In this document: positions 1 through 64,000 of the stretch, piece after piece
How the letters are laid out: every line of letters begins with the position of its first letter
Numbering within the stretch: position 1 is the first letter of the stretch
DNA from: Octopus bimaculoides
Lineage: Eukaryota
Length of the DNA: 64,000 nucleotides
Assembly: GCF_001194135.2 (NCBI RefSeq)
Contig: NC_068985.1
Coordinates: 21,591,537 to 21,655,536 of the forward strand
Reading direction: 5' to 3'
Program-made: the position numbers and the translations under genes
Notes under the pieces: model-generated
What the model was told of the DNA's origin: nothing
What the model saw: only the letters and a program-made list of their open reading frames with translations
Databases searched by the model: none

Positions 1-66
1 CTTCACAAGATCCATGAAGAGTGGCTTATCAAACAATCTTATGGCCCATTACCTGCTCCTGTTAAA
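1..66 (+). CDS. Penultimate coding exon (5'-truncated by window) of a deoxynucleoside kinase, TK2/dNK-like
   Basis: Frame 1 reads LHKIHEEWLIKQSYGPLPAPVK then GTAAGT donor at 67. Resembles the H..HEEWLIK...P..APV segment near the TK2/dNK C-terminus (recalled family motif, not a search result). Confidence 0.8.
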
Positions 67-447
67 GTAAGTACAACTCAAATCCAATTGAAATGACCTT
101 TTTCTATTCTGTAATTTGTGTTTGTGATGGGTGTATTTAAAAACATGATCTTCAATATAAACTTGAGGAAGTTTTCCCAGAAATCCTGTCCTTTATCTGT
201 TGTTTCTAGCATGTTTGAGGTGACACTTGCACCCCACCCCTCACTCCCACCTTATTTTTTTCTAAATTTCTTCAGATTCCTGTGTTTTTGATACAGGAAA
301 TTAGGATTTCACCCAAAATACATATTCTCAATATTTTGATTTTCTCTCTCCTCACCCCAATTTCTTCATCTTTTTTACCTTTTTCTAAATTTTTTTTCTT
401 GATAATTCATGGAGAAAAAAACAGTACAAATCTTTAAGGATTTTCTT

Positions 448-1102
448 GGATCTATTTCAAAACGGGGGCACCAGTTTTCATTTATGTTTTATGTAGTGTT
501 TTTGGTACCGAAACACTTTCAAACTTTGTATACTTATCTATTTTGTGTTATAGAACAGAAAAAAATTTTTGTATTCGAATTTATTTCATGTAAAAAATTG
601 TCTTATTTCGATAATTTCTACTAATCACTGACGTCTATTCAGTTGAAAACAGTTAGCGCTGTAACGGTGTATATCGTATTAATCCCCTAACCCTAACCCT
701 AACTAGACTGTTAACCCTAACCCTAACCCTAAAACTAACCCTGACTCTAGAATCCGAACTCTAAAATTGTTACACACATAGATACACATAGCGTAATTTA
801 TTATATAAACAATATATGCGTATAAATTACGATTAAACCGGATGAAATATGTCACAGGGAATAACATTTTTATGACCGCCCAGCAGTAACTCTATTCAGC
901 TGAATAGACGTCAGTGATTGGTTGAAATTACAGAAATACGACAACTTTAACATGGAATAACTTGCGATGTACTTTTTTTTGTTAAGAAGACTAAGAGTAA
1001 AACATGTTTTATATGACACATTCTACCAGTGTCCCAAGTTTCAAAGTGTTTCATTAGTGTTTCGTTAAGAAAATACTGGTGCCCCCGTTTTGAAATAGAT
1101 CC
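448..1102. mobile_element. Non-autonomous DNA transposon (MITE) with long imperfect TIRs and an 8-bp TSD
   Basis: Perfect 28-bp terminal inverted repeat (448-475 / 1075-1102), further inverted match 623-642 / 900-919, identical flanking ATTTTCTT at 440-447 and 1103-1110. Confidence 0.85.
685..744 (+). repeat. Interstitial telomere-like (CCCTAA)n block inside the MITE
   Basis: Two runs of three CCCTAA units plus degenerate units. Confidence 0.9.
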
Positions 1103-1141
1103 ATTTTCTTCTCCATCTGAGCGGGATCACTGTCAGAGCAG

Positions 1142-1490
1142 CGGTCTCGCTTCCATGCTGGTGGCACGTAAAAAGCACCATTTGAGTGTGATCGTTTCCA
1201 GCTTCACCTTACTGGCACTCGTGCCAGTGGCATGTGAACAAAACATTGGACTGACTCCTGTGCAGGTGGCACCTAAAAAAACACCATTTGAGCATGGCTC
1301 TCGTGCCAGTGACACATAAAAAGCACCCACTACACTCTCGGAGTGGTTGGTGTTAGGAAGGGCATCCAGCTGTGGAAACTCTGCCAGATCAGATTGGAGT
1401 GTGGTGTAGTCATCTGGTTCACCAGTCCTCAGTCAAATCGTCCAACCCATGCTAGCATGGAAAGTGGACGTTAAATGATGATGATGATGA
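1142..1490 (+). mobile_element. RTE LINE 3' tail or RTE-tail-derived short element
   Basis: Matches the sequence that terminates the RTE body at ~33600-33863; ends in (TGA)n. Related copies at about 16660-16890(+), 26574-26965(-), 30995-31309(+), 34295-34530(-), 37534-37830(-), 40200-40415(+), 53098-53430(-), 58880-59070(-), 63823-64000(-). Confidence 0.8.
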
Positions 1491-2048
1491 ACCTAACTGT
1501 TTGAACCAGAGATACAAACTAGTGACAGTGACTGGATATAAACAGTTAATCTCTCATAATGTCTAATATCTTGTCAGCTATGCTATTTGTAAACTCCCAG
1601 ATAAAGCTGAAAGAAGAAAAAAGGTTGTCCTTACAGAATAGCTGTTTTTATTAAAGGATATTTTCACATAATAGTTGTTATTATTTTTTAATTTCAAGTT
1701 TCATCGAAAGCATTTTCATTGAATAAATTTCATTAAAATTATTTTTCAAAAATACATTCTTTTCCCAGTTTATTGGAAATTTAAATATTGCAGTAATATT
1801 TTTAATTTTATGAAGGCGGCAAGCTAGCAGAATTGTTAGCATACCAAGCAAAATGCTTAGTGGAATTTTGCCCATCTTTATATTCTGAGTTCAAATTCCA
1901 AGGTCGTCTTTGCCTTTCATCCTTTCATGGTTGATGAAATAAGTACCAGTCTAATCTGAAATTGCTGGCCTTGTGCCAAAATTTGAAAGCAATATTTTAA
2001 ACTTTTCACTCAAGTTTTAAAAGTATTATCAAAAATTATACATTCCAG

Positions 2049-2132
2049 GTTATTGATACAAATCTGCATTTAGAAAAATTATTTAATGTCTATGAAGAGG
2101 AAAAATCACAGATTTTGTGCCAGGCATTATGA
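2049..2132 (+). CDS. Terminal coding exon of the TK2/dNK-like kinase
   Basis: CAG acceptor at 2046-2048, phase 0 matching the upstream donor. Reads VIDTNLHLEKLFNVYEEEKSQILCQAL*, similar to the TK2 end VIEAD..MERMLELFEQNRDRIL. AATAAA at 2278-2283. Confidence 0.75.
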   Translation, partial: VIDTNLHLEKLFNVYEEEKSQILCQAL

Positions 2133-2433
2133 ATTATGCATAATACTCATGTCTGATAGTTTTGTGTCAACATATGATTATGTAATGTAAGTATTATTTT
2201 TTAATCAATGCATTTTATGACTAAAGACAATACAATATATATTGAATATAACAAATATACCATTCTGCATCTTGATAAATAAAGTATATTCAGCCTTCAA
2301 ATAAAATCCTAATCATCAAACTTATTGTTAATGGTAATTTGCATGTTAGTTGAAGGCCACAATCATAATCAATATACGCATCATCTGGTTTACTAATTGA
2401 TAAGAAATAATTTTATATTTGAGCTGTGAATAA

Positions 2434-2785
2434 GCACAGGCATGGTTGTGTGGTTATGAAGATGGCTTTGCAACCACATGGTTTTGGGTTCAGTCCCACT
2501 GCATGGCACTTTGGGCAAGTGTCTTCTATAGCCCTAGGCCAACCAATGCCTTGTAAATGAACTTGGTAGACTTTATGGAAGTTGTCATGTGTGTGTGTCT
2601 ACAACAGCATGTTTGTTCCCCACAGCTTGTTTACATCTCCATAACTTAGTGGTTTGGTATAAGTAACCGATTGAATAAGTACCAGACCTTGGAAAAAGGA
2701 TCAATTTGTTTGACTAAATATTTCAAGGTAGTGTCAAGCATGACCACAGTCCAATGACTGAAACAAGTAAAAGATAAAGGATAAA
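2434..2785 (+). mobile_element. tRNA-derived SINE, family 1
   Basis: Head with A/B-box-like motifs (TGGTTGTGTGG; GGTTCAGTCCC), central (GT)n, tail ending AATGACTGAAACAAGTAAAAGA. Related copies at about 4270-4425(-), 17335-17560, 25790-25930, 48168-48665 (interrupted), 53670-53815, 60585-61010(-), 61120-61500, 62490-62655. Confidence 0.75.
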
Positions 2786-5489
2786 GAAGAACATCATCTA
2801 CTTGATATGGATTCATGATTGACTTATGATTTCATACATTGGCATAGGACCAAAGGTTTGTTGGGCAGAAGTAGCAGTTATGGAATCTGTCTCAAAATGT
2901 GATGGATATTCATCGTTGCTTCACCCTGATTGAACAGACCCATGTTCAAAAGTGTTCCAGCTGGAGTCATCTTGTACTTTCATATATCAAGAACAACATT
3001 GTCTTATGTTTCCCTCTCTTAAGACATTGGAGATTGAATGGAAATTTGGCTGCAAGGTCAATAGAAGCTTTGTTGTTCACTTGATTTACATGTATTACTG
3101 ACCTGGGTAGAATGAAAGACTATGAAAGTCTTAGTTGGATTCAAGCTCAGAAAATAGAGGAAGGGAAACAAAAGGTTACACAGGACATAATGCAGTATGA
3201 TGCATAATTAAGCCAAAGTAGAGGCTTCTCTGTGGCTGTTTGATCTGCCAGAAATAGCAGGCAAATTCTCCTTGAATTACACCTTATCATCTTTAAAAAA
3301 AAGTGATAAATGTGTCCAGGAAATCTAGTCTTGGATACACTTGATGTTAAGCAAAGACAAGATAATCATGGCTTGAACACTTTCAGTCAAATGTCTGCTT
3401 GATCAAGGTTAGCCTATGACAAAACAACAATTACTCAGTGCTTTAACATTTCTCATTTTTAATCATTGAATCATAATTTCTCACATTGGTAAAAAAAAAA
3501 AAGTTACAAAGTGGTGTAGCTGATTGAATTGATTATTTATTTTATTGACCTAGGAGGGATGATAACTGAAATCAGCCCCAGTGTGATTTGAACTCATTGC
3601 TGAAAAGGACGAAATACTGCAAATTGCTTTGTTTGGATGCAACGTGATAGATCTGGATTAACAAGGGTATGTCATTTATGAAGTCACAAATGGTAACGAA
3701 AATGCTCTTGCAGAACAACTCATTGAATGATTGACCAAATGATTAATCAAGTATTTGATTAGTCAATTGGTTAATTAGTGAACTAGTTGACTGATAATAA
3801 TAAAAAGTTAAATAGAACCAGTGTACTTGTTTTTATTGGTAAAATGACTGTCCCAAGATACAACAATTTGTTTTGTGCTCTCTCAATTGTGCCATCCATT
3901 CTAAGCACATAAGAGTGGTAATAATTAATACTCTAGGAAATCTCTCAACCCACTAGTAATAATATCAAAATCAAAGAAAATTAGTAATACACAACTGCCA
4001 CCACCACCACCGCCAGAAAAGATAAAGCATTTTGCTACTGTTAGTCAGGCATCATCATTTTAACATCTACTTTTCCATACTCATATGGGTTGGCTGGAAT
4101 CTGTTGAAGTGGATTTTCAGTGGCTGGGTTTTCTTCCCATCACCAACCCTCCCCTGTTTCCAAATAAAGTAATATTTCCCCATGACCAGACAGGTTTTCA
4201 CAGATTAGAAAAAGACAGTTTGCATGATGGTGGCACTCACAACTATCACAAAGTCAAGGTAAGGAGACATTAACATGCATGCATGCACACACACACACAC
4301 AAGACAGACTTCTTTCAGTTTCTGTCTATCAAATCCACTCACAAGGCTTTGGTCAATCCAAAGACACTTGACCAAGGTGCTATGCAGTGGGACTGAACCC
4401 AGAACTATATGGTTAGGAAGCAAACTTCTTATTTTTATTTATCTTTTAGTCAGGAGGAAAGACAGTTCCCCTGATCCTCTACTGTGCCTTGGAGACTGTC
4501 ACTCCCTTTCTGTTTGCGGAGCGCTAGTATTTATAATGGCCCATTCCAGCTAGAAAGATGGATATGCCATTATATGAATAACTTTTACACATTTAGGTCA
4601 CCTATCCATTTGAATTTTCTGACACAACGAGGTCATGGGTCAATTGGAAACACATCAATCAATGTTCCTTTTGACAGAGATTTTCCCACTTGGTCAACAT
4701 AGTGGGTGGATTTGGTGAGCAAGAAATCTTAGATTCGATTTTGAATCTCAGTCAGGCAGGGCCAAGTGAGATCTCTACAAGGTGATATGGCACAATATTC
4801 AAATATATTGTAGTCACCACTATCTTTGTTTTGTTTTCAGATATATTAATATATTTTACAGTTTTTATTTATTACCAACAAATACTGTTATATCTAGGAT
4901 AAAGTTATAGATTTCTCATAGATAACTAATCTGAAACATATTGAGAGAAAAAAAAAACAATAACTAACGCTACATTAATGTTATGTCAACATTAACAGAT
5001 GACTAACCACCAGGTTTTTGGTTTGAGATCTCTTGTCTGAGATTTTTTGTTTAACTTCTCCATTTATTTAGCTAACCCCATCCTCATAATTTTCTTTAAA
5101 ATGACTAATTTATAATGAGATATTACAGAGGCTATACATTATGATGATTTTGCTAAGATCAGAAAAAATTTTTATTTATTTGGAGGATGAATTTTTATAT
5201 AATTTTCTCCCCTGTCTAACTTTGTTACCCCAAATTTACCTAACTTTAGGATTTGTTTTCTAAATTCCGTCAGTATAATCATAATCTATACTTACAGAAA
5301 ATGTATTTCTGTAAAGTTTCATTAGAAATTATGCATTTTAGAGGGAGTTATGAAGAAGCAAAAGTGTGGGGTGGACACCAAACTGTTAAGTAATGTACAT
5401 TTCATTGCGAGTATAGGACAAAAGTCCCATAGTTAAAGTGTGAAAGTGGACAACAGCCCCACGGTTATATTTTTCAGTTATTTTTTTTT

Positions 5490-6240
5490 CACCTTTTACT
5501 TGTTTCAGTCATTAGGCTGTGGCCATACCAACAAGGCAACTTTCCAATGACCTGTTGAGTAGGAGGGCACCGCGGGCACGAGCCCGGGTGAAAAGTTTTT
5601 AGTCAAATGTATCAACCCCAGAATTTTTTCTTCCTTTTTACTTGTTGCAGTCATGCTGGGGCACCATTTTGAAGAATTTTTAGTTGAATGTAGCAACCCC
5701 AGAATTTTTTTTTATGATTTTCAATCAGCACATGAAGTTAAGCCTAGGTCTTTTCATATGCTAGAAATAACAGCCAAATCTCTTGAAATTTTTTAATAAC
5801 TCCCTCCGTTATATTTTTTGGTTATTCTTTGTTTTTTTTTTTATATCTTCTAAAAATCTTTTTACCTGTTTCAGTCATTGGACTGAGGACATGCCTTGAG
5901 GAATTTTTAGTCGAATTTATTGACAGAATGTTTTTATTTTTACTTGTTGCAGTTATTAGACTGTGGCAACCACCTTGAAGAATTTTTAGATCGCTGTATG
6001 GAGCCCAGGAATTTTTTAAAAATCCTAATCAAACCACTTCTGTGATATATTTCGTTTTTCTTTTGTACTTGTTAAATCATTAGATTGCAGCCATGCTGGG
6101 CTAACCACCTTGAAGAATTTTTATAGTGAAATGTATTGACCCCAGAATTTTTTTTAGGTGATTTTCAGACAGCGCATGAAATTAAGCCTCGAAGATCTCT
6201 CCACATGCTAGAGATAACAGCCAAATCTCTTGAATTTTTT
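5490..6240. repeat. Imperfect tandem array built from SINE-tail fragments
   Basis: About five copies of a TTCAGTCATT..CCATGCTGGG..TTGAAGAATTTTTAG..CCCCAGAATTTTT unit, plus a duplicated ATGCTAGA(A/G)ATAACAGCCAAATCTCTTGAA block (~5715-5795 and ~6160-6240). Confidence 0.65.
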
Positions 6241-6869
6241 GGTTTTTAATTTCAAGTAAACAAAAACAGAAATTGCGGTTATAAAAAAAAAAAACAACTT
6301 TTATTTTCCAAAATTCCAATTATTAAGTAATCAAAAATAAGTTGAATAAAATAAACAGAACATAAGAGTCTTTACCACTCAGTATATATATTTTCTGAAT
6401 TCTAAGAAAAGGGAAAACATTTACTTCAAGAAATGTGCTTTACAAGTCGAAAACTTTCATCACCAGCAGCATCGTCATTATCTCAACTACCACCATTACC
6501 ACCGCCAAAACGGTAACCAGCTATAAAACCATCATTACCACCACCACCACATTCATCATTATCAAGCTAAGTAAAATCACGGCCATCCATACAAATAGGA
6601 ATGTCCTCTACGTTCGTCTCTCAGCTTAGGTGTCTTATTCTTGCGAGCTCGTGGGTGCTGGTTCCACTTAGAAGCGTCTGTGTTGGTACACAGAAAATGG
6701 GAGGTACACATACTCTTTACCTCCGCCCACTTCACATGATTGTTTTGTTTGCTTGAGTAACTATAATTCCCCATGTATAGATAAAAAACATGTTTAAAAA
6801 AAAAAGGAAGGCCTATAGTGCAACCAACCGCTAAGGTATCTTTGAAAACTGAAAGCAAATTTATGTTGA

Positions 6870-7780
6870 GGTTCTTTTAAGGTTCATTTTATGACAACCT
6901 GATGCTGTGCCCTTCGCATAGTCCAGACATAGGTTCTTCAAATGTTGTTGATACTCCTTTGTGACACGTTTCACTCGGTTTCTTGGAGGTTCGCAACGAG
7001 AATCTTTAATCAGTGTTTCTGATACAAGAGCATCTTTTCGAATGCCTTCAAAGGCCTTCCAGATGGTTGGGTGGGCATACCCCACAAGTTCATGGAAATT
7101 AAAATTCCAGCTCTCGCATAAGTGTTGGTGCGACCATCATTATAAACAGTTGCCAGGTGGACATTCCATAACTGCGGTGGAAACAAGGGAGGAACCTTTC
7201 TCATGCGTACCGGAGAAATTATTCCATCAAGAAGAGCTATTGCCTAGATGAGATGTTAAGTGCCGAATACATGTACTACTGAAATAGTCTACAAGATCTT
7301 TCAGTCCTTCAACATCAGGTGCATTATCCATTAGATAACCCATACCACTGGCCACTGTCTACAGATGGAAAAGCCAGTCCATCCAACATTCTACAAAAAT
7401 GTTTCCCCCGGTCATCATTCCTGTACACAGTGGTCAGTCCCAAACTTTGTACCTTTCTCCATGTACTTTGGGTCAGATGGTAGAAAACAGCCACGAGATG
7501 ATACGTGTGGTCCCAGAATTGTTGAAATAGCACTGGATTGAATCCCAGATGATTGCATTTATCCAAGGAGTTCTTCATATGTGGATTGCGACTTTCCCGA
7601 CAGAAAGGCATGTTACGGCAGATAAACTAAAAGGAACACGAATGATGAATACTTGTTGGAAAATTTTGGGAGCTATTGCAAAAATTCCATCCATAAACCA
7701 TGTTAAACTGCGGGCTAAATGCTGGTTGGTTGCAAATATTATTCTCTCTGTCGATTCAGGCCAGTTTTAAAAAGTAGTTG
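6870..7780 (-). pseudogene. Decayed MULE (Mutator-like) transposase
   Basis: Minus-strand frames give WFMDGIFAIAPKIFQQVFII (DGTF-type catalytic motif), FYHLTQSTWRKVQSLGLTTVY...RMLDGLAF, WNVHLATVYNDGRTN and GYAHPTIWKAFEGIR, in the expected order but with stops and frameshifts. Confidence 0.8.
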
Positions 7781-7953
7781 GAATATTCGTATTTTAGATA
7801 TAAAACAATAGGATAATCCATTGTTTTATTTCTGTCGTAATATAATGAATTAACTCATAGCAAAATATCAATTAAAAACTTTATTACGTGATAGATGTAT
7901 TTATTCATTGGATCCGAAACTTCGTAGGAAAGTGGGAGGGGGGGATATTCCCA

Positions 7954-7990
7954 TATAAATAAAGCTGCACACGCCATTTCTGTCCTTTAC
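7954..7990 (+). promoter_or_regulatory. Putative core promoter of nucleolin copy A
   Basis: TATAAATA at 7954-7961 followed by pyrimidine tract CCATTTCTGTCCTTTAC at 7974-7990, 66 nt before the ATG. Confidence 0.5.
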
Positions 7991-8055
7991 GCAGAAGTTA
8001 CATACTCATTCACTTCGTTCAACTCACTCGAAGTTAATATTCAGAAGAAAGTGAA

Positions 8056-11000
8056 ATGGCTGGTAAAAAGAATAAGGAAAAGGTATGTTATTTTATTAGT
8101 TTTCTATTTTATTCAAGGATAATATCTTTTGAATATTTAATAAGCTGGTTAAAATTGAAATATACAACTTGAAAGTTAGCCAACTGGAGAGTCCACGTGT
8201 TCAAGCACATGTAATAAGGAACGAGACTGTTTCCAAATCTTTCGCCAACAGCAAATTAATAATTTCAAATTAAAAAAAGATCTCACTATAATATCAAGTA
8301 AATTGTCTTACGACATGAATTTTGCAGTTTTAGCCGTAAAATTATTTGATCAGCTGTGGAAGTTAAAAGATATTAAAACCTATTCCACGTGGTTAGTGAC
8401 CTTATCAAAAAACGAGAAGTGATTATTTAATCAAGTGCTGTTTATTTAATTTATTGAATTCTGTCTCCACTTTTGGGCTGAGCTTCGGAATAATTACCGC
8501 CTCACTCAAAAAGCTTATTTTTTCATAGAATCGTAATCTATTTAAACATCCAGAAAGTATTTTCGGAAGTAGTCAAAAAAAAAAAAAGCTACTTATGTAT
8601 TCCAAAATGGAGAAAGAAGCGAAGTTAATTTTTGCAGAATCGAAATGCCCCATATTTAAATTTTTAGAAATTAAATTAAAAGGTAACTGCCTGTTGTAAA
8701 TCTTAAAAGAGAAATATCGATATCTCCGTATTTATAGCCTATTTGAATTTATTAAAAATCTAAAAGTGACTTGAAAAATATTTTGTATAATCTAGACATT
8801 GGTGAAAGTGTGATGATATGGGACAAAAGTGGCGCAATTAAAATTGGTTATTGGTAATAAGGGAATGTGAAAAAAATAAATTTGGCATTTCTCAAAATCA
8901 GTAAATTCTTCATTACTTGGATTTTTAGAAATATATTTTTGTTGAAAAGGCGCCGCTGCCATAGCTGTTTTACGATTCTAATTTGTGTCATGGCTGGGGC
9001 GTCCACGTGTGTGAACTACGCAGAGTTGAATGGTGCGCTTGTGTTAGGGAGAGCCGCCTGCTTGACTGATTTCACATTAAACATTGCGGCGGTTATCGAT
9101 AAAATTGCGATTCAGACAAAAATATTGTTTCTGTGTTGTAGTGAATTAAGAATACATCACACTTTTTCTCATCGATTATTACAATATGTGTGAAATCGAC
9201 AATAGTAATTTTTTACTCGTAGACGTCAAGCTATGAAACGGATAACTGTTGAAACGAAGATCCCTAGTAGTTTCGAGTTCGGTTCCACTACTCACTAATA
9301 TGGGCAAGGGCAATTGTCCGTTTATAGTCTCTGGTCAACCGTTGTCATGTGAGCGAATTTGGTACGCAAAAGATCGACCTACATATATGTTTGTGCAGTT
9401 TCTATCGACTAAAGAGTAATTTGTTTGAAAAACCACTGCATCATAGCAAGGACGATCTCCATTAAATTGAAATTTTGTAACAACCAGGCGATCGGGAAAA
9501 TTTTCAGATTAACACTCGAACGATTTTCACTAGGGTTTTAGGGCCAGGGTTAGGGAATACCGTCCAAAACACCCTAGTGAAAATCGTGCGGGTGTTAATC
9601 TGAAAATTTATCGACGTTTGTTTCCGTATTGTAAGAGTAGATTGCATCGCATCTAATATGGTGCAATAGTGGGTTTACCTTAATGAAATTCCAGTTCACC
9701 ACGAGGTGGGCTTGTGAGAATTGAATTGGCTGCGGAGAAATTTATGTATTACAAAGAAAAAAATTCAGATGACACTTTAAGACTTGTGCTACAACATAAA
9801 GGTCTAATTACACGGATGCTCCAATAATTTAGTCTTTTCATTGAAGTTGATAATGGTGGAGCGAAAACAACTGCATTTATTCCAAAATCTGAGAAGTGCT
9901 TCAAAAGTTGTTTTTTTTATATTGATATAGTAGGGGAAAAAATTAATTCGTAATATGTATTTTTGTTTGGGCTATATTTGTTCAGTGCCCTACATAAGAC
10001 GCTAAAGATGTGTGGTTTGAGCAATCATTTTTAGGATGTTGATTGATCATATCAACGTTTTTCTCCCAAGTGTCATCTTGCTGGTTATTTTATTGTCCTG
10101 CATGCTTTCACGCATGCGCAACTAAAACGTTTCAAAACTTCCAGATGTCGGTGTGGGCATTCCGAAAGACAGGAATGACTTGGGAAATTGTTTTCAGAAT
10201 CGTGTAGTCTTGTCAAAAGAGTTACTTAGCTGGCGATTTTTGTTTCATTAGTTTTTAAGAAGCCAAATAAGATTTTTATATTTCCACTACTGTTGTTTCT
10301 AATTTTTAGTTGCACCACTTTTCTCTCATGTCACCGATATTTCTCAATGTCGCTGTTTTGGGGCTTTAGTTATTTCTGCTATGAACCAAGTTGATGGGAG
10401 ATTAGTAACTAAGTCAGTATCCACATTGACCAACCTTTGTCCGACCCATGATAGAAGTAGGAAAGTGGACGTGAAAGTAACGCTTTGATTCCCCTAAACA
10501 CTTCATTTTCTGTATTACATTCTGGCAAGCTAGAGTTCATCTTTGCTTTTCGTCCTTCCAGGATCAATTAGATTGGTGATCTTTCACTTGAAGATCATAA
10601 AGTGGAAGTGATGCAAATAGGCATTTAAACATTGATGCAATTAAAGTGAATGTTACTTGATATCGGTATTATAAACTCGAAAAGGTCCAAACATTCGTAC
10701 ATGACTGACAGTGAAAATTGAAAAGTCATCAAAAACATGGCTAAATATGAAATGGCCAAAGGAATTGTTATGATTCGTAACATTTTTTAAAATGGGTCCA
10801 AATAAGAATATGTAAACGGATACCTCCCTCACCTAAAATTTTTTTTTTTTTTTTTACGACATCCCACTTTTTAGGCGATGGAGATTGCTATTCTGAATTT
10901 TTTTTTCAAAAATGGCCAATTTCGATTAATCTCTTCATTTTTCCAGAATTTTTTTTTTTTTTGCGAGGCACGTATAAAAACTACGGAGATTATGATTCTG

Positions 11001-13393
11001 AAAAAAAAAAACATTTTAAAATTTCAATTCCCCCCTCCATCCTCAAGCAAGCTATTTACATGCTAGAGATAACAGCCGAAAAGGGTTTTGTTGAGAAGTG
11101 TGTTCGGAGATANNNNNNNNNNNNNNNNNNNNNNNNNNNNNNNNNNNNNNNNNNNNNNNNNNNNNNNNNNNNNNNNNNNNNNNNNNNNNNNNNNNNNNNN
11201 NNNNNNNNNNNNNNNNNNNNNNNNNNNNNNNNNNNNNNNNNNNNNNNNNNNNNNNNNNNNNNNNNNNNNNNNNNNNNNNNNNNNNNNNNNNNNNNNNNNN
11301 NNNNNNNNNNNNNNNNNNNNNNNNNNNNNNNNNNNNNNNNNNNNNNNNNNNNNNNNNNNNNNNNNNNNNNNNNNNNNNNNNNNNNNNNNNNNNNNNNNNN
11401 NNNNNNNNNNNNNNNNNNNNNNNNNNNNNNNNNNNNNNNNNNNNNNNNNNNNNNNNNNNNNNNNNNNNNNNNNNNNNNNNNNNNNNNNNNNNNNNNNNNN
11501 NNNNNNNNNNNNNNNNNNNNNNNNNNNNNNNNNNNNNNNNNNNNNNNNNNNNNNNNNNNNNNNNNNNNNNNNNNNNNNNNNNNNNNNNNNNNNNNNNNNN
11601 NNNNNNNNNNNNNNNNNNNNNNNNNNNNNNNNNNNNNNNNNNNNNNNNNNNNNNTCCATTAAAGAAAAAAAAAATTTAAGGGGGGGAAAGGGTTCCGGTT
11701 ACATACCTCCATCTGGACCTTTAAATGTTTAAACGTGACTATCTTATAAATAAGTTTTGCTTTCATATTTTCGTACTAGTGATAAATTATTTCGATATTG
11801 CATTATGGAGGGGAATGATTTTTTTCATTATTAAATTGATAATTCAGTTGGACCTTTTTATAACTCATTCGGGCATAACCCTTTGTTGATTTACCTCATT
11901 GGGCATTCTGCCATTTTAGATTGATAGATACAATTTGAGGGAGGTTTTTGGCTGCTACTTTTATAAAGTAGAGTGACTGTGCAGTGATTCCATTGGGCTC
12001 GATTTCGTTGCGGTGTTGCTTAATACGTGCCTAATTCATCCTTGTGATGAATTTGGCTGTCGTGGTTCCTTGCGTGTCGGTCCGTAATGCCATTGGCTCG
12101 AGGGGTATCGGAAATAAGCCTTTGGCTGCGATATCAGTTCGGTTTGGCCGTGTTTCGATAAAGGGTTACCGTGCAAACAAGTGGTTATCGAGTATTGCAT
12201 ATTCTGGATGCTGCAATGGAATTTCCTGTTTTGTGTGCAAGCTGGTGTCAACCTGGTCTTACAACAACACCCACTAACCAGTATTGTGAGTCTACGGTGA
12301 ATGCTAAGCTGCGCCATGAAAAGGGGTATGAGGTAATCATTATGTACTTTTCAAGTTAATAACTGTTTGTCATTGCACATTGCTCTGTTGTTTTATATTG
12401 AGTGGACATGCCATTTTAACCTTCTTGTACTTTAGCTGTTATGTAAATATCACACAAAAATATACCAAATTTTAAAGCGTTTCAGGATGTATCACAACCA
12501 GCAACTGTTCACAGAGTAATTGATTTTCAGATCATGGCCATATATTGTCTACAGTGGAAATTCCTCTAGTCCATGGGGTCACCAAACTACAGGCCACATG
12601 CCAGATCCAGCCTTCTGCCACTCTGTACCTATTGTGTAAGTGCTTGCAAAGAGAGTTCATTTGCCTCTGGTATGGCATCAGTGTTTGGAACAACTTCTGT
12701 CTAAGCAAACATTTTGAAAAGTAAAGTATGTGAAGTCAGCACATTGAACGAGGTTGACTGACAAGCATTTCCCTTGGTTGGATGCAGCAACTCCAAAGCA
12801 AATATTGATATTCTAGAAGCTAACCATGGGTTTCACAAATCTCACTAAGCTATTTTGCTGTTTAGTTTGTGAGATTCAGATATGTGTGTACTGGGTGTGA
12901 TATAGCTATCTTATTGCTATTATCGCCTTCTTCGATAACTTTTTGAGAAATAAATATTTTGGTTGTCTTTTTTTCTGTGTATTAATTGTGTTGAGCAAAA
13001 TAGTTACATGGCCCATGCTTGTTATTCCCTCTTATCTGGCCCCCTGTGTAAAAAGTTTGGTGATCCCTGCTCTAGTCAAGTGAAAATGTTAAACATTGCC
13101 TAATTTATATTATGATGGAAATACATTCTCTTGTCTTGAAACAAGATTTGAAGTATTTCTTGTGATAAAAAAACTGATTGCAATCCTGTGTAAATAAAAA
13201 AAAAAATTCTGCAGTTGCCAAAGGTACAAGCTAAAGTTTGAGAAAGTGAAATGGCTGTTGGGCTCAACAAGTTAATGCCTTCATAGATTTGATAATGAAC
13301 AGTTAAGTTGTGATTGGTTTAATGCAAGAAGCATTAAGAATTAAAAATTTTAGCACTTTGGCAAATTTAGATACAGGAAGCACTATATATATG

Positions 13394-13440
<47 letters not shown>

Positions 13441-13450
13441 NNNNNNNNNN

Positions 13451-13485
<35 letters not shown>

Positions 13486-16400
13486 TGTGTGTATGGTGAG
13501 ATTAAAGGTGACAAAATAACTTGGGTTCCTTATGCTTTATTTTAAGAAAATTTTATATATTGAATATATATTACAAAATTACTTAATGCTTCTGGTATTT
13601 TAGTCTCAACAAATGTTATGTATCTTGTAGAACCTCTTTTATGTACTATTTCAAATTGTTAATGCTTAAAATGACTTCTGTATATTTAATAAATTTTGAA
13701 TAGGACACTTATTTCTTACTCTTTTTTTCTAAAGCATGAATTTTCAAGAGCCTTAGGATGTGGCTACAAAATTTTTTGCCTTCATATTTTCGTACTAGTG
13801 ATAAATTATTTCGATATTGCATTATGGAGGGGAATGATTTTTTTCAATATTAAATTGATAAATCAGTTGGACCTTTTTATAACTCATTCGGGCATAACCC
13901 TTTGTTGATTTACCTCATTGGGCTTTCTGATACTTTTATATTTTAAATATAACTTTGACCATAGTGTCTTGATGTCTTTATAGTTGTATTGTTTCCTTGG
14001 TGTGCTAAACTAAAAGAATATTCTACATGGATTAAATTATATAAATTGCATAGCTACCTGGGCATTTAAATTTTTTTTTATGTAAAACAACAATTACAAT
14101 TTGTCAATGTGGCAGTTCATATTATGAATGCAAATACCAAGACATTTGCCTTCATTTAATTTTGAAGATAAAGAATAACTTCATTATTAAACTAATATTT
14201 GGGACATTTAACATGAAGTGGGAAGTTTGTGTCACAACTCAGGCAGGTTTGTATTAAAAGGGTTAAATTTTTAGGAAAAATAATTGTAAATAAAATTACA
14301 TTTTATAGTGTTTTTCAAATGTAAACATTGTATGTTTTCCAAGTTTTGATCCAGCAGAGTATACAATTTAATGTCTGTTGGCAGTCATTTTATCCTGAGT
14401 TCTGAAAGTTCCCAAAATTTACCCAGTTGCTGTATATGCTCTACTTCTGTGTTGGTTTCTATTTCAATTAATAATGTTTCTTTGTTTTAGGCTTCCAAAA
14501 AGACTGTTAAACCTGCCAAACCTGTAGAACCTGAAGAATCTTCAGAGGAGTCGTCTTCAGAATCAGAAATGGAAGTTGTGAGTACCTTTTTTTTTTTTTT
14601 AACACAAAACCTATCAAAGATTAGATTCGGTGTGCTTGAGTACAGATAAATCCTTGAATTAAATTTCATATTTTTATTTTAAAATAATTTCTCTCTGAAA
14701 CCTAAGAAGGTAGAATTACTTGGCAACCCAGTCCTGTCTTTTCTCCTTAAGTCATTTGCCATTTTTTAATAATAACCATAACTTATTCAATCACCTTCTG
14801 ATCAACATTGCTCCCTGTCTTTATCAACAATGTCTACTTCACTCACTTTGTCACCACTATCCACTTGCAAGAATTTGTACTTGTTCCTTCCAACTTTTTG
14901 TACATAACATAAATTGCCTCTGCATCTGTATAAACTCTGTAGATCTGTCTTGGGGTAGCTCTAAATTTAACTCACGACAGGTTGTATAGGTTGGTGGCTT
15001 GGTTGTAATTTGAGACCTGAAAAGTTTTTTTTCTTGCAGTTAGTGGATTGTTACACATGGACATGTTTACATGTGATTAAGAAGCTGGTTTCCTGACCAT
15101 GTAGCTTTTGGTTCAGTCCAACTACTTGGCACTTTTAGTACTTGTCTTCTATAGCACTGAGTTAAGTACTTTGTGAGTGGATTTGGTTGATGGAATATGG
15201 AGAAAGCTGTTCATGTATGTGAGTGCTCTTGCTTGTCATTGGTTTGAACAAGTATTGTTGGCTTTCAGTCTTTGATGTTTTGCTATGGCAAAATATTACC
15301 TTGCTTGTAATTCAATCTGATCCATGAATAAAGATGTATGCTGAAACAATTTTTTCTGATAGAAAAAATTTTTTTTTTGTTTTTAGGAAGCTCCAGTTGC
15401 TACAAAAGCTAAGAAGCAGTCAAAACAAAGCAAAGTTGCTGGTAAGATTTGATTTATATAATATTGTAATTGGTGTATAGACATGTTTTTATTGGGCTTA
15501 TGTTAGGGAATCAATTCACTCACTTCTCTGTAGTCTATCCTGGCAATGATGTTTAGGGTTTCCTGTAGGTTTTTTTTTGTTGTTTTTTTAACAAAAAAAA
15601 GCTAAATAACAGAAATATGTGAAGTGCTGTGCATTTTGTGTTTGTAATAAATGCCAGGAAGTTTGAGGTTAATCCTTTAGTGTTCAGATTACTCTGTCAA
15701 ATGTAATGCTTATTTATTCATATTGCTTTGAATTAATCTCGCATTATCCTCTGACTGAGATTTCAATGATGTGATTGCTTATTTTCATAATGACGTTGGT
15801 AAATGTGAGATACTGGATATAGTTAGTTTGAACATAGAACAAGTAGACTAATTAGGGTTGGATATGGCCAGTTTAAATGCTAAACGGTTAAATAAATGCC
15901 CATACTGGACTTGATGTACAAATTCATGAAATTTAAAAATGTTCTACCTTTAATAGCTATAATCTATTTATATCTGCTTTATTTTTGTAATAAATATTTG
16001 TTTTTGCTTTGTACAATAGCAAAGAAAAAGAAGGAAGAATCCAGTGACAGTGAAGAAGAAGAATGTAGTGAGGAAGAGGAAAGTGATAGTGAGGAGGAAG
16101 AGGAAGTAGAAGATAAGAAGAAAAAAGTAAAAAAAGAGACAGTAAAAGAGGAAAAGAAAGCAAAAAAAGAAGAAAAAGCCAAAAAGGTTGCTGAATCAGA
16201 TGATTCTGAAGAAGATTCTGATGAATCTGAAGAAGAATCAGAAGAGGATTCTAGTGAGGAAGATTCTAGTGAAGAAGGTATGCAAATCCTCAAAATATAT
16301 CTTGAATAAATTTTGTTTTGAAATGTTTTCTGATATTGACTAAAAACATCTTTTTACTTTATAGAATCAGAAGAGTCTCCTAAGCCAAAGCTCAATGGAA

Positions 16401-19400
16401 ATGCTGATGGTATTTAATTTTGGTTTTCTTTCTCAATTACCATTTTTGTACAGTTCATGTTTCCCATATGTATATAATTTAGAATTTAATATTGGTTTTA
16501 TAAACAGCTATAACCTTTTGTTGTGTTTTGGTAGTCATTACGCTAATAGTAATAACATGTACTGGTGTGTGTTATTGGCATGATAGCCGTCGCAAGGTAC
16601 AATGTGTGTATGTTATCGTTATTGGTGTAATGAGCTTCCCAAAACACGGGATTTGTTTCAAAATGTTGAGCCTCATGACAGACCTTTGGCGATATGCTGT
16701 CCTTGTGAAGACTTGTCAAGCCAAGTGAAATCATAGTCATGGCCATTGCCAGTGGTGTGTAAAAAAAAAAAAAAAACACCCATTACACTAGGAAGGGCAT
16801 CCAGGGGTAGAAGCCATGCCAAATCAGACTGGAACCTGGTAAAGCCCTCCGGTTTGCCAGCGAGGAAAGTGGCCATTAAATGATATGTGTAGTATGATTT
16901 TTTTATGGAAAACAGCTATGTACACTTTTTATTTGTGAGGTAGTTAGAAATAGAAACTTAATTACATTGTTTGTATCTGTGTAATCATTTTGTCTTCAAC
17001 AGGTTCAAAAGAAGCTAAGAAGCGTAAAACAGAGCCAGAAAATGGTAACGATGCCAAGAAAGCTAAAGTTGATGGTAAGATTTACTTTGGTTTGTGTGCA
17101 TGCTCCAAAGTTTTGTGGTTAGAAGTTCTACAGCTTCTATCAGGAAAAGCATTCTGAGACACACTTTCATATCTTAATGTAATAATGTGGCTGTTTATGA
17201 GCATACCTTGTTTCATTTATTATCCTGAACAAAAATTACTTAAGCTTGCTTCACTACTACGTGGTTCTGGGCTCAGAGCCAACCAAATCCTTGTGAGTAT
17301 TCGGTGAATGGAAGCTGAAAGCCTGTTTATATATATATATATATATGTGCGTGTGTGTATCTCCCTCCATTCCCCCCTGTTACTGCACGACAACCAGTGT
17401 TGGTGTGTTCCTGTAACTTGGCAGTTCAGCAAAAGAAACCAATAAAATAAGTACTAGCCTTTAAAGAATAAAACCTGGGGTTAGTTTATTAGACTAAAAC
17501 CCTTAAAGGTGGTGCTCCAACATGGCTGCAGTCTTATGACTGACACAAGTAAAATATTAAATTACTTAATCGGCTTTTAATGCCACATCCCAAACGAATT
17601 GATCCAGTGATCAATTATGGGATCATTTCATTCCTGCTTGGAATCACTTTGTAATTATGCTTTGAAGAATCTTGTGAATTAAAGTCTGGTATCAAACTGC
17701 ATGGTGGAGATGTATTGCTCACATTATCATCTCCAAGATCTTATCTCTTATTAAGCCCTTAGCATTCAGATGTTTGCCAAGTATGTTTATTTATTAGCAC
17801 CATTTTGAATTAATCACGTGGCTTTGAGATTTTAGGGTAGGTAGAATATTTTGGCCAGGATTTTCTAAAATAAGACTAAGCATTGCTTCTTGCTTGGAAA
17901 ATTCCTTTGTTGTCATTTCTACTTCCAAGCAAACTTCTCTTGAATTGCAGCTATGTGTGATCCAGGACAAGGTGGCAAATGTGTTTACTTGTGGTACAGG
18001 AGTTGAAATTGATAGAAATAATAAATTTGATAAATGATAAGTTACCACTGACAATATTGTTGGTTATTATGAAAGAAAGCTGATGTTGAATTTTTCAATT
18101 ATTCCTTTTCAGAGTCTGTAACAGTTATGTGCAGAAATATTCCTGAGGAAGTGACTGCTGAGGCCTTTGAGAAATTTCTTAAGAAGAAAGGAATTGAAGT
18201 CTCATCTGTTCGCAAGCGTGAGGACAGAGCGTATGTATTACAATTTCTTGTTAGCTGTTTTACATTTTATAGGCTTTTTGTTATGCATATTCACTTTGTA
18301 TTGTTTTATATTCACTCATTTATATTGCTTTCTGTTATAGATTTGCCCACATTGACTTGGCTAATCCAGATGATCTTGATAAAATTTTAGCAATGCAAAA
18401 TCTTGACTATAAAGGGTCTGCACTGACATTTGAGAAAGGTCGGCCCAAGAGACCAAAGGGAGAAAGAAACACGGGTACGTTGATTTTGTTTGTACAATAA
18501 GAACTCGAGGGAAAGAAAATCATAGATACAATGTCCTGTTGGTAGACTGAACAGTACACAACAGTTTATGCTTTTTTTCCCCAGGTGATGAATCAAACAC
18601 ACTATTTCTGAAAAATCTACCTTATGATGACTCAGAAGATAGTCTTAGAAGCAAACTGATGGAGATATTTCCTGAAGCACAAAGTGTCAGAATTCCCTAT
18701 AAAGGAGATTCACATAAGGGGTAAGATTACAATATCTTTAATTTACAGTGTGCCATTTATATAATCATTTGCTATGATTGTCTTTAGTGTTTTAAAAAAA
18801 ACAAACAAAAGTGTGCTTATTTTTTGTGCTATAGTCTGTTTTGGCCCTTTTGTTACCAAAAGCGCCAGTAGTAACCCATTCATGTTTTAATGAGAATTTC
18901 GGCATTAATCTCACTACATTCTTATGGTTTCATTTAAATACCCAACATAATGGCAGATAGTTACACTATCTGCCATTATGTTGGATATTTCAGCACTGAG
19001 TTTGAGTTCAAAGTATTTTCAAAACGAGACTGAAAATATATGGCAAAAGCCACATCTTTGGTAATGAATTGAGTATTTATATGTCCGAAAGTGAAACAAT
19101 TTGGCCAGTTCTTAGGACGGTATTAGACCTATCCAATCTAAAGAAACAAAACCATTAGAGTGTTTACTTTTTTCTTTGAATCAATTACTGCAGGAATTAT
19201 TAAACAGGGGAAAAAAAAAAAGTTGTGGCTTCCCACAATACTTAAAAGAAAGTTACATCCAAGCACTTCTAGGAGTATTGTGAATGTGTATATATAGATA
19301 TACATGCATTTGATTTATAATTGCTTTTTTTTTTTTTTTTACCTATAAGGTGCTTGACAGGGTTTGAATTGTGAATCACTATGTTTCTGTGTATAGTTTG

Positions 19401-21221
19401 TGTAGATTTATTGTTTTAAAGATGAATCTGTTTATGGTACACCTGTTTCATTGTCTTAGTGTGTTTAAAGATTAACTGTTAAATAACCCAGTAATTTGCA
19501 CAATTTGTCTTTAAACTTTTGTTGTATACTCATTGCATATTAGCTAATAACTCATTTTCTATGCTGGTGCTTAAATTTAAATAGTTTATTTTGTTAAATC
19601 AAAGTTGTTTTATTGACCCACTCTAAATTTTTCTTAGTTATTTTTGGGAAGATATTAAACTTTATTTTAAAAGTTAATTGAAACATGTAGGGTGTATTTT
19701 GGTTATCAGAAAACAGTTCTTAGTTTACTGTATTTGTTTTGGTTTCAGGTTTGCGTATGTTGAGTTTGAGAGTTCCGATAATGTAAAGGATGCACTTGAA
19801 AACAAACAGGGTGTTGAGTGCGGGGACCAACGACTGTTGTTGGATTATGCAAACAGTCCCAAGACTGATTATTCACAACAAAGAGGAAGAGGAGGCTTTA
19901 GAGATGGTAATTTTTATTTGATACTCACTTCAATTGTAATGAAATAGCATTACTTTGGTGCATTTATTAACCTTTTGTCTCTTTTTATTCAAGATGAACC
20001 AGAAGAATCCAGTGTACTTTTAGTAAGAAATCTGTCCTATGATTCAACAGAAAGCTCTTTACGGTCATATTTCAAGGATGCTACTGATATACGATTACCA
20101 TCATTTCCAGATTCTGGAAAGCCAAAAGGGTGTGTAATGACAACTTGTTCACTTTTTGCATTGTGTTGTATTGGATTTGACATTTTATTGCATATGTTCT
20201 TAGTCCATTTTTAAATATGGAACTTTCTCTTTTTTCTGTTTTAGAATTGCCTTCATTGATTTTGATTCTATTCAAAATGCAAAAAGTGCTCTGACTAAAT
20301 TTGATGGTACTAACATTGATGGCAGATCTGTACGGTGCTGTTATGCAAGAGGCAGAAATGATGGTGGTGGAGGTAGAGTAACTTTTTGTTTTGTTACTGA
20401 AGACAGGTGTGGTTGGAGTTTAAAAACTTATGCAGTAGGCATATTGGAAAGGTTTCAGAAAAGTAGATCATGGTATACTGAGTGGCAAAGTTAATTTGGG
20501 CCCAATGAAGATTTTTTTTCCCCCCTTGTATTTGCTATATTGTAGTTATTTAAATTCAGATTGTTTTTACCAAGCCACCAATGGTCTACAATTTCTTATA
20601 GTGACTTCTTACAGTTGTCACTATAACTATTTTGTTGACCATTGACCCATTAGCATTTAATGAAGCCACATTTGGCCAAAATATTATACCAGCCTCTGGT
20701 GCCTTGCCCTGTGATGTCATTATAAAACTTATCAACTACCTCAAAATATGATCTAATTAATTCAAGATAAGTGTGTATTACATTTAACAGTATGCTGAAT
20801 GCTAAAGAGTTAACGTTTGATTTTGTAAGTTCTTCGTCAGCTATTTTTCTTCACACTTAAATACAAGATGATAACACAGATTGATATGTAAATTTCTTTT
20901 CCAGGTTTTGGTGGAAGACGTGGAGGAAGTTTTGGTGGTGGACGTGGAGGAGGTTTTGGTGGTGGCCGCGGTGGCGGAGGTTTTGGTGGTAGACGTGGAG
21001 GTTTTGGTGGTGGACGTGGTGGCGGAGGTTATGGTGGTGGCCGTGGCGGTGGAGGTTATGGTGGTGGTCGAAACAGTTTTGGTGGTATGTATAACATTTT
21101 TCTATTTTGTGCTTTTAATTTACAGGTTTAAAATGGAATGTTCATTTTTCCCTTTGTCTCAACATTTTTTTTTTCTTCTCCAGGAACAGGAAGGAAAAAG
21201 ACTTTCAGTGATAGCGATTGA
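8056..21221 (+). CDS. NCL: Nucleolin-like copy A, 14 coding exons, ~523 aa
   Basis: Exons 8056-8082, 14491-14577, 15387-15441, 16020-16277, 16365-16409, 17003-17074, 18113-18230, 18341-18474, 18585-18720, 19749-19906, 19994-20129, 20245-20372, 20905-21084, 21184-21221. All GT-AG, phases consistent, 1572 nt with no internal stop. Acidic Ser/Glu tracts, bipartite NLS (KKRK...AKKAK), three RRMs (RNP1 RAFAHIDL, KGFAYVEF, KGIAFIDF), six RGG in an FGG-rich GAR domain, C-terminus GRKKTFSDSD. Confidence 0.93.
12048..12358 (+). other. Highly conserved intron-1 non-coding element, copy A
   Basis: 59/60 and 95/97 nt identity to 46420-46479 and 46607-46703; also present inverted at 42029-42339. CpG-rich against an AT-rich background. 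Confidence 0.9.
12572..13069. mobile_element. hAT (Charlie-like) MITE
   Basis: Ends CATGGGGTCACCAAACT / AGTTTGGTGATCCCTG; 8-bp TSD CTCTAGTC at 12564-12571 and 13070-13077 fits the NTCTAGAN preference. Confidence 0.85.
13389..13482. repeat. (TA)n microsatellite interrupted by a 10-N gap
   Basis: Direct reading. Other microsatellites at ~34826-34851 (CA), ~44080-44190, ~50235-50255 (GT), ~60820-60860, ~62653-62672. Confidence 0.95.
15669..15891. mobile_element. TTAA-flanked MITE (piggyBac/Kolobok-like)
   Basis: TTAA at both ends with imperfect inverted termini (TCCTTTAGTGTTCA / TAAATGCTAAACGG). Related copies near 27030-27245 and 54385-54582 (inverted). Confidence 0.5.
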
Positions 21222-23479
21222 GCAGTTTGGACAATAAAACTGTGCCTTCCATTGTAAATGGATGATAACTGATCATGCCTCTTTGTTTTATATTCAAGCA
21301 CATTCAATGTCTGCAGATGAAATCACTGTAATTCCAGTCTTAATATTTGTGGACTTCCTTGTACATAGCCATAACTTTTTAATGCCACTGATGTTGTATG
21401 CTAACTTACTGCCATTAAAATTATCAAAATATCTATCTTGTTTGTCAATTACTTTCAAGTATCTTCTAATAATTGTTGGTATCTTAACTACAAACAGTTT
21501 ATTCATTGTTTTTGGAACTGATTGCTATTCCTCAAGAAGTTATGTTGCTCATCTTAGGGTGAAAGTTACTGGACAATTTCTGCTCTGGTTTTGATTTCAG
21601 CCTCTGTAACCAGAAGTCTGTTAAGTTGCCACTTTGTGTTGGTAGGAAAACTGCTTCTTGTTTGAGATCCAAGTAGGGTTATAAACATTTACAGTTCCAG
21701 GTCAAGATACTTTTAGAGGAGTAAAATGAAAGGGATGCAAAAAACATTAGTTTTAATAAATTGCTTATATTTTACACTTGGGAATACATGATGCTCAACT
21801 TAGTTTGGTGGTTAATGCTGGATTTCTCCAGATCCTGTCTTGGGAATAAACATGACTTGACAGTGTTGCTACTACATGTTGCATCAGTACTAGAGATGTT
21901 TAAGACTGACAGTTTTCATTATCCTAAATATACATGTGAGGTGGAAAGGTTGCCAAAGTCGTAAATCTTCGATGGGAGTTCTTAGAGCCAATTATATTTC
22001 AATTTCTTTTCCATTCCTATACAGGTAGTCAAATCTTCAGTCCAAAAATACTTGGAACATTTTAACCTTGGACAGAATAATCAAACACCAGAACAATAGG
22101 CGTTGTGATGACATTGGGAGTAGGTCTTTTCGGTAGGAGATATCCTAATAAGCTGGATAGCTTGCTAGTAACTATCTTACAAAAACTAGAAAAAGTGACT
22201 TTACAAAAGAACCTCTTCTTCAACAATTGAATGCGTTCCTTCTTAAAAGTTAAATGGTTCATTTGTCTTAGGGAGGAACTTACTACGAGACATCTGGTAA
22301 GGGGTTCAGTATCTACAGTACTCTCCTTTTAATAGGGGCTAGTTTCAAGTCACTTCACTATATACAAGCTATTGTTTGTACTGGCCTGGGCACTACTGTG
22401 GATAACTGTTATTTTCTTCCTAACTACATTGATTTGGGTTCAATACCGATGCGGAAATTTTTTGCCTCTTCTACAGACTCTGGCTTGAGTGGATTTGGTT
22501 GGCAGGAGCCTGTTATGTGTGAGTGAACTTTGCATCCTCCCACACCGTGTGCTTGCTGGTTACTAACAGTGCCCTTCCTATTTATGCAGATGGTGTCATT
22601 TCCTTCCAGTCTACCACAAAAGTGCAACTATGTTAATCAATATCTCCTTCAAATGATATAATTTTCTACATAACCATGTCTTTGCTGTTTTGATGGATTG
22701 GCATCTGGTTGTAGAATTAACTGCCAGCATATTTTCATCTGCTCTGTACCCTCATGGAAAAGTAGACATCAAACTTATGATTTGCTGCTGATGGATTATG
22801 ATCCAAGTGCTTAGGATATGGTCCAAAGTGATCATGGATAGTTCCACTAGTATGATTTGGCTGCACCCATTCCTTTCTTTTCTCTTGTATTCATGTCCAG
22901 AGGAGGTATTTTCTTCACTTTTCAGCTCATTTAAAATAAAAGGGTATTAGATGCCTGGATGACCACATACATGTATGCACGTGGACTCAACTTATACATC
23001 ATACACACTTATAAATTGAGCATTACTTTACCCTTAGAAAGATGCTGCTTGCCCCAGATTTGCTGTTCATGTGCACTGAAATGTGGAAAATTTTTGTTTT
23101 TGTAGAAAGTACCAAATAGCATAATTTTAGATGAATCCTTTTTTTCTCATCAATCTATTTTCTACACTGGTGTCCCCAACATGATTTGATGTATGTACAT
23201 GGTGTGACAGCAAGTAACACCTTAATATTTTAAGTTTTAGCATTGAATTCAATATAATTTGTCCCATCAGAGCTTTTTTCTTTTTTCTGTTACTACTAGT
23301 GTTCCTTGGACATTATATGGCAATTGTAGAACAACTACAGTGACACTATCATTACCAATGCTAAAGACAACTCAGCCACTCCTATGCAATATTTACAACT
23401 GAACTTGTTTCCATCCTGAAAATCCTTTCTATAATTATTTTTACACAATTTTTATTTTTTTATTTTGTCATTTAAATAC

Positions 23480-25135
23480 TTTATTGATTACTCACTGTGA
23501 AAGGCTGCCTTATGTGGACGATCAGAAGGACCAGCTTTCCAAATTGATGAGGCAACGAAGGATATGAAGACTGGGGAAAGACCCCTGCCTTTCAGGAATC
23601 ACCACTGAGATGCTTAAAATATGTGGCAGGGTGAGACGGCCTAGCCACCTTGTACAGTTAATCATGTCCAACAAAAAAAGTCATATCTAATGACTATAGT
23701 CAACTACTACAAAGGTAAAGGTGATGCCTAAGTTAATTTTACAGAGGTACCGATCAGACAGACTAGCGTGGGGAAGTTATAGAGAGGGCCATAGTTCAAG
23801 TTAACCCTGTTGAGATGCAGTTTGGTTTTGCATCAGGGTGAAGCACCTGATGCTACCATCCTGGTAAAGCAGCTACAGAGGTATTCGACAATGAATAAAC
23901 CTGAACTTGACACAAATACACTGCTCCGTCATCTGGCGGTCAATGCAGAAGCTAGGGATGAGTGGTTGGTGAGAGCTGTTCAGGTACGCTGTCAGTAAGT
24001 TGATGGTTGACAATGAATTCAGTGTACAGGTAGTTTACCAAGGATCAGTTCTTATCCCCTTCTTGTTCATCATAGTCCCCCAGGAGGTAACAGGCTGCCC
24101 ATGGGAGCTCCTCTATGCTGATGCTCTTGTTCTTACAGCTGAGTCAGTATCTGAAGTAGAGGAAATTTTAGGTTTGGAGTCTAGTAGGAAACAAATCCTT
24201 TCAGGGAGATAGCCCTACTTGGTAGGGAGGGAAGGTGTTGGTAGAAATTCTAAGTGATATACCCAGCTATGCATGCACAAGGTGCAGTAGTCTTCGTGTA
24301 TGGTAGATGTGCAGGTACAGTAAGAGCTAAATGTAGTCTTCAACAAATATCTGGGGGAACCCTTAGAAGTAGTAGATGGCATCTGTTACCTTGGTGACCA
24401 AGTTAGCATTAGAGTAGGAAGTTCTGAAAGCATAATTGCTAGAATAAGAACAAACTGAGCAAATGCCCTCTCCTTCAGCATGAAAAGCGGATTATATGAT
24501 ACTTGTATACATTACAACAATGCTACATGGGTTACAACCATAGAGGACTTGCAAAGGCTTGAGAGAAAGGAAGCCAGCATGTTCCACTGGACAGGTAATG
24601 TAAGTGCACGTGCAGCAGGGTAAAAGATTTAAGAGAAAAATTGGGTATCAGATGTAGCACGCAAGAGAGAAGAATGCTGGTATGATCACATGGTATGTAT
24701 GGATGAGGACAGCTACATTAAAAAGTGTCCAACTCTAATTGTGGAGGGAATGTATGGAAGGGGTAGACTCAAGGAGGCATGGAAAGAAGTGGTGAGAAAG
24801 GATCTTGTACCTCACTGGGGAAATGACAAGGAACTGAGACTGGCAGTTTGCTGTGCTTGAGAAAAAGCATAAGTATAATTTCGGCTATCCTTTACAGCGA
24901 TGCACCTCCTAATCCCTCTCTCAGTCAATGGGACCTTGTTTTGTAAGCTCGTGGGTACTGGTGCCATATAAAAAGCACCCAGTACACTCTGTAAAGTGGT
25001 TGATGTTAGGAAGGATGTCTAGCTGTAGAAACCATACCAAAACTGACAATCGGAATTTGGTGCATCTCTGGCTTGTCAGCTCCTGTTGAACTGTCTGACC
25101 CAGACCAGATTGGAAATGGACATTAAATGATGACA
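23480..25135 (+). mobile_element. Degenerate RTE-clade LINE fragment
   Basis: RT motifs (QGSVLIPFLFII, GCPWELLYADALVL) with stops and frameshifts, followed by the shared (TGA)n tail. Confidence 0.8.
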
Positions 25136-25496
25136 TTTTCATTTTAGCACCAAGAAAACACAGATTTAAATTTTCACAAATTTTTGATCAAAATAATACC
25201 TCTGGAACCTAGTCTCTTAAGTAATCCACATTTTATGAAGTCTTTGAAAGTTTTTCTCTAATGGTCTTAATTCTAACTTAAGAGTGTAAATCTTATCTTT
25301 ATTTAAACCTGCTTTACAAAACTATTAAATTAACAGGCACATCAACAAGCCACCAACTTCAAAATTAACACCAGCAACGTTCTTATAACCACTTCCTCCT
25401 GCATGCAAAATAGTCCTGTCGCAATTGTGTCTGCTGAGCAAGTCATCCTCAAAGCTTTACAAACCCCATCTTCCATTCATTACAAATCCTTTAAAA

Positions 25497-25772
25497 CTGG
25501 GGTTTTCAAACTTTTTGACTTGCAGACCCCTTTATATTTCAGGCTTTATCTTAGGGACCCCCTTATAAACGCTATGAAATTTATACAAAAATATTTGCTT
25601 AAAATAACATATTTTTACATTTATTTATTTAACAGTATTTAGCAAATAGGTTTATTGTCAATTAAAAGATTTCGATTAAAAAGCATATATAAAATCAAAT
25701 TGCCCATAAAAAGTATTTGCTGTCCATGGACCCCCTGTCTTGTTTTTGCAGACCACAGCTTGAAAACCCCTG
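25497..25772. mobile_element. hAT MITE
   Basis: Ends CTGGGGTTTTCAAACT / AGCTTGAAAACCCCTG; 8-bp TSD CTTTAAAA at 25489-25496 and 25773-25780. Confidence 0.85.
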
Positions 25773-27478
25773 CTTTAAAACTATAAAAAATACCTGTTAG
25801 CACTTCCAACCACATGGTTTTGGATTCAGGTCCACTGCATAGCACCTTTCAGTAAGTGACTTGAACTTGGGATGACCAAAGCCTTGCAAGTGGATCTGGT
25901 TACAGAAGCTGAAACTGTTGTGTGAATGTGTGTGTATTGTCTTGACATTATGTGGGAGGCATTCACCATCTGTTAGTATACTTCTGAGGCCTTTTGGGCA
26001 ACCTGCACAGCAGAGTCCAGCCAGTCCCCATACTCATGATACCTTACCTACCACGACCATACAGCTGACCAACACAAGTTATCGACCCAGCTGGATCTTC
26101 CATGAAGAGAACACAATAAGCAGGATAACCTTGTAAATAAGTGTCAATCATCTCCAATATTCTGCACATACATGTCTGGCAATAAGATGTTGCCTGGCTT
26201 GGAAACAGGTGAAGGTTAACAACAGGAAGGACATCCAGCTGTAGAAAAGCTGCAAGCATGGAAAAGTGGACAATAATGTTTCAATTTCCAGTCATATACA
26301 ACCAGGAGTAGACAAACATTCAGTATCCACTTCTGTGAGTAAATTAATATTTTTCACTCTTAAGAATCCCAGTATTCAACCTTTCTATACACAATAACTA
26401 TCTCATTTCTTTTAAACTGAACCAAGACCTTATTGCTGAACAATAGCCATCTGCAAAGCAAATACCACAAATTGCTATACATAATGATATTAACTGAACT
26501 GGTTTGTATGATTTACAATCACTAAGTTACATATGAACTCACTGATGTTTTCACTGACAGTCATTAGTGAAAACATCATCATCATCGTTTAACGTCCGCC
26601 TTCCATGCTAGCATGGGTTGGACGATTTGACTGAGGACTGGCGAACCAAATAGCTACACCAGGTTCCAATCTGATTTGGCAGAGTTTCTACAGCTGGATG
26701 CCCTTCCTAACGCCAACCACTCAGAGAGTGTAGTGGGTGCTTTTACGTGTCACCCGCACGAAGGCCAGTCAGACGGTACTGGCAACAACCACGCTCAAAA
26801 TGGTGTATTTTACGTGCCACCTGCACAGGAGCCAGTCCAGCGGCACTGGCAATGATCTCGCTCGAATGTTTTTTCACATGCCACCGGCACAAGTACCAGT
26901 AAGGCGACGCTGGTAACGATCATGTTCAAATGATGCTATTTATGTTCCACTGGCACAGAAGCCTATGATGTTGACCAGCTGACAACTCATATATTCGTTC
27001 CTTCTATGACATATTTATTTAACTTGTTAGCATTCAGATTACTTTGTCAAATGTTGACATTATTTTGAATTAACCATGCATTATCTTGTAGATGTGATTG
27101 CTTATTTTTAGAATGACACTATGGAGTAGGCATGAGGGCTGGATCTGATCAGTTTGAACACAAGACAGGTAGAATATTTGGGCTGGATATGACCAGTTTA
27201 AATATAAGCATTTTAGAACAAGCAATTTCAGGTGAAAGGTTAATAAAGATTTGTTACTCTAGTTAGTAACTACAGAAATTATTTACAGGCAAAACAAGAA
27301 GTGAATATTTTGATGTTTTTTAATCAGAGTAAGTTTACATACAATATCAGTAGTGCAAAAATTCATGGCTATATACAAGTGAAACCACATATGTTAAGAA
27401 CTGAATAAAAGTGACTTTTCTGCAGTCACTGGATGTGGATGTGGTTGTGATTGAATGTAAAAAAAAAAAAAAAAAAAA

Positions 27479-27762
27479 NNNNNNNNNNNNNNNNNNNNNN
27501 NNNNNNNNNNNNNNNNNNNNNNNNNNNNNNNNNNNNNNNNNNNNNNNNNNNNNNNNNNNNNNNNNNNNNNNNNNNNNNNNNNNNNNNNNNNNNNNNNNNN
27601 NNNNNNNNNNNNNNNNNNNNNNNNNNNNNNNNNNNNNNNNNNNNNNNNNNNNNNNNNNNNNNNNNNNNNNNNNNNNNNNNNNNNNNNNNNNNNNNNNNNN
27701 NNNNNNNNNNNNNNNNNNNNNNNNNNNNNNNNNNNNNNNNNNNNNNNNNNNNNNNNNNNNNN
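27479..27762. other. Assembly gap (N run)
   Basis: Direct reading. Other gaps: 11113-11654, 13441-13450, 49283-49590, 50691-51247. Confidence 1.
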
Positions 27763-27791
27763 AAAAAAAAAAAAAAAAATGGTTTATATAC

Positions 27792-30700
27792 CAATACTGT
27801 TTCGTCCGCCACTATAACCTCTGTTTCGACTATAGCTGCTGCCGTAACCTCCACCACCACTGCCGTAGCCTCCGCCGCCACCATAACCACCACCACCATA
27901 GCCTCCACCGCCACCGTAGCTTCCTCCACTACGTCTACTGCTATAGCCACCTCCGCCATAGCCACCACTACCGTAGCCACCACCACCATAGCCACCACTA
28001 CCATAACCACCACTTCGGCCGCCATAACCACCACTGCGACCACCATAACCGCCACCACCACCACTACTATAGCCACCATAACCTCCACTGCGTCCGCCAT
28101 AACCGCCACTGCGTCTTCCAGCATAACCTGCAAATAAAGTTAAAATTCAGAAAACCATAGCAGTTGACTTTCAAGAACAGGATTTCATCATACTTATATT
28201 GGAACTACAAAAAATGAATTAACTATCAACATTTCCCTGTGTTGACTCGACCCCATAAATGACAACTTTATACTTAGATACCTAAACTTATAAAGGTCTA
28301 ATTATTTAAATATAATTTTAGTAATATGCATGTAGCCTAAAAGCTGCAGAAAAAATCCCGATAAACAATATTACATTATACTGAACACTTTGCCTACCAT
28401 ATGTGTTACTGGTGATTCCCACAGTACAGAACTGATATAATATTTATTCTGTACTGCGGGAGTCACCAGCGACACTCATGGTATACATCAATGTGGTAAG
28501 TTTATATAGTGAATTGAAACATATACATAGTTTTAAAAAATGTTTAAATTTATAACGAAATGAGGTTGCTGGTGCAAAAAGAAAATATGACATAAAGTGG
28601 GTTTGGTTGGCCACGTGTTAGTCAAATTTTACTCAAATACACATCATACACAATTAGTTTCTCCTTTTTTAAAATATCTGACAGAATGTACCTTAACATT
28701 TCATTCACAATAGGTCTTAACAAAATGAGATAATATCAAAAGCTACTGTACCTCGATTTCTGCCATCATTGTCACCTCTGTTTCTTGCAAAACAGCAGGA
28801 AACAGTTCTGCCATCAATATCAGTACCATCATATTTGTTCAAAGCACTTTTTGCTTTTGATACAGACTCAAATTCCACAAACGCAATTCTAAAATAGAAA
28901 TTTTAAAAGATGGAAAATTCCACTTTGAAAATAATTAATTATACCAAAATCAAACAAATAATACACTATATCATGAACAAATGTTAACTTGCTTATAAAT
29001 AACAAAGTCATTTTACACACCCTTTTGGTTTTCCTGAATCTGAAAATATTGGCATTCGTACAGCAGTAACATCTCTGAAATATGATCGCAAAGAATCTTC
29101 TGTTGTCTCATAGGATAGATTTCTCACTAGTAGCACATTGGATTCTTCAGGTTGATCTTAAATTGACAAAGAGAAAAGAAAATACATGCATAAAATGAAG
29201 TTAATTCAAAGTAAATCATTTAATTTCTATCAAATGAAAGTTTAATAAAGGAGAAAAATTACCATCTCTAAAACCTCTCCTTTGCCGTGAAGTACCTCCT
29301 GCATAGTCTAAGTACAATTTTCGGTCCCCACATTCAACCCCTTGTTTGTTTTCAATGGCATCCTTTACTTCTTCAGCAGTATCAAACTCAACATAGGCAA
29401 ACCTGAAGAAACAAAGACACACATATTACATTTAGGAAATAATGTTTTGATATAAAACTTGCTTGTACCAACCCTTACTAGTTAAATTAATGTGCCTTTT
29501 ACATTTGCTAAATGGAAAACTGTGTTGCAAAACACATCTGATACTACTGAAAAGAGAATATCTAAATATGTGATTGTCTAACTGGTAAGCATAATTTCAA
29601 TAAAACCATCTCAGTAAACTTACCCTCTATGCGTATCTCTCTTGCATGGAATTCGGACATTTCGGGCATCGGGAAATATTTCCATCAGACTGTTCCTAAT
29701 ACTCTCTTCTGAATCATCATAGGACAAGTTCTTCACAAATAGTGATTTTGAATCATCTGGAAAAAAGAAAAAAAAAAGTTTATAACTGAAATTATATTGT
29801 TCAGAGAATAGGAAAAGGCATTTTGTATAATTAACTCAAATGTTACCCGAGTATCTGAGACAACTCAAGTTTACCTATTCATACTGAAATCAAGACATTG
29901 ATGTAAATTATTACTGCATTAGTATTAACAATTTCACTAGACAAACACTTGCCGTGTACTGTCCAGTATTCTTATAATGTGAATTTTATTCTCTAATTTT
30001 TTCTAAATCTTTATTTTCCTCTTATTTCCATAATATATTATCTTTAAAACTTTATAAGCTTCAGGTTTAGAAATAAAGAACCTGAAATTGAACAATTTTT
30101 GGATAGCAGCAGATAAAAAAAAAATGTAGCAAACATAGCACATGACAGGTTGAACCAGATGCTTCAAGTTACAAGGGTTTAAATAATGTCAGGCAGCAGA
30201 AGTGAATGCAATGATATCCAGAAAGACAATAGAGTGAAACTTAAAATATTTCTCTTCCAAATTTTTTTTAGAAGAGACCAGACTTCAGTAGGTTTTCTCA
30301 AAACTAAAAAAGAAACCCTGATTATTTACTTTACTTTATTCCATTTCAAAAGCTACATAGAATAACAGCAAAGACTAATTGCTATGCAAAACATAGCAAT
30401 ACATTTGATAGATAGAGCTTGTATATTGTCTTACAAAGCCAATCTAAACTCACAAATATTTTACAATTACATTCATATGCATAGAGAAGATAAACATACC
30501 CTTATCTCTGTCTGTTCTTTCTGGTTTTGATGCTCCCATGGGCTTACCCTTTTCAAATATCAATATAGACCCTTTAAATTCAATATCCTGCATGGCTAGG
30601 ACTGCCTCAAGGTCATCAGGATTAGCTAAGTCGATATGTGCAAACCTATAAAAGAAGAATACAAAAAAAAATGAATGACAAAGAAGTAGCAAAAAGCACA

Positions 30701-33700
30701 GAAAAACAAACATAAAATGGGTAATAAATAAATCTAATACACACTTTTTATTGTCTTGTTTACGGACAGATGCAAATTCAATTCCTTTCTTCTTAAGAAA
30801 TTTCTCAAATTTCTCAGCAGTCACTTCCAGAGGAACATTTCTACACAGAACTGTCACTGGTTCTATAATGGATTAGAAAAAGTATAACATTCAGTCTTCA
30901 TAACTTAAATCAATACTCATATGGAAAACATTTTAAATTAATCTCCAACAACAAAAACTAATACATATTCTCAGGAGACAAAAATACACTTTTATGGTGG
31001 TACGTTATAAAATCATTCGAGTGAGGTCGTTGCCAGTGCCGCTGGACTGGCTCCCGTGCAGGTGGCACATAAAAAGACACCTTTTGAGCGTGGCCATTGC
31101 CAGTACTGTGTGACTGGCCCTCATGCCGGTGGCACGTAAAAGCACTCACTACACTCTCGGAGTGGTTGGCGTTAGGAAGGGCATCCAGCTGTAGAAACTA
31201 TGCCAGATCAGATTGGAACCTGGTGCAGCCTTCTGGCTTGCCAGTCCTCAGTCAAATCGTCCAACCCATGCTAGCATGGAAAGCGGACGTTAAACGATGA
31301 TGATGATGACTTACATTTCAACAGTAATGCTGGGTGATTTTAATGGCATCATACAAATATACAACCCCTCGGCATAGGTTACTCAGTAGTGACTTCAAGG
31401 CACAGGCATGAAAGAAACCAAGAAGCAAGCCAGTTTGGAAAAAAGGACACAGAAGCCTAAGGATCCTTTGAATAGTTAGAGATTTAGAGACATCCTAACT
31501 GAAGCATTTAATGAGAAAGAGGAGGAGTTACAGACGTGGGACAGTTTATAACTGGAAGTTCCTACGAGACAACTTGCTGAGAGCCATACACCAAATTTAT
31601 GGTTAGTGCAAAATCCCAACTGGACCTAGGTTAACGTGATGATGGAACAGTGTAGTTGACAGGGCCATTAGAACAAAGAAACAGGCTTCGAAGAACTGGA
31701 AGTGTGGTGGTAGCAAGAAGCTACATCAGGCAGCTAGGAGGCAGGTATACTTAGCTAGGGGGTGAAGCAGAAAGGAAAAAAGCTTGCCAATGTTATGCAG
31801 CGCAAAGGCCAGTGGCTTGAAGTGCTTTTTCTTGCAAGTCAGTGTGCCAGGGAAAATTGTGATATTGTTGGAGAGAAGTGTATTCACATGGATGATAGTT
31901 CACCTGCAACGAAAGAAGCTTGAAAGTGCCACTATGAAAGGCTACTAAATGTAGCAAACTTTCGGGAGGAGGAGAGTCTACCTACTGTGGATACAACAGA
32001 GGGACCAGCAATCAAAATAGACAGGAGTCTGATAGATGAAGCCATGAAGACCAGAAAAGCCCCCAGCCTTTCAGGAATCACTGTTGAGATGCTTAAAATA
32101 TCTTGCAGTGTGGGTTATGGCTTAATCACCCATATAGTTAATCAGGTTGTACATGAGGGAGTCATCCCTAAAGATTGGTGTAGCAGCATCATAGCCAACT
32201 GCTACAAAGGTAAAGGTGATACCTAAGACAAATAATTACAGAGCTGTAAATTTTTTAGATCAGGTATTGAAAGTTACAGAGAGGGTCATAGCCCAACTAA
32301 TTAGGAAGAGAGTTAGTGTAGATGAGATGCAATTTGATTTTGTGCCAGGGAGGAGCACCACTGGTGCTATATTTCTGGTAAGGCAGCTGCAGAAGTACCA
32401 AGCCAAAAATAACCCTATATACTTGACTTTTGTTGACATAGAGAAAGCTTTCAACAGGGTTCCCTGCTCCCTTATCTGGTGGCCAATGCATAAACTAAGG
32501 ATAGATGAGTGGTTTGTGAGAGCTGTACAAACTATGTACAGGGATGCTGTCAGTAAGGTGATGGTTGGCAACAAGTATAGCAATGAATTCAGAGTACAAA
32601 TAGGGGTCCACCAAGGATTGGTGCTTAGCACCCTCTTGTTCATCAGTCCTCTAGGCAATAACAGAGGAATTTAAGTCAGGCTGCTGATGACCTTGTTCTT
32701 ATAACTGAATCACTACCAGAACTGGAAAAGAAATTTCAGATGTGGAAGCAAAGTCTAGAATCAAAGGGCCTTAGAGTTAATTTAATAAAAACCAAAGTCT
32801 TAGTAGAAAAGAGGACAAATTAGAAATCCCTTCAGGTAGATGGCCCTGCTCAATATGTAGAAAAGATGCAGGTAGAAACTCTGTAAGATGTACCTGGTGC
32901 AAGCTATGGATACACAAGAAGTGCAGCAATATCAGAGGAAGGTTAACAGGGAAAATAGTATTTGTGCATGGCAGATGCACAAGTACAATAAACACTAAAA
33001 ATGCACAGAAAATAGACTCCATCAAATGGTAGGTGGGGGGTACCTAGAAGTAATTGATAGTTTCCCCTATCTAAATGACCAAGTCAGCAGTGGAGGTGGA
33101 TGCTTCAAGAGCATAGCTGCCAGAATAAGAAGAGGCTGGGCAAAGTTCAGAAAGCTCCTACCTTTGTTGGTAACTAAAAGCCTCTCCCTCAGAGTAAAAG
33201 GCAGATTGTATGATGCCCGTGTGCAAACAGCCATGCTACACAGCAGTGAAATACGGGCTGTGACTGCTGAGGACATGCATGAGCTTGAAAGAATTGAAAC
33301 TAGTATGCTTTGCTGGATGTGCAATGTCAGTGTGCATGTATGACAGAGTGTGAACATCTTGAGTGAAAAGTTAGGTACGAAACATCAGATGTAGTGTGTA
33401 AGAGAGACGACTGTGCTGGTATGGCCATGTGGTGCATATGGATGAGGACAGCTGTGTAAAGAAGTGCTGATCTCTGTGGAGGGAATCTGTGGAAGAGGTA
33501 GACTCAAGAAGACATGAGACGAGGTGGTGAAACATGATCTTTGAACATTAGGCCTCACAGAAGCAATGACAGGTGACCGAGACCTTTGGTGATATGCTGT
33601 GCTTGAGAAGAATTGTCAAGTCAAGCCAAGTGAAATCATAGTCATGGCTGATGCTGGTGTCATGTAATTGGCACCTGTGTCAGTGGCACATAAAAAGCAC

Positions 33701-36700
33701 CCATTACACTCTTGGAATGGTAGGCATTAGGAAGGGCATCTAACTGTAGAAACCATGCCAAATCAGACTGGAACATGGTGCAGCGTTCCAGCTTAATAGT
33801 TCAAGTCAAACTGTCTAACCCATGCCAGCATGGAAAGCAGATGCTAAATGATGATGATGATGAATATAAAGCTTCAAAATCACACAAAAATGCTGATGGA
33901 TTACCAAAACTTCAGATCCAAGAGTCAATATAAAGAGTATCAGATTTAGTTTACAGGATTGTCAAGTATTGGATGAATTTGATTTACCACCATCATCCTG
34001 ATTAGGAGCCACTGTCATTACTACAATTTCTGAACACTGATGTGATACTTGCCATCATAAACAGTCATCATTATTGTTATTTTAAATTACATAATAACAT
34101 TTTATTAAATTGATACATGTTGTCATACAAAATTCATATTATTTTTATTGTTGAATGCTAAACAATTTATTATTAATTTGAAATTGGAATCAACCATTGA
34201 CATATCTGACAATTTAATTATTTTTGTTCTTATTTTTATTTATTCATCTATTATTATTGGCACAAACTGCTGAAGTGAGCACTGCTATATTTCATCATCT
34301 TCATTTAATGTCCATTTTCCATGCTGGCATGGGTTGGATGGCTTGACAAGAACTGGCAACACCAAGAGCTGCACCAGATTCCATCTGTTTTTGATTTGGT
34401 CTCTACAGCTGGATGCCTTTCCTAATGCTGGATGCCTTTACAGCTGGTTGCTTTTACAGAGTGCACTGGGTGCTTTTTTATGTGGCACCAGCTCTGGTGC
34501 TTTTAAGATGTCACCAGCACCAGTGCTTTTTACATGGCTTGTCTACACATATAAAGTGCCACCATCATCTTGCAGGGAATATGATTATTAGAACAATTAT
34601 TGATTCAAAACCCCAACATCGTTGTTGATGTAAGAGTTAAAACTGAAATTATCTTATTTCTTAGTTGATACAGCAATAAAGATTCAGCCTCAGCCTACTT
34701 TCATAACAATCAAAAAAGGTGCCAGCAGTAACTCACAAACAATGTTGAGTATGAAATCTTTTTTTTATTAAAACACAGTATTTAGAAGTCAACAATACAA
34801 AATATTCTCTAAGTAGACTTCATCATTCACACACACACACACACACACACACTAATCTTTCAAAATTCAAATCATCTTACCATCATCAACTTCTTTCTTA
34901 CGCTTCTTGGCTTCTCTCTCACCTGGTGTAGTTAAAAAAAAAAAAGAAAATTATAAGTACATCCAATATCATTAAGATTCTATTTCAAACTATTTGATGA
35001 TGGAAACAAAACCATGTCCATCATAATTATGAAATACTAACAAACATTCATCAACAGAGAAATTAAAGTATATACAAATTTAACTTTATGTACAAACCAT
35101 ACAAATTTATTTGTAGTCAGTATATTAAATAGCATTATGCAAACATGTAGCAAACATTTTGAATATGCAACACCAATTAAATTAGCAAATAAAAAGTGAT
35201 CAAACTGAGAGAAACTACTGAATGGTAGGAGTAGAGAAAACAAGCCAACAGAAATGACTTACCATTAGATTTTCCATTAGCTTTTGAATTAGGGGAATCA
35301 TCTGGTTCTAAAGCAGAAGATGAGTTTTAGTTAAATATTAGAAAAGAAACATATTCCTCAGTGAAACTATCTACCAAGATCTAGTTTATTTTATCAGCAA
35401 TCAGAATAAAAGACCATCATATACCTTCATTAGAATTTTCCTCGTTAGAATTCTCTTCATCAGAATGACCTGACTCAGCAGCTGGTGTAGTATTTTTTAC
35501 TGCTGCTTCATCCTCCTCCTCCTCATCGTCCTGTGCCTCCTCACCTTCATTACTCTCACTCTCCTCATCTTCAATACTTTCCTTCCCATCTGCCTCACTG
35601 TCGCCAAATTCTTCATCTCCTTTTGCTGCATACAAAACAAAGACAGACAACATTGAAGACTGAATCAGTATAATGTATTCAAGGCAAAAAAATCCACTAT
35701 CTTACAATACTAGTATCTCTTATAAACTACAACAGTCTACAAAGTAATACACTATATTTCACATATCAAAACACATTGATATGATTTACAACAAATCCAA
35801 ATTACGAAAAAATATCTAAATGTGTGGGAAATTCAATTAGCAGGTTGTTGGCACTCCGTCGTGGGTTCCAGTTGATCCGATCAACGGAACAGCCGGCTCG
35901 TGAAATTAACGTGCAAGTGGCTGAGCACTCCACAGACACGTGTACCCTTAACGTAGTTCTCGGGGATATTCAGCGTGACAAGGCTGACGCTTTGAATTAC
36001 AGGCACAACAGAAACAGGAAGTAAGAGTGAGAGAAAGTTGTGGTAAAAGAGTACAGCAGGGTTTGCCACCATCCCCTGCCGGAGCCTAGTGGAGCTTTAG
36101 GTGTTTTCGCTCAATAAACACTCACAACGCCCGGTCTGGGAATCGAAACCGCGAGTCCGTTGCCCTAACCACTGGGCCATTGCGCCTCCACTTCAATTAG
36201 CAGGTATGACTACATTATCAAGTAATTCAATTTTCACTTGCTTAGCTTCATCTCACTGTGAGTCACTTAAGTGTCATCTACCACAGTCTTGGATAGAGAG
36301 AAGTTGTATTACAGAAACTGGACAAACTGAAACTTGTGTGACCTGGGTTAACACCAAAACCTGGGCTCTCACTTTAGCAGAATCCACTCTGCTAGAAGCA
36401 ATTGGAATAATTTTTCCTCACCAGCCTCTGAAGCCCTAAAAAAAAAAAGCCACGTAGACTGTTCTTGGAAAATAAATACAAAGAAATAAATAAATGACAA
36501 CACAACAGAACACAATATCTTTCAGTAACTGTTTCCTATCCCACCTAAATGTGTTATCTCAGTCTGAAACTCTAATAGTGCATGAGAAAATGTTTGTCAT
36601 TAAGCCAGGACGTATTGCAAAATTGTGTATGAGTGAATTATTTCTGTAACGTAAGTCTAATGAAGCACAAACACAGTGAGTAATTGAAATACAAATATCT

Positions 36701-39700
36701 TAACCAAATCTTACCAGGTGAATCGTTATTTTGTTTTAACACATTAACATTTGGAACGTCTGCAACTTCCTAAAAAAAAAAAAAGAAAAGGAAGAAATCA
36801 AAAAACATATATAAAACAATAAAAATTCATATAAAGAAATAAATTTTTTTAAATCAACAGAAACATCTGACACTGTGAGTCTGTTGACAGCAATTGCACC
36901 AACTTTTGTAGAAAATTAACATCAAGCCACTCATACCTCTTCCTGCCAGGTTAAAAAATTTAGAGCTACTACAACAATAGTTAAATCTAGAGAGAGCATA
37001 GAGATGCTAAAGTGTTGTGAATAAGATCTAAGATGGAATGGGGTCTCAGCCTGCTTCCTTAGAAGCAAGGAACACAGGTACAAATTCCCCTGGGTTAATA
37101 GCAGCAATGATGTGGGTGGAAAAGGCATGTTGTTGGCAGAGAAATGTATTGATAAAATAACTGAGCCACACAGAATATGTAATAGAATGATTAAGTTAAG
37201 TCTTGTCTTGGACAAAATGAGAGACAGTTATCTCTGTATATACCCTACAATCAGTTAATAGATGAACAAAAGGGCTGGTTCTGAGACTCTCCTACAGAAT
37301 ACCTCAATAGTGAATGACTAACCTCCTTATAAAAGCTGGTGATGTTAATGGATATGTTGGGTAATACCATGTCTTTTGTGGCTATGGTTATTGTTTAAGG
37401 AATAAGAAAGAATCAAGGCCTTGGAATTCTGTGACACTGATGACCTAACAATTTGCTAACACCAACATCATGAAGAGGACCAATCAAGTGGATACACAAG
37501 CTAAATTGATTTCATGCCTTCCTGGAGGTGGGGCATCATCATCATCGTTTAACGTCCGCTTTCCATGCTAGCATGGGTTGGACGATTTGACGGAGGACTG
37601 GCAAGCCAGAAGGCTGCATCAGGCTCCAATCTGATCTGGCAGAGTTTCTACAGCTGGATGCCCTTCCTAATGCCAACCACTCCAAGAGTGTAGTGGGTGC
37701 TTTTACGTGCCACCGGCATGAGGGCCAGTTACACGGTACTGGCAACGGCCACGCTCAAAAAGGTGTTTTTTACGTGCCACCTGCATGGGAGCCAGTCCAG
37801 CAGCACTGGCAATGACCTCGCTCGAATGATTTTGAAAAATGTAATACCTAACATAGACAAGTACCCAGAGTAAGAGCTAGGAAAACTCATAGCATAAGCC
37901 AACTTGAAGATGTAGACACTCAAAGAGCCAATGACCAGTCATAGGTTCAGAGAAGTGCTAGACACCTACCTACAACAGGGGACAATAGAGTTCTTATGAT
38001 ACAAAATACTGAGGGATACAAACCAGATCTGTGGCTGGTGTAAGCCTATAGCTAGATAGGTGATATAATGGTGGAGTACTGTAGATACTTGAAGCAAAGA
38101 GACAGGTTTGGAAAAATTGCAGGAAAGAGACAACAAAGAGCAATACCAAGCAACCAGAAGAGAAGCTAAACATCAGATATTCAGAGCTGAAATGAAGAGG
38201 TTTTCATAGGTTCGGGAATGTGAAGTCTTTCAGATTAGAAGGTAGTAAATGAGAGAAAATCAAGATGTCATTGAGAAAAGTATACAAAATGATAATGGTA
38301 CACTTACTCTAAATGAAATGGAAAGAGGCAAAGAAGTACTATTATAAGAGACTGTTAAATGTAGAGAATGTACAGGAGAGAGAGGGTGTATTCCATGTAA
38401 ACCCTGCAAAGTTGACAGTATTATATAGTTGTAAGTGAAATTAAGGATATAAAAGGCAGATCATGGAAATTGCAGAATGAATTAATTAGAAAGAAAATTA
38501 ACCTAGATGAGATGCATTCAATTTTGTGCTACAAATTTGTACCATCTCTCTAGTGAAATAACTGTAGAAGTACTTAGATAGGAGTAAACCACTTTGCTTG
38601 GCATTTGGCAACCTGGAGAAGTCCTCTGACAAGGTTCTAAGTTCTGTGATCTGGTGGTCAATAAGAAAGACAAATGGTTTGCAAGGGCCATACAATCCAT
38701 ATACAAAGGCATCTATTATAATCTTCCAGGTTGTAAACAGAGGACTTTAAAACTGGCTGTCTTTGAGACATATTACTGTATATTGATGATCTACTTCTTA
38801 TATTTGAATCTATAGAAGATTTAGAGAAGAAATTCCAGACCTGGAAATGAAATCTAGAATTGAGATTTCTCAAACTAAATATGATAAAGACTAAAACTTT
38901 ATTAAGTAGGAATTCCATTCAGTATACTTAATGTAAACTATGGGCATAGAAGGGATGCTGTAAGACCATAGACAGACTGATAGAGAAGGTAGACTTCATT
39001 TGTAGCAGATGTATAAAGTTAGTTAGTAATAATACCCATGAAATACATTTTTTTCAAATGCTGAGAAGTCTCCTAGATGTAGTTGAAGTGGTGTATTGAA
39101 AGCATAAGTGACTAGAGTAAGAAGGGAAGTATAGAAAGTTCAGGAAGCTATTATTTCAGTTGGTAACAAAGGGTTTCTCTTTCAAAACAAAGAGCAGAAT
39201 GTATGGTGATTGTATAGTGAGACAGAGACCTTAAATGCAGAGCATCTATATCTGGAAAGAAATCAAATGAACCTGCTTTACTAGGTAAGTGTGCAAGAAA
39301 GAAGATTGTACTGGTGTGGGTATGTAATGTATATGAAAACGGTCAGACTTAGTGATGAAGTGGTGAAGACTGATCTCAAGAAGTTAAACTTAAGGAAGAA
39401 GTTGACAAAGAACAGTGATAAATGGGAACACACAGTGCTCAGAAGACCTGGCCACTATGCAAGCATGGCAAAACAGATTTTTAAAATAATGGTGATGGTG
39501 ATAGTAGCTGGAATATATATCATTGGACCTTTTGCCTATTATATTCCGACCAAACCTCCATTTACCACCATATTCATTAGCCTCTCATCTATCATATTCA
39601 CTTCACTATGCTGCCTATATAACCAGAGATGTCATTCGATTTGTTTGTATTCAATCCACTCACCACCATACATCTACCACGCCACTTCTCTTCCATCATG

Positions 39701-42700
39701 ATGCTTGTGTTAACATGCATGGAATCTTCACCCTCAACTGTTTACCACCATTCTCCACACATGTAATTCTTCATTGACTTTTATCAGTTTCACTCCCATC
39801 CATCTCTAATGCTGCCCTTTAGTCACTCTCTTTTACCCAGTTTTATTACTTGACACTGCTCATGCTGTTCTCTATTCAATCTCTTTATCAATAACAACAA
39901 ATAGTCATCAGTGTCTCTCTTCTATTACTCCTTCCCCAACCATTCTATTACTGTTTCACTCCATCACAATCATACTACCTCTCTCTCCTCTTTCAACCTC
40001 TTGATGAACGCATCTAATCACACTCTTGGTTATGTTTGTTATGAAAGAACAGAGACTACATAGAACTCTTTAGTTTTGCAAGGTATAAGACAACTTTTCT
40101 AATGCTGGTACTACAATAAAATACACTTTTATAAACACACTATAAAGTGATTGGATAACGAAGACAACACAGAGTAGAGAGGATTTTAGTCATACCAAGT
40201 ACATAACCTCTCTGATGCTGGTCCCATGATAAAATGCACCCAGTACACCTAAAATAGTTGGTGTTGGGTAAGGCACCCTGCCAGAGGAAGCCCCCCCCCC
40301 CCAAATGAGATGTACAAGCAAGATAATATCTAGGCATGTAGTGATTCTGAGACAATGATGATATGTCCAAACCTTGACAACATGGAAAGGGAGGCATAAA
40401 ATAAATGATGATAAGTATATTAATATTTATTAACTTTGAAATAAGAAAACAAAAATAGAATATATGAACTTACAGCATCCATTTCTTCTGGTTCTGAAAA
40501 AGACTCCTCATTAGATTCTTCAGCTTCAGCTGACTTTTTTGGATTCTAGTTCAAATTATAAAAGTCAGTAATTGAAACAAATATTCAAACTCAAGTACAT
40601 CATAGAGAAAATATAAGCAAACAAAATAAGTATATGTTAAATCTCTGAACGAGGTATTAAGTATATTTTGTATAAAATTATTGTACCCCAACTGAATGCT
40701 TCACAAAAGCCTATGATACTTCTGAACTGCAGTAGCCTTCTAAGCCTATTTCTCACCACAGCATTACTTATCCAGCGATTCTATGTTGTTTTTTTTTTAA
40801 TATATATACTAGATCTGAATTCATTACCGCCAAGAGGTTCTGGTCTCACTATTAGAGAACTCGTGTTTAAGGGACTAATTAGTATTGAATTTATTTATCA
40901 AATACTCTCTAGCGTTGGTCGATTTCCTACCACGAAAGCATTTAACACGTTCTGCTCTTGAATCTTGCTTCCACATGATTGGCAAAGAACGTCATAAAAT
41001 CGTGTTTTCCATAGCAATACTTTTTAAAACATATTTAATGAAAGTTCATCTCTTAACAGACTACGCTGGAAGCATCTCAATCTTATGTTCACCGCCCTTC
41101 CTCCACATATCTCCCCAAAATATAGAAAATGCAGAGAAATTATTTCAATAAAACATCACTAATACTACTATCTACACACTGATCAAGATCGGTTGGACCT
41201 TATGATAGTCATGAAACTCATCAGCATTAGAAAATAAAATTCACTAAAATACGAAGTGACCATAGGCAATATTAAATAAAATGAAAAAAAAAAACATGAA
41301 AAATATTTCTTTGTCGTTAAGTATGAATTATTAATGAACGAGACAAATATAATAGTTCATAAGCTGAGAATAACTGCTTAAAAATTCAGTAAGATGCCTG
41401 AATTTCGTGAACTATTTTAAGGATCAACCAAACATTTTACAATGACAAACGATATATTATTTTAACACAATGGTTAACAGATTCTTTGTGCTAGAAAGAA
41501 TATCACAGTTCGAGAAAAGGGTTTATGAAAAGAAAATATGCAACATTGATTGCTCAAAATTTTCAGTTAATTTCACGTTTTGAAAATCTTATCTTCGTTA
41601 CGTTTCTTGTTATTTTAATTGCAAATGTCATGGTTGATAAGACATCCTATTTCGATTCCTTGCTCACTTATCTGAAGTGGTTTGAGACAAGAAAACCAGA
41701 AGTAAACACAACTCATAAGCTACCCAAACAGACGTATCTTCGTATTTGGGGCCCACATTTTAATGTTACATCAAAAGTTAACAAATTGAAATAAATAAAT
41801 AAAAATTGATATATAAACAGGCTATTCTACAAGATGTATCACTCACACAATTGCGTAAACTTTTTGATACAATGGTGTGTTGTACAATAAATAGTTTGTG
41901 CTAACAGAACGAACTCTCGTGAGAATAATTCTGACCATGACAAGAAATCATTTCTCATTCATGACAAAGCAATTAAGATAACCGAGCAACGTGCAATGAC
42001 AGACAACATAGAATTTAACAGTATATAACTGAAAAAGTGCATCATGTTTACCTCATACCCCTTTTCATGGCGCAGCTTAGCCTTCACCGTAGACTCACAA
42101 TACCGGTTAGTGGGTGTTGTTGTAAGACCAGGTTGACACCAGCTTGCACACAAACCAGGAAATCCATTGCAGCATCCAGAATCATGTGATAGTCGATAAC
42201 CACTTGATGTTTGCACAGTAACCATTTATCGAAACACGGCCAAATCAAAACGATATCGCAGCCAATGGCTTATTTTCAGTAGCTCTCGAGCCAATGGCAT
42301 TACTGACCGACACACGAGGAACCACGACAGCCAAATTCACCGCATGGGTGAAAAGACGCACGTACCAAAGCGACACCATAATTGCGAAAATTTACCGAAT
42401 CGAGATCTTGTTTTGTTTAATCAGTATAATGTAATGATTAATCATTATTACAAATTAGATCCTCTAATTCTGAACAAGACCTAAATAATGATATAATAAA
42501 AGTCTTCCACTAATCGCAACGATAAAAGCTTTAAACGTTATTGTTTCTAAAGGGTAATTAGAGAAAAAAATATTAGAATTTCATAACCATATGTACTCAG
42601 GAATGCATTTTATGTAGTAATATAATAATACACAAAGAAGTCCTAACTTCTTAAATCTATCGCCGTATTACGTTCTGCTAATTTCAGTTGACCTATATTA

Positions 42701-43247
42701 GAATGTGTATGTAGTCGTCTTTGTCAGTTCAAACTCGTGGATCAAGTGCCACCGTTGAATTCTCACAGCTTCTACAAACAATGGCCTCTTTTATTTACAA
42801 ACTAAACCAAGTTGTTTAAAATTAAGGATGCATATATATATTATATATAAGAATATACATAAAATGATATAGATAAATGCATATATCTGCTTTTCCCATT
42901 TCTAGGAAATAAGCAATCAGATGAAGATGTGAGAAATTTAGGTTAAAACAAGTACTTGATATTTTTCATTTTAAGCAGAATCCGTGCATTTTGTCATAAG
43001 ATGAATATATATAAATACATATAAATATTTATATATATTTATAATTTCCTAAATAATGTAGTTATACGAGATCTTATAGTTATTTGTGATTTGTGGGAGA
43101 TTTAGAAATATTAACACTCCCATTTCCTTCAAGATTAATATTGTAAATATAACCCGTTTACAAATAAATTTTATGTATTCAAAAGATTTTAGCCTCTAAA
43201 TAAAACAGGAAACTATCGTAACATACCTTATTCTTTCTAGCAGCCAT
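27792..43247 (-). CDS. NCL: Nucleolin-like copy B, 13 visible coding exons (~527 codons); final exon presumed in gap 27479-27762
   Basis: Exons (minus strand) 43247-43227, 40545-40474, 36769-36715, 35625-35425, 35307-35263, 34922-34881, 30862-30745, 30645-30500, 29756-29624, 29402-29263, 29156-29021, 28888-28752, 28127-27792. GT-AG with the same phases as copy A and an open frame. 3'UTR homology resumes at ~27460-27300. Confidence 0.9.
31330..33863 (+). mobile_element. RTE-clade LINE, 5'-truncated and frameshifted, antisense in copy B intron 6
   Basis: Endonuclease remnant (LGDFNG), RT segments (NYRAVNFLDQVLKV, QFDFVPGRSTTGAIF, FVDIEKAFNRVP, ADDLVL), C-terminal region and (TGA)n tail. Confidence 0.9.
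35846..36191 (-). mobile_element. Full-length tRNA-derived SINE, family 2
   Basis: Minus strand begins TGGAGGCGCAATGGCCCAGTGGTTAGGG (A box) with GGTTTCGATTCCC (B box); 14-bp TSD TTCAATTAGCAGGT at 35832-35845 and 36192-36205. Confidence 0.9.
36930..39480 (+). mobile_element. Older, heavily decayed RTE LINE with a nested tail insertion
   Basis: AGDVNGYVG endonuclease remnant near 37325, RT-like fragments 38450-39450 paralleling the 31330-33863 copy, nested (-) tail copy at ~37534-37830. Confidence 0.65.
42029..42339 (-). other. Conserved intron-1 non-coding element, copy B
   Basis: Reverse complement of the copy A and C elements, in the same orientation relative to its host gene; donor-like GAG|GTAAAC with exon end at 42052. 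Confidence 0.9.
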
Positions 43248-43944
43248 TTCACTTTGTTTTCTGGGATAATATACCGAATAAAAAGTTCAGCTGCTATGAA
43301 TGTTCTCTGTAACTGTAGCTCGAAGCTGTACGTACACTTTACTTAGCAGTGGCAAGGTATAGCCACCACCATGTAGTTTCGTATCTATTGAATAAATATC
43401 TCCAGCATTTGATTTGATAATTAATTTTAATTTTATTACCATTTATTGCTGGATAATAAAAGCTGAAGTTATTTCATTGAACCCTTTACTCAATGTAAAT
43501 ATATTTATTGAAAATCTGCTGGAGTAATATCAAATTACGAGTGACAAAATGGGCGCTAACTTGATGTCGTAACTGAAGAAATAGTAATTAAATAAGTAAA
43601 ATTATTTTCTTCATTGTCCATAGTAACGAGTAAAAAAATCATTATAATAAAACAAATGACTAATGAAGATAAAAGGACCGGGAGACAACCCTGGAAATTT
43701 GATAAATTAAAATTAACTGAATATTGAATGTAGTGAAGAGTGAGCTGGTACGATGACAACTCTGAACATGTTTTAATATTATTAGACCTCATCAGTGAAG
43801 CATAAATTAACCATAACAACATCTTACAAGGACTGGAGAGAGTATAGGATTTCAAAGAATTAACACTAAGTGATTGAGATAAATTGAAACAATGATTTGA
43901 AAAATACATAAATACACTTGCTACAGTAAAAGACAGGGGACGGA

Positions 43945-44055
43945 GGCAGATAATAGCTTGGCAGAAACGTTAGCACGCCAGGCGAAATGCCTAGCGGTAT
44001 TTTGTCTGTCTTTACGTTCTGAGTTCAAATTCCGTCGAGGTCGACTTTGTGTTAT
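43945..44055 (+). mobile_element. SINE family 3 fragment (5' part)
   Basis: GGCAGAAACGTTAGCACGCC...TTCTGAGTTCAAATTCC...GACTTTG; longer copy at ~52530-52745 and partial copy at ~1830-1995. Confidence 0.65.
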
Positions 44056-45572
44056 GAATTCAGTGTGTCACTCTTGCATACACACACACACGTGTGAGTA
44101 CATACATATATATATGTGTTGGTGTACATACATACATATGTACATACATACATATATATATGTAGGCACATACATATGTACACACACATATCCTTCTCAT
44201 AATGAGTCACAGAAAAGTTTCCAGAAGGAGGCTTTTTTGGTAAGTATATAATATAATTCATGTCTTAGTTTGTTATGACAAGGGGAACTACAAACTAACT
44301 AAACAATGCTGTGAATGCATGGTATCAAATATTTATTTCAAGAATTTTGAAGAATTGCAATTTTGTTTTGTTCTTGAACTAGTTATTGTTAATGCATTTG
44401 AGAAACAATATGAAATTTGCTACATATATCATAATTGGCAATATTGAAAAAAAAAAGGAATTGAAGAAGAGAAATGAAAGGAAAGAAGTTGGGATAATAC
44501 AGGTGAAGGTGAAACAGGTAGAATAAGGTGTCCAAGTAAAATTGATAAATTCTAGTTTAGAGTACAAACATGTAGACAAGATACTAGTTCTAATTTGTGG
44601 GGAATATAAACAAGTGCATCTAATTGATTAGTTGTAGAGAAGAAGTAGAAATTTATTAAAAGGTGTCTCTGATTTGATGGTTTGGCTTGAAAAACATAAA
44701 GCCATGAATGGGCTTAAATATATGACAGAGTGAAAAGTTCTGGGTTTTGGGGACAGAGTATGGTAACTGGCTGCTGTTGTTAAATAGTGTGATTTTACAT
44801 TTATCTGAAATAAAAGTAAAGTTAATGATAGAACATTATATATAAATCAATGTAACTTAGATTTGAGGGGGAAAGAAATTAAATCAAAATGAATGTCTGT
44901 AGAACAGTAAGTTCATGAGAAAGAATATGAGGCCTGATAAGACCGAAAAATTACTGTTGCTTTCTCTAGTTGCTTTAAACTGCAGCTCCATTCCAATCAA
45001 TTCTAATCTATTCTGGATCCATTCTAATCTTCGCAGTCTATCTTATCTAACAATTTCGATCAACTGATCTTATTGGAGTTATTTCCCTTCCTATACCAGT
45101 ATGCAGAATACGCTCTGAGATATTTTCCCATCAGCCATTTTATCGATAGTGCATTTTGCTTGAGTTTAAGGTTCCTTTCTCTGTTGTGTATAGACGTTCG
45201 AGATTTCATACGCATTATTAGAGTTGACTTTTATTTGCTCTTCCGCCAACTTTTGAAATCTCAAATACAGTACTTCATTGTTATAAAAAAAAAAAAATCT
45301 TAAATGTAATATTTTGGAATGATATTAGCCTGCAATAAGTAGTCTAGGTGAAATTTGAATTAATAATTGTTTCGTTACTAACAACCATTATCTCTATAAT
45401 AAAAACAAAATCAAATTCTGGAGATATTTATTCAGTAAATACGAAACTATATCATAGTGGCTACGCCATAAAGTGAATTAGACTGTGCACACGTATTCAT
45501 TCTTCTTTTACAGAGAAAATTCAGAGCAAGTGACATTTTTGTTCGATATAATATTCCAGAAAACAAAGTGAA

Positions 45573-48500
45573 ATGGCTGCTAAAAAAAATAAGGTATGTT
45601 ATGTTGGTTTCCTCTTTTATTTAGAGACGAGATATTTTGAATATATCAATTTATTTATAAGCAGGTTAGAATTGCAATATAAAACCTGAAATCCAAGCAA
45701 ATAGACGGAATCCACATGTTTAAGAGTATTTATAGATGGGAGTGCATCTCTCACAAAGAAATCGCAGCAAAAATAACGATCGGTAAAGCTAGTTTTGAGA
45801 AAATTCAATTTACCTAATGGCAAATACATAACTATTTGTTATAATTAAAAATATCGGTTTTTTTTTTAACCTTAATAGTTTTCACTGCTTTATCTGATTG
45901 CTGTTTCATTGAAATAGAAAAGGCATATCAATTTTAAACATGATCCAGTTGATAAATAGGCCATTGTTGAAGTAAGAAATGTATGGTGGTACTACTTGAT
46001 CCACGAGTTTGAATTGATAAAGATGACATATAAACTTGAAGATTACCACATATAAATATATATGATCAAAGGAAATTAAACATAATGCTGCAGAGATTTA
46101 AGAAGTTAAATCTACTTCTACTTCATTATGCATTAGCTCTAAAGTATAACAACTTTATTTTAAAAAATGAGATACTTTTATTGTCCATCCGTAAATATTC
46201 ATTAAAAAACAATTTTATAGACTTTTTATCGTCGCGATTAGTTGGTTGAGAGTTTTTTTTTTTACTAGATCAAGCATTTTAGACTTAGAATTTACAATAT
46301 AATTTGTAATAATGATTAATCATTACATTATACTGATTAAACAAAAACAAGATCTCGATTCGGTAAATTTTCGCAATTATGGTGTCGCTTTGGTACGTTC
46401 CTTTTTTTCACCCATGCGGTGAATTTGGCTGTCGTGGTTCCTTGCGTGTCGGTCGGTAATGCCATTGGCTCGAGGGGTACCGAAATATAAGCCATTGGCT
46501 GCGATATCGTTTTGATTTGGCCGTGTTTCGATAAATGGTTACCGTGCAAATGATTCTGAATGCTGCAATGGATTTCCTGGTTTGTGTGCAAGCTGGTGTC
46601 AACCTGCAACAACACCCACTAACCAGTATTGTGAGTCTACGGTGAAGGCTAAGCTGCGCCATGAAAAGGGGTATGAGGTAATCATTATGCACTTTTCAAG
46701 TTATATACTGTTAAATTCTATGTTGTCTGTCATTGTACGTTGTTCGGTTATCTTAATTGCTTTGTCATGAATGAGAAATGATTTATTATTATGGTCAGAT
46801 TATTCGGTCAAACTAAAGGGTTTGACCCGGTGGGAAATAAAAAATTAAAATATTCTAATAGGTGTAAAACAACTTGCTGCGAGCGAATATGAAGAAGAAA
46901 AAAGCGCGCGCTCGCGAACAGGGGTGGGGGTGGGTAGAGGCCTCGGAACATTCGCATCCTGAATGTTCCGAGACGCCTCACCGGAGCCAAGAAACAAAAG
47001 AAAGATAGTGTAATAGATGTAAAGCAACTTGCTTTGAATGAATATGAAAAAAAAAAAAAAAAAAAATGCGCTCCCGCGAAAGGCGGGGTGGGTAGAGAAC
47101 TCGGAATATTCACATCGTCACACATCACACACTCAGACACACACATACATACATATTCGTTCCCAGCAAGTTGTTTTACACCCATTAGACTATTAAAAAA
47201 AAATTTTTGTCACCGGGTCAAACACTATAATTCAGAGGCCATATCATGACGATATGTGACGATGTGAATGTTCCGAGTCCTCTCCCCACCCCGCCTTTCG
47301 CGGGAGCGCATTTTTTTTTTTTTTTCTCACATTCGTTCAGAGCAAGTCGTTTTACATCAATTACACTATTTTTCTTTTGTTTCTTGGCTCTGGTGAGGCG
47401 ACTCGGAACATTCAGGATGGGAATGTTCCGAGGCCTGGTCAAACCCTTTAGTTTGCCCGATTAGGTCTTACCCCATTTTGTTCTGTGAGCAGAAACATTG
47501 TATAGAAAGGGTAAAAAATGTATGAATGTAGACAAGATTGTATTTTGTGTATACAATGTTTATGTCAATTTAGTAATTTTTAACGTAACATTAAAATCCA
47601 GTGCTTTTTGCAAAGAAACAGATTTGTTTGCCAACTTTTGATTAGTTTCTGGAGGTATCTGTCGTGACTGAACTTAAAACTAATCGTCTTGTTTTCTATC
47701 ATCTTAGAATTGATTTATATGTGAGCAATAAAGCGAAATACGATGTCAATCGGCCATGACATTGCAATTAAAATAACAAGAAACGTAAAAGAGATTAAAA
47801 TTTCAAAATGGTCCAGATGGACTATATGTAATCTTTTTTCAGAATCGGAATCTCCATAGCCTAAAACGTGGGATTCCGTAAAAAAAAATTAATAAATAAG
47901 GGGGGGAAGGTTCAGATTACATATAGTCCGTCTCTACCCCACGTTTTGTGGTTATGGCGGATCCGATTCTGAAAAAAGAAATTTCAAAAATCGCATTTTC
48001 AAAATTTCACCCCGCCCCCAATCATTTTTCACTTGTTCCGGAAATTTTTCTTTTGCGAAATAGGTAGAAAAATACAAAGATTATGATTCTGAAAAAAATT
48101 TTTGTATCTAAAATTTCAATTTTTCAACAATAACAAAAAAAAAAGATACCTATAGATTATATCATAGGCGCAGGAGTGGCTGTGTGCACCAGGTAAGTGG
48201 AAGCTAAAAACAAGGGAAAGAAAAAGCAAGGGATCTACCCTGGTGGTCGGATGCCTATCCTTCAGGAAAGCCATTACAAATTGCATCTGTAATGAGCAAA
48301 GCTTTAATCGAACATTGTAAATATAATCAAACTATTATTGTATATTTAAAATTGTAAATATTTAATCGATACAGCTACTTCACCCCTTTTATGTTTGTCT
48401 GTCCTTGTTCGTCCCCTCTTTGTAACGCCTTGGCAAATATTATGAAATAAAGTAGCTTGCTTACCAACCACATGGTCCTGGGTTCAGTCCTACTGCGTGA

Positions 48501-51500
48501 CACCTTGGGCAAGTGTCTTCTCGGGCCGACCAAAGCCTTGTGAGTGGATTTGGTAGACGGAAACTGGAAGAAGCCCGTCGTATATGTTTGTGTGTCTGTG
48601 TTTGTCCCCCCAACATCGCTTCACAACCGATGCTAGTGTGTTTACGTCCCCGTAACTTAGCGGTGAAATTAAAGTGTTTTTTAAATTATTTTTTTTTAAC
48701 TCTTTAAAAACTTTTTTTTTCAATTAATCTCCATGGGAAAATACGGAGATTAAGAATATGGAAGAAATAAACAAATTCAAATTTTAATTTCATGAAAAAC
48801 TACAACCCAAAATTCCTCTCTCCCCTCTATCCCGCTGTCTAAAAGTGAAAATTGACGGTTGTTTTGTTTATTTCACATGAATTAGTTTGTCATATTACTG
48901 CGGGAAATTACTCTGAAAGAAATCTTTTGCAGGGAGGTGAGTAGATTGATTACATTATGCTATCGTAGTTTTGTGAGATTTGGCTGTTATTTCTAGCATG
49001 TGGCTAGCCTGCTTGAAGGTCTGAAGGGTATATATATATATATTTTTTTTTAAATTTGAAATTTTACAAACAAATTTTTTTTCAGAATCGTAATCTTCGT
49101 ATTTTTCTACGTATTTCGCAAAAAAAAAAGAAGAGAAAAAGAAATCTGAAAAAGTGAAAACTGAAGTGGGGGTGAAATTTTGATAATGCAATTTTTGAAA
49201 TTTTTTTTTTTTTTTCAGAATCGGATCCTCTATAACCAAAAACGTGGGATTCCGTAAAAAAAATATCAATATTCATTTTATCNNNNNNNNNNNNNNNNNN
49301 NNNNNNNNNNNNNNNNNNNNNNNNNNNNNNNNNNNNNNNNNNNNNNNNNNNNNNNNNNNNNNNNNNNNNNNNNNNNNNNNNNNNNNNNNNNNNNNNNNNN
49401 NNNNNNNNNNNNNNNNNNNNNNNNNNNNNNNNNNNNNNNNNNNNNNNNNNNNNNNNNNNNNNNNNNNNNNNNNNNNNNNNNNNNNNNNNNNNNNNNNNNN
49501 NNNNNNNNNNNNNNNNNNNNNNNNNNNNNNNNNNNNNNNNNNNNNNNNNNNNNNNNNNNNNNNNNNNNNNNNNNNNNNNNNNNNNNNNNTTAACCCCAAT
49601 TTTTTTTTCATATTCGTATTCTAGCATACTGTTTTATTTTCTTTTGTTCACGGGCGAAGTTCTGTATATTGATCCTTTTTTCTCATAATTTTCATGAAAT
49701 TTTATACAAATACCTTTGAAACGGCATAGATTACGATTATAAAGAAATTTGTGGGGAAATTTTCCCGGTGGGGGGGGAAGGAATTTTGGATCAAAATAAG
49801 TTGGAACTACTCCGTTTTGTTGGGGATTTTTCCCATTTTTTTTAACACCACAGCCTTTGAAATATGGTGGGCATCTTTTTGGGCAAAAACTTTTGAATCC
49901 CCCCCTCCCCCCATTCCTCACCATCCCACTCTGGACCGATTTTGGCCAATTTTTTAAACTTAAAAACTATGAGAGGAGCGTTTTTGGAAAAAAATAAATA
50001 AATAAAATGTATTTTCAGAGAAAGGGTGTACGATTCAAAGGAGATTTGGCTGTTGTTTCTAGCACATCCCACTCTCACATGTATTGATGCTTTTTCAATA
50101 TTTTTCTCCCATTAAAATATATTTTATGGAATGATGATGCCAAATTAATATATGCGTGGTCCATTGATTGGTTGAATATAAGCAACAAAAATTATAATTT
50201 GAATTTTCACCCCACCTCAATCAAGCGAAGTCGTGTGTGTGTGTGTGTGTGTGTAAAAAAAAAACATTTTTCTAACAGTAAAGTATGCTATTACAAGAAA
50301 TAACCTTTTACATACCTCTTTTTTTAAATCACTGGATAAATGCCAGTAATGACCTTCTCAAGCTCTAACAGAAACAATCGGGGGCGGGGACTGAGGTTGC
50401 AAAAAAATCGTGATTTTTCAAATTTTTTTTTATAGCATATAAATGTATTTATTGGGGAGAAAAAATATTGAAAAACATCAATACATTCGAGAGTGAGAAA
50501 GAAACGAGGAGGGTTGTCTTGGGATGTGCTAGAAACACCTGCCAAATCACCCTTAAATTACTCACCTTTTCCTCAGAAAATATTAACAATTAAAAAATTT
50601 TTTTTTTACTGAAAAGGCCATGGTTTTGAAGAGCAAAAAAAAATTGACCAAAATCGGTCTGGAGTGGGGGGTGTACAAAAAATTTTCAAANNNNNNNNNN
50701 NNNNNNNNNNNNNNNNNNNNNNNNNNNNNNNNNNNNNNNNNNNNNNNNNNNNNNNNNNNNNNNNNNNNNNNNNNNNNNNNNNNNNNNNNNNNNNNNNNNN
50801 NNNNNNNNNNNNNNNNNNNNNNNNNNNNNNNNNNNNNNNNNNNNNNNNNNNNNNNNNNNNNNNNNNNNNNNNNNNNNNNNNNNNNNNNNNNNNNNNNNNN
50901 NNNNNNNNNNNNNNNNNNNNNNNNNNNNNNNNNNNNNNNNNNNNNNNNNNNNNNNNNNNNNNNNNNNNNNNNNNNNNNNNNNNNNNNNNNNNNNNNNNNN
51001 NNNNNNNNNNNNNNNNNNNNNNNNNNNNNNNNNNNNNNNNNNNNNNNNNNNNNNNNNNNNNNNNNNNNNNNNNNNNNNNNNNNNNNNNNNNNNNNNNNNN
51101 NNNNNNNNNNNNNNNNNNNNNNNNNNNNNNNNNNNNNNNNNNNNNNNNNNNNNNNNNNNNNNNNNNNNNNNNNNNNNNNNNNNNNNNNNNNNNNNNNNNN
51201 NNNNNNNNNNNNNNNNNNNNNNNNNNNNNNNNNNNNNNNNNNNNNNNGTGAGATAACCAAAAAGTACCTGAAGTAGTTCCAACTTATTTAGTCTTCCTGA
51301 TCCGAAACTCTTCCCCCTCCCATAAAAAATTTCCCCCACAAATTTCTTTATAGTTTCAATCTATGCCGTTTCAAAGGTATTTGTATAAAATTTTACTAAA
51401 AGATATCCATTTTCCTGAATGTTGTGAGGGAAAAAAGTCAGATTGTGTGAATTTTTCCGAAACTCCTCTCCCCACCCTCTCGGAAAATTCTTTTTCCATA

Positions 51501-54500
51501 AATCTCTATATACTCTGAATCCGCAGCATCTAAGCAGTATTCGTTAAAAATTTCATTAGAAAGTATCTAGTTTTCTGGAAGTTATGAGGCAACAAAGTCA
51601 GCGGGGTACACATCTGTAGTTATGCCATTGCTATAAAATGTTTGTTTCATTTTCAAAATAGTTCACAAAATTCAAGCATCTAACAGAATTTTGATGCAAC
51701 TGTTTTCAAATTGTGAACCATTGTTTGCCCCGTCAATAATTTGTAATTTATGATTTGAATGTATTTATATTTTTGCACATGTTTCTTATAATTTAACTGT
51801 ATCAATGATCATTTATTCTTGTATACTGAGAATTTTTGTTTCCAATGCTGATGAATTTCATGTATACAGTAAGGTCCTCCCAGTCTGAGCTTTGTGCAGA
51901 TTATGGTGTCATTTATGTTAATATTATATGAAAGATACACTTCTTTGCATTCTTTTTAAAGTAATAAATCATAAACCCCCTCTGATTTTATGGCATTGTA
52001 AAGTTTAAGAGCAAAACATGTTTGTTTTCATAAGAAATCAAACATCACTAACTTGGAAGACAATTCTTTTTAGCGAAAAGTTTGAAAAAGTTTAATAATA
52101 ATAATAATAATAATAAACCTATTATTAGACAACTTCTCTGAAAGTGAACCAAAGAGTCTTGATGTGTTAATATAAAATTAAGAACCAGCAGAAAAGATGA
52201 AATTTTGTACAGAAAAATACCTGTTTGTGTTGATAGTTGTTTCAATTAGTATTTTTATTATTTGTACTAGACTCCAAAAAAGTCAGTAAAACCTGTCAAA
52301 CCTGTAGAACCTGAAGAATCTTCAGAGGATTCCTCCTCAGAATCAGAAGAAATGGAAGTGGTAAGTTATTTTATTACTCTTTTCATTTTGCTTTATTTGT
52401 ATCAAAAGTCTAGCAGACCTCAATTATGAATAAAGTAGCATGGTACCTGTAAAATTGATGATCTTTGAGTTTGGAACATGTAAGAAAATTTTTTGGATAG
52501 TGTGTATATATAGTAGAAAAGATTATTATGGTGGTGAGGTAGCAGAATCGTTAGTACTCCAGGCAAAATGTTTAGCAGTATTTCATCTGTCTTTACATTC
52601 TGAGTTCAAATTCTTCTGAAATTGACTTTACCTTTCATCCTTTCAGGGTTCATAAAATAAATACCGCATGAACATTAGGGTTGATGTAATTGACTTAACT
52701 CCTCCTCTGAAATTGCTATCTTTGTGCCAAAATTTGAAACCATTATTGTTTTATATATATATATAAAATGTGCATTTCTGAATTAGCCCAAGGGCTGACG
52801 ATATACTCAGTTGAGTTCAATTAACTGTATACATAACCTGAATATCCTTCTGCCAGTACTTCTGTACGAATGTTGGTATTTGTCTATAATAGTTGTGCAT
52901 GCATTTTAATTCAGACCTAACCTGGTGCTTTACCTTTAAGTGCCTTATTCATCTGACTCTTAATACACACACACACAAACACAAATATGCATATATATCT
53001 TACAGACTCATATACAGAGATGTATTCAATGAGTTGAGGCAGCAAATTGCCTTGCAGTCTCTTCAATACTCTAATGTATTTATTTTGTCTTCTGTGCATT
53101 CATCATCATCATCATTTAACGTCCATTTTCCATGCTGGCATGGGTTGGACGGTTTGACTAGGGTCTGGGAAGCCAGGAGGCTGCACCAGGCACCAATCTG
53201 ATCTGGCAGTGTTTCTACAGCTTGATGCCCTTCCTAACGCCAACCACTCCAAGAGTGTAGTGGGTGCTTTTTACGTGCCACCAGCACAGAGACCAGAGGA
53301 GCTGGCATCGATCATGATCGGATGTGCTTTTTACGTGCCACTGGCACAGAAGCCAGTCAAAGTGGCGCAGGCATTGGCCACGTTCGGATGGTGCTTTTTA
53401 CATGCTACCGGCAAAGGGGTCACAACTACAATTTTCACTTGATTTGATTTTGATGTTGATGTACTTGACTCAGTAGGTCTCCTCATGCATAGCATGTCAC
53501 TCTACGATCCAAGGTACTTTTGAGTGAGCTGGTTATGCAACACTGGTGTGGGTTACAGCTGTGAACTCACTTTATTTGCCAGGTCTTCTCAGTCACAGCA
53601 TATCTCCAGAGGTCTCTGTCTTTCGTCATTGCCTCTGTGAAGCCCAATATTCGAAGGTGATGCTTACATTCCTGTGACTTAGCAGTTTGGCAAAAGAGAC
53701 CAATAGAATAAGTACTAGCCTTACAAAAAAATAAGTTCTGGGTTTGATTTGTTCAACTAAAGGCAATAATCCAGCTTGGCCGCAGTCAAATGACTGAAAC
53801 AAATAAAAAAGAATAAGTGAAAAAAGAATATCTGCTTTGGAAATGTTTTATTTTACTTATGTTTAACCTGCAGCTGCAAGTTGCATGTCAAAAGCAGTTG
53901 TAGAAAATATGAAATTTTACCTTGTGAATTTGCAGTTTACAGTAGTGATGCTTCAAATAAAAAATTTTCAAATATGCTTAAGAAAAAAAATATTGCTTAT
54001 TTTTAGGAAGCTCCTGTTATGAAAACTAAGAAGCTGACAAAAAGCAAAGAAACACTTGGTAAGGCTTGACGAGTATTATCCAAATATAATAATGATTTTT
54101 TATTTGTTGTTACTCTAAGGAAGTAGTGTGAAAGTGAAAAGCTGTCAAAGGATTGAGAGTGACTGAGGGTAGAAGTGAAATGAAAACGAGTGGAAAGATG
54201 AGTTGTTTCTCTGTTACATTTGACTGGATTATTAAATGGGAAAAGTTAGCAAGAGAATTTAGGTGAGAATGGGTTAGAGTAATAAATGTAACAAAGGATT
54301 AGTGAGTATCTGTCACAGTTGGAGTTTCATTGACATGGCTTGAATGAATATGTGTATATCAAAAGTTTTAGTCTTTTAGAATTTAAACTGGCCACATTTG
54401 CCTCAAATATTCTACCCATTTTATGTTCAAACCAGCCAAATCTGGCCTTTCATTCCTGTCTTACAATGTCATTCTAAAAATAAACAATCATATCATTGGG

Positions 54501-57500
54501 TTCTTGAAGCAGGATTAATTCGAAATAATGTGAATAAAACAAACATTAGATTTGACAATAATTTGAATGTTAAAGGGTTAACACCCACTTTTCTATCCTT
54601 GCCTGAGGTAGATGAAATTCAATGCAGACATTCTACAGCTGAATGCACATCCTGTTGCTAACACTTGCCTGCTTTCAGCAAGGAGTGTCTATAGGGGTGA
54701 AATTCGAGATTTTATTGGGGTTTTCCCATAGGTTTTTCAAATAATCTGGATTTGCTGATTTTTTTATTTGTGAAATGTGTTCTGCTTACAGTCGTTTATA
54801 GTCTTGTGATTTGTGAGTGATATAAGGAGTCCAAGGCGGAATATTTTACTCTATATTGGATTTGATGTACACATAGAAGAAACTTGAATTTTTCTGCCTT
54901 GAATAGATTATACTGCTTTATTCTTTCGATAACAACTTACTTTTGTTTTGCATGTAGCTAAGAAGAAGGCAGAATCTAGTGACAGTGAGGAGGAAGAAGA
55001 AGAAGAAGAAGAAAGCAGTGAGGATGAAGAAAGTGACAGTGATGAAGAGGAGGAGGAGGAAGATGAAGAAGATGATGAAGATGAAGATGATGATGAAGAA
55101 GAAGAAAAGGGAAAGGTGAAAAAACCTGTAGCAGCTGCTGAATCTAGTGACTCTGATGAAGAGGATTTTAGTGAAGAAGAAACTAGTGAAGGTATACAGC
55201 CTTTTTAGTCAATTAATAATTGATAACAAATTAAGATCTGTCTTGGAAAATAATTTCACTAGCAAGTGTTTTTCTTTTATTAAACTAAAACATAACATCT
55301 TTGCTTTAAAATTTAGATGATACTCCTAAATCAAAGGCCATTGGAAAATCAAATGCTAAACAGAAAGATGGTGAATATTTTCAATTTGTTTTTAATATTC
55401 TGCTAATCTGTGGTTTCTTCTAGTATTTTTAATCTATTCAGTTTTTCTTTGCTAAATAACTGGTATAACATTCAGAATGTTTGATACATTATCTTGGTTT
55501 CTTATTACATTTTTAGATCACTTGATTTCATTTCATATATTTAGCTGTAAATCATTGCATATGATTCTTATATGAAGTTTCCTTTATTTATGGTTTAATT
55601 TCTCTATTTATGAATATTTAATAATGTTTCATAACTGCTACATAGACTGTTGTTTCTATTTATTAACTAGTTACAAATAGAATCTTAATGATGTTAGATA
55701 TACTGGTAAGATCTTTTCAATTTTTGTCTACAACAGGGTCAAAAGAGGCCAAGAAGCGTAAAAAGGAAATGGCTGATGGTAAAAATGCCAAAAAAGCTAA
55801 AGTTGATGGTAAGGAAATTTGAATTTTGAAAGTTTAATGCATACATGTTCAAACCAACTAGTGAATATGTATGTATTGACTATTTTGTATATAAATAAGT
55901 ATCACTATGAGTTTTTGAAAAATTTTAATCCAACTTCTATTATACTTATTCTTGGAGAGAATCCAAAAAGAAACATTTTGATACCTCATTTGTGAAATTT
56001 AGATGAATATTTTATGAAATACGACAATTTGAATGGTCAGCAAATTAGTCAAAACCTTGCTTAATTAGGTTTAAATTAATAATTAGCCATATTTGTGAGG
56101 TCATGTCTTTGAAACTGAGGTGATAATCATCTTCAAATTACACAGATTAAAAGTGTTCGTGGGATAGAAGTTGCCTACTTTTTGGGGGTGCAATTTTAAA
56201 AATATTTATGTAAAGTCTATTTTGTTGCATGTAACAAACAGTCGATTTCACAGTGTTTTTGGACCTAACTAAATCCAAAAGTACAAGCCATGGGGATTTG
56301 AATTTTAGGACATGATACCATTCCAATAAAATTTTAATGGCCTATTAAAATTGGCTACAGACAGTTGAGTTTCATATCAGGATCCCATACAAATCAGATT
56401 GTCTCCATTTTGACAGGGATTTTTCCGATTTTTTATATATTTTACCACAGCCTTGGAAATGATGTGGGGAAGCTTTTTATGAAAAAAAATTTTGGAAAGT
56501 TTGTGATTTTTTTCTTCCCCCTACCCTTCATTACCTGGATTTTGATTTTTTTTTTTTTTTGCACTATGAACTTGAAAAGGATGGAAGGTGCCTTTTCAGT
56601 AGAAAAAAAAAATGTTTTTGAAAATATTTTCAAACAAAAAAACGTGATTTAAGGGAGAATTAGCTGTTGCTTCTAACACATCCCACAGCCACCTGGTACC
56701 TTCCTCGTTTCTTTGTCACTCTGACATATATTGATGTTTTTCAATAGTTTTTCTCTCCATAAACACATTTTATTGATTGATGATATGAAAGAACGCAAGA
56801 GTTTTTTTAACCAAGGGTAGTTAGTTCATTGTGAGATTTAAGCAATCAAAAAAAAAAAGAAATTTGTAATCTCCTTTAACACACACACCTTTACACCTAG
56901 CATTTTTTTCTTAATAGATTTGTTTTTTCTTACATATACATATGAATGGCTAGTCAGACTGGTGTTTGACAAGTAGCATCAGTATGCATTAATCCTATAT
57001 GGGCAGCCATGGTAGTCCCCTTTGTATTGACTTTGTGTTTTTGCACCATTTCATAGTCAGATTCACCAATGGCTGTATTGAATTCATGAGAAATTTTTCT
57101 TTCTTATGACATAAAAGTCTTGAAGAAAATAAGTTCTTTTCTAACAGTAAAATTTTCATTTTTATATTTTATAATGATTATCTGACCTACCTCCAGCAAT
57201 TTTTTCATTAAGATAAAGCAAAAAAAAAGTCTCCTTCATGAGTGTATCATTTTCAACATAAATCAAGTTATAGTGCTCAAACACATTGAACTAGAACAAG
57301 GTCTACCATTCAGCAGTCAGAAACAAAAAGTGGGACAAACATTTTGAATGGGTGGAAATATGATTGTGATTGAGAGGACCTGGCATGATATGGAAGTGTC
57401 AGATTTTGATGAAAAGTATACGAGAAGAAAGTTCACGTCCAGAACTTTCTTTCAAATGGTATAAAACTGTCAACAGGAAAAAAATGTATTTTGACATCAG

Positions 57501-60500
57501 GCAAAAAGCGTGTTTTTGCGTAGTCAAACTGTGCTTGTCTCCTTTCTACAGAGCTCTAGAGTGATACCTAATATAAGCTCTTTTTGAATTTTTTTTATTC
57601 ATAGAAATTGTAATAAAATATGAGTTGATATTGGTTATTGTTCATTATTTACTGCTGACTATATCATTGGTTATTGTTCATTATTTACTGCTGACTATAT
57701 CATTGGTTATTAAAGTAAGCTAATATTGAGTCTTTATTTTTTAATCTTCCTTTTCAGAACCTGTTACTGTTCTGTGCAGAAATGTTCCCCAGGAAGTGAC
57801 CATTGAGAAGCTTGAGAAATTTCTTAAGAAGAAGGGAATTGCATTTACATCTGTTCGCAAGCGTAATGACAGAATGTGTGTATTACAATAGTTTATTAGC
57901 CATTTTACATTTCGTATCCTCTTCTCTACTTTATCCTCATTCATTTTTATTGCTTTCTGTTATAGGTTTGCCCACATTGACTTAGCTAATCCTGATGATC
58001 TTGATACAGTTTTAGCAACGAAAGATCTTGAATATAAAGGGTCCACATTGGCATTTGAAAAAGGTAGACCCTTAGGGGCATCAAAGCCAGAAAGGACTAA
58101 GGGTATGTTGATTTGATTTCCTGAATTTTTTTTTTTTTTTTTTTGCACAAGATGTCCTGTTGCGTTGATTCACCGAACACTGCAAATTTCAGTTGAAGTT
58201 GATGAACTTTCTTTTTCTCTTCCCTTTCTGCAGAGGACGATTCAAAATCCCTGTTTGTGAAGAATTTGTCCTTTGATGATTCAGAAGATAGTATCAGGAG
58301 CAATCTGTCGGAGATATTCCCTGGTGCACAAAATGTTAGACTTCCATTCAGGGGAAATACACATAGAGGGTAAGCTTTATTGAACTGCATATCAATTAGA
58401 GAATCATTTGTTTGGATGTTCTTGTTTTGTCATATTAGATAAAGGTGTTTTCAGAAATATTGTAAAAAGCAACTAGACTTTTAATAGTTCATATAAGAAA
58501 GGGCTTGTCAAAAATTTTAGAAACGAGAGGGTTCCCATGCGCAAGGCTTAACTCAAACTATTGATAATATTGGTAAAAACTACTGTGTATGTTTTTGTCT
58601 TATTATTATTTTTTTTTTTTTTTACACCTAGGTTTGCCTACATTGAGTTTAGTAGTGCTGAAGAAGTAAAGGATGCTGTTGAAAATAAACAAGGGGTTGC
58701 GTGTGGGGACCAAAAATTGTTCTTGGATTACGCAAGTGGTTCTTCAAAAAAAAGAAGAGGTGGCTTTAGAGATGGTAAATTTTTCTTTTTTCTTTTTTTT
58801 TTTCTTTTTATGTATTTGTATTTGTTAGAGATTCGGATCGAAAATAACTCAAGTTAGTGTTTGCATTAATATCCTATCATCATCAACATCATCATATGTC
58901 TTTTTTCCAAGCTGGCATGGGTTCAACAGTTTAATTGGAGCTGGTAAGCCAGAGAGCCCCACCAGGCTCCAGTTGTCTGTTTTGGGTTGGTTTCTATGGC
59001 TGGATGTCTTTCCTAATGCCAACCACTTCACAGAGTGTACTGGGTGCCTTTTACATGTTACCAGCATGGGTAACTTGCAAGATAAAGGCATCTTGGTTGA
59101 GAGAGGGAGTGAATCAAGGGGAGTAGTTGTATGCCAGACAGGAGGTTGGAGTATGATAGGAGGACAGAGATAGTCATCTTACTAAGAGGGATTATTTGGC
59201 TATCCTAGTAGGAGAAGGGAGTTGGGGGAAAGAAATAGATGGTGTGGGGATGTATTGGAGTCTATCCACAGGGGAAAGTGGAGGGGGTATAAGTTGTGCA
59301 GAGGGGATAGAGAGGGATGTTCCATGTGAGTGTGAGGGTATGTGTTTGGGGATGAGGAAGACATGACTGTAGTAAGTTATAATGAGGGAAATTGAAGTGG
59401 TTGGGAAAGAGGTAGGGAAGATATGTGAGGGCATGGGGAGACACATGAGAGAGTGGAGGAGCCTGCAGCATGAGGGAGAGTAGAGGGGAGGAATCTGGTG
59501 GCAGTTTGACAGGAGTCAGGTATTGTGTGTGTTGGGTGGGGGGATATGGCTGAAAAAGACATGCATGGATATATGGATAACCACAATCTCAAGCAGGCAA
59601 ATTGCCAGAAGTCTCAGACTTTTGTCATCTCTAAGAGGCTCAACAACCAACGATCATATTTCACCACCTCGCTTCACATCTTGGGTTCCTTGCACAGGTT
59701 CCTTTCACAGTTAGGGATCAGTACTTCTTTATGCAGCTGTTCTCATCCATACCAGCACATTCTTCTGTCTTGTACACTACGTCTGATGCCTCTCATAGCC
59801 ACTACACACACACCCTTGATTTTTTTATATTTTAGATCAACCTGAAGAATCCAGTGTGCTGTTAGTTAGAAATCTATCCTATGATTCAACAGAGGATTCT
59901 TTGCGATCATGTTTCAAAGATGCTACTGATGTACGAATACCAATATTTTCAGATACTGGAAAGCCAAAAGGGTATGTAAAAATAACTGCATTGCTTAGGA
60001 TGTTTTTAATTTCTGGCTGATCATTTGTATATTTTCCTTTTTAACATCAGTTATGTTGATTGCTCTTGAAAATGACATTTATTTATTTTGTTTAGAATTG
60101 CTTTTGTGGAATTTGAATCTACATCAAAAGCTAAAAATGCTTTAAACAAACATGATGACACTAACATTGATGGCAGAAATGTTCGATGTTACTTTGCTAG
60201 AAGCAGAGGTGAAGGTGATGGAAGAAGTGGAGGTACAGTAACTTTTGATTTACCTCATTTTGTTAGAGTAGATTGTGACATCTGATACAATCTGATTGTA
60301 TAGGGTGTTGGTCTGAAATGTTTTAAATATTGGTATATTTTGTTTAATTGTGTTCTTTCTTCAGCTTTTATGCAGTAAACATGTTAAAATTATATTCAGA
60401 TAATTGAACTTCTAATATCTTTGTGTCTCTAAACATAGACATTGAGCTCATCACTACAGGCAGGTGTCAATAGACAGTTCTTTTTTTCAGGACCAACAAA

Positions 60501-60808
60501 GATATTTGCTGACTTTTGTTAACATCTAGCAGTTTTGAGGTGTCTGTATGAGAAATTCTGTTCATGACCGTCATAATTTTATTTAGTGGCTAGTTCTCTT
60601 TTACTCTTTTACTTGTTTCAGTCATTTGACTGTGGCCATGCTGGAGCACCGCCTTTAGTCGAGCAAATCGACCCCCAGGACTTATTCTTTGTAAGCCTAG
60701 TACTTATTTTATCGGTCTCTTTTTGCCGAACCGGTCTCTTTTTTGGGGACATAAACACACCAGCATCGGTTGTCAAGCGATGGGGTGGGTGGGGTGGGAC
60801 AAACACAA

Positions 60809-60843
<35 letters not shown>

Positions 60844-61992
60844 CATACATACATACATACGATGGGCTTCTTTCAGTTTCCGTCTACCAAATCCACTCAC
60901 AAGGCTTTGGTCGGCCTGAGGCTATGTAGAAGATACTTGCCCAAGGTGCCACGCAATGGGACTGAACCTGGAACCATGTGGTTGGTAAGCAAGCTACTTA
61001 CCACACAGCCTATTTTTTTATCACACTTTAACCTTTAAGTCCTTTTATTACCATATTTCTCTTGAATCACACTACCTTTGTTTTAATTATTTTTGAAAAT
61101 AATGAATTTATTAACATAACTTAGTCAGGCGTGGATTTATAGTAAAAAGTTTGCTTCCAAGCTTGGGTTCAGTTCCACTGTGTGTCACCTTGGGCGATTA
61201 TCTTCTACTATAGCCTCAGGCCAACCAAAGCCTTGTGACTGGATTTTTGTAGACAGAAATTGAAAGAAGCTTGTCGTATATATGTGAGTGCGTGTGTGTG
61301 CATTTGTATCCCACCACCAGTTAACTAGTGTTGGTGTGTTTACACCCTGTAACATAGCAGTTTGGCATAAGAGATTAATAGAATAAGTACTAGGTTTTAA
61401 AAAAAAGAAGTCCTAGGGTCAATTCATTTGACTAAAATTCTTCAAAGTGGTGCCCAGCATGGCCACTGTCTAATGACTGAAACAAGTAAAAGAGAAAAGA
61501 TTATTATTAAGTTAATGTATGGAATATAAATTAAGATGAAATTTTGATGCAAAGTTTAATTTAAAACAAGAAATTTCTATCATAGAACCAAGGGCAGTTT
61601 TAAGTGGATTTGTATTAAAAAGGTTAAACCTTGTATAAAACAGATTGTTATTAGATTGTTTTCAGGAGTTAAGACATGTGATTTTCTTAGTTTGAAATTT
61701 GATTGTGCAGGTTATAGTGGTGGACGTCGTGGTGGTGGCAGTGGTGGTTTTGGCAGACGTGGTGGTGGTGGTGGTGGCAAACGTTATGGTGGTGGTGGAG
61801 GACAAAGTAGCTTTGGAGGTATGTAAGACCTTTTTCTTTCTTTTTTTTTTGATCTTGTGTTTTGTATTTGAAGTTTGAGATAAATAAATGAATATTAATT
61901 TACTTCTGATATTTTCTAAACAATTTTTTTTTTTTGCTTGTTTGTTTTTTAAAGGAACAGGGAAGAAAAAGACCTTCAGTGATAGCGACTGA
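45573..61992 (+). CDS. NCL: Nucleolin-like copy C, 14 coding exons, ~491 aa
   Basis: Exons 45573-45593, 52271-52360, 54007-54058, 54958-55191, 55317-55370, 55737-55808, 57758-57875, 57966-58102, 58234-58369, 58632-58774, 59836-59971, 60096-60232, 61711-61818, 61955-61992. GT-AG, 1476 nt, open frame. NLS KKRKKEMADGKNAKKAK resembles vertebrate KRKKEM...AKKQK; three RRMs; short GAR; ends GKKKTFSDSD. Confidence 0.93.
46420..46703 (+). other. Conserved intron-1 non-coding element, copy C
   Basis: As copy A, with private deletions of ~25 nt and 6 nt in the middle. Confidence 0.9.
46804..47460. mobile_element. Foldback-type inverted-repeat element
   Basis: 24-bp TIR with one mismatch (46804-46827 / 47437-47460), ~190-bp inverted arms (~46940-47125 / ~47260-47436) and a second nested inverted pair (~46821-46890 / ~47150-47223). 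Confidence 0.85.
47800..49270. repeat. AT-rich inverted-repeat family (GATTCTGAAAAA / CACGTTTT / GCTAGAAATAACAGCCAAATC motifs)
   Basis: ~47940-48150 is an inverted copy of ~49030-49260. Related segments at ~8520-8760, ~10780-11110, ~49590-50690, ~51250-51600 and ~56360-56790, often next to assembly gaps. Confidence 0.6.
57630..57711 (+). repeat. 36-bp tandem duplication (2.3 copies) in copy C intron 6
   Basis: ATTGGTTATTGTTCATTATTTACTGCTGACTATATC twice plus ATTGGTTATT. Confidence 0.9.
59600..59810 (-). mobile_element. RTE LINE 3' coding-end fragment
   Basis: Reverse complement parallels ~33370-33600; a similar fragment lies at ~53470-53665. Confidence 0.6.
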
Positions 61993-64000
61993 TGGTATTT
62001 AGCAACATGGCAGTGAAAGCTGTATTTAGCAGCATGGAAGTGAGAGCTGTGGCTTTTGTAGCTATTGAGTGATAGATGGTCATTTCACCTTATTTTATGA
62101 ATTCAATCACAAACATCTAATGACAACAATAAAGTCATTTTAAATTCTGTTTTGAACATATGTGATTTCATTTGTACATAATCATGAGTTTTTTCACCAT
62201 TGATATTGTATGTAAATTTAATCTGATTAAAATATTCAAAATATTTGCATTTTGTTTTTTATCTGAATAATTTCCTGGAGTTGTTAATGAGTATTTTGTG
62301 CAATCACAAAAGCTAATGAAAGGATGTGTTGAAGTGTGGTTTTTGCTTTACTGTGATATATCAAGCAGCAACCACTTTATTTCTTGTGAGTGGAAATTAA
62401 CTGACAGTAGCAATTTGATACTTGCTTTGTAAATGATAAATGCCATTGTGACTTCTTTCGTAGAGGAGTTGAGTTTCATCATCATGTAGGGCACAGGAGT
62501 GGCTGTGTGGTAAGTAGCTTGCTTAACAACTACATGGTTCCAGGTTCAGTCCCACTGTGTGGCACCTTGGGAAAGTGTCTTCTACTTTAGTCTCGAGCCA
62601 ACCAAAGCCTTGTGAGTGGATTTGGTAGACGGAAACTGAAAGACGCCTGTCGTATATATATATATATATATAGGGAGAATTCACAAAAGATGAAGACAGG
62701 TGGTGTAGAAAACAAACAGATGTATTAGTATAACGCTCGGGAATTGAAAAAGTCTTAACGTTTTGAGCCTACGCTCTTCCACTGAAAGAAACAAGCAGAG
62801 AAAAAAAATGTGTGTAGTGGTTAGTGATCTATCATATTGCTAAAAACGTTGCTCTTAAAGATAATTTTAACCAATTATGTATATACCTGCAAGTTGGTCC
62901 CATTTGAATTTGCTGCAATGTAATAATTTGTCAGAGTTTAATGACATGCTATTGAGCTCTTAATTACTGTGTATTTATTTCTTGATGTTTATACATCAAT
63001 TCTTTATATGTATATAATGTATTTAGACAAAGCTGTGAGGTTAAGGAATTCATTTTTGTAATGCCTTTTTTCTAAATTTGGCTCAGTTGCCTGGCACTTT
63101 GGATATAGGTCTCCAACTGTAACCTTGAGTTGTCTAATGCTCTGTAAATGAAATTTTGTTGGTGGAAATTGTGTAGAAGCTTGCTATGTACATATATGTG
63201 TATCTGTATATATATGTTTGTCATTTAAAAAATCAATGTGGGTAACTATGTCCTATAACTTAACAGTCTGACAAATAGAGAGTGATAAAATAGGTAACAT
63301 ACTGAAATAAGAATTCAGCAATAGCTAGCTCAGTGTAAGTATAGTCCAATTACTGAAACCAGTTTAAAAAATGTGGATGTTTGTTTGCATGTATAATGAA
63401 ATCTTAAAATTTTCACACTAATTAAACCAACTATAGCACTAAATTCTTTCAATTTTGCTGTTGTGCTAGTTATAGAAGAACATTTCATCACAAGTGAATT
63501 GCCAGGCGAAACTAAACCAACCATACCACTAAATTCCTTTTTCATTGCTTTCAATTTTATCTACATCATACCTAGACTTATCTGCTGCCATTCATGTAGT
63601 CCTCTTAACAGTAATCTTCAAAAACAAAGACATTCACTAAAATAATACATATGCACTCTACCATTAACAACACTTAGCACTACTTCAAATTTCTTGACCA
63701 CTCAATCGTTTCAAGTGGAATCATACTCTGGATTCCTCTTTTGTTGCCACTCCTCTGGTTTCCATTGTTCACTAACTAACCAAATAGCTTCTTTTTTTTT
63801 AATATTTTTGATGCATATATTTCATCATCATCATCATCATCGTTTAACGTCCGCTTTCCATGCTAGCATGGGTTGGACGATTTGACTGAGGACTGGTGAA
63901 ACCGGATGGCAACACCAGGCTCCAGTCTGATTTGGCAGAGTTTCTACAGCTGGATGCCCTTCCTAACGCCAACCACTCAGAGAGTGTAGTGGGTGCTTTT

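Follow-up and report, generated by a model that had tools for sequence, protein, structure and literature searches.

Three diverged nucleolin-like genes in an inverted cluster shared by octopods

The window analysed here, a 64-kb stretch of the Octopus bimaculoides genome, carries three diverged nucleolin-like genes: A on the plus strand, B on the minus strand and C on the plus strand. We are confident that they represent an old three-gene nucleolin family, kept under purifying selection; most likely all three are expressed and encode RNA-binding proteins of the nucleolus whose roles are partly separate. The gene structures, orthology, synteny, selective constraint and domain-wise divergence of the copies, and a spliced C-type transcript, are documented below. 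An initial annotation had proposed three nucleolin paralogs in an inverted local cluster, which gene models and synteny in two other octopods confirm; the stretch that it named runs from the ATG of A (8056) to the stop codon of C (61992).

Gene structures and protein divergence

The exons of B and C were set by exon-by-exon DNA alignment of the three copies. The resulting models and the features around them are:

8056..21221, plus strand: nucleolin paralogue A, ATG to stop, 14 coding exons, 523 aa
A exons 1-7, plus strand: 8056-8082, 14491-14577, 15387-15441, 16020-16277, 16365-16409 (cassette), 17003-17074, 18113-18230
A exons 8-14, plus strand: 18341-18474, 18585-18720, 19749-19906, 19994-20129, 20245-20372, 20905-21084 (Gly/Arg-rich), 21184-21221
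27792..43247, minus strand: nucleolin paralogue B, which starts with the ATG at 43247 and runs into a gap; the 13 visible coding exons give 527 aa
B exons 1-7, minus strand: 43227-43247, 40474-40545, 36715-36769, 35425-35625, 35263-35307, 34881-34922, 30745-30862
B exons 8-13, minus strand: 30500-30645, 29624-29756, 29263-29402, 29021-29156, 28752-28888, 27792-28127 (Gly/Tyr/Ser-rich)
27479..27762, minus strand: assembly gap, in which the rest of B intron 13, the last coding exon and the start of the 3'UTR are expected
43128..45690, strand unassigned: head-to-head B/C region, an inverted repeat with arms 43128-43415 and 45408-45690
45573..61992, plus strand: nucleolin paralogue C, ATG to stop, 14 coding exons, 491 aa
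C exons 1-7, plus strand: 45573-45593, 52271-52360, 54007-54058, 54958-55191, 55317-55370 (cassette), 55737-55808, 57758-57875
C exons 8-14, plus strand: 57966-58102, 58234-58369, 58632-58774, 59836-59971, 60096-60232, 61711-61818, 61955-61992
11113-11654 and 13441-13450: assembly gaps within A intron 1 (8083-14490)
49283-49589 and 50691-51247: assembly gaps within C intron 1 (45594-52270)

Matching exon phases and open frames, read from the sequence at the outset, are borne out in the curated models (for B, over its 13 visible exons): the coding-exon phases of the three genes are identical (0,0,0,1,1,1,1,2,1,2,1,2,1,1), every internal exon has a GT donor and an AG acceptor, and there are 0 in-frame stops. 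Micro-exons of 12-27 nt in the low-complexity regions of B and C were rejected as an artefact of spliced alignment with the A protein as template. RefSeq XP_014779554.1 maps to A at 100% identity from 8056 (ATG) to 21218 in a spliced protein-to-genome alignment, and the RefSeq isoforms of A differ in the cassette exon and in an alternative donor in the Gly/Arg-rich exon. The C model is exactly identical to XP_014779558.1 (P0093). A spliced 1184-nt contig (run SRR16213284) contains the junctions of C exons 8-12 and exon 14 with 3'UTR at 96-99% identity; a C-type mRNA thus exists, and the exon boundaries of the C model are confirmed.

The intactness claimed for all three genes holds in full for A and C, and for B in 13 of 14 exons. 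Five assembly gaps lie in the window, four of them in intron 1 of A or C and outside coding sequence. The gap at 27479-27762 begins ~30 nt past the GT donor of B exon 13 and, because it follows this donor so closely, the last exon of B (~12 codons) and its stop codon are absent from the sequence. In O. sinensis the flanks of the gap are collinear and its counterpart is a segment of 226 nt holding an intact last exon, GTGKKRTYSDSDR*. By this comparison, the last exon is probably present and intact in O. bimaculoides as well, where it would be expected to resemble GTGKKRTYSDSD* and to lie ~150 nt after 27792; the intactness of B is therefore observed for 13 exons and inferred from O. sinensis for the last. 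The chromosome-level O. bimaculoides assembly has a 580-aa gene called at B. The annotation of B is shaky, since the RefSeq-type model places its first exon at 48473 within a repeat, as an implausible 9-nt "MWL" sequence. Among automatic models, that of O. sinensis A is truncated and that of O. bimaculoides B begins in a repeat.

Between copies, the RRM core is 67-75% identical in protein and 76-82% in nucleotide sequence, in agreement with the earlier estimate of ~20% exon divergence. The N-terminal region is 43-62% identical in protein and the tails measure 79 aa in A, at least 122 aa in B and 58 aa in C; divergence is concentrated in the acidic, NLS and Gly-rich regions, as had been noticed. 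Tandem central RRM domains are present in all three proteins (Pfam RRM_1: A, E 7e-32, three stretches; B, E 6e-35, three stretches; C, E 6e-29, two stretches that pass alone, the first RRM being alignable with those of A and B). Each also has acidic Ser/Asp/Glu runs alternating with Lys-rich blocks, in B only in part, and an NLS-like sequence motif between the acidic region and the RRMs. The best non-cephalopod matches are named nucleolin, nucleolin-like or NCL and come from fishes, birds, Mytilus and Dreissena (E ~1e-59 for vertebrates, 2.9e-58 for Mytilus NCL and 2.6e-42 for Dreissena).

Judged from composition and motifs, A appears to retain the canonical form, with an alternating acidic/Lys-rich N terminus (63 D+E and 41 K+R in 183 aa), a two-cluster NLS (KKRK, then KKAK 10-11 residues on, as in C) and an F/RGG tail (6 RGG). 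C reads as a shorter, more acidic version (67 D+E and 34 K+R in 176 aa) with a short Gly/Arg-rich tail (2 RGG). B appears to have lost most of the Lys blocks (51 D+E, yet just 17 K+R in 147 aa); its NLS is the single cluster KKRKK, left after a 30-nt in-frame deletion, and the RGG tail seems to have been replaced by a long RSGGYGG-type Tyr/Ser/Gly tail (64 G, 13 R, 18 Tyr and 0 RGG), a variant of the Gly/Arg-rich tail. The Argonauta B protein shares these traits: its Lys blocks are few, its NLS is a single cluster, and its Tyr/Ser-rich tail has 0 RGG and 19 Tyr. The two A proteins have tails with 6 RGG and 1-2 Tyr.

Orthology, age and selective constraint

The cluster recurs in O. sinensis and Argonauta hians, with gene content, order and orientation all unchanged (A-> <-B C->). 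On the O. sinensis chromosome A occupies 25.655-25.659 Mb and C 25.692-25.708 Mb, with a 601-aa gene on the minus strand between them at 25.669-25.687 Mb; in Argonauta hians the genes lie on one contig as C<- ->B <-A. Open ORFs are found in the genomic sequence of O. sinensis A and C and of Argonauta A, B and C. The Argonauta B orthologue (P0100) is 70% identical to B over 97% of the query.

A tree was built with Mytilus NCL, Dreissena, Tegillarca and Capitella as outgroups, one representative per species, and bootstrap values were computed as unrooted splits. Support is 100% for the octopod clade, 100% for the B clade, 96% for the C clade and 75% for B+C. The A clade including Argonauta A has a support of just 38%, so that the orthology of A rests mainly on synteny. 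Tree and synteny together indicate that Octopus and Argonauta retain an orthologous cluster, and both duplications appear to predate the Octopus-Argonauta split. The lineage-specific expansion first suggested is accordingly right in being lineage-specific, at least octopod-wide; it is old, and is not specific to this species. An exhaustive representative search returned octopods, followed by fish, mussel and protist multi-RRM proteins, and no squid, cuttlefish or Nautilus sequence.

A sister relationship of B and C, with A as outgroup, is moderately supported. To the 75% bootstrap value is added homology without counterpart in A: self-BLAST aligns the upstream region and proximal intron 1 of B and C (43128-43415 with 45690-45408, 78% over 288 nt) and their 3'UTRs (27268-27467 with 62282-62090, 76%). 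The arms of the B/C inverted repeat include exon 1 and ~170 nt upstream of each ATG, and are separated by ~2 kb of unique sequence with a microsatellite. The strongest intron-1 homology between B and C, to which the initial annotation also appealed, is no evidence for this relationship because it is found in A too, at 84-85%. We propose that an ancestral octopod nucleolin would have had 14 coding exons encoding an acidic/basic N terminus, an NLS, three RRMs and a Gly/Arg-rich tail. A first duplication would have given A and the B/C ancestor; the head-to-head B/C pair would stem from a second, inverted duplication that included the promoter, and both events would predate the Octopus-Argonauta split.

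Selective constraint was estimated as dN/dS by NG86. In the RRM core, O. bimaculoides-Argonauta values are 0.165 for A, 0.120 for B and 0.165 for C; Octopus-Argonauta comparisons span 0.10-0.17, with B lowest at 0.10-0.12. Whole-CDS values for O. bimaculoides and Argonauta are 0.19-0.22. Between O. bimaculoides and O. sinensis, whole-CDS dN/dS is 0.44 for A and 0.41 for C, and core values are fairly high (A, 0.55-0.69; C, 0.78) on few substitutions (dS 0.05-0.16).

That the copies could be an assembly artefact, either uncollapsed haplotypes or mis-joined scaffolds, is suggested by the short-read origin of the assembly and its five gaps in the region, and the chromosome-level version (GCA_001194135.2, CM046605.1), to which the window is 100% identical, has the same contigs and gaps. 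The most conserved exons nevertheless differ by 18-24% in nucleotide sequence, the N termini and tails are quite unlike, and two independently assembled genomes hold the same genes in the same arrangement, each copy having its own orthologue in the tree; the artefact reading is effectively refuted and, as first argued, these are real paralogues. A recent expansion, specific to O. bimaculoides or to the genus Octopus and followed by fast divergence, is scarcely more credible. It would fit the core dS between the O. bimaculoides paralogues (0.58-0.74), which is no larger than that between Octopus-Argonauta orthologues (0.70-1.40), but this pattern also fits a faster rate in Argonauta, whose paralogues differ by dS of 1.2-1.4. 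The Argonauta locus, with one orthologue per copy in conserved synteny, contradicts it, as do the well-supported B and C clades and the 0% support for a clade of the three Argonauta copies.

Somewhat less remote, and still improbable, is that B is on its way to becoming a unitary pseudogene, decaying or already without function, its N terminus and tail having diverged through relaxed constraint with no new role. In favour of this, the N-terminal region diverges most in B (43% identity to A), the last exon of this copy falls outside the visible sequence, the automatic annotation of B is peculiar, and no spliced B-type transcript contig was among the protein-search matches. Against decay, none of the 13 visible exons is interrupted and their GT-AG sites are intact, the core dN/dS of B is the lowest of the three, Argonauta B is a complete 14-exon ORF, O. 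sinensis B retains the last exon and stop codon, and the unusual tail composition is common to Octopus and Argonauta. We therefore retain the old, constrained three-gene family as the best explanation, under which B too is probably expressed. Functional divergence of the copies is likely, its best indirect support being the B traits kept in Argonauta B together with the lowest core dN/dS; A, B and C would have a nucleolar function and copy-specific roles.

A conserved non-coding block in intron 1

All nine gene copies from O. bimaculoides, O. sinensis and Argonauta carry in intron 1 a non-coding block of ~330-500 nt that is more conserved than the exons. In the window its copies are:

12012..12400, plus strand: intron-1 block of A, 92% identity to the O. 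sinensis A copy
41925..42455, minus strand: intron-1 block of B, 99.2% identity to O. sinensis B over 500 nt and 89% to Argonauta B over 484 nt
46297..46805, plus strand: intron-1 block of C, 96% identity to the O. sinensis C copy

For B, conservation between Octopus and Argonauta reaches over 41601-42542 (78% over 971 nt). The B and C blocks are 89% identical by self-BLAST (41923-42460 with 46805-46297), and the A block is 84-85% identical to both. In a core of 323 columns, the C block is 95% identical to the A and B copies, and 188 of the 323 columns are invariant across the nine copies; in Argonauta the block is homogenised between paralogues. The blocks sit in a CpG-undepleted domain, with an observed/expected CpG ratio of up to 1.45 in the A block against a window median of 0.29. 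They contain an invariant GGGTATGAG|GTAA motif, similar to a 5' splice site, and after it a C(T)4-6 run that is also conserved. RefSeq C isoforms from two species start at the exon-2 Met, which implies use of a 5' exon that bypasses the ATG exon.

Several identities for the block were considered and rejected. An interspersed repeat or transposable element does not match its three copies in the window, where SINE-like repeats have at least nine, nor its fixed position and orientation: at the six fetched loci, every match lies in intron 1 of a nucleolin gene in sense orientation. A protein-coding exon is likewise rejected: indel lengths are not divisible by three, every Argonauta copy carries a TGA in the sense frame that is open in Octopus, and the antisense ORFs are unlike between copies; no transcript contig is on record for its 93-aa antisense ORF. 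A snoRNA, 7SK or other structured RNA was dismissed in view of the Rfam, covariation and folding results. Rfam gives no match at the gathering score and its weak matches are inconsistent across copies; RNAalifold on the nine copies yields a covariation term of +1.17 with 1 of 65 pairs compensatory, at a low power set by low sequence variation; folding z-scores are +0.66 (sense) and +0.89 (antisense). The two GCCATTGGCT motifs lack the CCAAT core in Argonauta A and C, which argues against paired NF-Y (CCAAT) boxes, and a cassette "poison" exon is disfavoured by the lack of a conserved acceptor upstream of the donor-like motif.

Tentatively, the block may be an undescribed family-wide regulatory module, the likeliest forms being an intronic enhancer or an internal promoter that comes with a non-coding first exon. 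It would have been kept nearly identical in the paralogues since the Octopus-Argonauta split, partly via gene conversion. The invariant core columns, the CpG-undepleted domain, the donor-like motif and the exon-2-Met isoforms of C are the grounds for this suggestion. If it is true, the block would couple the expression of three nucleolin genes with diverged proteins, and B might represent a novel type of nucleolin in which a Tyr-rich low-complexity tail has taken over from the RGG tail.

Relation to known nucleolins

Nucleolin is a central, abundant factor in ribosome biogenesis and, to our knowledge, is single-copy in most animals. The octopus proteins resemble vertebrate nucleolin (NCL / C23) in their acidic/Lys-rich N terminus, NLS, tandem RRMs and Gly/Arg-rich tail, but they have three RRMs rather than four and are encoded by three clustered paralogues rather than one gene. 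The vertebrate gene has ~14 exons, and its strikingly conserved intron sequences are the snoRNAs U20, U23 and U82; the octopus block, by contrast, is a sequence of ~330-500 nt in intron 1 without Rfam match or structural signal. Among lophotrochozoan nucleolin-like genes, compared through one representative per species, the three-RRM core of Mytilus, Dreissena and Tegillarca can be aligned over its full length with the octopus profile as one stretch and that of Capitella as two, although identity to the octopus proteins is just 32-37%.

Arabidopsis NUC-L1 and NUC-L2 are diverged paralogues with different expression and partly opposing roles in rDNA regulation, and offer a precedent for subfunctionalised copies. 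Plant nucleolins have two RRMs and dispersed duplicates, whereas the octopus genes form an inverted local cluster and encode three RRMs. A study of the C. elegans nucleolin homologue and GAR1 reports that nucleolar and P-granule proteins have different types of RG/RGG repeat, and that repeat type contributes to phase separation within the nucleolus (PMC9633708). By analogy, the differences between the A, B and C tails could have an effect through nucleolar phase separation; unlike the C. elegans RG/RGG proteins, the B tail is Tyr/Ser/Gly-rich with 0 RGG.

The literature searched contained no paper describing the octopod three-nucleolin cluster or the intron-1 block. Since A and C are already named "nucleolin" in RefSeq and B has a called model, the cluster counts as a modest result on a gene family; more unusual and less expected is the intron-1 block. 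On the practical side, automatic names ("nucleolin isoform X1/X2" on different genes) conceal the paralogy. The retention of the cluster in octopuses and argonauts shows that octopods have long relied on three versions of nucleolin. The differences between these copies fall exactly in the disordered segments credited with control of nucleolar partitioning, histone/chromatin contacts and arginine methylation, and the three octopod nucleolins may thus serve as a natural experiment on the roles of disordered regions.

Gene models and the end of B

A rough translation of the RRM exons matched XP_014779554.1 ("nucleolin-like isoform X2 [Octopus bimaculoides]") in a database search, and a purpose-written spliced protein-to-genome aligner placed this protein on the plus strand (8056-21218, 13 exons, 100% identity). 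Self-comparison of the window revealed two further copies, on the minus strand (~43300-27800) and the plus strand (~45500-62000). Template-guided spliced alignment was sound for the RRM exons and produced spurious micro-exons in the low-complexity N-terminal part; exon boundaries were thus taken from exon-by-exon DNA alignment of A, B, and C. At 35% G+C, the window is AT-rich; it contains five N runs.

Curated genes and sequence gaps
8056-21221, plus strand: A, 14 coding exons, 523 aa
43247-27792, minus strand: B, 13 coding exons visible, 527 aa so far
45573-61992, plus strand: C, 14 coding exons, 491 aa (matches XP_014779558.1 exactly)
11113-11654: gap in A intron 1
13441-13450: gap in A intron 1 (10 N)
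27479-27762: gap 3' of B exon 13, the sole gap of consequence
49283-49589: gap in C intron 1
50691-51247: gap in C intron 1

The three genes have a common phase series (0,0,0,1,1,1,1,2,1,2,1,2,1,1), AG at all internal acceptors, GT at all donors, and three RRMs per protein. Their exons (the 13 visible ones for B) contain no in-frame stops, and copy-to-copy length differences are all in-frame (e.g., exon 6 is 42 nt in B and 72 nt in A and C). The span of the initial annotation, 8056-61992, runs from the ATG of A exactly to the stop codon of C. Its description of three intact genes with matching phases and open frames holds for A and C in full and for 13 exons of B; the last exon of B almost certainly falls in a gap.

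Exon 13 of B, which is Gly-rich, ends in CGAAACAGTATTG, followed by GTATATAAACC(T)n; it is within this T run that the N run starts. The last coding exon encodes GTGRKKTFSDSD and a stop in A and GTGKKKTFSDSD and a stop in C; the window sequence holds no counterpart for B. In O. sinensis B, after an equivalent exon 13 end, come ~150 nt of intron and an exon encoding GTGKKRTYSDSDR and a stop. Both flanks of gap 27479-27762 are collinear with O. sinensis, where the missing stretch is 226 nt (estimated gap, 284 nt). The collinear flanks and intact O. sinensis exon place the last exon of B, absent from the O. bimaculoides sequence, almost certainly inside this gap. As window 35573-64000 matches CM046605.1 (GCA_001194135.2) at 100% with identical gaps, the chromosome-level assembly gives no extra sequence here.

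The gene call at B in that assembly is 580 aa long and starts at 48473. The minus strand at 48465-48473 reads ATGTGGTTG followed by GTAAGC (MWL plus a donor) and lies inside a SINE-like repeat of C intron 1. This start probably reflects an annotation artefact; a likelier one is the ATG exon at 43247, which is conserved. The A gene of O. sinensis is complete and open across 14 exons (L001, a fetched genomic locus, 507-13604), and RefSeq XP_029636317.1 is a 334-aa fragment of it beginning at MCRN in exon 7.

Repeats in the window
1295-1489, 26574-26885, 31009-31308, 33645-33865, 34292-34428, 37534-37833, 53100-53390, 58877-59066, 63828-64000: SINE-like family (at least nine copies, ~170-310 bp, 75-94% identity), with related copies in Argonauta loci at ~70-75%
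2444-2571, 4283-4434, 48450-48595, 60840-61010, 62501-62672: second repeat family
32216-33343, plus strand: LINE-type reverse-transcriptase-like ORF fragments in B intron 6, antisense to B
23564-25133: 65% similar copy of the LINE-type fragment, A-B intergenic region
13360-13510: TA/CA-rich microsatellite flanking the 10-N gap of A intron 1
44070-44220: TA/CA-rich microsatellite in the middle of the head-to-head B/C region, where the CpG count falls to zero

Orthologues and age of the cluster

With the three cores as queries, database searches returned A-type and C-type proteins from O. sinensis and O. vulgaris, no B-type protein being present in the searchable set for either, and all three types from Argonauta hians (A, P0018; B, P0100; C, P0017). 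P0100 (552 aa) shares 70% identity with B across 97% of its length. On one Argonauta contig the genes lie C<- ->B <-A, which mirrors the A-> <-B C-> arrangement in O. bimaculoides. In O. sinensis, a 601-aa minus-strand gene whose first and last exons match B lies between A and C, exactly at the expected place. The orthologous coding sequences rebuilt from genomic loci are all open.

Neighbour-joining (500 bootstraps) groups all octopod copies at 100%, the B clade at 100%, the C clade at 96%, and B with C at 75%; support is 21% for A with C, 38% for an A clade with Argonauta A, and 0% for the three Argonauta copies together. As judged from these groupings and their support, both duplications are older than the Octopus-Argonauta split. 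The exhaustive search had no decapodiform or Nautilus sequence among its matches. The expansion proposed initially as lineage-specific is well supported but older than implied, and the initial dismissal of haplotype-duplication artefacts is borne out by the orthologues, the cluster order kept in O. sinensis and Argonauta, and the per-copy clades. Paralogue dS is lower within O. bimaculoides (0.58-0.74) than within Argonauta (1.2-1.4), which fits a faster Argonauta rate and does not require recent duplication.

B and C had been read as sisters, with A as outgroup, from homology of promoter and proximal intron 1. Self-comparison recovers inverted B/C homology at 43128-43415 and 45690-45408 (78%), which includes ~170 nt upstream of the ATG, as well as a 3'UTR block at 27268-27467 and 62282-62090 (76%) that has no counterpart in A. 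Together with the 75% bootstrap, these similarities argue in favour of a B+C pair; the strongest intron-1 homology is, however, also present in A and does not bear on it. The limits of the 3'UTR block extend to ~200-250 nt (27219-27467, minus strand; 62057-62291, plus strand), and it is conserved in the Argonauta B 3'UTR (L003 29169-29450) at 73-76%.

Divergence, selection, and expression of the paralogues

Protein identity between paralogues
A-B: RRM core 67%, N-terminal region 43%
A-C: RRM core 69%, N-terminal region 62%
B-C: RRM core 75%, N-terminal region 55%

Divergence is concentrated, as first described, in the acidic, NLS, and Gly-rich regions. Lys-rich blocks are many in A (41 K+R) and C (34 K+R), with 17 K+R in B; the basic motif KKRK...KKAK of A and C is KKRKK alone in B, after a 30-nt in-frame deletion. 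The tail of A has 79 aa (6 RGG, 7 Phe) and that of C 58 aa (2 RGG), while that of B comprises at least 122 aa with RSGGYGG-type repeats, 18 Tyr, 18 Ser, and 0 RGG. The Argonauta B tail is of the same type (146 aa, 0 RGG, 19 Tyr), and a Tyr/Ser-rich tail lacking RGG is, on this comparison, a conserved B-specific feature rather than decay. A C. elegans study links RG/RGG repeat type to sub-nucleolar phase separation (PMC9633708), which by analogy suggests that the paralogues may differ in compartment or partners because of their tails.

Between O. bimaculoides and Argonauta, dN/dS (NG86) for A, B, and C is 0.165, 0.120, and 0.165 in the RRM core and 0.19, 0.20, and 0.22 over the whole CDS, ratios that are overestimates if dS (0.7-1.5) is saturated and underestimated by NG86. 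Against O. sinensis, the whole CDS gives 0.44 for A and 0.41 for C; core values are higher, 0.55-0.69 (A) and 0.78 (C), at a dS of just 0.05-0.16 and with small counts.

A 1184-nt contig from run SRR16213284 encodes an uninterrupted C-type protein and matches the exon 8-12 junctions, exon 14, and 3'UTR of C at 96-99% identity; C-type mRNA is thus made and spliced as modelled, in O. bimaculoides or a very close species. No transcript evidence was found for B. A small phase-1 cassette, exon 5, is kept in all three genes and is alternatively spliced: the RefSeq isoforms P0001 and P0015 of A and P0013 of C skip it.

Cassette exon 5 (phase 1)
16365-16409, plus strand: A, 45 nt
35263-35307, minus strand: B, 45 nt
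55317-55370, plus strand: C, 54 nt

Further RefSeq C isoforms from O. bimaculoides and O. sinensis (P0092, P0095, P0097) are shorter by 34 or 31 residues at the N-terminus. Since they begin at the Met ending exon 2 (52271-52360 in C), which is conserved in every copy, they must use an alternative 5' exon that bypasses the ATG exon.

By sequence, A, B, and C are nucleolins, with B a variant in tail and basic blocks. Their three RRMs set them apart from vertebrate NCL and are shared with other lophotrochozoan homologues. A literature search found no paper on cephalopod nucleolin paralogues. As A and C already carry RefSeq nucleolin names and B has a gene call, the cluster is a correct, well-supported, and ordinary gene-family expansion.

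A conserved block in intron 1

Intron-1 block, nine copies
12012-12400, plus strand: A
41925-42455, minus strand: B
46297-46805, plus strand: C
L001 4260-4673; L004 3747-4245 and 10712-11211: O. sinensis
L003 10813-11293: Argonauta B
L005 4087-4427; L006 3638-3995: Argonauta A and C

Self-comparison of the window located a block of ~330-500 nt in intron 1 of A, B, and C, and the three genes of O. sinensis and of Argonauta carry it in intron 1 as well, always in sense orientation; 188 of the 323 columns of its core are invariant across the nine copies. Conservation of the block exceeds that of the exons: identity among O. bimaculoides paralogues is 91-95% in its core and 76-82% in the RRM exons, and O. 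bimaculoides and Argonauta B are 93% identical in its core and 84% in the coding core. Over 500 nt of the block, B of O. bimaculoides and B of O. sinensis match at 99.2%, in surroundings averaging 93%. Within gene bodies, it is the alignable non-exonic, non-repeat sequence between Octopus and Argonauta, the B/C 3'UTR block being the sole other match. The Argonauta A and C blocks are 99% identical to each other yet match their Octopus A and C counterparts at only 82-85%, and the Argonauta A and C coding cores share 70% nucleotide identity; this pattern points to gene conversion between the two paralogues, restricted to the block.

Directly 3' of the C block, 46811-47436 holds a CpG-rich local inverted repeat (46938-47126 and 47436-47251, 90%) with internal direct repeats. 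C intron 1 of O. sinensis shows no alignment to this stretch, which may thus represent a species-specific foldback insertion.

Protein-coding sequence was rejected as an identity for the block, as was, on the fetched loci, a dispersed repeat. No Rfam family match, no covariation, and, on either strand, no excess folding stability was found in it. The block sits in a CpG-undepleted 5' domain, with observed/expected CpG peaking at 1.4-2.3 in or beside it against a window median of 0.29. It contains an invariant motif, GGGTATGAG followed by GTAA, and a conserved C(T)4-6 run ~15 nt further on. Our best guess, put forward as a hypothesis, is that the block would act in all three genes as an internal promoter that includes a non-coding first exon, or as an intronic enhancer, and it is the part of this cluster that merits follow-up.

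What the first reader, a model, noticed from the sequence alone, without database searches (positions are those of the whole stretch)
12048..12358. ~300-nt intron-1 element conserved far more strongly than the coding exons in all three nucleolin paralogs
Seen: the element occurs at 12048-12358 (+), 42029-42339 (-) and 46420-46703 (+), always sense in intron 1. A vs C identity is 59/60 and 95/97 nt in two blocks, against 94/118 (~80%) for RRM1 exon 7. Copy A's surrounding intron does not align with B/C by eye. Indels in the middle are not all multiples of three. It is CpG-rich in a CpG-poor background, and I could not match it to any snoRNA, snRNA, RNase P/MRP or telomerase motif I know. Known: ultraconserved intronic elements in RNA-binding-protein genes often mark autoregulatory poison or decoy exons. 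Inference: an undescribed nucleolin control module (regulatory exon, structured intronic RNA or enhancer) retained through two duplications.
Basis: partly seen in the sequence, partly recalled or inferred. Interest (0 to 1): 0.9.

Follow-up and report, generated by a model that had tools for sequence, protein, structure and literature searches.

The report
Conserved intron-1 regulatory module in octopus nucleolins
A ~300-base non-coding block in the first intron of all three Octopus bimaculoides nucleolin genes is real and kept by selection, and it looks most like an internal promoter plus untranslated first exon rather than a structured RNA, though no transcript data were available to prove this.

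Summary
The window is Octopus bimaculoides and carries three nucleolin paralogs: A on +, and B on − head-to-head with C on +. One copy of the element sits, in sense, in intron 1 of each gene. The copies differ by 4-10%, while the RRM exons differ by ~20% (dS 0.55-0.71, dN 0.11-0.17). Between O. bimaculoides and O. sinensis/O. vulgaris, copy A is 4.8% diverged against 11.2% for its flanking intron (p=5.5e-4). The copies group by paralog, so selection is acting, not only gene conversion.

It is not a known or structured RNA. Rfam finds nothing, folding z-scores run from -0.3 to +2.1, and there are no snoRNA boxes and no tRNA-like head.

The anatomy has three parts:
- a CpG-dense 5' half with two NF-Y-type CCAAT boxes 29-30 bp apart;
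- a short linker that tolerates indels;
- a nearly invariant ~128-nt 3' half that ends exactly at a good splice donor (GAG|GTAAKC), with no good acceptor upstream.

My best reading (~0.37) is an alternative internal promoter plus non-coding first exon that bypasses the ATG exon. The rivals are a regulated or poison exon, an intronic enhancer, and an unstructured intronic RNA. No transcripts or deeper cephalopod orthologs could be retrieved, so the mechanism is inferred.

The parts
12048..12176 (+). Copy A, module 1: the CpG-dense 5' half (promoter-like). It carries an NF-Y-type CCAAT box at 12090-12098, read on the opposite strand. A second box about 30 bp downstream is intact in O. sinensis/O. 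vulgaris and in copies B and C, but is mutated to CCTTTGG in O. bimaculoides A.
12177..12204 (+). Copy A, variable linker. This is the only indel-prone stretch: a 25-nt deletion in copy C, and 3-nt and 1-nt indels between A and B. If the promoter reading is right, the transcription start would fall here or just downstream.
12205..12332 (+). Copy A, module 2: the nearly invariant 3' half and putative untranslated exon. It contains the conserved uATG at 12315-12317 (GCCATGA). The last 50 nt are 62% purine, like real exon ends.
12333..12338 (+). Copy A, conserved splice-donor-like site gag|GTAATC at the 3' edge of the invariant block. A second conserved donor-like site, att|GTGAGT, lies at 12286.
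12339..12400 (+). Copy A, decaying conserved flank downstream of the donor.
42044..42339 (-). Copy B core: module 1 42339-42211, linker 42210-42179, module 2 42178-42052, donor 42051-42046. CCAAT boxes at 42260-42268 and 42289-42297.
46420..46685 (+). Copy C core: module 1 46420-46549, linker 46550-46556 (25-nt deletion), module 2 46557-46677 (6-nt deletion), donor 46678-46683. CCAAT boxes at 46462-46470 and 46492-46500.
8056..8082 (+). Gene A ATG exon (MAGKKNKEK), upstream of the element. An acceptor-like site lies about 66 nt upstream of the ATG. The equivalent exons are at 43247-43227 (B) and 45573-45593 (C).
14491..14577 (+). Gene A exon 2, the exon the putative element exon would join. 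It ends with a conserved ATG in GAAATGG context (MEV...), the start codon of annotated isoform X3 of gene C. The equivalents are C 52271-52360 and B 40545-40474.

Best explanation
The element is a cis-regulatory module of the nucleolin genes, maintained by selection and lying in the unmethylated-looking (CpG-normal) 5' domain of each paralog. I think it is most likely an internal, alternative promoter with its own untranslated first exon.

The proposed mechanism has three parts:
- Module 1 (~130 bp) is CpG-dense and carries two NF-Y-type CCAAT boxes 29-30 bp apart. It would act as the proximal promoter.
- Transcription would start in or just after the indel-tolerant linker.
- Module 2 (~128 nt, almost invariant) would be the first exon. 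It ends at the conserved donor GAG|GTAAKC and would splice to exon 2.

Such transcripts skip the short ATG exon. They carry a conserved upstream AUG (GCC AUG AAA AGG GGU AUG AG|...). The main ORF would then begin at the conserved AUG in GAAAUGG context at the end of exon 2 (MEVEAP...). The result is either a nucleolin lacking the first ~35 residues or a translationally damped mRNA.

What is shown: the conservation, the selection, the motif content, the donor, the lack of RNA structure, and the existence of an annotated MEVEAP-start isoform for gene C.

What is inferred: the transcription start, use of the donor, and the functional consequence.
For: 1. Selection.
- Between paralogs the element is only 4-10% diverged, against dS 0.55-0.71 and dN 0.11-0.17 in the RRM exons.
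- Between copy-A orthologs it has 14/292 mismatches against 152/1356 in the flanking intron, Fisher p=5.5e-4.
- 238 of 264 gap-free core columns are invariant across four sequences, and the copies group by paralog.

2. Promoter-like 5' half.
- The three module-1 regions are the three most CpG-dense 200-bp windows of the 64 kb, and they lie in broad CpG-normal 5' domains.
- 5 of the 13 RRCCAATSR matches in the window fall inside the elements, as pairs 29-30 bp apart.

3. Exon-like 3' half.
- The near-invariant block ends exactly at a donor that scores in the top 1-2% of intronic GTs and above 8-13 of 26 real donors.
- Conservation starts to decay from donor position +5.
- The last 50 nt are 62% purine, like real exon ends (0.65 +/- 0.06) and unlike introns (0.49).
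- The only conserved acceptor-like AG with a pyrimidine-rich run inside the element is weak, below 24-25 of 26 real acceptors. A first exon needs no acceptor.

4. Annotation. Gene C has an isoform (XP_014779559, P0007) that starts at MEVEAP, that is, without the ATG exon. The exon-2 ATG and its GAAATGG context are conserved in A, B and C.

5. Not a structured RNA.
Against: - No transcript, CAGE or junction evidence could be obtained.
- The current annotation of gene A holds only standard-start isoforms. The hypothetical element-derived and MEVEAP-start products of gene A are not in the protein collection.
- Isoform X3 of gene C could equally arise by skipping the short ATG exon, which has its own acceptor-like site.
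- No conserved initiator motif was found by eye in the linker.
- Untranslated first exons are not usually this invariant.
- CCAAT boxes and CpG density also fit an intronic enhancer.
- A donor in the top 2% is expected by chance about 0.4 times among the 21 conserved GTs of the element.
- The deep branch between A and B/C carries very few changes (4 sites) compared with the recent branches (5-7 each). Some past gene conversion is therefore possible.
Confidence: 0.37

Rival explanations
1. RNA-level splicing control. Part of module 2 would be a regulated cassette, 'poison' or decoy exon, using the acceptor at 12241 and a donor at 12286 or 12333. Including or engaging it gives an unproductive mRNA. 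This would set nucleolin dosage, possibly through nucleolin or another RNA-binding protein binding the invariant sequence.
For: - Both donor-like sites and the AG at 12241 are conserved in all five sequences.
- Inclusion from the phase-0 ATG exon gives an in-frame TAA (CAC TAA) in every copy. The putative exon lengths are 44 or 91 nt (38 or 85 nt in C), none a multiple of three. This is worked out from the sequence.
- The 6-nt deletion in C keeps that frame.
- About 128 nt are extremely invariant, and conserved intron follows the donor.
- The sequence before the donor is purine-rich.
- A MEVEAP-start product is what an annotator would call on a stop-containing 5' variant.
Against: - The acceptor is poor (score 1.0-3.0). 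Between 7% and 13% of random intronic AGs score as well, and it falls below 24-25 of 26 real acceptors.
- Conservation is strongly asymmetric: ~190 nt upstream of the acceptor but only ~60 nt past the donor.
- The upstream half is CpG-dense with CCAAT boxes, which an RNA-level element does not need.
- No nucleolin poison exon is reported in the searched literature.
- In-frame stops and non-multiple-of-three lengths are expected by chance.
Confidence: 0.22
2. A purely DNA-level intron-1 enhancer or promoter-proximal element that boosts transcription from the upstream promoter. First-intron elements of highly expressed housekeeping genes work this way. The donor-like site would be coincidental.
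For: - The element lies in the CpG-normal 5' domain of each gene and is the CpG/GC peak there.
- It carries paired NF-Y-type CCAAT boxes.
- No RNA structure is detected.
- No transcript evidence exists for exon use.
- A top-2% donor can occur by chance among 21 conserved GTs.
Against: - About 128 contiguous nearly invariant bases, over a tree of roughly 1.3 substitutions per synonymous site, is denser constraint than clusters of transcription-factor sites usually show.
- The invariant block stops within a few bases of the donor.
- The sense strand before the donor has an exon-like purine bias.
Confidence: 0.2
3. A stable intron-derived non-coding RNA co-expressed with nucleolin: a divergent snoRNA or scaRNA-like RNA, or a sisRNA. 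Vertebrate nucleolin introns host U20, U23 and U82 (from my own knowledge).
For: - By prior knowledge, conserved blocks in vertebrate nucleolin introns turned out to be snoRNAs.
- The element is always in sense orientation.
- It is ~300 nt long with fairly well-defined ends.
Against: - No Rfam family matches at gathering thresholds anywhere in the window. At E<=10 the only hit on the element is a 15-bit chance hit.
- MFE z-scores are +1.0 for the whole element and -0.3 to +2.1 for the halves on either strand.
- RNAalifold finds a single compensatory pair out of 88.
- By inspection of the five-sequence alignment there is no conserved D box (CUGA) and no ACA at a plausible 3' end. The C-box-like GTGATGA occurs only in copy A.
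- The deletions in copy C remove parts of the predicted helices.
Confidence: 0.07
4. No function of its own. The similarity would reflect gene conversion among the paralogs, or independent insertion of a mobile element.
For: - The B-C similarity block is wider (540 bp at 89.5%) than expected from B-C dS of 0.545, so local homogenisation between the inverted B and C 5' regions is plausible.
- The deep A versus B/C branch has only 4 substitutions in gap-free columns, against 5-7 on the recent terminal branches.
Against: - Copy-A orthologs share A-specific states and indels.
- The element is significantly less diverged than its own flanks between orthologs.
- A-C divergence (6.4%) is below the local neutral ortholog divergence (~10%), even though A and C were already distinct before the species split.
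- Exons 1 and 2, a few kb away, are not homogenised.
- There are only three copies in the 64 kb, none elsewhere in ~57 kb of O. sinensis/O. vulgaris sequence, no tRNA-like head, and edges that decay rather than stop.
Confidence: 0.07

Closest known systems
Alternative internal promoters with non-coding first exons in CpG-island, NF-Y (double CCAAT box) housekeeping or cell-growth genes
   Same: The element has a CpG-dense block in an unmethylated-looking 5' domain and two consensus CCAAT boxes about three helical turns apart. A downstream segment ends in a splice donor. An annotated isoform lacks the upstream ATG exon.
   Different: No start-site evidence exists. The putative exon is far more conserved than typical 5' UTR exons. 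The resulting mRNA would carry a conserved upstream AUG and lose the normal start codon.
Ultraconserved poison exons of SR-protein, hnRNP and TRA2B genes (autoregulatory alternative splicing coupled to NMD)
   Same: The host gene encodes an RRM protein. The non-coding block is more conserved than the coding exons. It would introduce an in-frame stop if included, and it has conserved donor-like sites.
   Different: The acceptor is weak. Conservation is asymmetric, and the upstream half looks like promoter DNA. Conservation is shown only within the genus Octopus and its paralogs, not across phyla. Neither inclusion nor NMD sensitivity has been shown.
Conserved intronic blocks of vertebrate nucleolin genes (snoRNAs U20, U23, U82)
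   Same: Conserved sense-strand blocks inside introns of nucleolin genes.
   Different: No snoRNA boxes, no Rfam match and no stable or covarying structure. At ~300 nt it is also much longer than a single snoRNA.
First-intron transcriptional enhancers of highly expressed genes
   Same: It lies in intron 1, close to the 5' end, in a CpG-normal domain, and carries transcription-factor-type motifs.
   Different: It contains an exceptionally long invariant stretch that ends at a splice donor.

Membership tests
Alternative promoter + untranslated first exon | Transcription start sites map inside the element (CAGE, 5'RACE or RNA-seq 5' ends) | not testable with these tools
   No transcript data could be reached. 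ORF-based look-ups and searches found nothing.
Alternative promoter + untranslated first exon | Proximal-promoter sequence features (CpG island or unmethylated domain, core or proximal motifs) | tested here: met
   The module-1 regions are the top three CpG-dense windows, inside CpG-normal 5' domains. Paired NF-Y consensus boxes lie 29-30 bp apart. No conserved initiator was identified.
Alternative promoter + untranslated first exon | A splice donor ends the exon and no acceptor is required | tested here: met
   gag|GTAATC (A, C) and gag|GTAAAC (B, O. sinensis) score 6.9-8.4, in the top 1-2% of intronic GTs. The only conserved upstream AG with a pyrimidine-rich run is weak. Actual use of the donor was not tested.
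Alternative promoter + untranslated first exon | An mRNA isoform lacks the upstream first coding exon | tested here: inconclusive
   Gene C isoform X3 starts at MEVEAP, but its 5' exon is unknown and simple exon skipping would also explain it. No such isoform is recorded for gene A.
Ultraconserved poison/cassette exon (AS-NMD) | A functional acceptor and donor flank the exon | tested here: inconclusive
   The donor is good. The acceptor at 12241 scores 1.0-3.0, below 24-25 of 26 real acceptors.
Ultraconserved poison/cassette exon (AS-NMD) | Inclusion introduces a premature stop or a frameshift | tested here: met
   An in-frame TAA is present in all copies. The putative exon lengths of 44 or 91 nt (38 or 85 in C) are not multiples of three. 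This is weak evidence because it is likely by chance.
Ultraconserved poison/cassette exon (AS-NMD) | An NMD-sensitive inclusion isoform exists and responds to the protein's own level | not testable with these tools
   This needs RNA-seq with and without NMD inhibition, plus CLIP or overexpression.
Intron-encoded snoRNA/scaRNA | C/D boxes with a terminal stem, or a hairpin-H-hairpin-ACA architecture | tested here: not met
   By inspection of the alignment there is no conserved CUGA, a C-box-like motif only in copy A, and no ACA at a conserved 3' end. No Rfam hit.
Intron-encoded snoRNA/scaRNA | A stable, conserved secondary structure | tested here: not met
   z-scores run from -0.3 to +2.1. One compensatory pair out of 88.
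Mobile element (SINE/other) | Many dispersed copies at unrelated sites, with structural hallmarks | tested here: inconclusive
   Only the three homologous copies occur in 64 kb, and only one each in L001 and L002. No tRNA-like head. A whole-genome copy count was not possible.
Gene-conversion tract without selection | Copies group by species rather than by paralog, and orthologs diverge at the neutral rate | tested here: not met
   The A orthologs share A-specific states. The element is 4.8% diverged against 11.2% for its flanks. The B and C orthologs were not obtainable, so B-C conversion remains open.

The most novel reading that the evidence does not exclude
The element is a dosage-control switch shared by the paralogs. 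Nucleolin, or a partner protein, would bind the invariant, unstructured module-2 RNA or the module-1 DNA. That binding would set the balance between productive mRNAs carrying the ATG exon and uORF-bearing or unproductive mRNAs initiated or spliced at the element. All three paralogs would then be cross-regulated through one conserved sequence. This would be an autoregulatory circuit not described for nucleolin in any animal.
Probability: 0.12. Interest if true: 0.75.

Novelty: new member of a known kind. Interest (0 to 1): 0.5.

Why it matters
Nucleolin is a central ribosome-biogenesis and RNA-binding protein, and no conserved cis-regulatory module, alternative promoter or autoregulatory exon has been described for its gene.

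A non-coding block more constrained than the RRM exons, kept in three paralogs whose synonymous sites are ~0.6 apart, marks a sequence that matters to how these genes are expressed.

If it is an internal promoter or leader exon, octopus nucleolins are made from two kinds of mRNA with different start codons and a conserved uORF. If it is a regulated exon, the autoregulatory logic of RNA-binding proteins would extend to nucleolin.

Either way it is a short, well-defined target for RNA-seq junction analysis, CAGE and reporter assays. As it stands it is an interesting but unresolved conserved non-coding element, shown only within the genus Octopus.

Tried and rejected
**Known RNA families.** An Rfam gathering scan of the whole window gave 0 hits. 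A permissive scan of the element gave only a 15-bit chance hit to snoJ33.

**Structured RNA.** All tests were negative or uninformative: the single-sequence fold of the whole element and of its halves on both strands, and RNAalifold.

**Coding potential.** Open frames exist in several frames, but the indels (1, 3, 25 and 6 nt) and the frame-changing 1-nt insertion in O. bimaculoides A rule out a conserved ORF.

**Transcripts or other species carrying the element.**
- Exact look-ups of spurious ORFs across the element found nothing.
- An exhaustive HMMER search with the 93-aa antisense ORF gave one meaningless hit.
- A concatenated six-frame plus N-terminus query gave nothing. That search also failed to recover known identical N-termini, so it is a weak negative.
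- Two metagenome scans with invariant 22- and 26-mers gave 0 hits.

**B and C orthologs in O. sinensis/O. vulgaris.** The word-indexed protein search did not return them.

**Gene B's annotated 580-aa product.** I tried to rebuild it to see whether its 5' exons use the element. I abandoned this because its acidic exons are divergent and its last exon lies in an assembly gap.

**Long-range complementarity.** No 9-mer complementarity between the element and its own pre-mRNA is conserved in all three genes.

**UCGA motif clustering.** I recalled this motif as nucleolin's ECM binding motif and wondered whether it was enriched. Its density is no higher than in other CpG-rich stretches of the window.

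**tRNA-derived SINE head.** None found.

**Element-derived N-terminus for gene A.** The ATG at 12216 is in frame through the donor into exon 2, but the resulting product is not in the protein collection. The ATG is GTG in O. sinensis/O. vulgaris.

**Literature.** I found nothing on nucleolin poison exons, intron-1 promoters or cephalopod conserved non-coding elements at this locus.
Full report
**What is there.** The window is Octopus bimaculoides. A query built from the RRM exons at 18-20 kb matches XP_014779553/4 'nucleolin-like' at 99%.

The window holds three nucleolin paralogs. I mapped genes A and C exon by exon by exact spliced alignment of the annotated proteins:
- Gene A is on the + strand: ATG exon 8056-8082, exon 2 14491-14577, last exon 21184-21221.
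- Gene C is on the + strand: ATG exon 45573-45593, exon 2 52271-52360, last exon 61955-61992.
- Gene B is on the − strand, head-to-head with C: ATG exon 43247-43227, exon 2 40545-40474, RRM exons about 30.9-28.7 kb.

The element occurs once in each gene, in sense, in the intron between the ATG exon and exon 2. The copies are at 12048-12340 (+), 42339-42044 (−) and 46420-46685 (+). An invariant 19-mer from it occurs exactly three times in the window, against 0.01 expected.

RRM1 exon 7 is 94/118 between A and C, and there is a 97-nt A/C block with no more than two mismatches.
- Mismatch-only identity of the element is 93.6% (A-C), 90.1% (A-B) and 95.6% (B-C).
- Apart from dispersed repeats, the rest of A's intron 1 does not align with B or C.
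- Weak homology runs ~35-60 nt past each end, to about 12012-12400, so the edges decay rather than end abruptly. Between B and C the similar block is wider, 541 aligned columns at 89.5%.
- The CpG statement needs a qualification. The 5' halves of the three copies are the three most CpG-dense 200-bp windows of the 64 kb. But each lies in a broad CpG-normal 5' domain: A about 6.0-12.3 kb, B/C about 40.8-44.1 and 45.0-50 kb. The gene bodies have CpG o/e of about 0-0.4.

**Is it selection?**
- On 678 nt of RRM coding sequence, dS is 0.71 (A-B), 0.61 (A-C) and 0.55 (B-C). Between O. bimaculoides A and its O. sinensis ortholog it is 0.117. dN between paralogs is 0.11-0.17. So the element (4-10% diverged) is more conserved than even the non-synonymous sites of the RRMs.
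- I retrieved the orthologous gene A loci of O. sinensis (L001) and O. vulgaris (L002). Both are collinear through the introns, and their element copies are identical to each other.
- Between O. bimaculoides and O. sinensis the core has 14 mismatches in 292 positions (4.8%). The flanking intron has 152 in 1356 (11.2%), Fisher p=5.5e-4.
- Neutral divergence varies across the window: 4.5-6% upstream of gene A, 9-11% in its introns, 12-18% downstream. The element is therefore clearly low for its own locus but not unique in the window.
- The two A orthologs share A-specific substitutions and indels against B and C. In gap-free columns, 4 sites support this grouping and 1 conflicts, and there are further differences in the linker. 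So there has been no A-to-B/C conversion since the species split.
- A-C divergence (6.4%) is below the local neutral ortholog divergence, even though the two lineages were already distinct. That requires purifying selection.

Two caveats apply.
- The deep branch separating A from B/C carries only 4 substitutions in gap-free columns, against 5-7 on the recent terminal branches. That means either earlier conversion or a recent relaxation of constraint. Relaxation is plausible for gene A, whose coding dN/dS is 0.64 between orthologs against ~0.24 between paralogs.
- The wide B-C block suggests local homogenisation between those two inverted neighbours.

**What it is not.**
- No Rfam family reaches threshold anywhere in the window. 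A permissive scan of the element yields only a 15-bit chance hit.
- The element folds no better than shuffled sequence: z = +1.0 for the whole, and -0.3 to +2.1 for the halves on either strand.
- RNAalifold finds one compensatory pair among 88, and the deletions in copy C fall inside the predicted helices.
- By inspection of the alignment there is no conserved D box and no ACA tail. The C-box-like GTGATGA is present only in copy A.
- There is no tRNA-like head.
- Indels of 1, 3, 25 and 6 nt exclude a conserved ORF.
- No complementarity to the gene's own exons or splice sites is conserved across the three genes.

**Anatomy.** The element has two modules separated by the only indel-prone stretch.
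- Module 1 (A 12048-12176) is CpG-dense. It contains two matches to the NF-Y consensus RRCCAATSR, 29-30 bp apart, read on the strand opposite to the gene. Five of the 13 such matches in the 64 kb lie in the three elements. The second box is mutated in O. bimaculoides A but intact in O. sinensis/O. vulgaris.
- The linker (12177-12204) carries a 25-nt deletion in C and small indels between A and B.
- Module 2 (12205-12332) is almost invariant. It ends at gag|GTAATC (gag|GTAAAC in B and in O. sinensis/O. vulgaris).

I scored splice sites against a matrix built from the 26 real donors and acceptors of genes A and C.
- This donor scores 6.9-8.4. That is in the top 1-2% of intronic GTs and better than 8-13 of the real donors. 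Variable positions begin at donor position +5.
- A second conserved donor-like site, att|GTGAGT, lies at 12286.
- The only conserved AG with a pyrimidine-rich run inside the element (12241) scores 1.0-3.0, below nearly all real acceptors.
- The last 50 nt before the donor are 62% purine, like real exon ends (0.65 +/- 0.06) and unlike introns (0.49).

**Annotation clues.**
- The gene ranges returned for the public assemblies are CDS ranges, since 45573 is the A of gene C's ATG.
- Gene C has an annotated isoform (XP_014779559, P0007) that starts at MEVEAP, the ATG at the end of exon 2. It therefore lacks the ATG exon. That ATG and its GAAATGG context are conserved in all three genes.
- This is what a transcript starting at the element and spliced to exon 2 would encode. 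It is also what skipping of the ATG exon, or a stop-containing cassette, would give. The ATG exon is itself preceded by an acceptor-like site, very strong in gene C.
- For gene A, exact look-ups show that the current annotation has only the two standard-start isoforms, XP_052824159 and XP_052824160. Hypothetical element-derived and MEVEAP-start products are absent.
- Gene B's annotated 580-aa product has its start codon at 48473(−), ATGTGGTTG|gtaagc. This lies inside a dispersed repeat in gene C's intron 1. I could not reconstruct that product.

**Best explanation and rivals.**

I favour an internal alternative promoter plus untranslated first exon (confidence 0.37). Five observations support this:
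- the CpG-dense 5' half with CCAAT boxes;
- the linker that tolerates indels;
- the invariant 3' half ending at a good donor;
- the absence of a good acceptor;
- the location inside an unmethylated-looking 5' domain.

Its mRNA would bypass the normal start codon. It would carry a conserved upstream AUG (GCC AUG AAA AGG GGU AUG AG|) and use the exon-2 AUG.

The rivals are:
- A regulated, poison or decoy exon (0.22). It is favoured by the extreme invariance, the two donors and the in-frame stop. It is disfavoured by the weak acceptor and the promoter-like upstream half.
- A pure intron-1 enhancer (0.20).
- An unstructured stable intronic RNA (0.07).
- Conversion or a mobile element without function (0.07).

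None of the transcript-level steps is shown. Every route to RNA evidence or deeper orthologs failed with the available tools.

**Comparison with known systems and novelty.**
- The element works most like a CpG-island, NF-Y-type alternative promoter with a leader exon.
- It resembles the ultraconserved poison exons of SR, hnRNP and TRA2B genes in being a non-coding block more conserved than the exons of an RRM-protein gene.
- It fails the defining tests for a snoRNA or scaRNA, which is what conserved nucleolin intron blocks turned out to be in vertebrates (my own knowledge).
- I found nothing in the searched literature describing such an element in nucleolin.

I rate it a new member of a known kind, a conserved cis-regulatory module or alternative 5' exon. 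Interest is moderate (0.5). It is real and selected and has an unusual degree of constraint, but it is shown only within one genus and its mechanism is unresolved.

Noticed in passing
window 1488-6413: The region upstream of gene A lies downstream of a dNK-family gene that ends near 2.1 kb by comparison with L002. It is only 4.5-6% diverged from O. vulgaris, and many 150-nt windows are 96-98% identical. That is more conserved than the nucleolin exons, despite strong CpG depletion (o/e 0.1-0.2) and no obvious ORF. It may be a long conserved 3' UTR or an unannotated transcript.
   Followed up: partly
window 18113-20372 (gene A RRM exons) vs L001: Gene A evolves fast between O. bimaculoides and O. 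sinensis: dN/dS is 0.64, against 0.22-0.26 in paralog comparisons, and the RRM region is only 82% identical at protein level. This points to relaxed or positive selection on this paralog.
   Followed up: partly
window 41923-42460 vs 46805-46297: Genes B and C form a head-to-head inverted duplication. Around the element they share a 541-column block at 89.5% identity, far more similar than their coding dS of 0.545 predicts. Between the ATG exons and the elements the similarity is 67-78%. This suggests local gene conversion between the inverted 5' regions, or wider constraint.
   Followed up: partly
window 48465-48473 (-): The annotated 580-aa product of gene B has its start codon (ATGTGGTTG|gtaagc) inside a dispersed repeat in intron 1 of gene C, about 5.2 kb upstream of B's usual ATG exon. 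Either the B and C transcription units overlap head-to-head, or the model is an artefact.
   Followed up: partly
window 7990-8055, 45500-45572, 43248-43300(-): The short ATG exon of each gene is preceded by an acceptor-like site (ttttacag|AGAA in C, score 11.7). An untranslated exon and the main promoter therefore probably lie further upstream. No paralog-conserved upstream promoter block was detected.
   Followed up: partly
window 11755-11938 and 13774-13958: A 184-bp direct repeat (93% identical) brackets the part of gene A's intron 1 that contains the element. It is also present in O. sinensis and absent from B and C.
   Followed up: no
window 1295-1489, 26574-26873, 31009-31308, 33645-33862, 37534-37833, 53100-53390, 63828-64000: A dispersed ~170-300-bp repeat family (75-95% identical, both orientations) occurs in and around the nucleolin genes. 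A second family occurs at 2434-2598, 4283-4434, 48450-48595, 60840-61010 and 62500-62670.
   Followed up: no
window 8900-9700 and 46800-47440: There are further CpG-dense stretches in intron 1: in A between the ATG exon and the element, and in C just downstream of the element. The one in C contains internal inverted repeats (46938-47126 vs 47436-47251, 90%). Their nature is unknown.
   Followed up: no
window 20905-21084: The older gene A models (XP_014779553/4) splice out most of the GAR exon through a donor inside the glycine/arginine repeat (20937). The current models (XP_052824159/60) use the donor at 21084, and I reconstructed them exactly.
   Followed up: yes
window 1-64000: No Rfam snoRNA, or any other RNA family, reaches threshold in any intron of the three nucleolin paralogs. 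By contrast, vertebrate nucleolin genes host U20, U23 and U82 (my own knowledge).
   Followed up: partly

What the first reader, a model, noticed from the sequence alone, without database searches (positions are those of the whole stretch)
12286..12358. Cluster of three 5' splice-site-like motifs at the 3' end of the conserved element
Seen: GTGAGT (12286-12291), GG|GTATGA (12326-12331) and GAG|GTAATC (GT at 12333) lie within 50 nt and are kept in copy C (46631, 46671, 46678) and copy B (GAG|GTAAAC). A-vs-C conservation stops about 25 nt after the last donor. Upstream there is a long AG-free stretch (in C, from CAAG near 46350 to CTCGAG near 46473) and no classic polypyrimidine-AG acceptor. Known: clustered U1 sites act as decoy exons promoting intron detention, or suppress premature polyadenylation. 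Inference: nucleolin output may be tuned by intron-1 detention or unproductive splicing.
Basis: partly seen in the sequence, partly recalled or inferred. Interest (0 to 1): 0.7.

Follow-up and report, generated by a model that had tools for sequence, protein, structure and literature searches.

The report
Splice-donor cluster ending a conserved intron element
Three splice-donor-like motifs close a very highly conserved, promoter-like block inside the first intron of three neighbouring nucleolin gene copies; the cluster alone is no more than chance would give, and the conserved block is the real feature, most likely an internal promoter with a short alternative first exon.

Summary
All three copies keep them; copy B has GTAAAC for the third. 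The window holds three nucleolin paralogs. I found their true first exons (A 8056-8082, B 43247-43227, C 45573-45593), so the element does lie in intron 1. No usable acceptor precedes the motifs.

The cluster itself is not unusual. Seven unrelated clusters of equal quality occur in the window, and simulations give about 3.3. The AG-free run is also ordinary, with 25 runs at least as long.

The element is what stands out. Its core, 12200-12338, is 96-98% identical between paralogs, whereas fourfold-degenerate codon sites are only 61-66% identical. Identity drops right after the third donor. Upstream lie two perfect NF-Y CCAAT boxes and a local CpG maximum. I found no RNA structure, no Rfam family, no coding-type constraint and no antisense exon.

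- **Best reading (about 0.38):** an internal promoter plus a short alternative first exon ended by these donors. Only GTGAGT keeps an ATG-started frame into exon 2.
decoy donors or intron detention stays possible (about 0.25), but the classic decoy-exon test fails because there is no acceptor.

Transcript data are needed to decide.

The parts
12035..12410 (+). Copy A of the conserved intron-1 element (5' half 12040-12175, core 12200-12338, decaying tail to about 12410)
   Evidence: Found by blastn and MAFFT against copies B and C. Identity to B/C is 87-91% in the 5' half, 96-98% in the core and 71-83% in the tail, then falls to random levels.
12286..12291 (+). Donor-like motif 1, ATT|GTGAGT
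   Evidence: Identical in all three copies. Local donor score is 2.2, in the top 3.5% of GT sites. It is the only donor in phase 0 with an upstream ATG in all three copies (sequence reading).
12326..12331 (+). Donor-like motif 2, GGG|GTATGA
   Evidence: Identical in all three copies. Local donor score is 6.1, above the median of the 36 real donors (5.6) and in the top 0.5% of GT sites. GTATG-type donors are common in these genes.
12333..12338 (+). Donor-like motif 3, GAG|GTAATC (GTAAAC in copy B); last bases of the highly conserved core
   Evidence: Score is 1.2 in A and C and 2.8 in B. Real donors ATG|GTAATT and ATG|GTAAAT end exon 9 of the same genes. Identity drops immediately after 12338.
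12316..12318 (+). Conserved ATG (GCGCCATGA) between donors 1 and 2
   Evidence: With donor 2 or donor 3 joined to exon 2 it is out of frame and reaches a stop inside exon 2 (sequence reading).
12090..12098 (-). Perfect NF-Y CCAAT box, AGCCAATGG. A second, degenerate box (AGCCAAAGG) lies at 12119-12127
   Evidence: All five AGCCAATGG matches in the window are inside the three element copies: two in B, two in C and one in A.
41970..42377 (-). Copy B of the element. Donor G positions are 42098, 42058 and 42051; NF-Y boxes are at 42260-42268 and 42289-42297
46407..46712 (+). Copy C of the element. Donors are at 46631, 46671 and 46678; NF-Y boxes are at 46462-46470 and 46492-46500. C carries a 25-nt and a 6-nt deletion relative to A and B
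8056..8082 (+). Gene A exon 1, coding part (MAGKKNKEK, donor AAG|GTATGT, phase 0). Intron 1 is 8083-14490
14491..14577 (+). Gene A exon 2 (ASKKTVKPAKPVEPEESSEE..., phase 0 at both ends)
43227..43247 (-). Gene B exon 1, coding part (MAARKNK). The element starts 849 nt downstream
45573..45593 (+). Gene C exon 1, coding part (MAAKKNK). The element starts 813 nt downstream

Best explanation
The three motifs form the 3' edge of a promoter-like, first-exon-like module inside intron 1 of each nucleolin paralog. The 5' half (12040-12175) would be a proximal promoter or enhancer, with two NF-Y CCAAT boxes, a near-DRE TTTCGATA and the local CpG maximum. The 139-nt core (12200-12338) would be a short transcribed leader, an alternative first exon '1b'. 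The donor cluster would be where that leader splices to exon 2.

Only the GTGAGT donor keeps an ATG-started reading frame into exon 2. Donors 2 and 3 leave the conserved ATG at 12316 out of frame, giving an upstream-ORF or premature-stop transcript.

**Shown:** intron-1 location, conservation profile, NF-Y boxes, absence of an acceptor, donor quality and the frame logic.

**Inferred:** that transcription starts at about 12160-12230 and that any of these donors is used.
For: 1. All five AGCCAATGG matches in the window lie in the element copies, 29-30 bp apart in B and C. About 0.25 matches are expected by chance in 128 kb (my estimate from base composition). They sit 100-240 nt upstream of the donors on the gene's strand. 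Double CCAAT arrangements are enriched in promoters (PMC4889920).
2. The element is a local CpG maximum, with 16 CpG per 200 nt and observed/expected 1.45, against 0.40 for the whole window.
3. No acceptor reaches the range of real acceptors, so the block cannot be an internal exon. Only a first exon needs no acceptor.
4. All three donor-like sites fall within the score range of the 36 real donors, and one exceeds their median. The antisense strand has one conserved weak site and no conserved acceptor.
5. The conserved core ends exactly at the last donor hexamer: about 97% identity before it and 71-83% after (Fisher p about 4e-5).
6. The element sits at very different distances from exon 1 (3952, 849 and 813 nt) and from exon 2 (about 2.1, 1.4 and 5.5 kb). 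That pattern suits an autonomous module.
7. In all three copies an ATG is in phase 0 with GTGAGT, matching the phase-0 start of exon 2, despite a 1-nt and a 6-nt indel.
Against: - There is no transcript evidence of any kind.
- The canonical exon 1 has its own plausible promoter. In A this includes a TATA-like CATATAAATAAAG about 30 nt upstream of a CCTTTAC initiator-like site.
- CpG non-depletion covers the whole 5' domain of each gene, not just the element.
- 96-98% identity is far above what 5' UTR exons or promoters usually show.
- The two substitutions in the ATG-to-GTGAGT frame are both non-synonymous, and none is synonymous. The alternative N-terminus is therefore not what is being conserved.
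- No clear initiator motif was found.
- The ATG/phase coincidence is weak evidence, because the three copies are nearly identical and so not independent.
Confidence: 0.38

Rival explanations
1. In pre-mRNA started at the canonical exon 1, the conserved intronic donors bind U1. They then compete with the exon-1 donor for the exon-2 acceptor, giving a long exon-1 extension with premature stops. Alternatively they hold intron 1 in a detained state, or suppress premature cleavage. Either way this would tune nucleolin output, possibly as autoregulation.
For: - The donors are real and of usable quality, and they lie on the sense strand only.
- The core is conserved at every position without coding-type or structural constraint. 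This resembles the ultraconserved splicing-control regions of other RNA-binding-protein genes.
- The introns are long, 2.7-6.7 kb.
- The high conservation ends at the last donor.
Against: - The cluster is not enriched over chance.
- Published decoy exons need both splice sites (PMC7373989, PMC6097662), and no acceptor exists here.
- There is no conserved poly(A) signal nearby to protect against. The first sense-strand AATAAA or ATTAAA lies about 160-610 nt downstream, differs between copies, and matches the background rate.
- This reading does not explain the NF-Y and CpG 5' half.
- The variable distance to both exons argues against a mechanism that depends on spacing.
Confidence: 0.25
2. The element is a DNA-level intronic enhancer for the upstream canonical promoter. 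It works through NF-Y and other factors, and the donor-like motifs are incidental parts of densely packed binding sites.
For: - The double NF-Y box and the near-DRE (sequence).
- The element lies inside the CpG-non-depleted 5' domain of each gene.
- There is no RNA structure, no Rfam family and no long-range complementarity.
- Donor-like clusters arise by chance at this density.
Against: - The most conserved part is not the part with recognisable factor sites. It is the 139 nt downstream of them.
- Conservation ends exactly at a donor hexamer.
- Donor-like sites show a strand asymmetry.
Confidence: 0.2
3. There is no special function at the donors. The high identity reflects gene conversion, or a recent copy-and-insert of this segment between paralogs, rather than purifying selection.
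For: - B and C are head-to-head inverted duplicates whose 5' regions align at 67-89% well beyond the element.
- In A the element has no homologous flanks. It sits between two 98%-identical 155-nt direct repeats (about 11779-11932 and 13790-13945), near two assembly gaps.
Against: - Identity within the homologous tract is strongly uneven: 66%, then 87-91%, then 97%, then 71-83% (Fisher p from 0.03 to 2e-8). A single young tract would be uniform.
- The pairwise order is B-C closest, then A-C, then A-B. A recent conversion of A by B or C would instead make A closest to its source copy.
- The coding exons nearby show no sign of conversion, with fourfold-site identity of only 61-66%.
Confidence: 0.1
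4. The element is an intron-hosted small RNA gene, such as a snoRNA or a lineage-specific microRNA. Vertebrate nucleolin introns host snoRNAs (my own recollection, not checked here).
For: The location is intronic and nucleotide-level conservation is very high.
Against: - No Rfam match at gathering thresholds. The only weak match is snoJ33 at E=4.5.
- Whole-element folding z-scores are 0.37 and -0.51. No 80-nt window over the conserved region folds like a microRNA hairpin on either strand.
- No conserved C/D or H/ACA boxes were seen; the only GTGATGA is specific to copy A.
- Only one of the 97 predicted pairs shows a compensatory change, and the covariation term does not favour the fold.
Confidence: 0.04

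Closest known systems
Alternative (internal) promoter with an alternative first exon in intron 1, of the NF-Y double-CCAAT housekeeping or proliferation type
   Same: - Two consensus CCAAT boxes about 30 bp apart.
- CpG-rich and without an acceptor.
- Donors 100-240 nt downstream on the gene's strand.
- The module sits at a variable distance from the neighbouring exons.
   Different: - No transcription start has been shown.
- The putative exon is far more conserved (96-98%) than its putative promoter and than the coding exons.
- It ends in three or four candidate donors instead of one.
Decoy exons that promote intron retention or detention (SF3B1 intron 4, OGT; PMC6097662, PMC7373989, PMC12017769)
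   Same: - A highly conserved block deep in a long intron of an RNA-processing gene.
- It contains splice-site-like motifs.
- Forced use of the motifs would give premature stops.
   Different: Published decoys are cryptic exons whose 3' and 5' splice sites are both needed. Here no acceptor reaches the range of real acceptors. Retention of intron 1 is unknown.
Ultraconserved poison-exon regions of SR-protein and hnRNP genes (established knowledge, not checked here)
   Same: An RNA-binding-protein gene family carries a non-coding block that is more conserved than its own coding sequence.
   Different: - Those are cassette exons with both splice sites.
- Their conservation is shown across species, whereas here it is shown only among three paralogs in one genome.
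Pseudo-5' splice sites that bind U1 and regulate nearby splicing or polyadenylation (P-element IVS3 F1/F2 sites, U1 telescripting; established knowledge, not checked here)
   Same: Clustered U1-complementary motifs that are not meant to be spliced.
   Different: - Those act within tens to hundreds of nucleotides of the regulated site.
- Here the distances to exon 1 and exon 2 are 0.8-5.5 kb and differ between copies.
- No conserved poly(A) signal is nearby.

Membership tests
Decoy exon (intron-retention decoy) | A cryptic exon with a functional 3' splice site (polypyrimidine tract plus AG) | tested here: not met
   The best AG in the element scores 0.4 in A and -1.6 in B and C on a matrix from 35 real acceptors of these genes, whose minimum is 2.0 and median 8.7.
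Decoy exon (intron-retention decoy) | A functional 5' splice site | tested here: met
   Three conserved sites lie within the score range of the 36 real donors, and GGG|GTATGA is above their median. This is sequence quality only; use was not tested.
Decoy exon (intron-retention decoy) | The host intron is long and is actually retained or detained | not testable with these tools
   The introns are 2.7-6.7 kb. No RNA data were available.
Poison cassette exon in an ultraconserved element | Flanked by both splice sites, and inclusion introduces an in-frame stop | tested here: not met
   The only candidate is 12242-12285 (44 nt; 38 nt in C). It would give an in-frame TAA after exon 1, but its AAG acceptor scores below every real acceptor (sequence).
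Pol II promoter plus first exon | Promoter-type factor sites upstream, on the correct side of the exon | tested here: met
   Two AGCCAATGG boxes are in B and C and one in A. They are the only five matches in the window and lie 100-240 nt upstream of the donors.
Pol II promoter plus first exon | No acceptor, with a donor a short distance downstream | tested here: met
Pol II promoter plus first exon | CpG-rich, non-depleted region | tested here: inconclusive
   The element is a local CpG maximum. However, the whole stretch from exon 1 into intron 1 has observed/expected near 1 in all three genes.
Pol II promoter plus first exon | Transcripts start there and splice to exon 2 | not testable with these tools
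   No CAGE, RNA-seq or EST data could be reached.
Intron-hosted snoRNA or microRNA | Family match, conserved boxes, or a stable hairpin with covariation | tested here: not met
Recursive splice site | A juxtaposed strong acceptor and donor (Yn-AG|GTAAGT) | tested here: not met
   The AGs directly before the GTs (GAG|GTAATC, AAG|GGGTAT) have acceptor scores of -15 and -13.
Nucleolin (identity of the host genes) | N-terminal basic and acidic stretches, several RRMs, and a C-terminal Gly/Arg-rich tail | tested here: met
   Spliced models for A (508 aa) and C (473 aa) show all three features. B has them too, but with a Gly/Tyr/Ser-rich tail running into an assembly gap. Pfam finds RRM_1 at E=6e-32. 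The best PDB match is nucleolin 9cb5 at E=4e-43. Each RRM is split over two exons. There are three RRMs, not the four of vertebrate nucleolin.

The most novel reading that the evidence does not exclude
The 139-nt core with its acceptor-less donor cluster is an RNA-level autoregulatory switch kept in all three nucleolin paralogs. It would act as a U1 trap in intron 1 that diverts pre-mRNA into detained or unproductive forms. That would be a new, 3'-splice-site-independent variant of decoy or poison-exon control in a ribosome-biogenesis factor.
Probability: 0.15. Interest if true: 0.7.

Novelty: new member of a known kind. Interest (0 to 1): 0.35.

Why it matters
Nucleolin is a central ribosome-biogenesis factor, and little is known about how its dosage is set outside vertebrates. 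A non-coding intron-1 block kept at 96-98% identity in three paralogs, whose silent coding sites are only about 63% identical, must do something.

If it is an internal promoter, the genes have a second, NF-Y-driven and probably proliferation-linked transcript class with a different 5' leader. If instead it acts on the pre-mRNA, it would extend unproductive-splicing control to nucleolin, in a form that needs no acceptor.

Either outcome can be tested directly with existing kinds of data. The donor cluster taken alone is statistically ordinary.

Tried and rejected
1. **Element as primary promoter plus exon 1.** This was my first hypothesis. I dropped it when the real exon 1 turned up upstream: MAAKKNK or MAGKKNKEK, donor AAG|GTATGT, phase 0.
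2. **ATG 12316 as the start codon.** With donors 2 or 3 it is out of frame with exon 2 and reaches a stop within about 12 codons.
3. **The core as a conserved coding exon.** A 1-nt indel shifts the frame between A and B/C. Both substitutions are non-synonymous and none is synonymous.
4. **Structured RNA, snoRNA or microRNA.** Rfam gathering and E-value searches, whole-element folds on both strands, an alignment fold and 80-nt sliding windows were all negative.
5. **Antisense exon.** There is no conserved acceptor and only one weak donor on the opposite strand.
6. **Pairing partner for an exon (editing-type duplex).** Only chance-level complementarity to the rest of each gene was found, and none is shared between copies.
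7. **Hidden ATG exon between the element and exon 2.** The B-C conserved blocks there are AT-rich and full of stops.
8. **Orthologs from elsewhere.** Exact-pattern scans of metagenome contigs (two) and of bacterial/archaeal genome contigs (one) found nothing. A protein search with RRM exons found nothing.
9. **Literature.** Searches for octopus nucleolin or for a nucleolin first-intron element gave nothing relevant.

Full report
**What is in the window**

The window is AT-rich animal DNA with assembly gaps and many SINE-like repeats. I could not identify the organism with these tools.

It carries three paralogous genes with acidic and basic N-terminal stretches, RRMs and Gly-rich tails:
- Gene A is on the plus strand, 8056-21221.
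- Gene B is on the minus strand, from 43247 down to below 27792, where it runs into a gap.
- Gene C is on the plus strand, 45573-61992.

I built spliced models by hand and checked that they translate without stops. Pfam finds RRM_1. The best match among solved structures is nucleolin, 9cb5 at E=4e-43. Each RRM is split over two exons. So 'nucleolin' is a fair name for these genes.

**Checking the observation**

The three motifs are at the stated coordinates in copy A. They are also present in copy C, and in copy B on the minus strand, where the third reads GTAAAC.

For a while I suspected the element was simply the promoter and first exon. That was wrong. An alignment of the B and C upstream regions showed a short exon...AAAGTGAAATGGCTGCTA(G/A)AAA(G/A)AATAAG|GTATGT (MAA(R/K)KNK, phase 0), about 0.8 kb upstream of the element. 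The gene A counterpart, MAGKKNKEK, is at 8056-8082. These exons join exon 2 in frame, since exon 2 starts in phase 0 and has no ATG of its own at its start.

| Gene | Distance from exon 1 | Intron 1 length |
|---|---|---|
| A | 3952 nt | 6.4 kb |
| B | 849 nt | 2.7 kb |
| C | 813 nt | 6.7 kb |

**Is the cluster more than chance?**

I built a donor matrix from the 36 real donors of the three genes. These genes use GTATG-type donors often, and also use GTAATT, GTAAAT and GTGAGT.

| Site | Score | Rank among all GT sites |
|---|---|---|
| GGG\|GTATGA (12326) | 6.1 | top 0.5%; above the real-donor median of 5.6 |
| ATT\|GTGAGT (12286) | 2.2 | top 3.5% |
| GAG\|GTAATC (12333) | 1.2 (2.8 in B) | top 5.7% |

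The weakest real donor scores 0.96. All three motifs are therefore credible donors.

Clusters of three such sites within 50 nt are common, however. There are ten in the window, seven of them unrelated to the element, and first-order Markov simulations give 3.3 +/- 1.7. The AG-free stretch is also ordinary, with 25 runs of at least 118 nt on the two strands.

The 'no acceptor' claim holds. On a matrix from 35 real acceptors (minimum 2.0, median 8.7), the best AG in the element reaches 0.4 in A and -1.6 in B and C.

**What is really unusual**

The element is the best-conserved block between the paralogs. Identity of A to B and C changes along it as follows:

| Segment | Identity of A to B/C |
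|---|---|
| 11990-12039 | 66% |
| 12040-12175 | 87-91% |
| 12200-12338 | 96-98% |
| 12339-12362 | 71-83% |
| 12363-12410 (after an indel) | 79-83% |
| beyond 12410 | 30-37% |

By contrast, fourfold-degenerate sites of the coding sequence are only 61-66% identical. The core differs from the fourfold sites at p of about 1e-13 and from its own flanks at p between 0.03 and 2e-8.

This uneven profile argues for graded selection rather than one young conversion tract. So does the pairwise order, with B-C closest, then A-C, then A-B. Conversion still cannot be excluded. The high-identity core ends exactly at the last base of the third donor hexamer. The donors are not better conserved than their surroundings, so their conservation alone carries no information.

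**Anatomy of the element**

The 5' half holds the only five matches in the window to the NF-Y consensus AGCCAATGG. Two are in B, two are in C, 29-30 bp apart, and one is in A, whose second box has decayed to CCAAA. It is the local CpG maximum, with observed/expected 1.45 against 0.40 for the window.

A wider CpG profile tempers the last point. In each gene the whole stretch from just upstream of exon 1 into intron 1 has observed/expected near 1. That covers 7500-12300 in A, 43800-40800 in B and 45000 to about 50000 in C, and the gene body beyond is depleted. The element therefore sits inside a broader 5' domain. In A that domain ends at the element's 3' end.

The core shows no sign of RNA structure or of any known RNA family:
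- Rfam gave nothing at gathering thresholds and one chance-level match otherwise.
- Folding z-scores are 0.37 on the plus strand and -0.51 on the minus strand.
- Only one of the 97 predicted pairs shows a compensatory change, and the covariation term does not favour the fold.
- No 80-nt window over the conserved region forms a hairpin of microRNA quality.
- It has no conserved complementarity to other parts of the genes.
- There are no conserved splice signals on the opposite strand.

It is not conserved as coding sequence either. A 1-nt indel shifts the frame between A and B/C. The only two substitutions in the candidate frame are non-synonymous.

**Frame logic**

- With GTGAGT as donor, each copy has an ATG in phase 0 (12208 in A; the GCAATGG ATG in B and C). 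This matches the phase-0 start of exon 2 and would replace MAAKKNK with a 21-26-residue leader, longer in B and C if the upstream in-frame ATG is used.
- With donors 2 or 3, the conserved ATG at 12316 (GCGCCATGA) is out of frame and ends in a stop inside exon 2.
- These statements follow directly from the sequence. They are weak evidence, because the copies are nearly identical and so not independent.

**Interpretation**

The layout is a double CCAAT box, then 70-130 nt, then a roughly 140-nt maximally conserved block, then donors. There is no acceptor, the donor-like sites lie on the gene's strand only, and the distance to both neighbouring exons varies. The simplest reading of this layout is an internal promoter with a short alternative first exon. 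I give it about 0.38.

It leaves one thing unexplained: why the putative leader is conserved at every nucleotide. In that reading the donors bind U1 in the canonical pre-mRNA. They then compete as distal donors or hold the intron. The classic decoy-exon definition is not met, since decoy splice sites at both ends are required (PMC7373989, PMC6097662).

A purely DNA-level enhancer gets about 0.2, conversion without function about 0.1, and a hosted small RNA about 0.04.

**Limits**

No transcript data and no orthologous sequence could be reached. All conservation evidence therefore comes from three non-independent paralogs in one draft assembly. Gene A has gaps at 11113-11654 and 13441-13450. 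A 155-nt direct repeat, 98% identical, brackets the element there.

Noticed in passing
window 8056-21221 (+), 43247-27792 (-), 45573-61992 (+): Three nucleolin paralogs lie in 55 kb. B and C are head to head as an inverted duplication centred near 44.4 kb, and their upstream and intron-1 sequences still align at 67-89%. A has no alignable introns with either. At protein level and at fourfold sites the three are almost equidistant.
   Followed up: partly
window 27792-28127 (-), gene B exon 12: Paralog B has replaced the RGG/GAR tail of A and C with a much longer Gly/Tyr/Ser-rich tail (GGYGG repeats). It has also lost most lysine-rich spacers in the N-terminal region. This looks like a functionally diverging copy. 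Its last exon falls in an assembly gap.
   Followed up: no
window 11779-11932 and 13790-13945: A 155-nt direct repeat, 98% identical, brackets a 1.9-kb segment of gene A intron 1 that contains the conserved element. It is absent from B and C. It could be a repeat family, a local duplication or an assembly artefact, and two N gaps are close by.
   Followed up: partly
window 7500-12300, 40800-43800, 45000-50000: Each gene has a multi-kb 5' domain with CpG observed/expected near 1, followed by a strongly CpG-depleted gene body. This is what one would expect if the promoter-proximal domain is unmethylated in the germline and the gene body is methylated. In gene A the switch coincides with the 3' end of the element.
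   Followed up: partly
window 19994 (A exon 10), 29156 (B exon 10), 61955 (C exon 13): Three inferred acceptors are AAG| rather than YAG| (attcaag|ATG, atttaag|ATC, tttaaag|GAA). The C version of exon 10 uses ttttag|.
   Followed up: no
window 691-739 (-): There is a short interstitial run of telomere-type repeats (TTAGGG/GGGTTA units).
   Followed up: no
window 46800-47400: A second CpG-rich stretch (14-18 CpG per 200-300 nt; contains GCGCGCGCTCGCGAAC...GGGGTGGGGGTGGG) lies just downstream of the C copy of the element. It has no counterpart in A or B.
   Followed up: no
window 26574-26873, 37534-37833, 53101-53400, 63829-64000 and others: Several families of interspersed SINE-like repeats lie in and around the genes (families D2 and D6-D13). 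There are also N gaps at 11113-11654, 13441-13450, about 27500-27780 and about 50700-51000.
   Followed up: no
window 7953-7990: The canonical promoter of gene A has a TATA-like CATATAAATAAAG about 30 nt upstream of CCTTTAC. This resembles a polypyrimidine (TCT/TOP-type) initiator, and the TTTAC part aligns with CTTTTAC in C and GTTAC in B.
   Followed up: partly

What the first reader, a model, noticed from the sequence alone, without database searches (positions are those of the whole stretch)
27792..28127. Copy B has replaced the RGG/Phe GAR domain with an RSGG/Tyr-rich low-complexity domain
Seen: exon 13 of B is 336 nt (A 180, C 108) and reads GYAGRRSGGYGGRSGGYGGYSSGGGGYGGRSGG... It has no RGG, five RSGG, about 18 Tyr and no Phe; A has six RGG with FGG spacers. 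Known: RGG is the PRMT1 methylation and RNA/G4-binding motif, [G/S]Y[G/S] repeats drive FUS/hnRNPA1-type condensation, and RS dipeptides can be kinase targets. Inference: B may have switched from methylation- to phosphorylation-regulated condensation and may localise differently.
Basis: partly seen in the sequence, partly recalled or inferred. Interest (0 to 1): 0.75.

Follow-up and report, generated by a model that had tools for sequence, protein, structure and literature searches.

The report
Octopus nucleolin paralog with RSGGY tail
One of three neighbouring octopus nucleolin genes has swapped the usual arginine-glycine tail for a longer, conserved glycine/tyrosine/serine tail built from R-S-G-G-Y units; this is a natural change in the sequence rules of a disordered RNA-binding tail, and its cellular effect is untested.

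Summary
The window is Octopus bimaculoides and holds three nucleolin-like genes: A (+, 8056-21221), B (-, 43247 to about 27.5 kb) and C (+, 45573-61992). Exon 13 of B (27792-28127, - strand, 336 nt) has AG/GT borders, is in frame, and reads GYAGRRSGGYGGRSGG... It has 0 RGG, 5 RSGG, 18 Tyr and 0 Phe. The matching exons are 180 nt in A (six RGG, Phe spacers) and 108 nt in C.

B is not a decaying copy. All 13 visible exons are intact. Exon 14 lies in the assembly gap 27479-27762, as the O. sinensis sequence shows. Argonauta hians has a clear B ortholog (99% bootstrap) with the same tail type: 0 RGG, 8 RSGG, 19 Tyr, 1 Phe. Between Octopus and Argonauta, dN/dS is 0.12 in the RRMs and 0.14 in the tail, with dS about 0.7-1.

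B therefore fails a published GAR pattern inside exon 13. It is also not an SR-type RS domain, and it lacks the CIRBP TNPO3 core motif. Other invertebrate nucleolins retrieved keep RGG/Phe tails.

The proposed switch from methylation to phosphorylation control, and a different localisation, are plausible by analogy but untested. No expression data could be reached. I rate it a new variant of a known kind, of moderate interest.

The parts
27792..28127 (-). Exon 13 of paralog B. It encodes the G/Y/S-rich tail with five R(R)SGG(Y) units, 0 RGG, 18 Tyr and 0 Phe.
   Evidence: Translation. Splice sites and frame. Motif counts. Shuffle test. Imperfect 15/21/30/75-nt internal repeats. All Ser codons are AGY.
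27479..27762 (.). Assembly gap of 284 N, flanked on both sides by T-runs in gene orientation. It most likely hides intron 13 and exon 14 of B, which reads G|TGKKRTYSDSDR* in O. sinensis.
   Evidence: Alignment of the gap flanks with O. sinensis L001. The flanks are near-identical, and about 220 nt carrying exon 14 lie between the two T-runs. No exon-14-like sequence is seen beyond the gap.
28752..28888 (-). Exon 12 of B: second half of RRM3 plus NRGDNDGRNR, the only stretch of B that fits a di-RG pattern.
29021..29156 (-). Exon 11 of B: first half of RRM3.
29263..29402 (-). Exon 10 of B: second half of RRM2.
29624..29756 (-). Exon 9 of B: first half of RRM2.
30500..30645 (-). Exon 8 of B: second half of RRM1.
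30745..30862 (-). Exon 7 of B: first half of RRM1.
34881..34922 (-). Exon 6 of B: basic NLS-like EAKKRKKE. It is shorter than in A and C because it lacks KNAKKAKVD.
35263..35307 (-). Exon 5 of B: a 45-nt exon, homologous to the alternative cassette exon of A (16365-16409).
35425..35625 (-). Exon 4 of B: the acidic stretch.
36715..36769 (-). Exon 3 of B.
40474..40545 (-). Exon 2 of B. It ends ...SEPEEMDA, a B-specific signature shared with the Argonauta B ortholog.
43227..43247 (-). Exon 1 of B (ATG, MAARKNK). It lies head-to-head with exon 1 of C, 2.3 kb away (45573).
20905..21084 (+). GAR exon of paralog A (180 nt; six RGG, Phe spacers), used as the canonical comparison.
61711..61818 (+). GAR exon of paralog C (108 nt; short and intermediate, with 2 RGG and 1 RSGG).

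Best explanation
B is a functional, anciently retained third member of a tandem nucleolin-like gene family in octopods. It keeps the family body: an acidic N-terminus, a KKRKK nuclear-localisation-like patch, three RRMs and a short conserved C-terminal peptide.

Its disordered tail has been remodelled. What was a GAR domain (RGG repeats with Phe spacers) is now about twice as long and is a Gly/Tyr/Ser low-complexity domain. Every Arg-containing unit in it reads R(R)-S-G-G-Y.

Origin (inferred from codons and repeats). GGY->AGY transitions turned R-G-G-G into R-S-G-G. TTY->TAY changes turned Phe into Tyr. Slippage or unequal exchange expanded 15-nt and 21-nt units (GGYGS, GGRSGGY).

How it most likely works (inferred). 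The tail acts as a multivalent Tyr/Arg 'sticker' domain of the hnRNP-A/FET/CIRBP type, with about 18 Tyr and 12 Arg against 9 aromatics and 11 Arg in A. It lacks the di-RG context that PRMT1-type methylation and GAR-specific partners use. It places a phosphorylatable Ser next to each Arg. As a result, B's self-association, RNA and partner binding, and probably its nuclear import or sub-nuclear partitioning would be tuned differently from A, with Ser (or Tyr) phosphorylation rather than Arg methylation as the likely control.

Shown here: gene structure, intactness, tail composition, orthology, conservation and purifying selection, predicted disorder, and failure of the GAR pattern.

Not shown here: expression, modification, condensation, localisation.
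For: Gene intactness:
- All 13 visible exons are intact with canonical AG/GT borders and no stop codons or frameshifts.
- The exon structure matches the 14-exon Argonauta ortholog.
- Pfam finds three RRM_1 stretches.
- The 5' region and an upstream element are conserved with A and C.

Orthologs:
- Argonauta hians P0013, annotated 'nucleolin-like isoform X3', groups with B at 99% bootstrap. It sits head-to-head with the Argonauta C gene, as in the window.
- Its tail has 0 RGG, 8 RSGG, 19 Tyr and 1 Phe.
- O. sinensis has the same exon-13 end plus an intact exon 14.

Selection between O. bimaculoides and Argonauta:
- RRMs: dN/dS 0.12.
- Tail: dN/dS 0.137 at dS about 1.
- N-terminus: dN/dS 0.41.
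- The first 30 tail residues are almost identical.

Pattern beyond composition:
- No shuffle of 20,000 reaches the observed RSGG count in either species.
- All tail Ser codons are AGY, 18/18 and 14/14.
- Internal 15/21/30/75-nt repeats are present.

GAR pattern: the published pattern covers 41-48 aa of A tails, but only the exon-12 NRGDNDGRNRG in both B orthologs.

Disorder: in the AF2 model of the Argonauta ortholog the RRMs have pLDDT 84-92, and the tail has pLDDT 30-40 with no secondary structure.

Literature:
- Tyr is a stronger driver of phase separation than Phe (10.1101/2021.01.01.425046).
- SRPK1 phosphorylates isolated SR/RS serines in the CIRBP RGG region, and this suppresses phase separation and TNPO1 binding. 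Methylation and phosphorylation antagonise each other there (PMC8562343).
- The R/S/Y-rich region of CIRBP is an import signal regulated by Ser/Tyr phosphorylation (PMC12075686).
- The nucleolin GAR determines localisation (PMC8521312).
Against: - No transcript or protein evidence for B could be obtained. No O. bimaculoides or O. sinensis B protein came back from three database searches. The word-index search is demonstrably leaky, though: one search missed P0013-P0016, which one search then found.
- Exon 14 is unseen in the window because of the gap.
- The RS dipeptides are isolated, so this is not a classical SRPK/SR-domain substrate.
- The TNPO3 core motif of CIRBP is absent.
- Three RG dipeptides remain, so some methylation is possible.
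- dN/dS in a repeat region depends on an ambiguous alignment, and composition-level constraint alone can lower it.
- Paralog C already has one RSGGY and a weak GAR, so the contrast between B and A is one end of a graded series rather than a clean switch.
Confidence: 0.55

Rival explanations
1. The B tail is a functionally equivalent variant of a GAR domain. It would still be a basic, Gly-rich, disordered RNA/G-quadruplex-binding and nucleolus-partitioning tail, constrained only in overall composition. The three paralogs would then differ mainly in where and when they are expressed, and RS and Tyr would carry no special regulatory meaning.
For: - Net charge per residue is similar: B 0.09, A 0.13.
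- The tail start and the terminal peptide are homologous across A, B and C.
- A tails already mix Tyr with Phe, and O. sinensis A and the C copies already have one GRSGG.
- The B and C promoters are duplicated head-to-head and could have diverged in regulation.
Against: - The order R-S-G-G-Y is kept far beyond what composition predicts in two lineages at dS about 1: no shuffle of 20,000 reaches the observed count, and RGG is absent in both.
- Phe is purged even from the terminal peptide (KKTFSDSD -> KRTYSDSD).
- Every other invertebrate nucleolin-like protein I retrieved keeps RGG/Phe. This suggests RG is normally under constraint and that B escaped it for a new constraint.
Confidence: 0.3
2. 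The main role of the RSGGY tail is as a non-classical nuclear import signal and chaperoning site of the CIRBP 'RSY' type. It would be bound by transportin-3 and/or transportin-1 through Arg and Tyr, and released on Ser/Tyr phosphorylation.
For: - The solved CIRBP RSY peptide (PDB 8CMK chain C, [35 protein letters not shown]) contains RS(x)SGGY and RSSGGSY units. These are close to B's RSGGY and RRSGGSY.
- Tyrosines and an arginine are the TNPO3 contacts, and phosphorylation blocks binding (PMC12075686).
Against: - The motif that paper scanned for, [YWF]-R-x(2,3)-[YWF]-x(2,3)-[YWF], is absent from all A, B and C proteins.
- B has none of the Asp residues of the CIRBP core.
- B keeps a classical basic patch (EAKKRKKE), which could serve import on its own.
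Confidence: 0.1
3. B is a pseudogene or an assembly artefact. Under this view the tail is a neutrally drifting or mis-assembled simple repeat next to a gap.
For: - The exon lies 30 nt from an N gap, and exon 14 is missing from the window.
- No O. bimaculoides B protein was returned by the protein searches.
Against: - The 13-exon reading frame is intact with canonical splice sites.
- Independent assemblies of O. sinensis and Argonauta hians have the same gene and tail.
- dN/dS is 0.12-0.14.
- The gap is explained by two homopolymer runs that flank exon 14 in O. sinensis.
Confidence: 0.03

Closest known systems
Nucleolin (NCL/Nsr1 family): acidic N-terminus, RRMs and a C-terminal GAR domain
   Same: - Acidic Ser/Glu/Asp N-terminal stretches, a basic KKRKK patch, tandem RRMs and a Gly-rich disordered basic tail.
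- A 14-exon layout shared with paralogs A and C, which NCBI names nucleolin.
- Vertebrate nucleolins are the next best hits outside cephalopods, at E about 1e-42.
   Different: - Three RRMs, not the four of vertebrates.
- The exon-13 tail has no RGG and fails the di-RG GAR pattern.
- Tyr replaces Phe throughout.
- The tail is about 1.5-2 times longer than in A.
CIRBP C-terminal RSY region (non-classical TNPO3/TNPO1 import signal; SRPK1-regulated RGG/RS crosstalk)
   Same: - R/S/Y/G-rich disordered tail C-terminal to an RRM.
- Units RS(x)SGGY and RSSGGSY, against B's RSGGY and RRSGGSY.
- Isolated RS/SR serines beside Gly-rich sequence are kinase targets that weaken phase separation (PMC8562343).
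   Different: - The CIRBP region is 35 aa, Asp-rich and adjacent to a genuine RGG region.
- Its TNPO3 core, Y-R-x-S-Y-D-S-Y, is absent from B.
- B has about 110 aa with long GGGGY spacers.
hnRNP A1/A2/A3 and FET (FUS/EWS/TAF15) low-complexity domains with [G/S]Y[G/S] repeats
   Same: - 17 [G/S]Y[G/S] motifs.
- Tyr and Arg as the putative stickers.
- Many hnRNP A-type proteins appear once the tail is included in the query.
   Different: - hnRNP A tails also carry Asn, Gln, Phe and RGG boxes. FET prion-like domains are Gln/Ser-rich and nearly Arg-free, with separate RGG regions.
- B interleaves Arg as RS within the GY repeats.
- There is no homology outside the RRM fold.
SR-protein RS domains
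   Same: RS dipeptides in a disordered tail of an RRM protein.
   Different: B has only 5 isolated RS and 2 SR dipeptides, with no RSRS runs. The tail is 55% Gly. It is not an RS domain by composition.

Membership tests
Nucleolin family | N-terminal acidic stretches plus a basic NLS-like patch | tested here: met
   The B N-terminus has ...EDEESESNEGEEAQDDEEEEDE... and EAKKRKKE. It has fewer Ser and Lys than A.
Nucleolin family | Tandem RRM domains in the central part | tested here: met
   Pfam RRM_1, three stretches, E = 6.5e-35. AF2 gives three RRM folds in the Argonauta ortholog.
Nucleolin family | C-terminal GAR domain (repeated RGG/RG, usually with Phe) | tested here: not met
   B has 0 RGG. 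The GMF pattern G(0,3)-X(0,1)-R-G(1,2)-X(0,5)-G(0,2)-X(0,1)-R-G(1,2) (PMC9957100) matches only NRGDNDGRNRG in exon 12 and nothing in exon 13. This holds in both O. bimaculoides and Argonauta B. A tails are covered over 41-48 aa.
Nucleolin family | Common descent with annotated nucleolins | tested here: met
   - 67-76% RRM identity to paralogs A and C, which are annotated as nucleolin.
- Same exon layout as A and C.
- Vertebrate nucleolins hit at E about 1e-42.
Nucleolin family | Nucleolar localisation and a role in pre-rRNA processing | not testable with these tools
   This needs imaging or biochemistry.
SR-type RS domain | Runs of consecutive RS/SR dipeptides | tested here: not met
   The 5 RS and 2 SR dipeptides are all isolated, and there is no RSRS.
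CIRBP-type RSY import signal | Aromatic-Arg core [YWF]-R-x(2,3)-[YWF]-x(2,3)-[YWF] (PMC12075686) | tested here: not met
   No match in any A, B or C protein. Only the looser RS(S)GG(S)Y units are shared.
Prion-like / hnRNP-A-type Tyr-sticker low-complexity domain | Disordered, Gly/Ser-rich, with regularly spaced aromatic residues | tested here: met
   - 18 Tyr in 116 aa and 17 [GS]Y[GS] motifs.
- Tail pLDDT of 30-40 with no secondary structure in the ortholog model.
Prion-like / hnRNP-A-type Tyr-sticker low-complexity domain | Phase separation driven by the domain | not testable with these tools
   This needs an in vitro or in vivo assay.

The most novel reading that the evidence does not exclude
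Octopods have kept a nucleolin paralog for a long time (dS about 0.7-1 between Octopus and Argonauta) in which the tail's rules were rewritten: RGG/Phe, controlled by methylation, became RSGGY, controlled by phosphorylation. This would send the same RRM body to a different condensate or compartment, for example nucleoplasmic or cytoplasmic/neuronal RNA granules instead of the nucleolus. The A/B/C cluster would then be a natural, evolution-validated tail-swap experiment.
Probability: 0.25. Interest if true: 0.6.

Novelty: new variant of a known kind. Interest (0 to 1): 0.4.

Why it matters
The rules that link the sequence of disordered RNA-binding tails to behaviour come mostly from mutagenesis of a few human proteins. 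These rules concern Arg versus Lys, Tyr versus Phe, and RG methylation versus RS phosphorylation.

Here three neighbouring paralogs share near-identical RRM bodies but carry three different tails: a canonical RGG/Phe GAR, a short intermediate, and a long RSGGY/Tyr domain. The unusual tail is conserved under purifying selection in two octopod lineages.

That makes it a compact natural system for asking whether swapping RG for RS and Phe for Tyr changes methylation, phosphorylation, condensation and localisation. It also shows that a 'nucleolin' annotation can hide a protein without a GAR domain.

Tried and rejected
1. Looked for exon 14 of B beyond the gap (26900-27478, - strand). Nothing resembling KK(T/R)(F/Y)SDSD was found. 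The O. sinensis comparison shows that it lies inside the gap.

2. Searched for an annotated or transcript-derived B protein from Octopus:
- RRM query and full-length query: neither returned any O. bimaculoides or O. sinensis B.
- Tail plus exon-14 query: 8000 candidates, none significant.
- This absence is weak evidence, because one search also missed P0013-P0016.

3. Tried to reach the O. sinensis B locus. The 10-kb flank of the A ortholog ends inside exon 13. Exact look-ups of P0001 and P0014 found no contig. A 601-aa gene is called there, but its sequence could not be retrieved.

4. Followed a Logan contig with B-type RRM1 exons (L004, SRR11869391). It is only 920 bp and genomic, with the intron retained, so it is not expression evidence.

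5. Searched PDB by sequence with the tail. Only a chance match to a Gly-rich tail came back, at E = 0.012.

The Argonauta ortholog was used instead.

7. Considered pseudogene, artefact, SR-domain and strict CIRBP RSY-NLS membership. All were rejected on tests.

8. Searched the literature for octopus nucleolin paralogs and found nothing relevant. No Octopus-Argonauta divergence time appeared in the paper I checked, so I give dS instead.
Full report
**What the window is.** The 64-kb window is AT-rich eukaryotic DNA with five N gaps. Protein searches identify it as Octopus bimaculoides. Annotated 'nucleolin' and 'nucleolin-like' proteins of that species map to it at 100% identity. It holds three paralogous nucleolin-like genes:
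- A on the + strand. The ATG is at 8056 and the last exon is 21184-21221. It corresponds to P0015 and the older XP_014779553/4.
- C on the + strand. The ATG is at 45573 and the last exon is 61955-61992. It corresponds to P0001.
- B between them on the - strand. The ATG is at 43247, and the last visible exon ends at 27792.

A and B lie tail-to-tail. B and C lie head-to-head, 2.3 kb apart.

**Checking the observation.** The exon is preceded by ...ttatttgcag and followed by gtatataa. It joins exon 12 in frame (...GRNR|GYAGRRSGG...) and is 336 nt long.
- From GRNRG onward the tail has 63 Gly, 18 Tyr, 18 Ser, 12 Arg and no Phe. It has no RGG, five RSGG and 17 [G/S]Y[G/S].
- The equivalent exon of A is 180 nt (20905-21084), with six RGG, seven Phe and two Tyr.
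- The equivalent exon of C is 108 nt (61711-61818).

Every number in the finding is therefore right.

The arrangement is not a by-product of composition. No shuffle out of 20,000 reaches five RSGG, and RGG = 0 occurs in 1.9% of shuffles.

The opposite strand carries only the mirror-image ORFs expected of a GGY repeat.

**Is B a real gene?** I rebuilt B completely. It has thirteen exons, all with AG/GT borders, one continuous frame, no stop codons and no frameshifts. They encode MAARKNK..., acidic stretches, EAKKRKKE, three Pfam RRM_1 domains and the tail.

The region upstream of the ATG aligns with those of A and C. The alignment includes a shared element, GATATTTATTCA-T--AT-CGAAACT.

The window stops 30 nt after the exon-13 donor at an N gap (27479-27762). 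This gap is flanked on both sides by T-runs in gene orientation. In Octopus sinensis the same two T-runs bracket about 220 nt. That stretch contains an acceptor and exon 14, G|TGKKRTYSDSDR*. The sequences flanking the gap are nearly identical between the two species. Exon 14 of B is therefore hidden by the gap, not missing.

Argonauta hians:
- It has a 552-aa protein, P0013, annotated 'nucleolin-like isoform X3'. Its gene has 14 exons of nearly the same sizes as B.
- The gene lies head-to-head with the Argonauta C-type gene. It shares B-specific signatures such as ...SEPEEMDA.
- In a neighbour-joining tree of the RRM region, O. bimaculoides B and Argonauta P0013 group with 99% bootstrap.
- RRM identity between the two genera is 84% for B. 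It is 77% for C and 64% for A, so B is the most conserved of the three.
- The Argonauta tail reads GYGGRRSGGYGGRSGGYGG...GRSGGGYGNRSGGYGNRSGGYGG...GRRSGGYGG.... It has 0 RGG, 8 RSGG, 9 RS, 19 Tyr and 1 Phe. No shuffle of 20,000 reproduces this.

O. sinensis:
- It shares the last 33 residues of exon 13 with two amino-acid differences.

Selection and outgroups:
- Nei-Gojobori estimates between O. bimaculoides and Argonauta B give dN/dS of 0.12 for the RRMs, 0.137 for the tail (dS about 1.06) and 0.41 for the N-terminus.
- The tail alignment is partly ambiguous, but its first 30 residues are almost identical.
- All other invertebrate nucleolin-like proteins I pulled from a full HMMER scan keep RGG/Phe tails. 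The RSGGY tail is therefore a derived state that predates the Octopus-Argonauta split.

**How the tail arose (inference from sequence).**
- All Ser codons of the tail are AGT or AGC in both species, 18/18 and 14/14. That is one G->A transition from the GGT/GGC Gly codons that dominate GAR exons, so R-G-G-G becomes R-S-G-G in a single step.
- Phe to Tyr is one TTY->TAY change. It has happened even in the terminal peptide, where KKTFSDSD in A and C is KRTYSDSD in B.
- Tandem Repeats Finder reports imperfect 15-, 21-, 30- and 75-nt periods at 70-94% match. The 21-nt consensus encodes GRSGGYG.
- A single GRSGG(F/Y) unit already exists at the start of the tail in O. sinensis A and in C. It is a plausible seed.
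- 'Replacement' therefore means point changes plus unit amplification inside the same exon, not acquisition of a foreign exon.

**What it is and is not.** B is a nucleolin-family member by descent and body plan, but it fails the family's C-terminal hallmark.
- GAR: the published pattern (PMC9957100) covers 41-48 residues of the A tails. In both B orthologs it covers only NRGDNDGRNRG, encoded by exon 12.
- SR-type RS domain: not met, because the RS dipeptides are isolated.
- CIRBP TNPO3 core motif: not matched. The solved CIRBP RSY peptide (8CMK chain C) does have very similar RS(S)GG(S)Y units.
- Composition: it resembles hnRNP-A/FET Tyr-rich low-complexity domains. hnRNP A proteins flood the hit list once the tail is part of the query.
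- Structure: AlphaFold2 on the Argonauta ortholog gives three confident RRMs. It gives a tail at pLDDT 30-40 without secondary structure.

**Most likely mechanism.** The following steps are inferred, not shown.
- The tail is a disordered multivalent Tyr/Arg sticker domain. It has twice the aromatic valence of A's GAR, and Tyr is a stronger driver of phase separation than Phe (10.1101/2021.01.01.425046).
- It has lost the RG context used by PRMT1-type methylation and by GAR-dependent partners. In mammals these partners set nucleolin's localisation (PMC8521312).
- Each Arg is now followed by a Ser. In CIRBP, isolated SR/RS serines next to Gly-rich sequence are phosphorylated by SRPK1. This weakens phase separation and transportin binding and antagonises methylation (PMC8562343). 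Ser/Tyr phosphorylation of its RSY region blocks TNPO3 binding (PMC12075686).

The main rival is that B's tail is a functionally equivalent GAR variant and that the paralogs differ mainly in expression. The pseudogene or artefact reading is essentially excluded.

**Limits.**
- No expression evidence for B was reachable.
- No O. bimaculoides B protein came back from the databases. That search is leaky, though: one search missed four close homologs that one search found.
- The full O. sinensis tail lay just outside the retrievable flank.
- Squid, cuttlefish and Nautilus could not be examined.

**Verdict.** The tail is real and conserved, and it is a new variant within the nucleolin family. The functional switch is plausible and easy to test. 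Interest is moderate.

Noticed in passing
window 27479-27762 (N gap), with T-runs at 27763-27779 and 27459-27478: The gap sits between two homopolymer runs. In O. sinensis those runs flank exon 14 and the stop codon of the B ortholog. Any gene model built on this assembly would therefore lose B's true C-terminus.
   Followed up: yes
window 20938-21183 (paralog A): The older RefSeq models XP_014779553/4 (P0004, P0005) use a GT inside the GAR exon, at 20938. This splices out 147 nt of RGG repeats. The newer model P0015 keeps the full 180-nt exon. Either this is a modelling artefact or there is a real GAR-shortened isoform.
   Followed up: partly
window 16365-16409 (A) and 35263-35307 (B, - strand): A 45-nt exon (ESEESPKPKLNGNAD / EPDDSPNSKANGKSN) is a cassette exon in A, included in isoform X1 and skipped in X2 and in P0015. 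The O. bimaculoides C model lacks it, but O. sinensis C and both B orthologs have it.
   Followed up: partly
window 43227-43430 (-), 45390-45593 (+), 7880-8082 (+): All three paralogs share an upstream element, GATATTTATTCA-T--AT-CGAAACT, about 150 nt before the ATG. They also share near-identical sequence around the start codon. A and C have a pyrimidine-rich run (CTGTCCTTT / CTTCTTTT) where B has GCTACAGTT. This might mean that A and C, but not B, are TOP-like mRNAs. The transcription start sites are unknown.
   Followed up: no
window 32216-32671 (+), inside intron 6 of B: This is a reverse-transcriptase fragment (Pfam RVT_1, E = 2.9e-16) lying antisense to B. It is part of a degenerate retroelement that inflates intron 6 to about 4 kb.
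   Followed up: partly
window 16737-16880, 31031-31309, 33675-33865, 37545-37754, 53100-53373, 58880-59090: Copies of a short interspersed repeat occur in introns of all three paralogs, in both orientations. They are 70-82% identical and share a core that translates as ...LALGRASSCRN...SDW.LVQPSGLP....
   Followed up: no
B orthologs: L001 23328-23370 (O. sinensis exon 14); P0013 C-terminus: The conserved terminal peptide KK(K)TFSDSD of A and C is K(K)RTYSDSD in both B orthologs. The Phe-to-Tyr change therefore extends beyond the repeat region.
   Followed up: yes
P0137 (from, unknown invertebrate): This is a nucleolin-like protein with three CCHC zinc knuckles inserted in the middle of its GAR domain, another unusual tail variant in the family.
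   Followed up: no
versus 33 (method): The word-indexed protein search with the RRM region alone missed P0013, P0014, P0015 and P0016, which are 62-85% identical. The full-length query then found them. Absence from that tool is therefore weak evidence.
   Followed up: yes
L004 (Logan SRR11869391 contig, 920 bp): This is a genomic contig from another octopus sample carrying B-type RRM1 exons 7-8 with the intron (FASVRKQDNKK...GKPMGASKPERTDRDK). It suggests that B orthologs exist in further species.
   Followed up: partly
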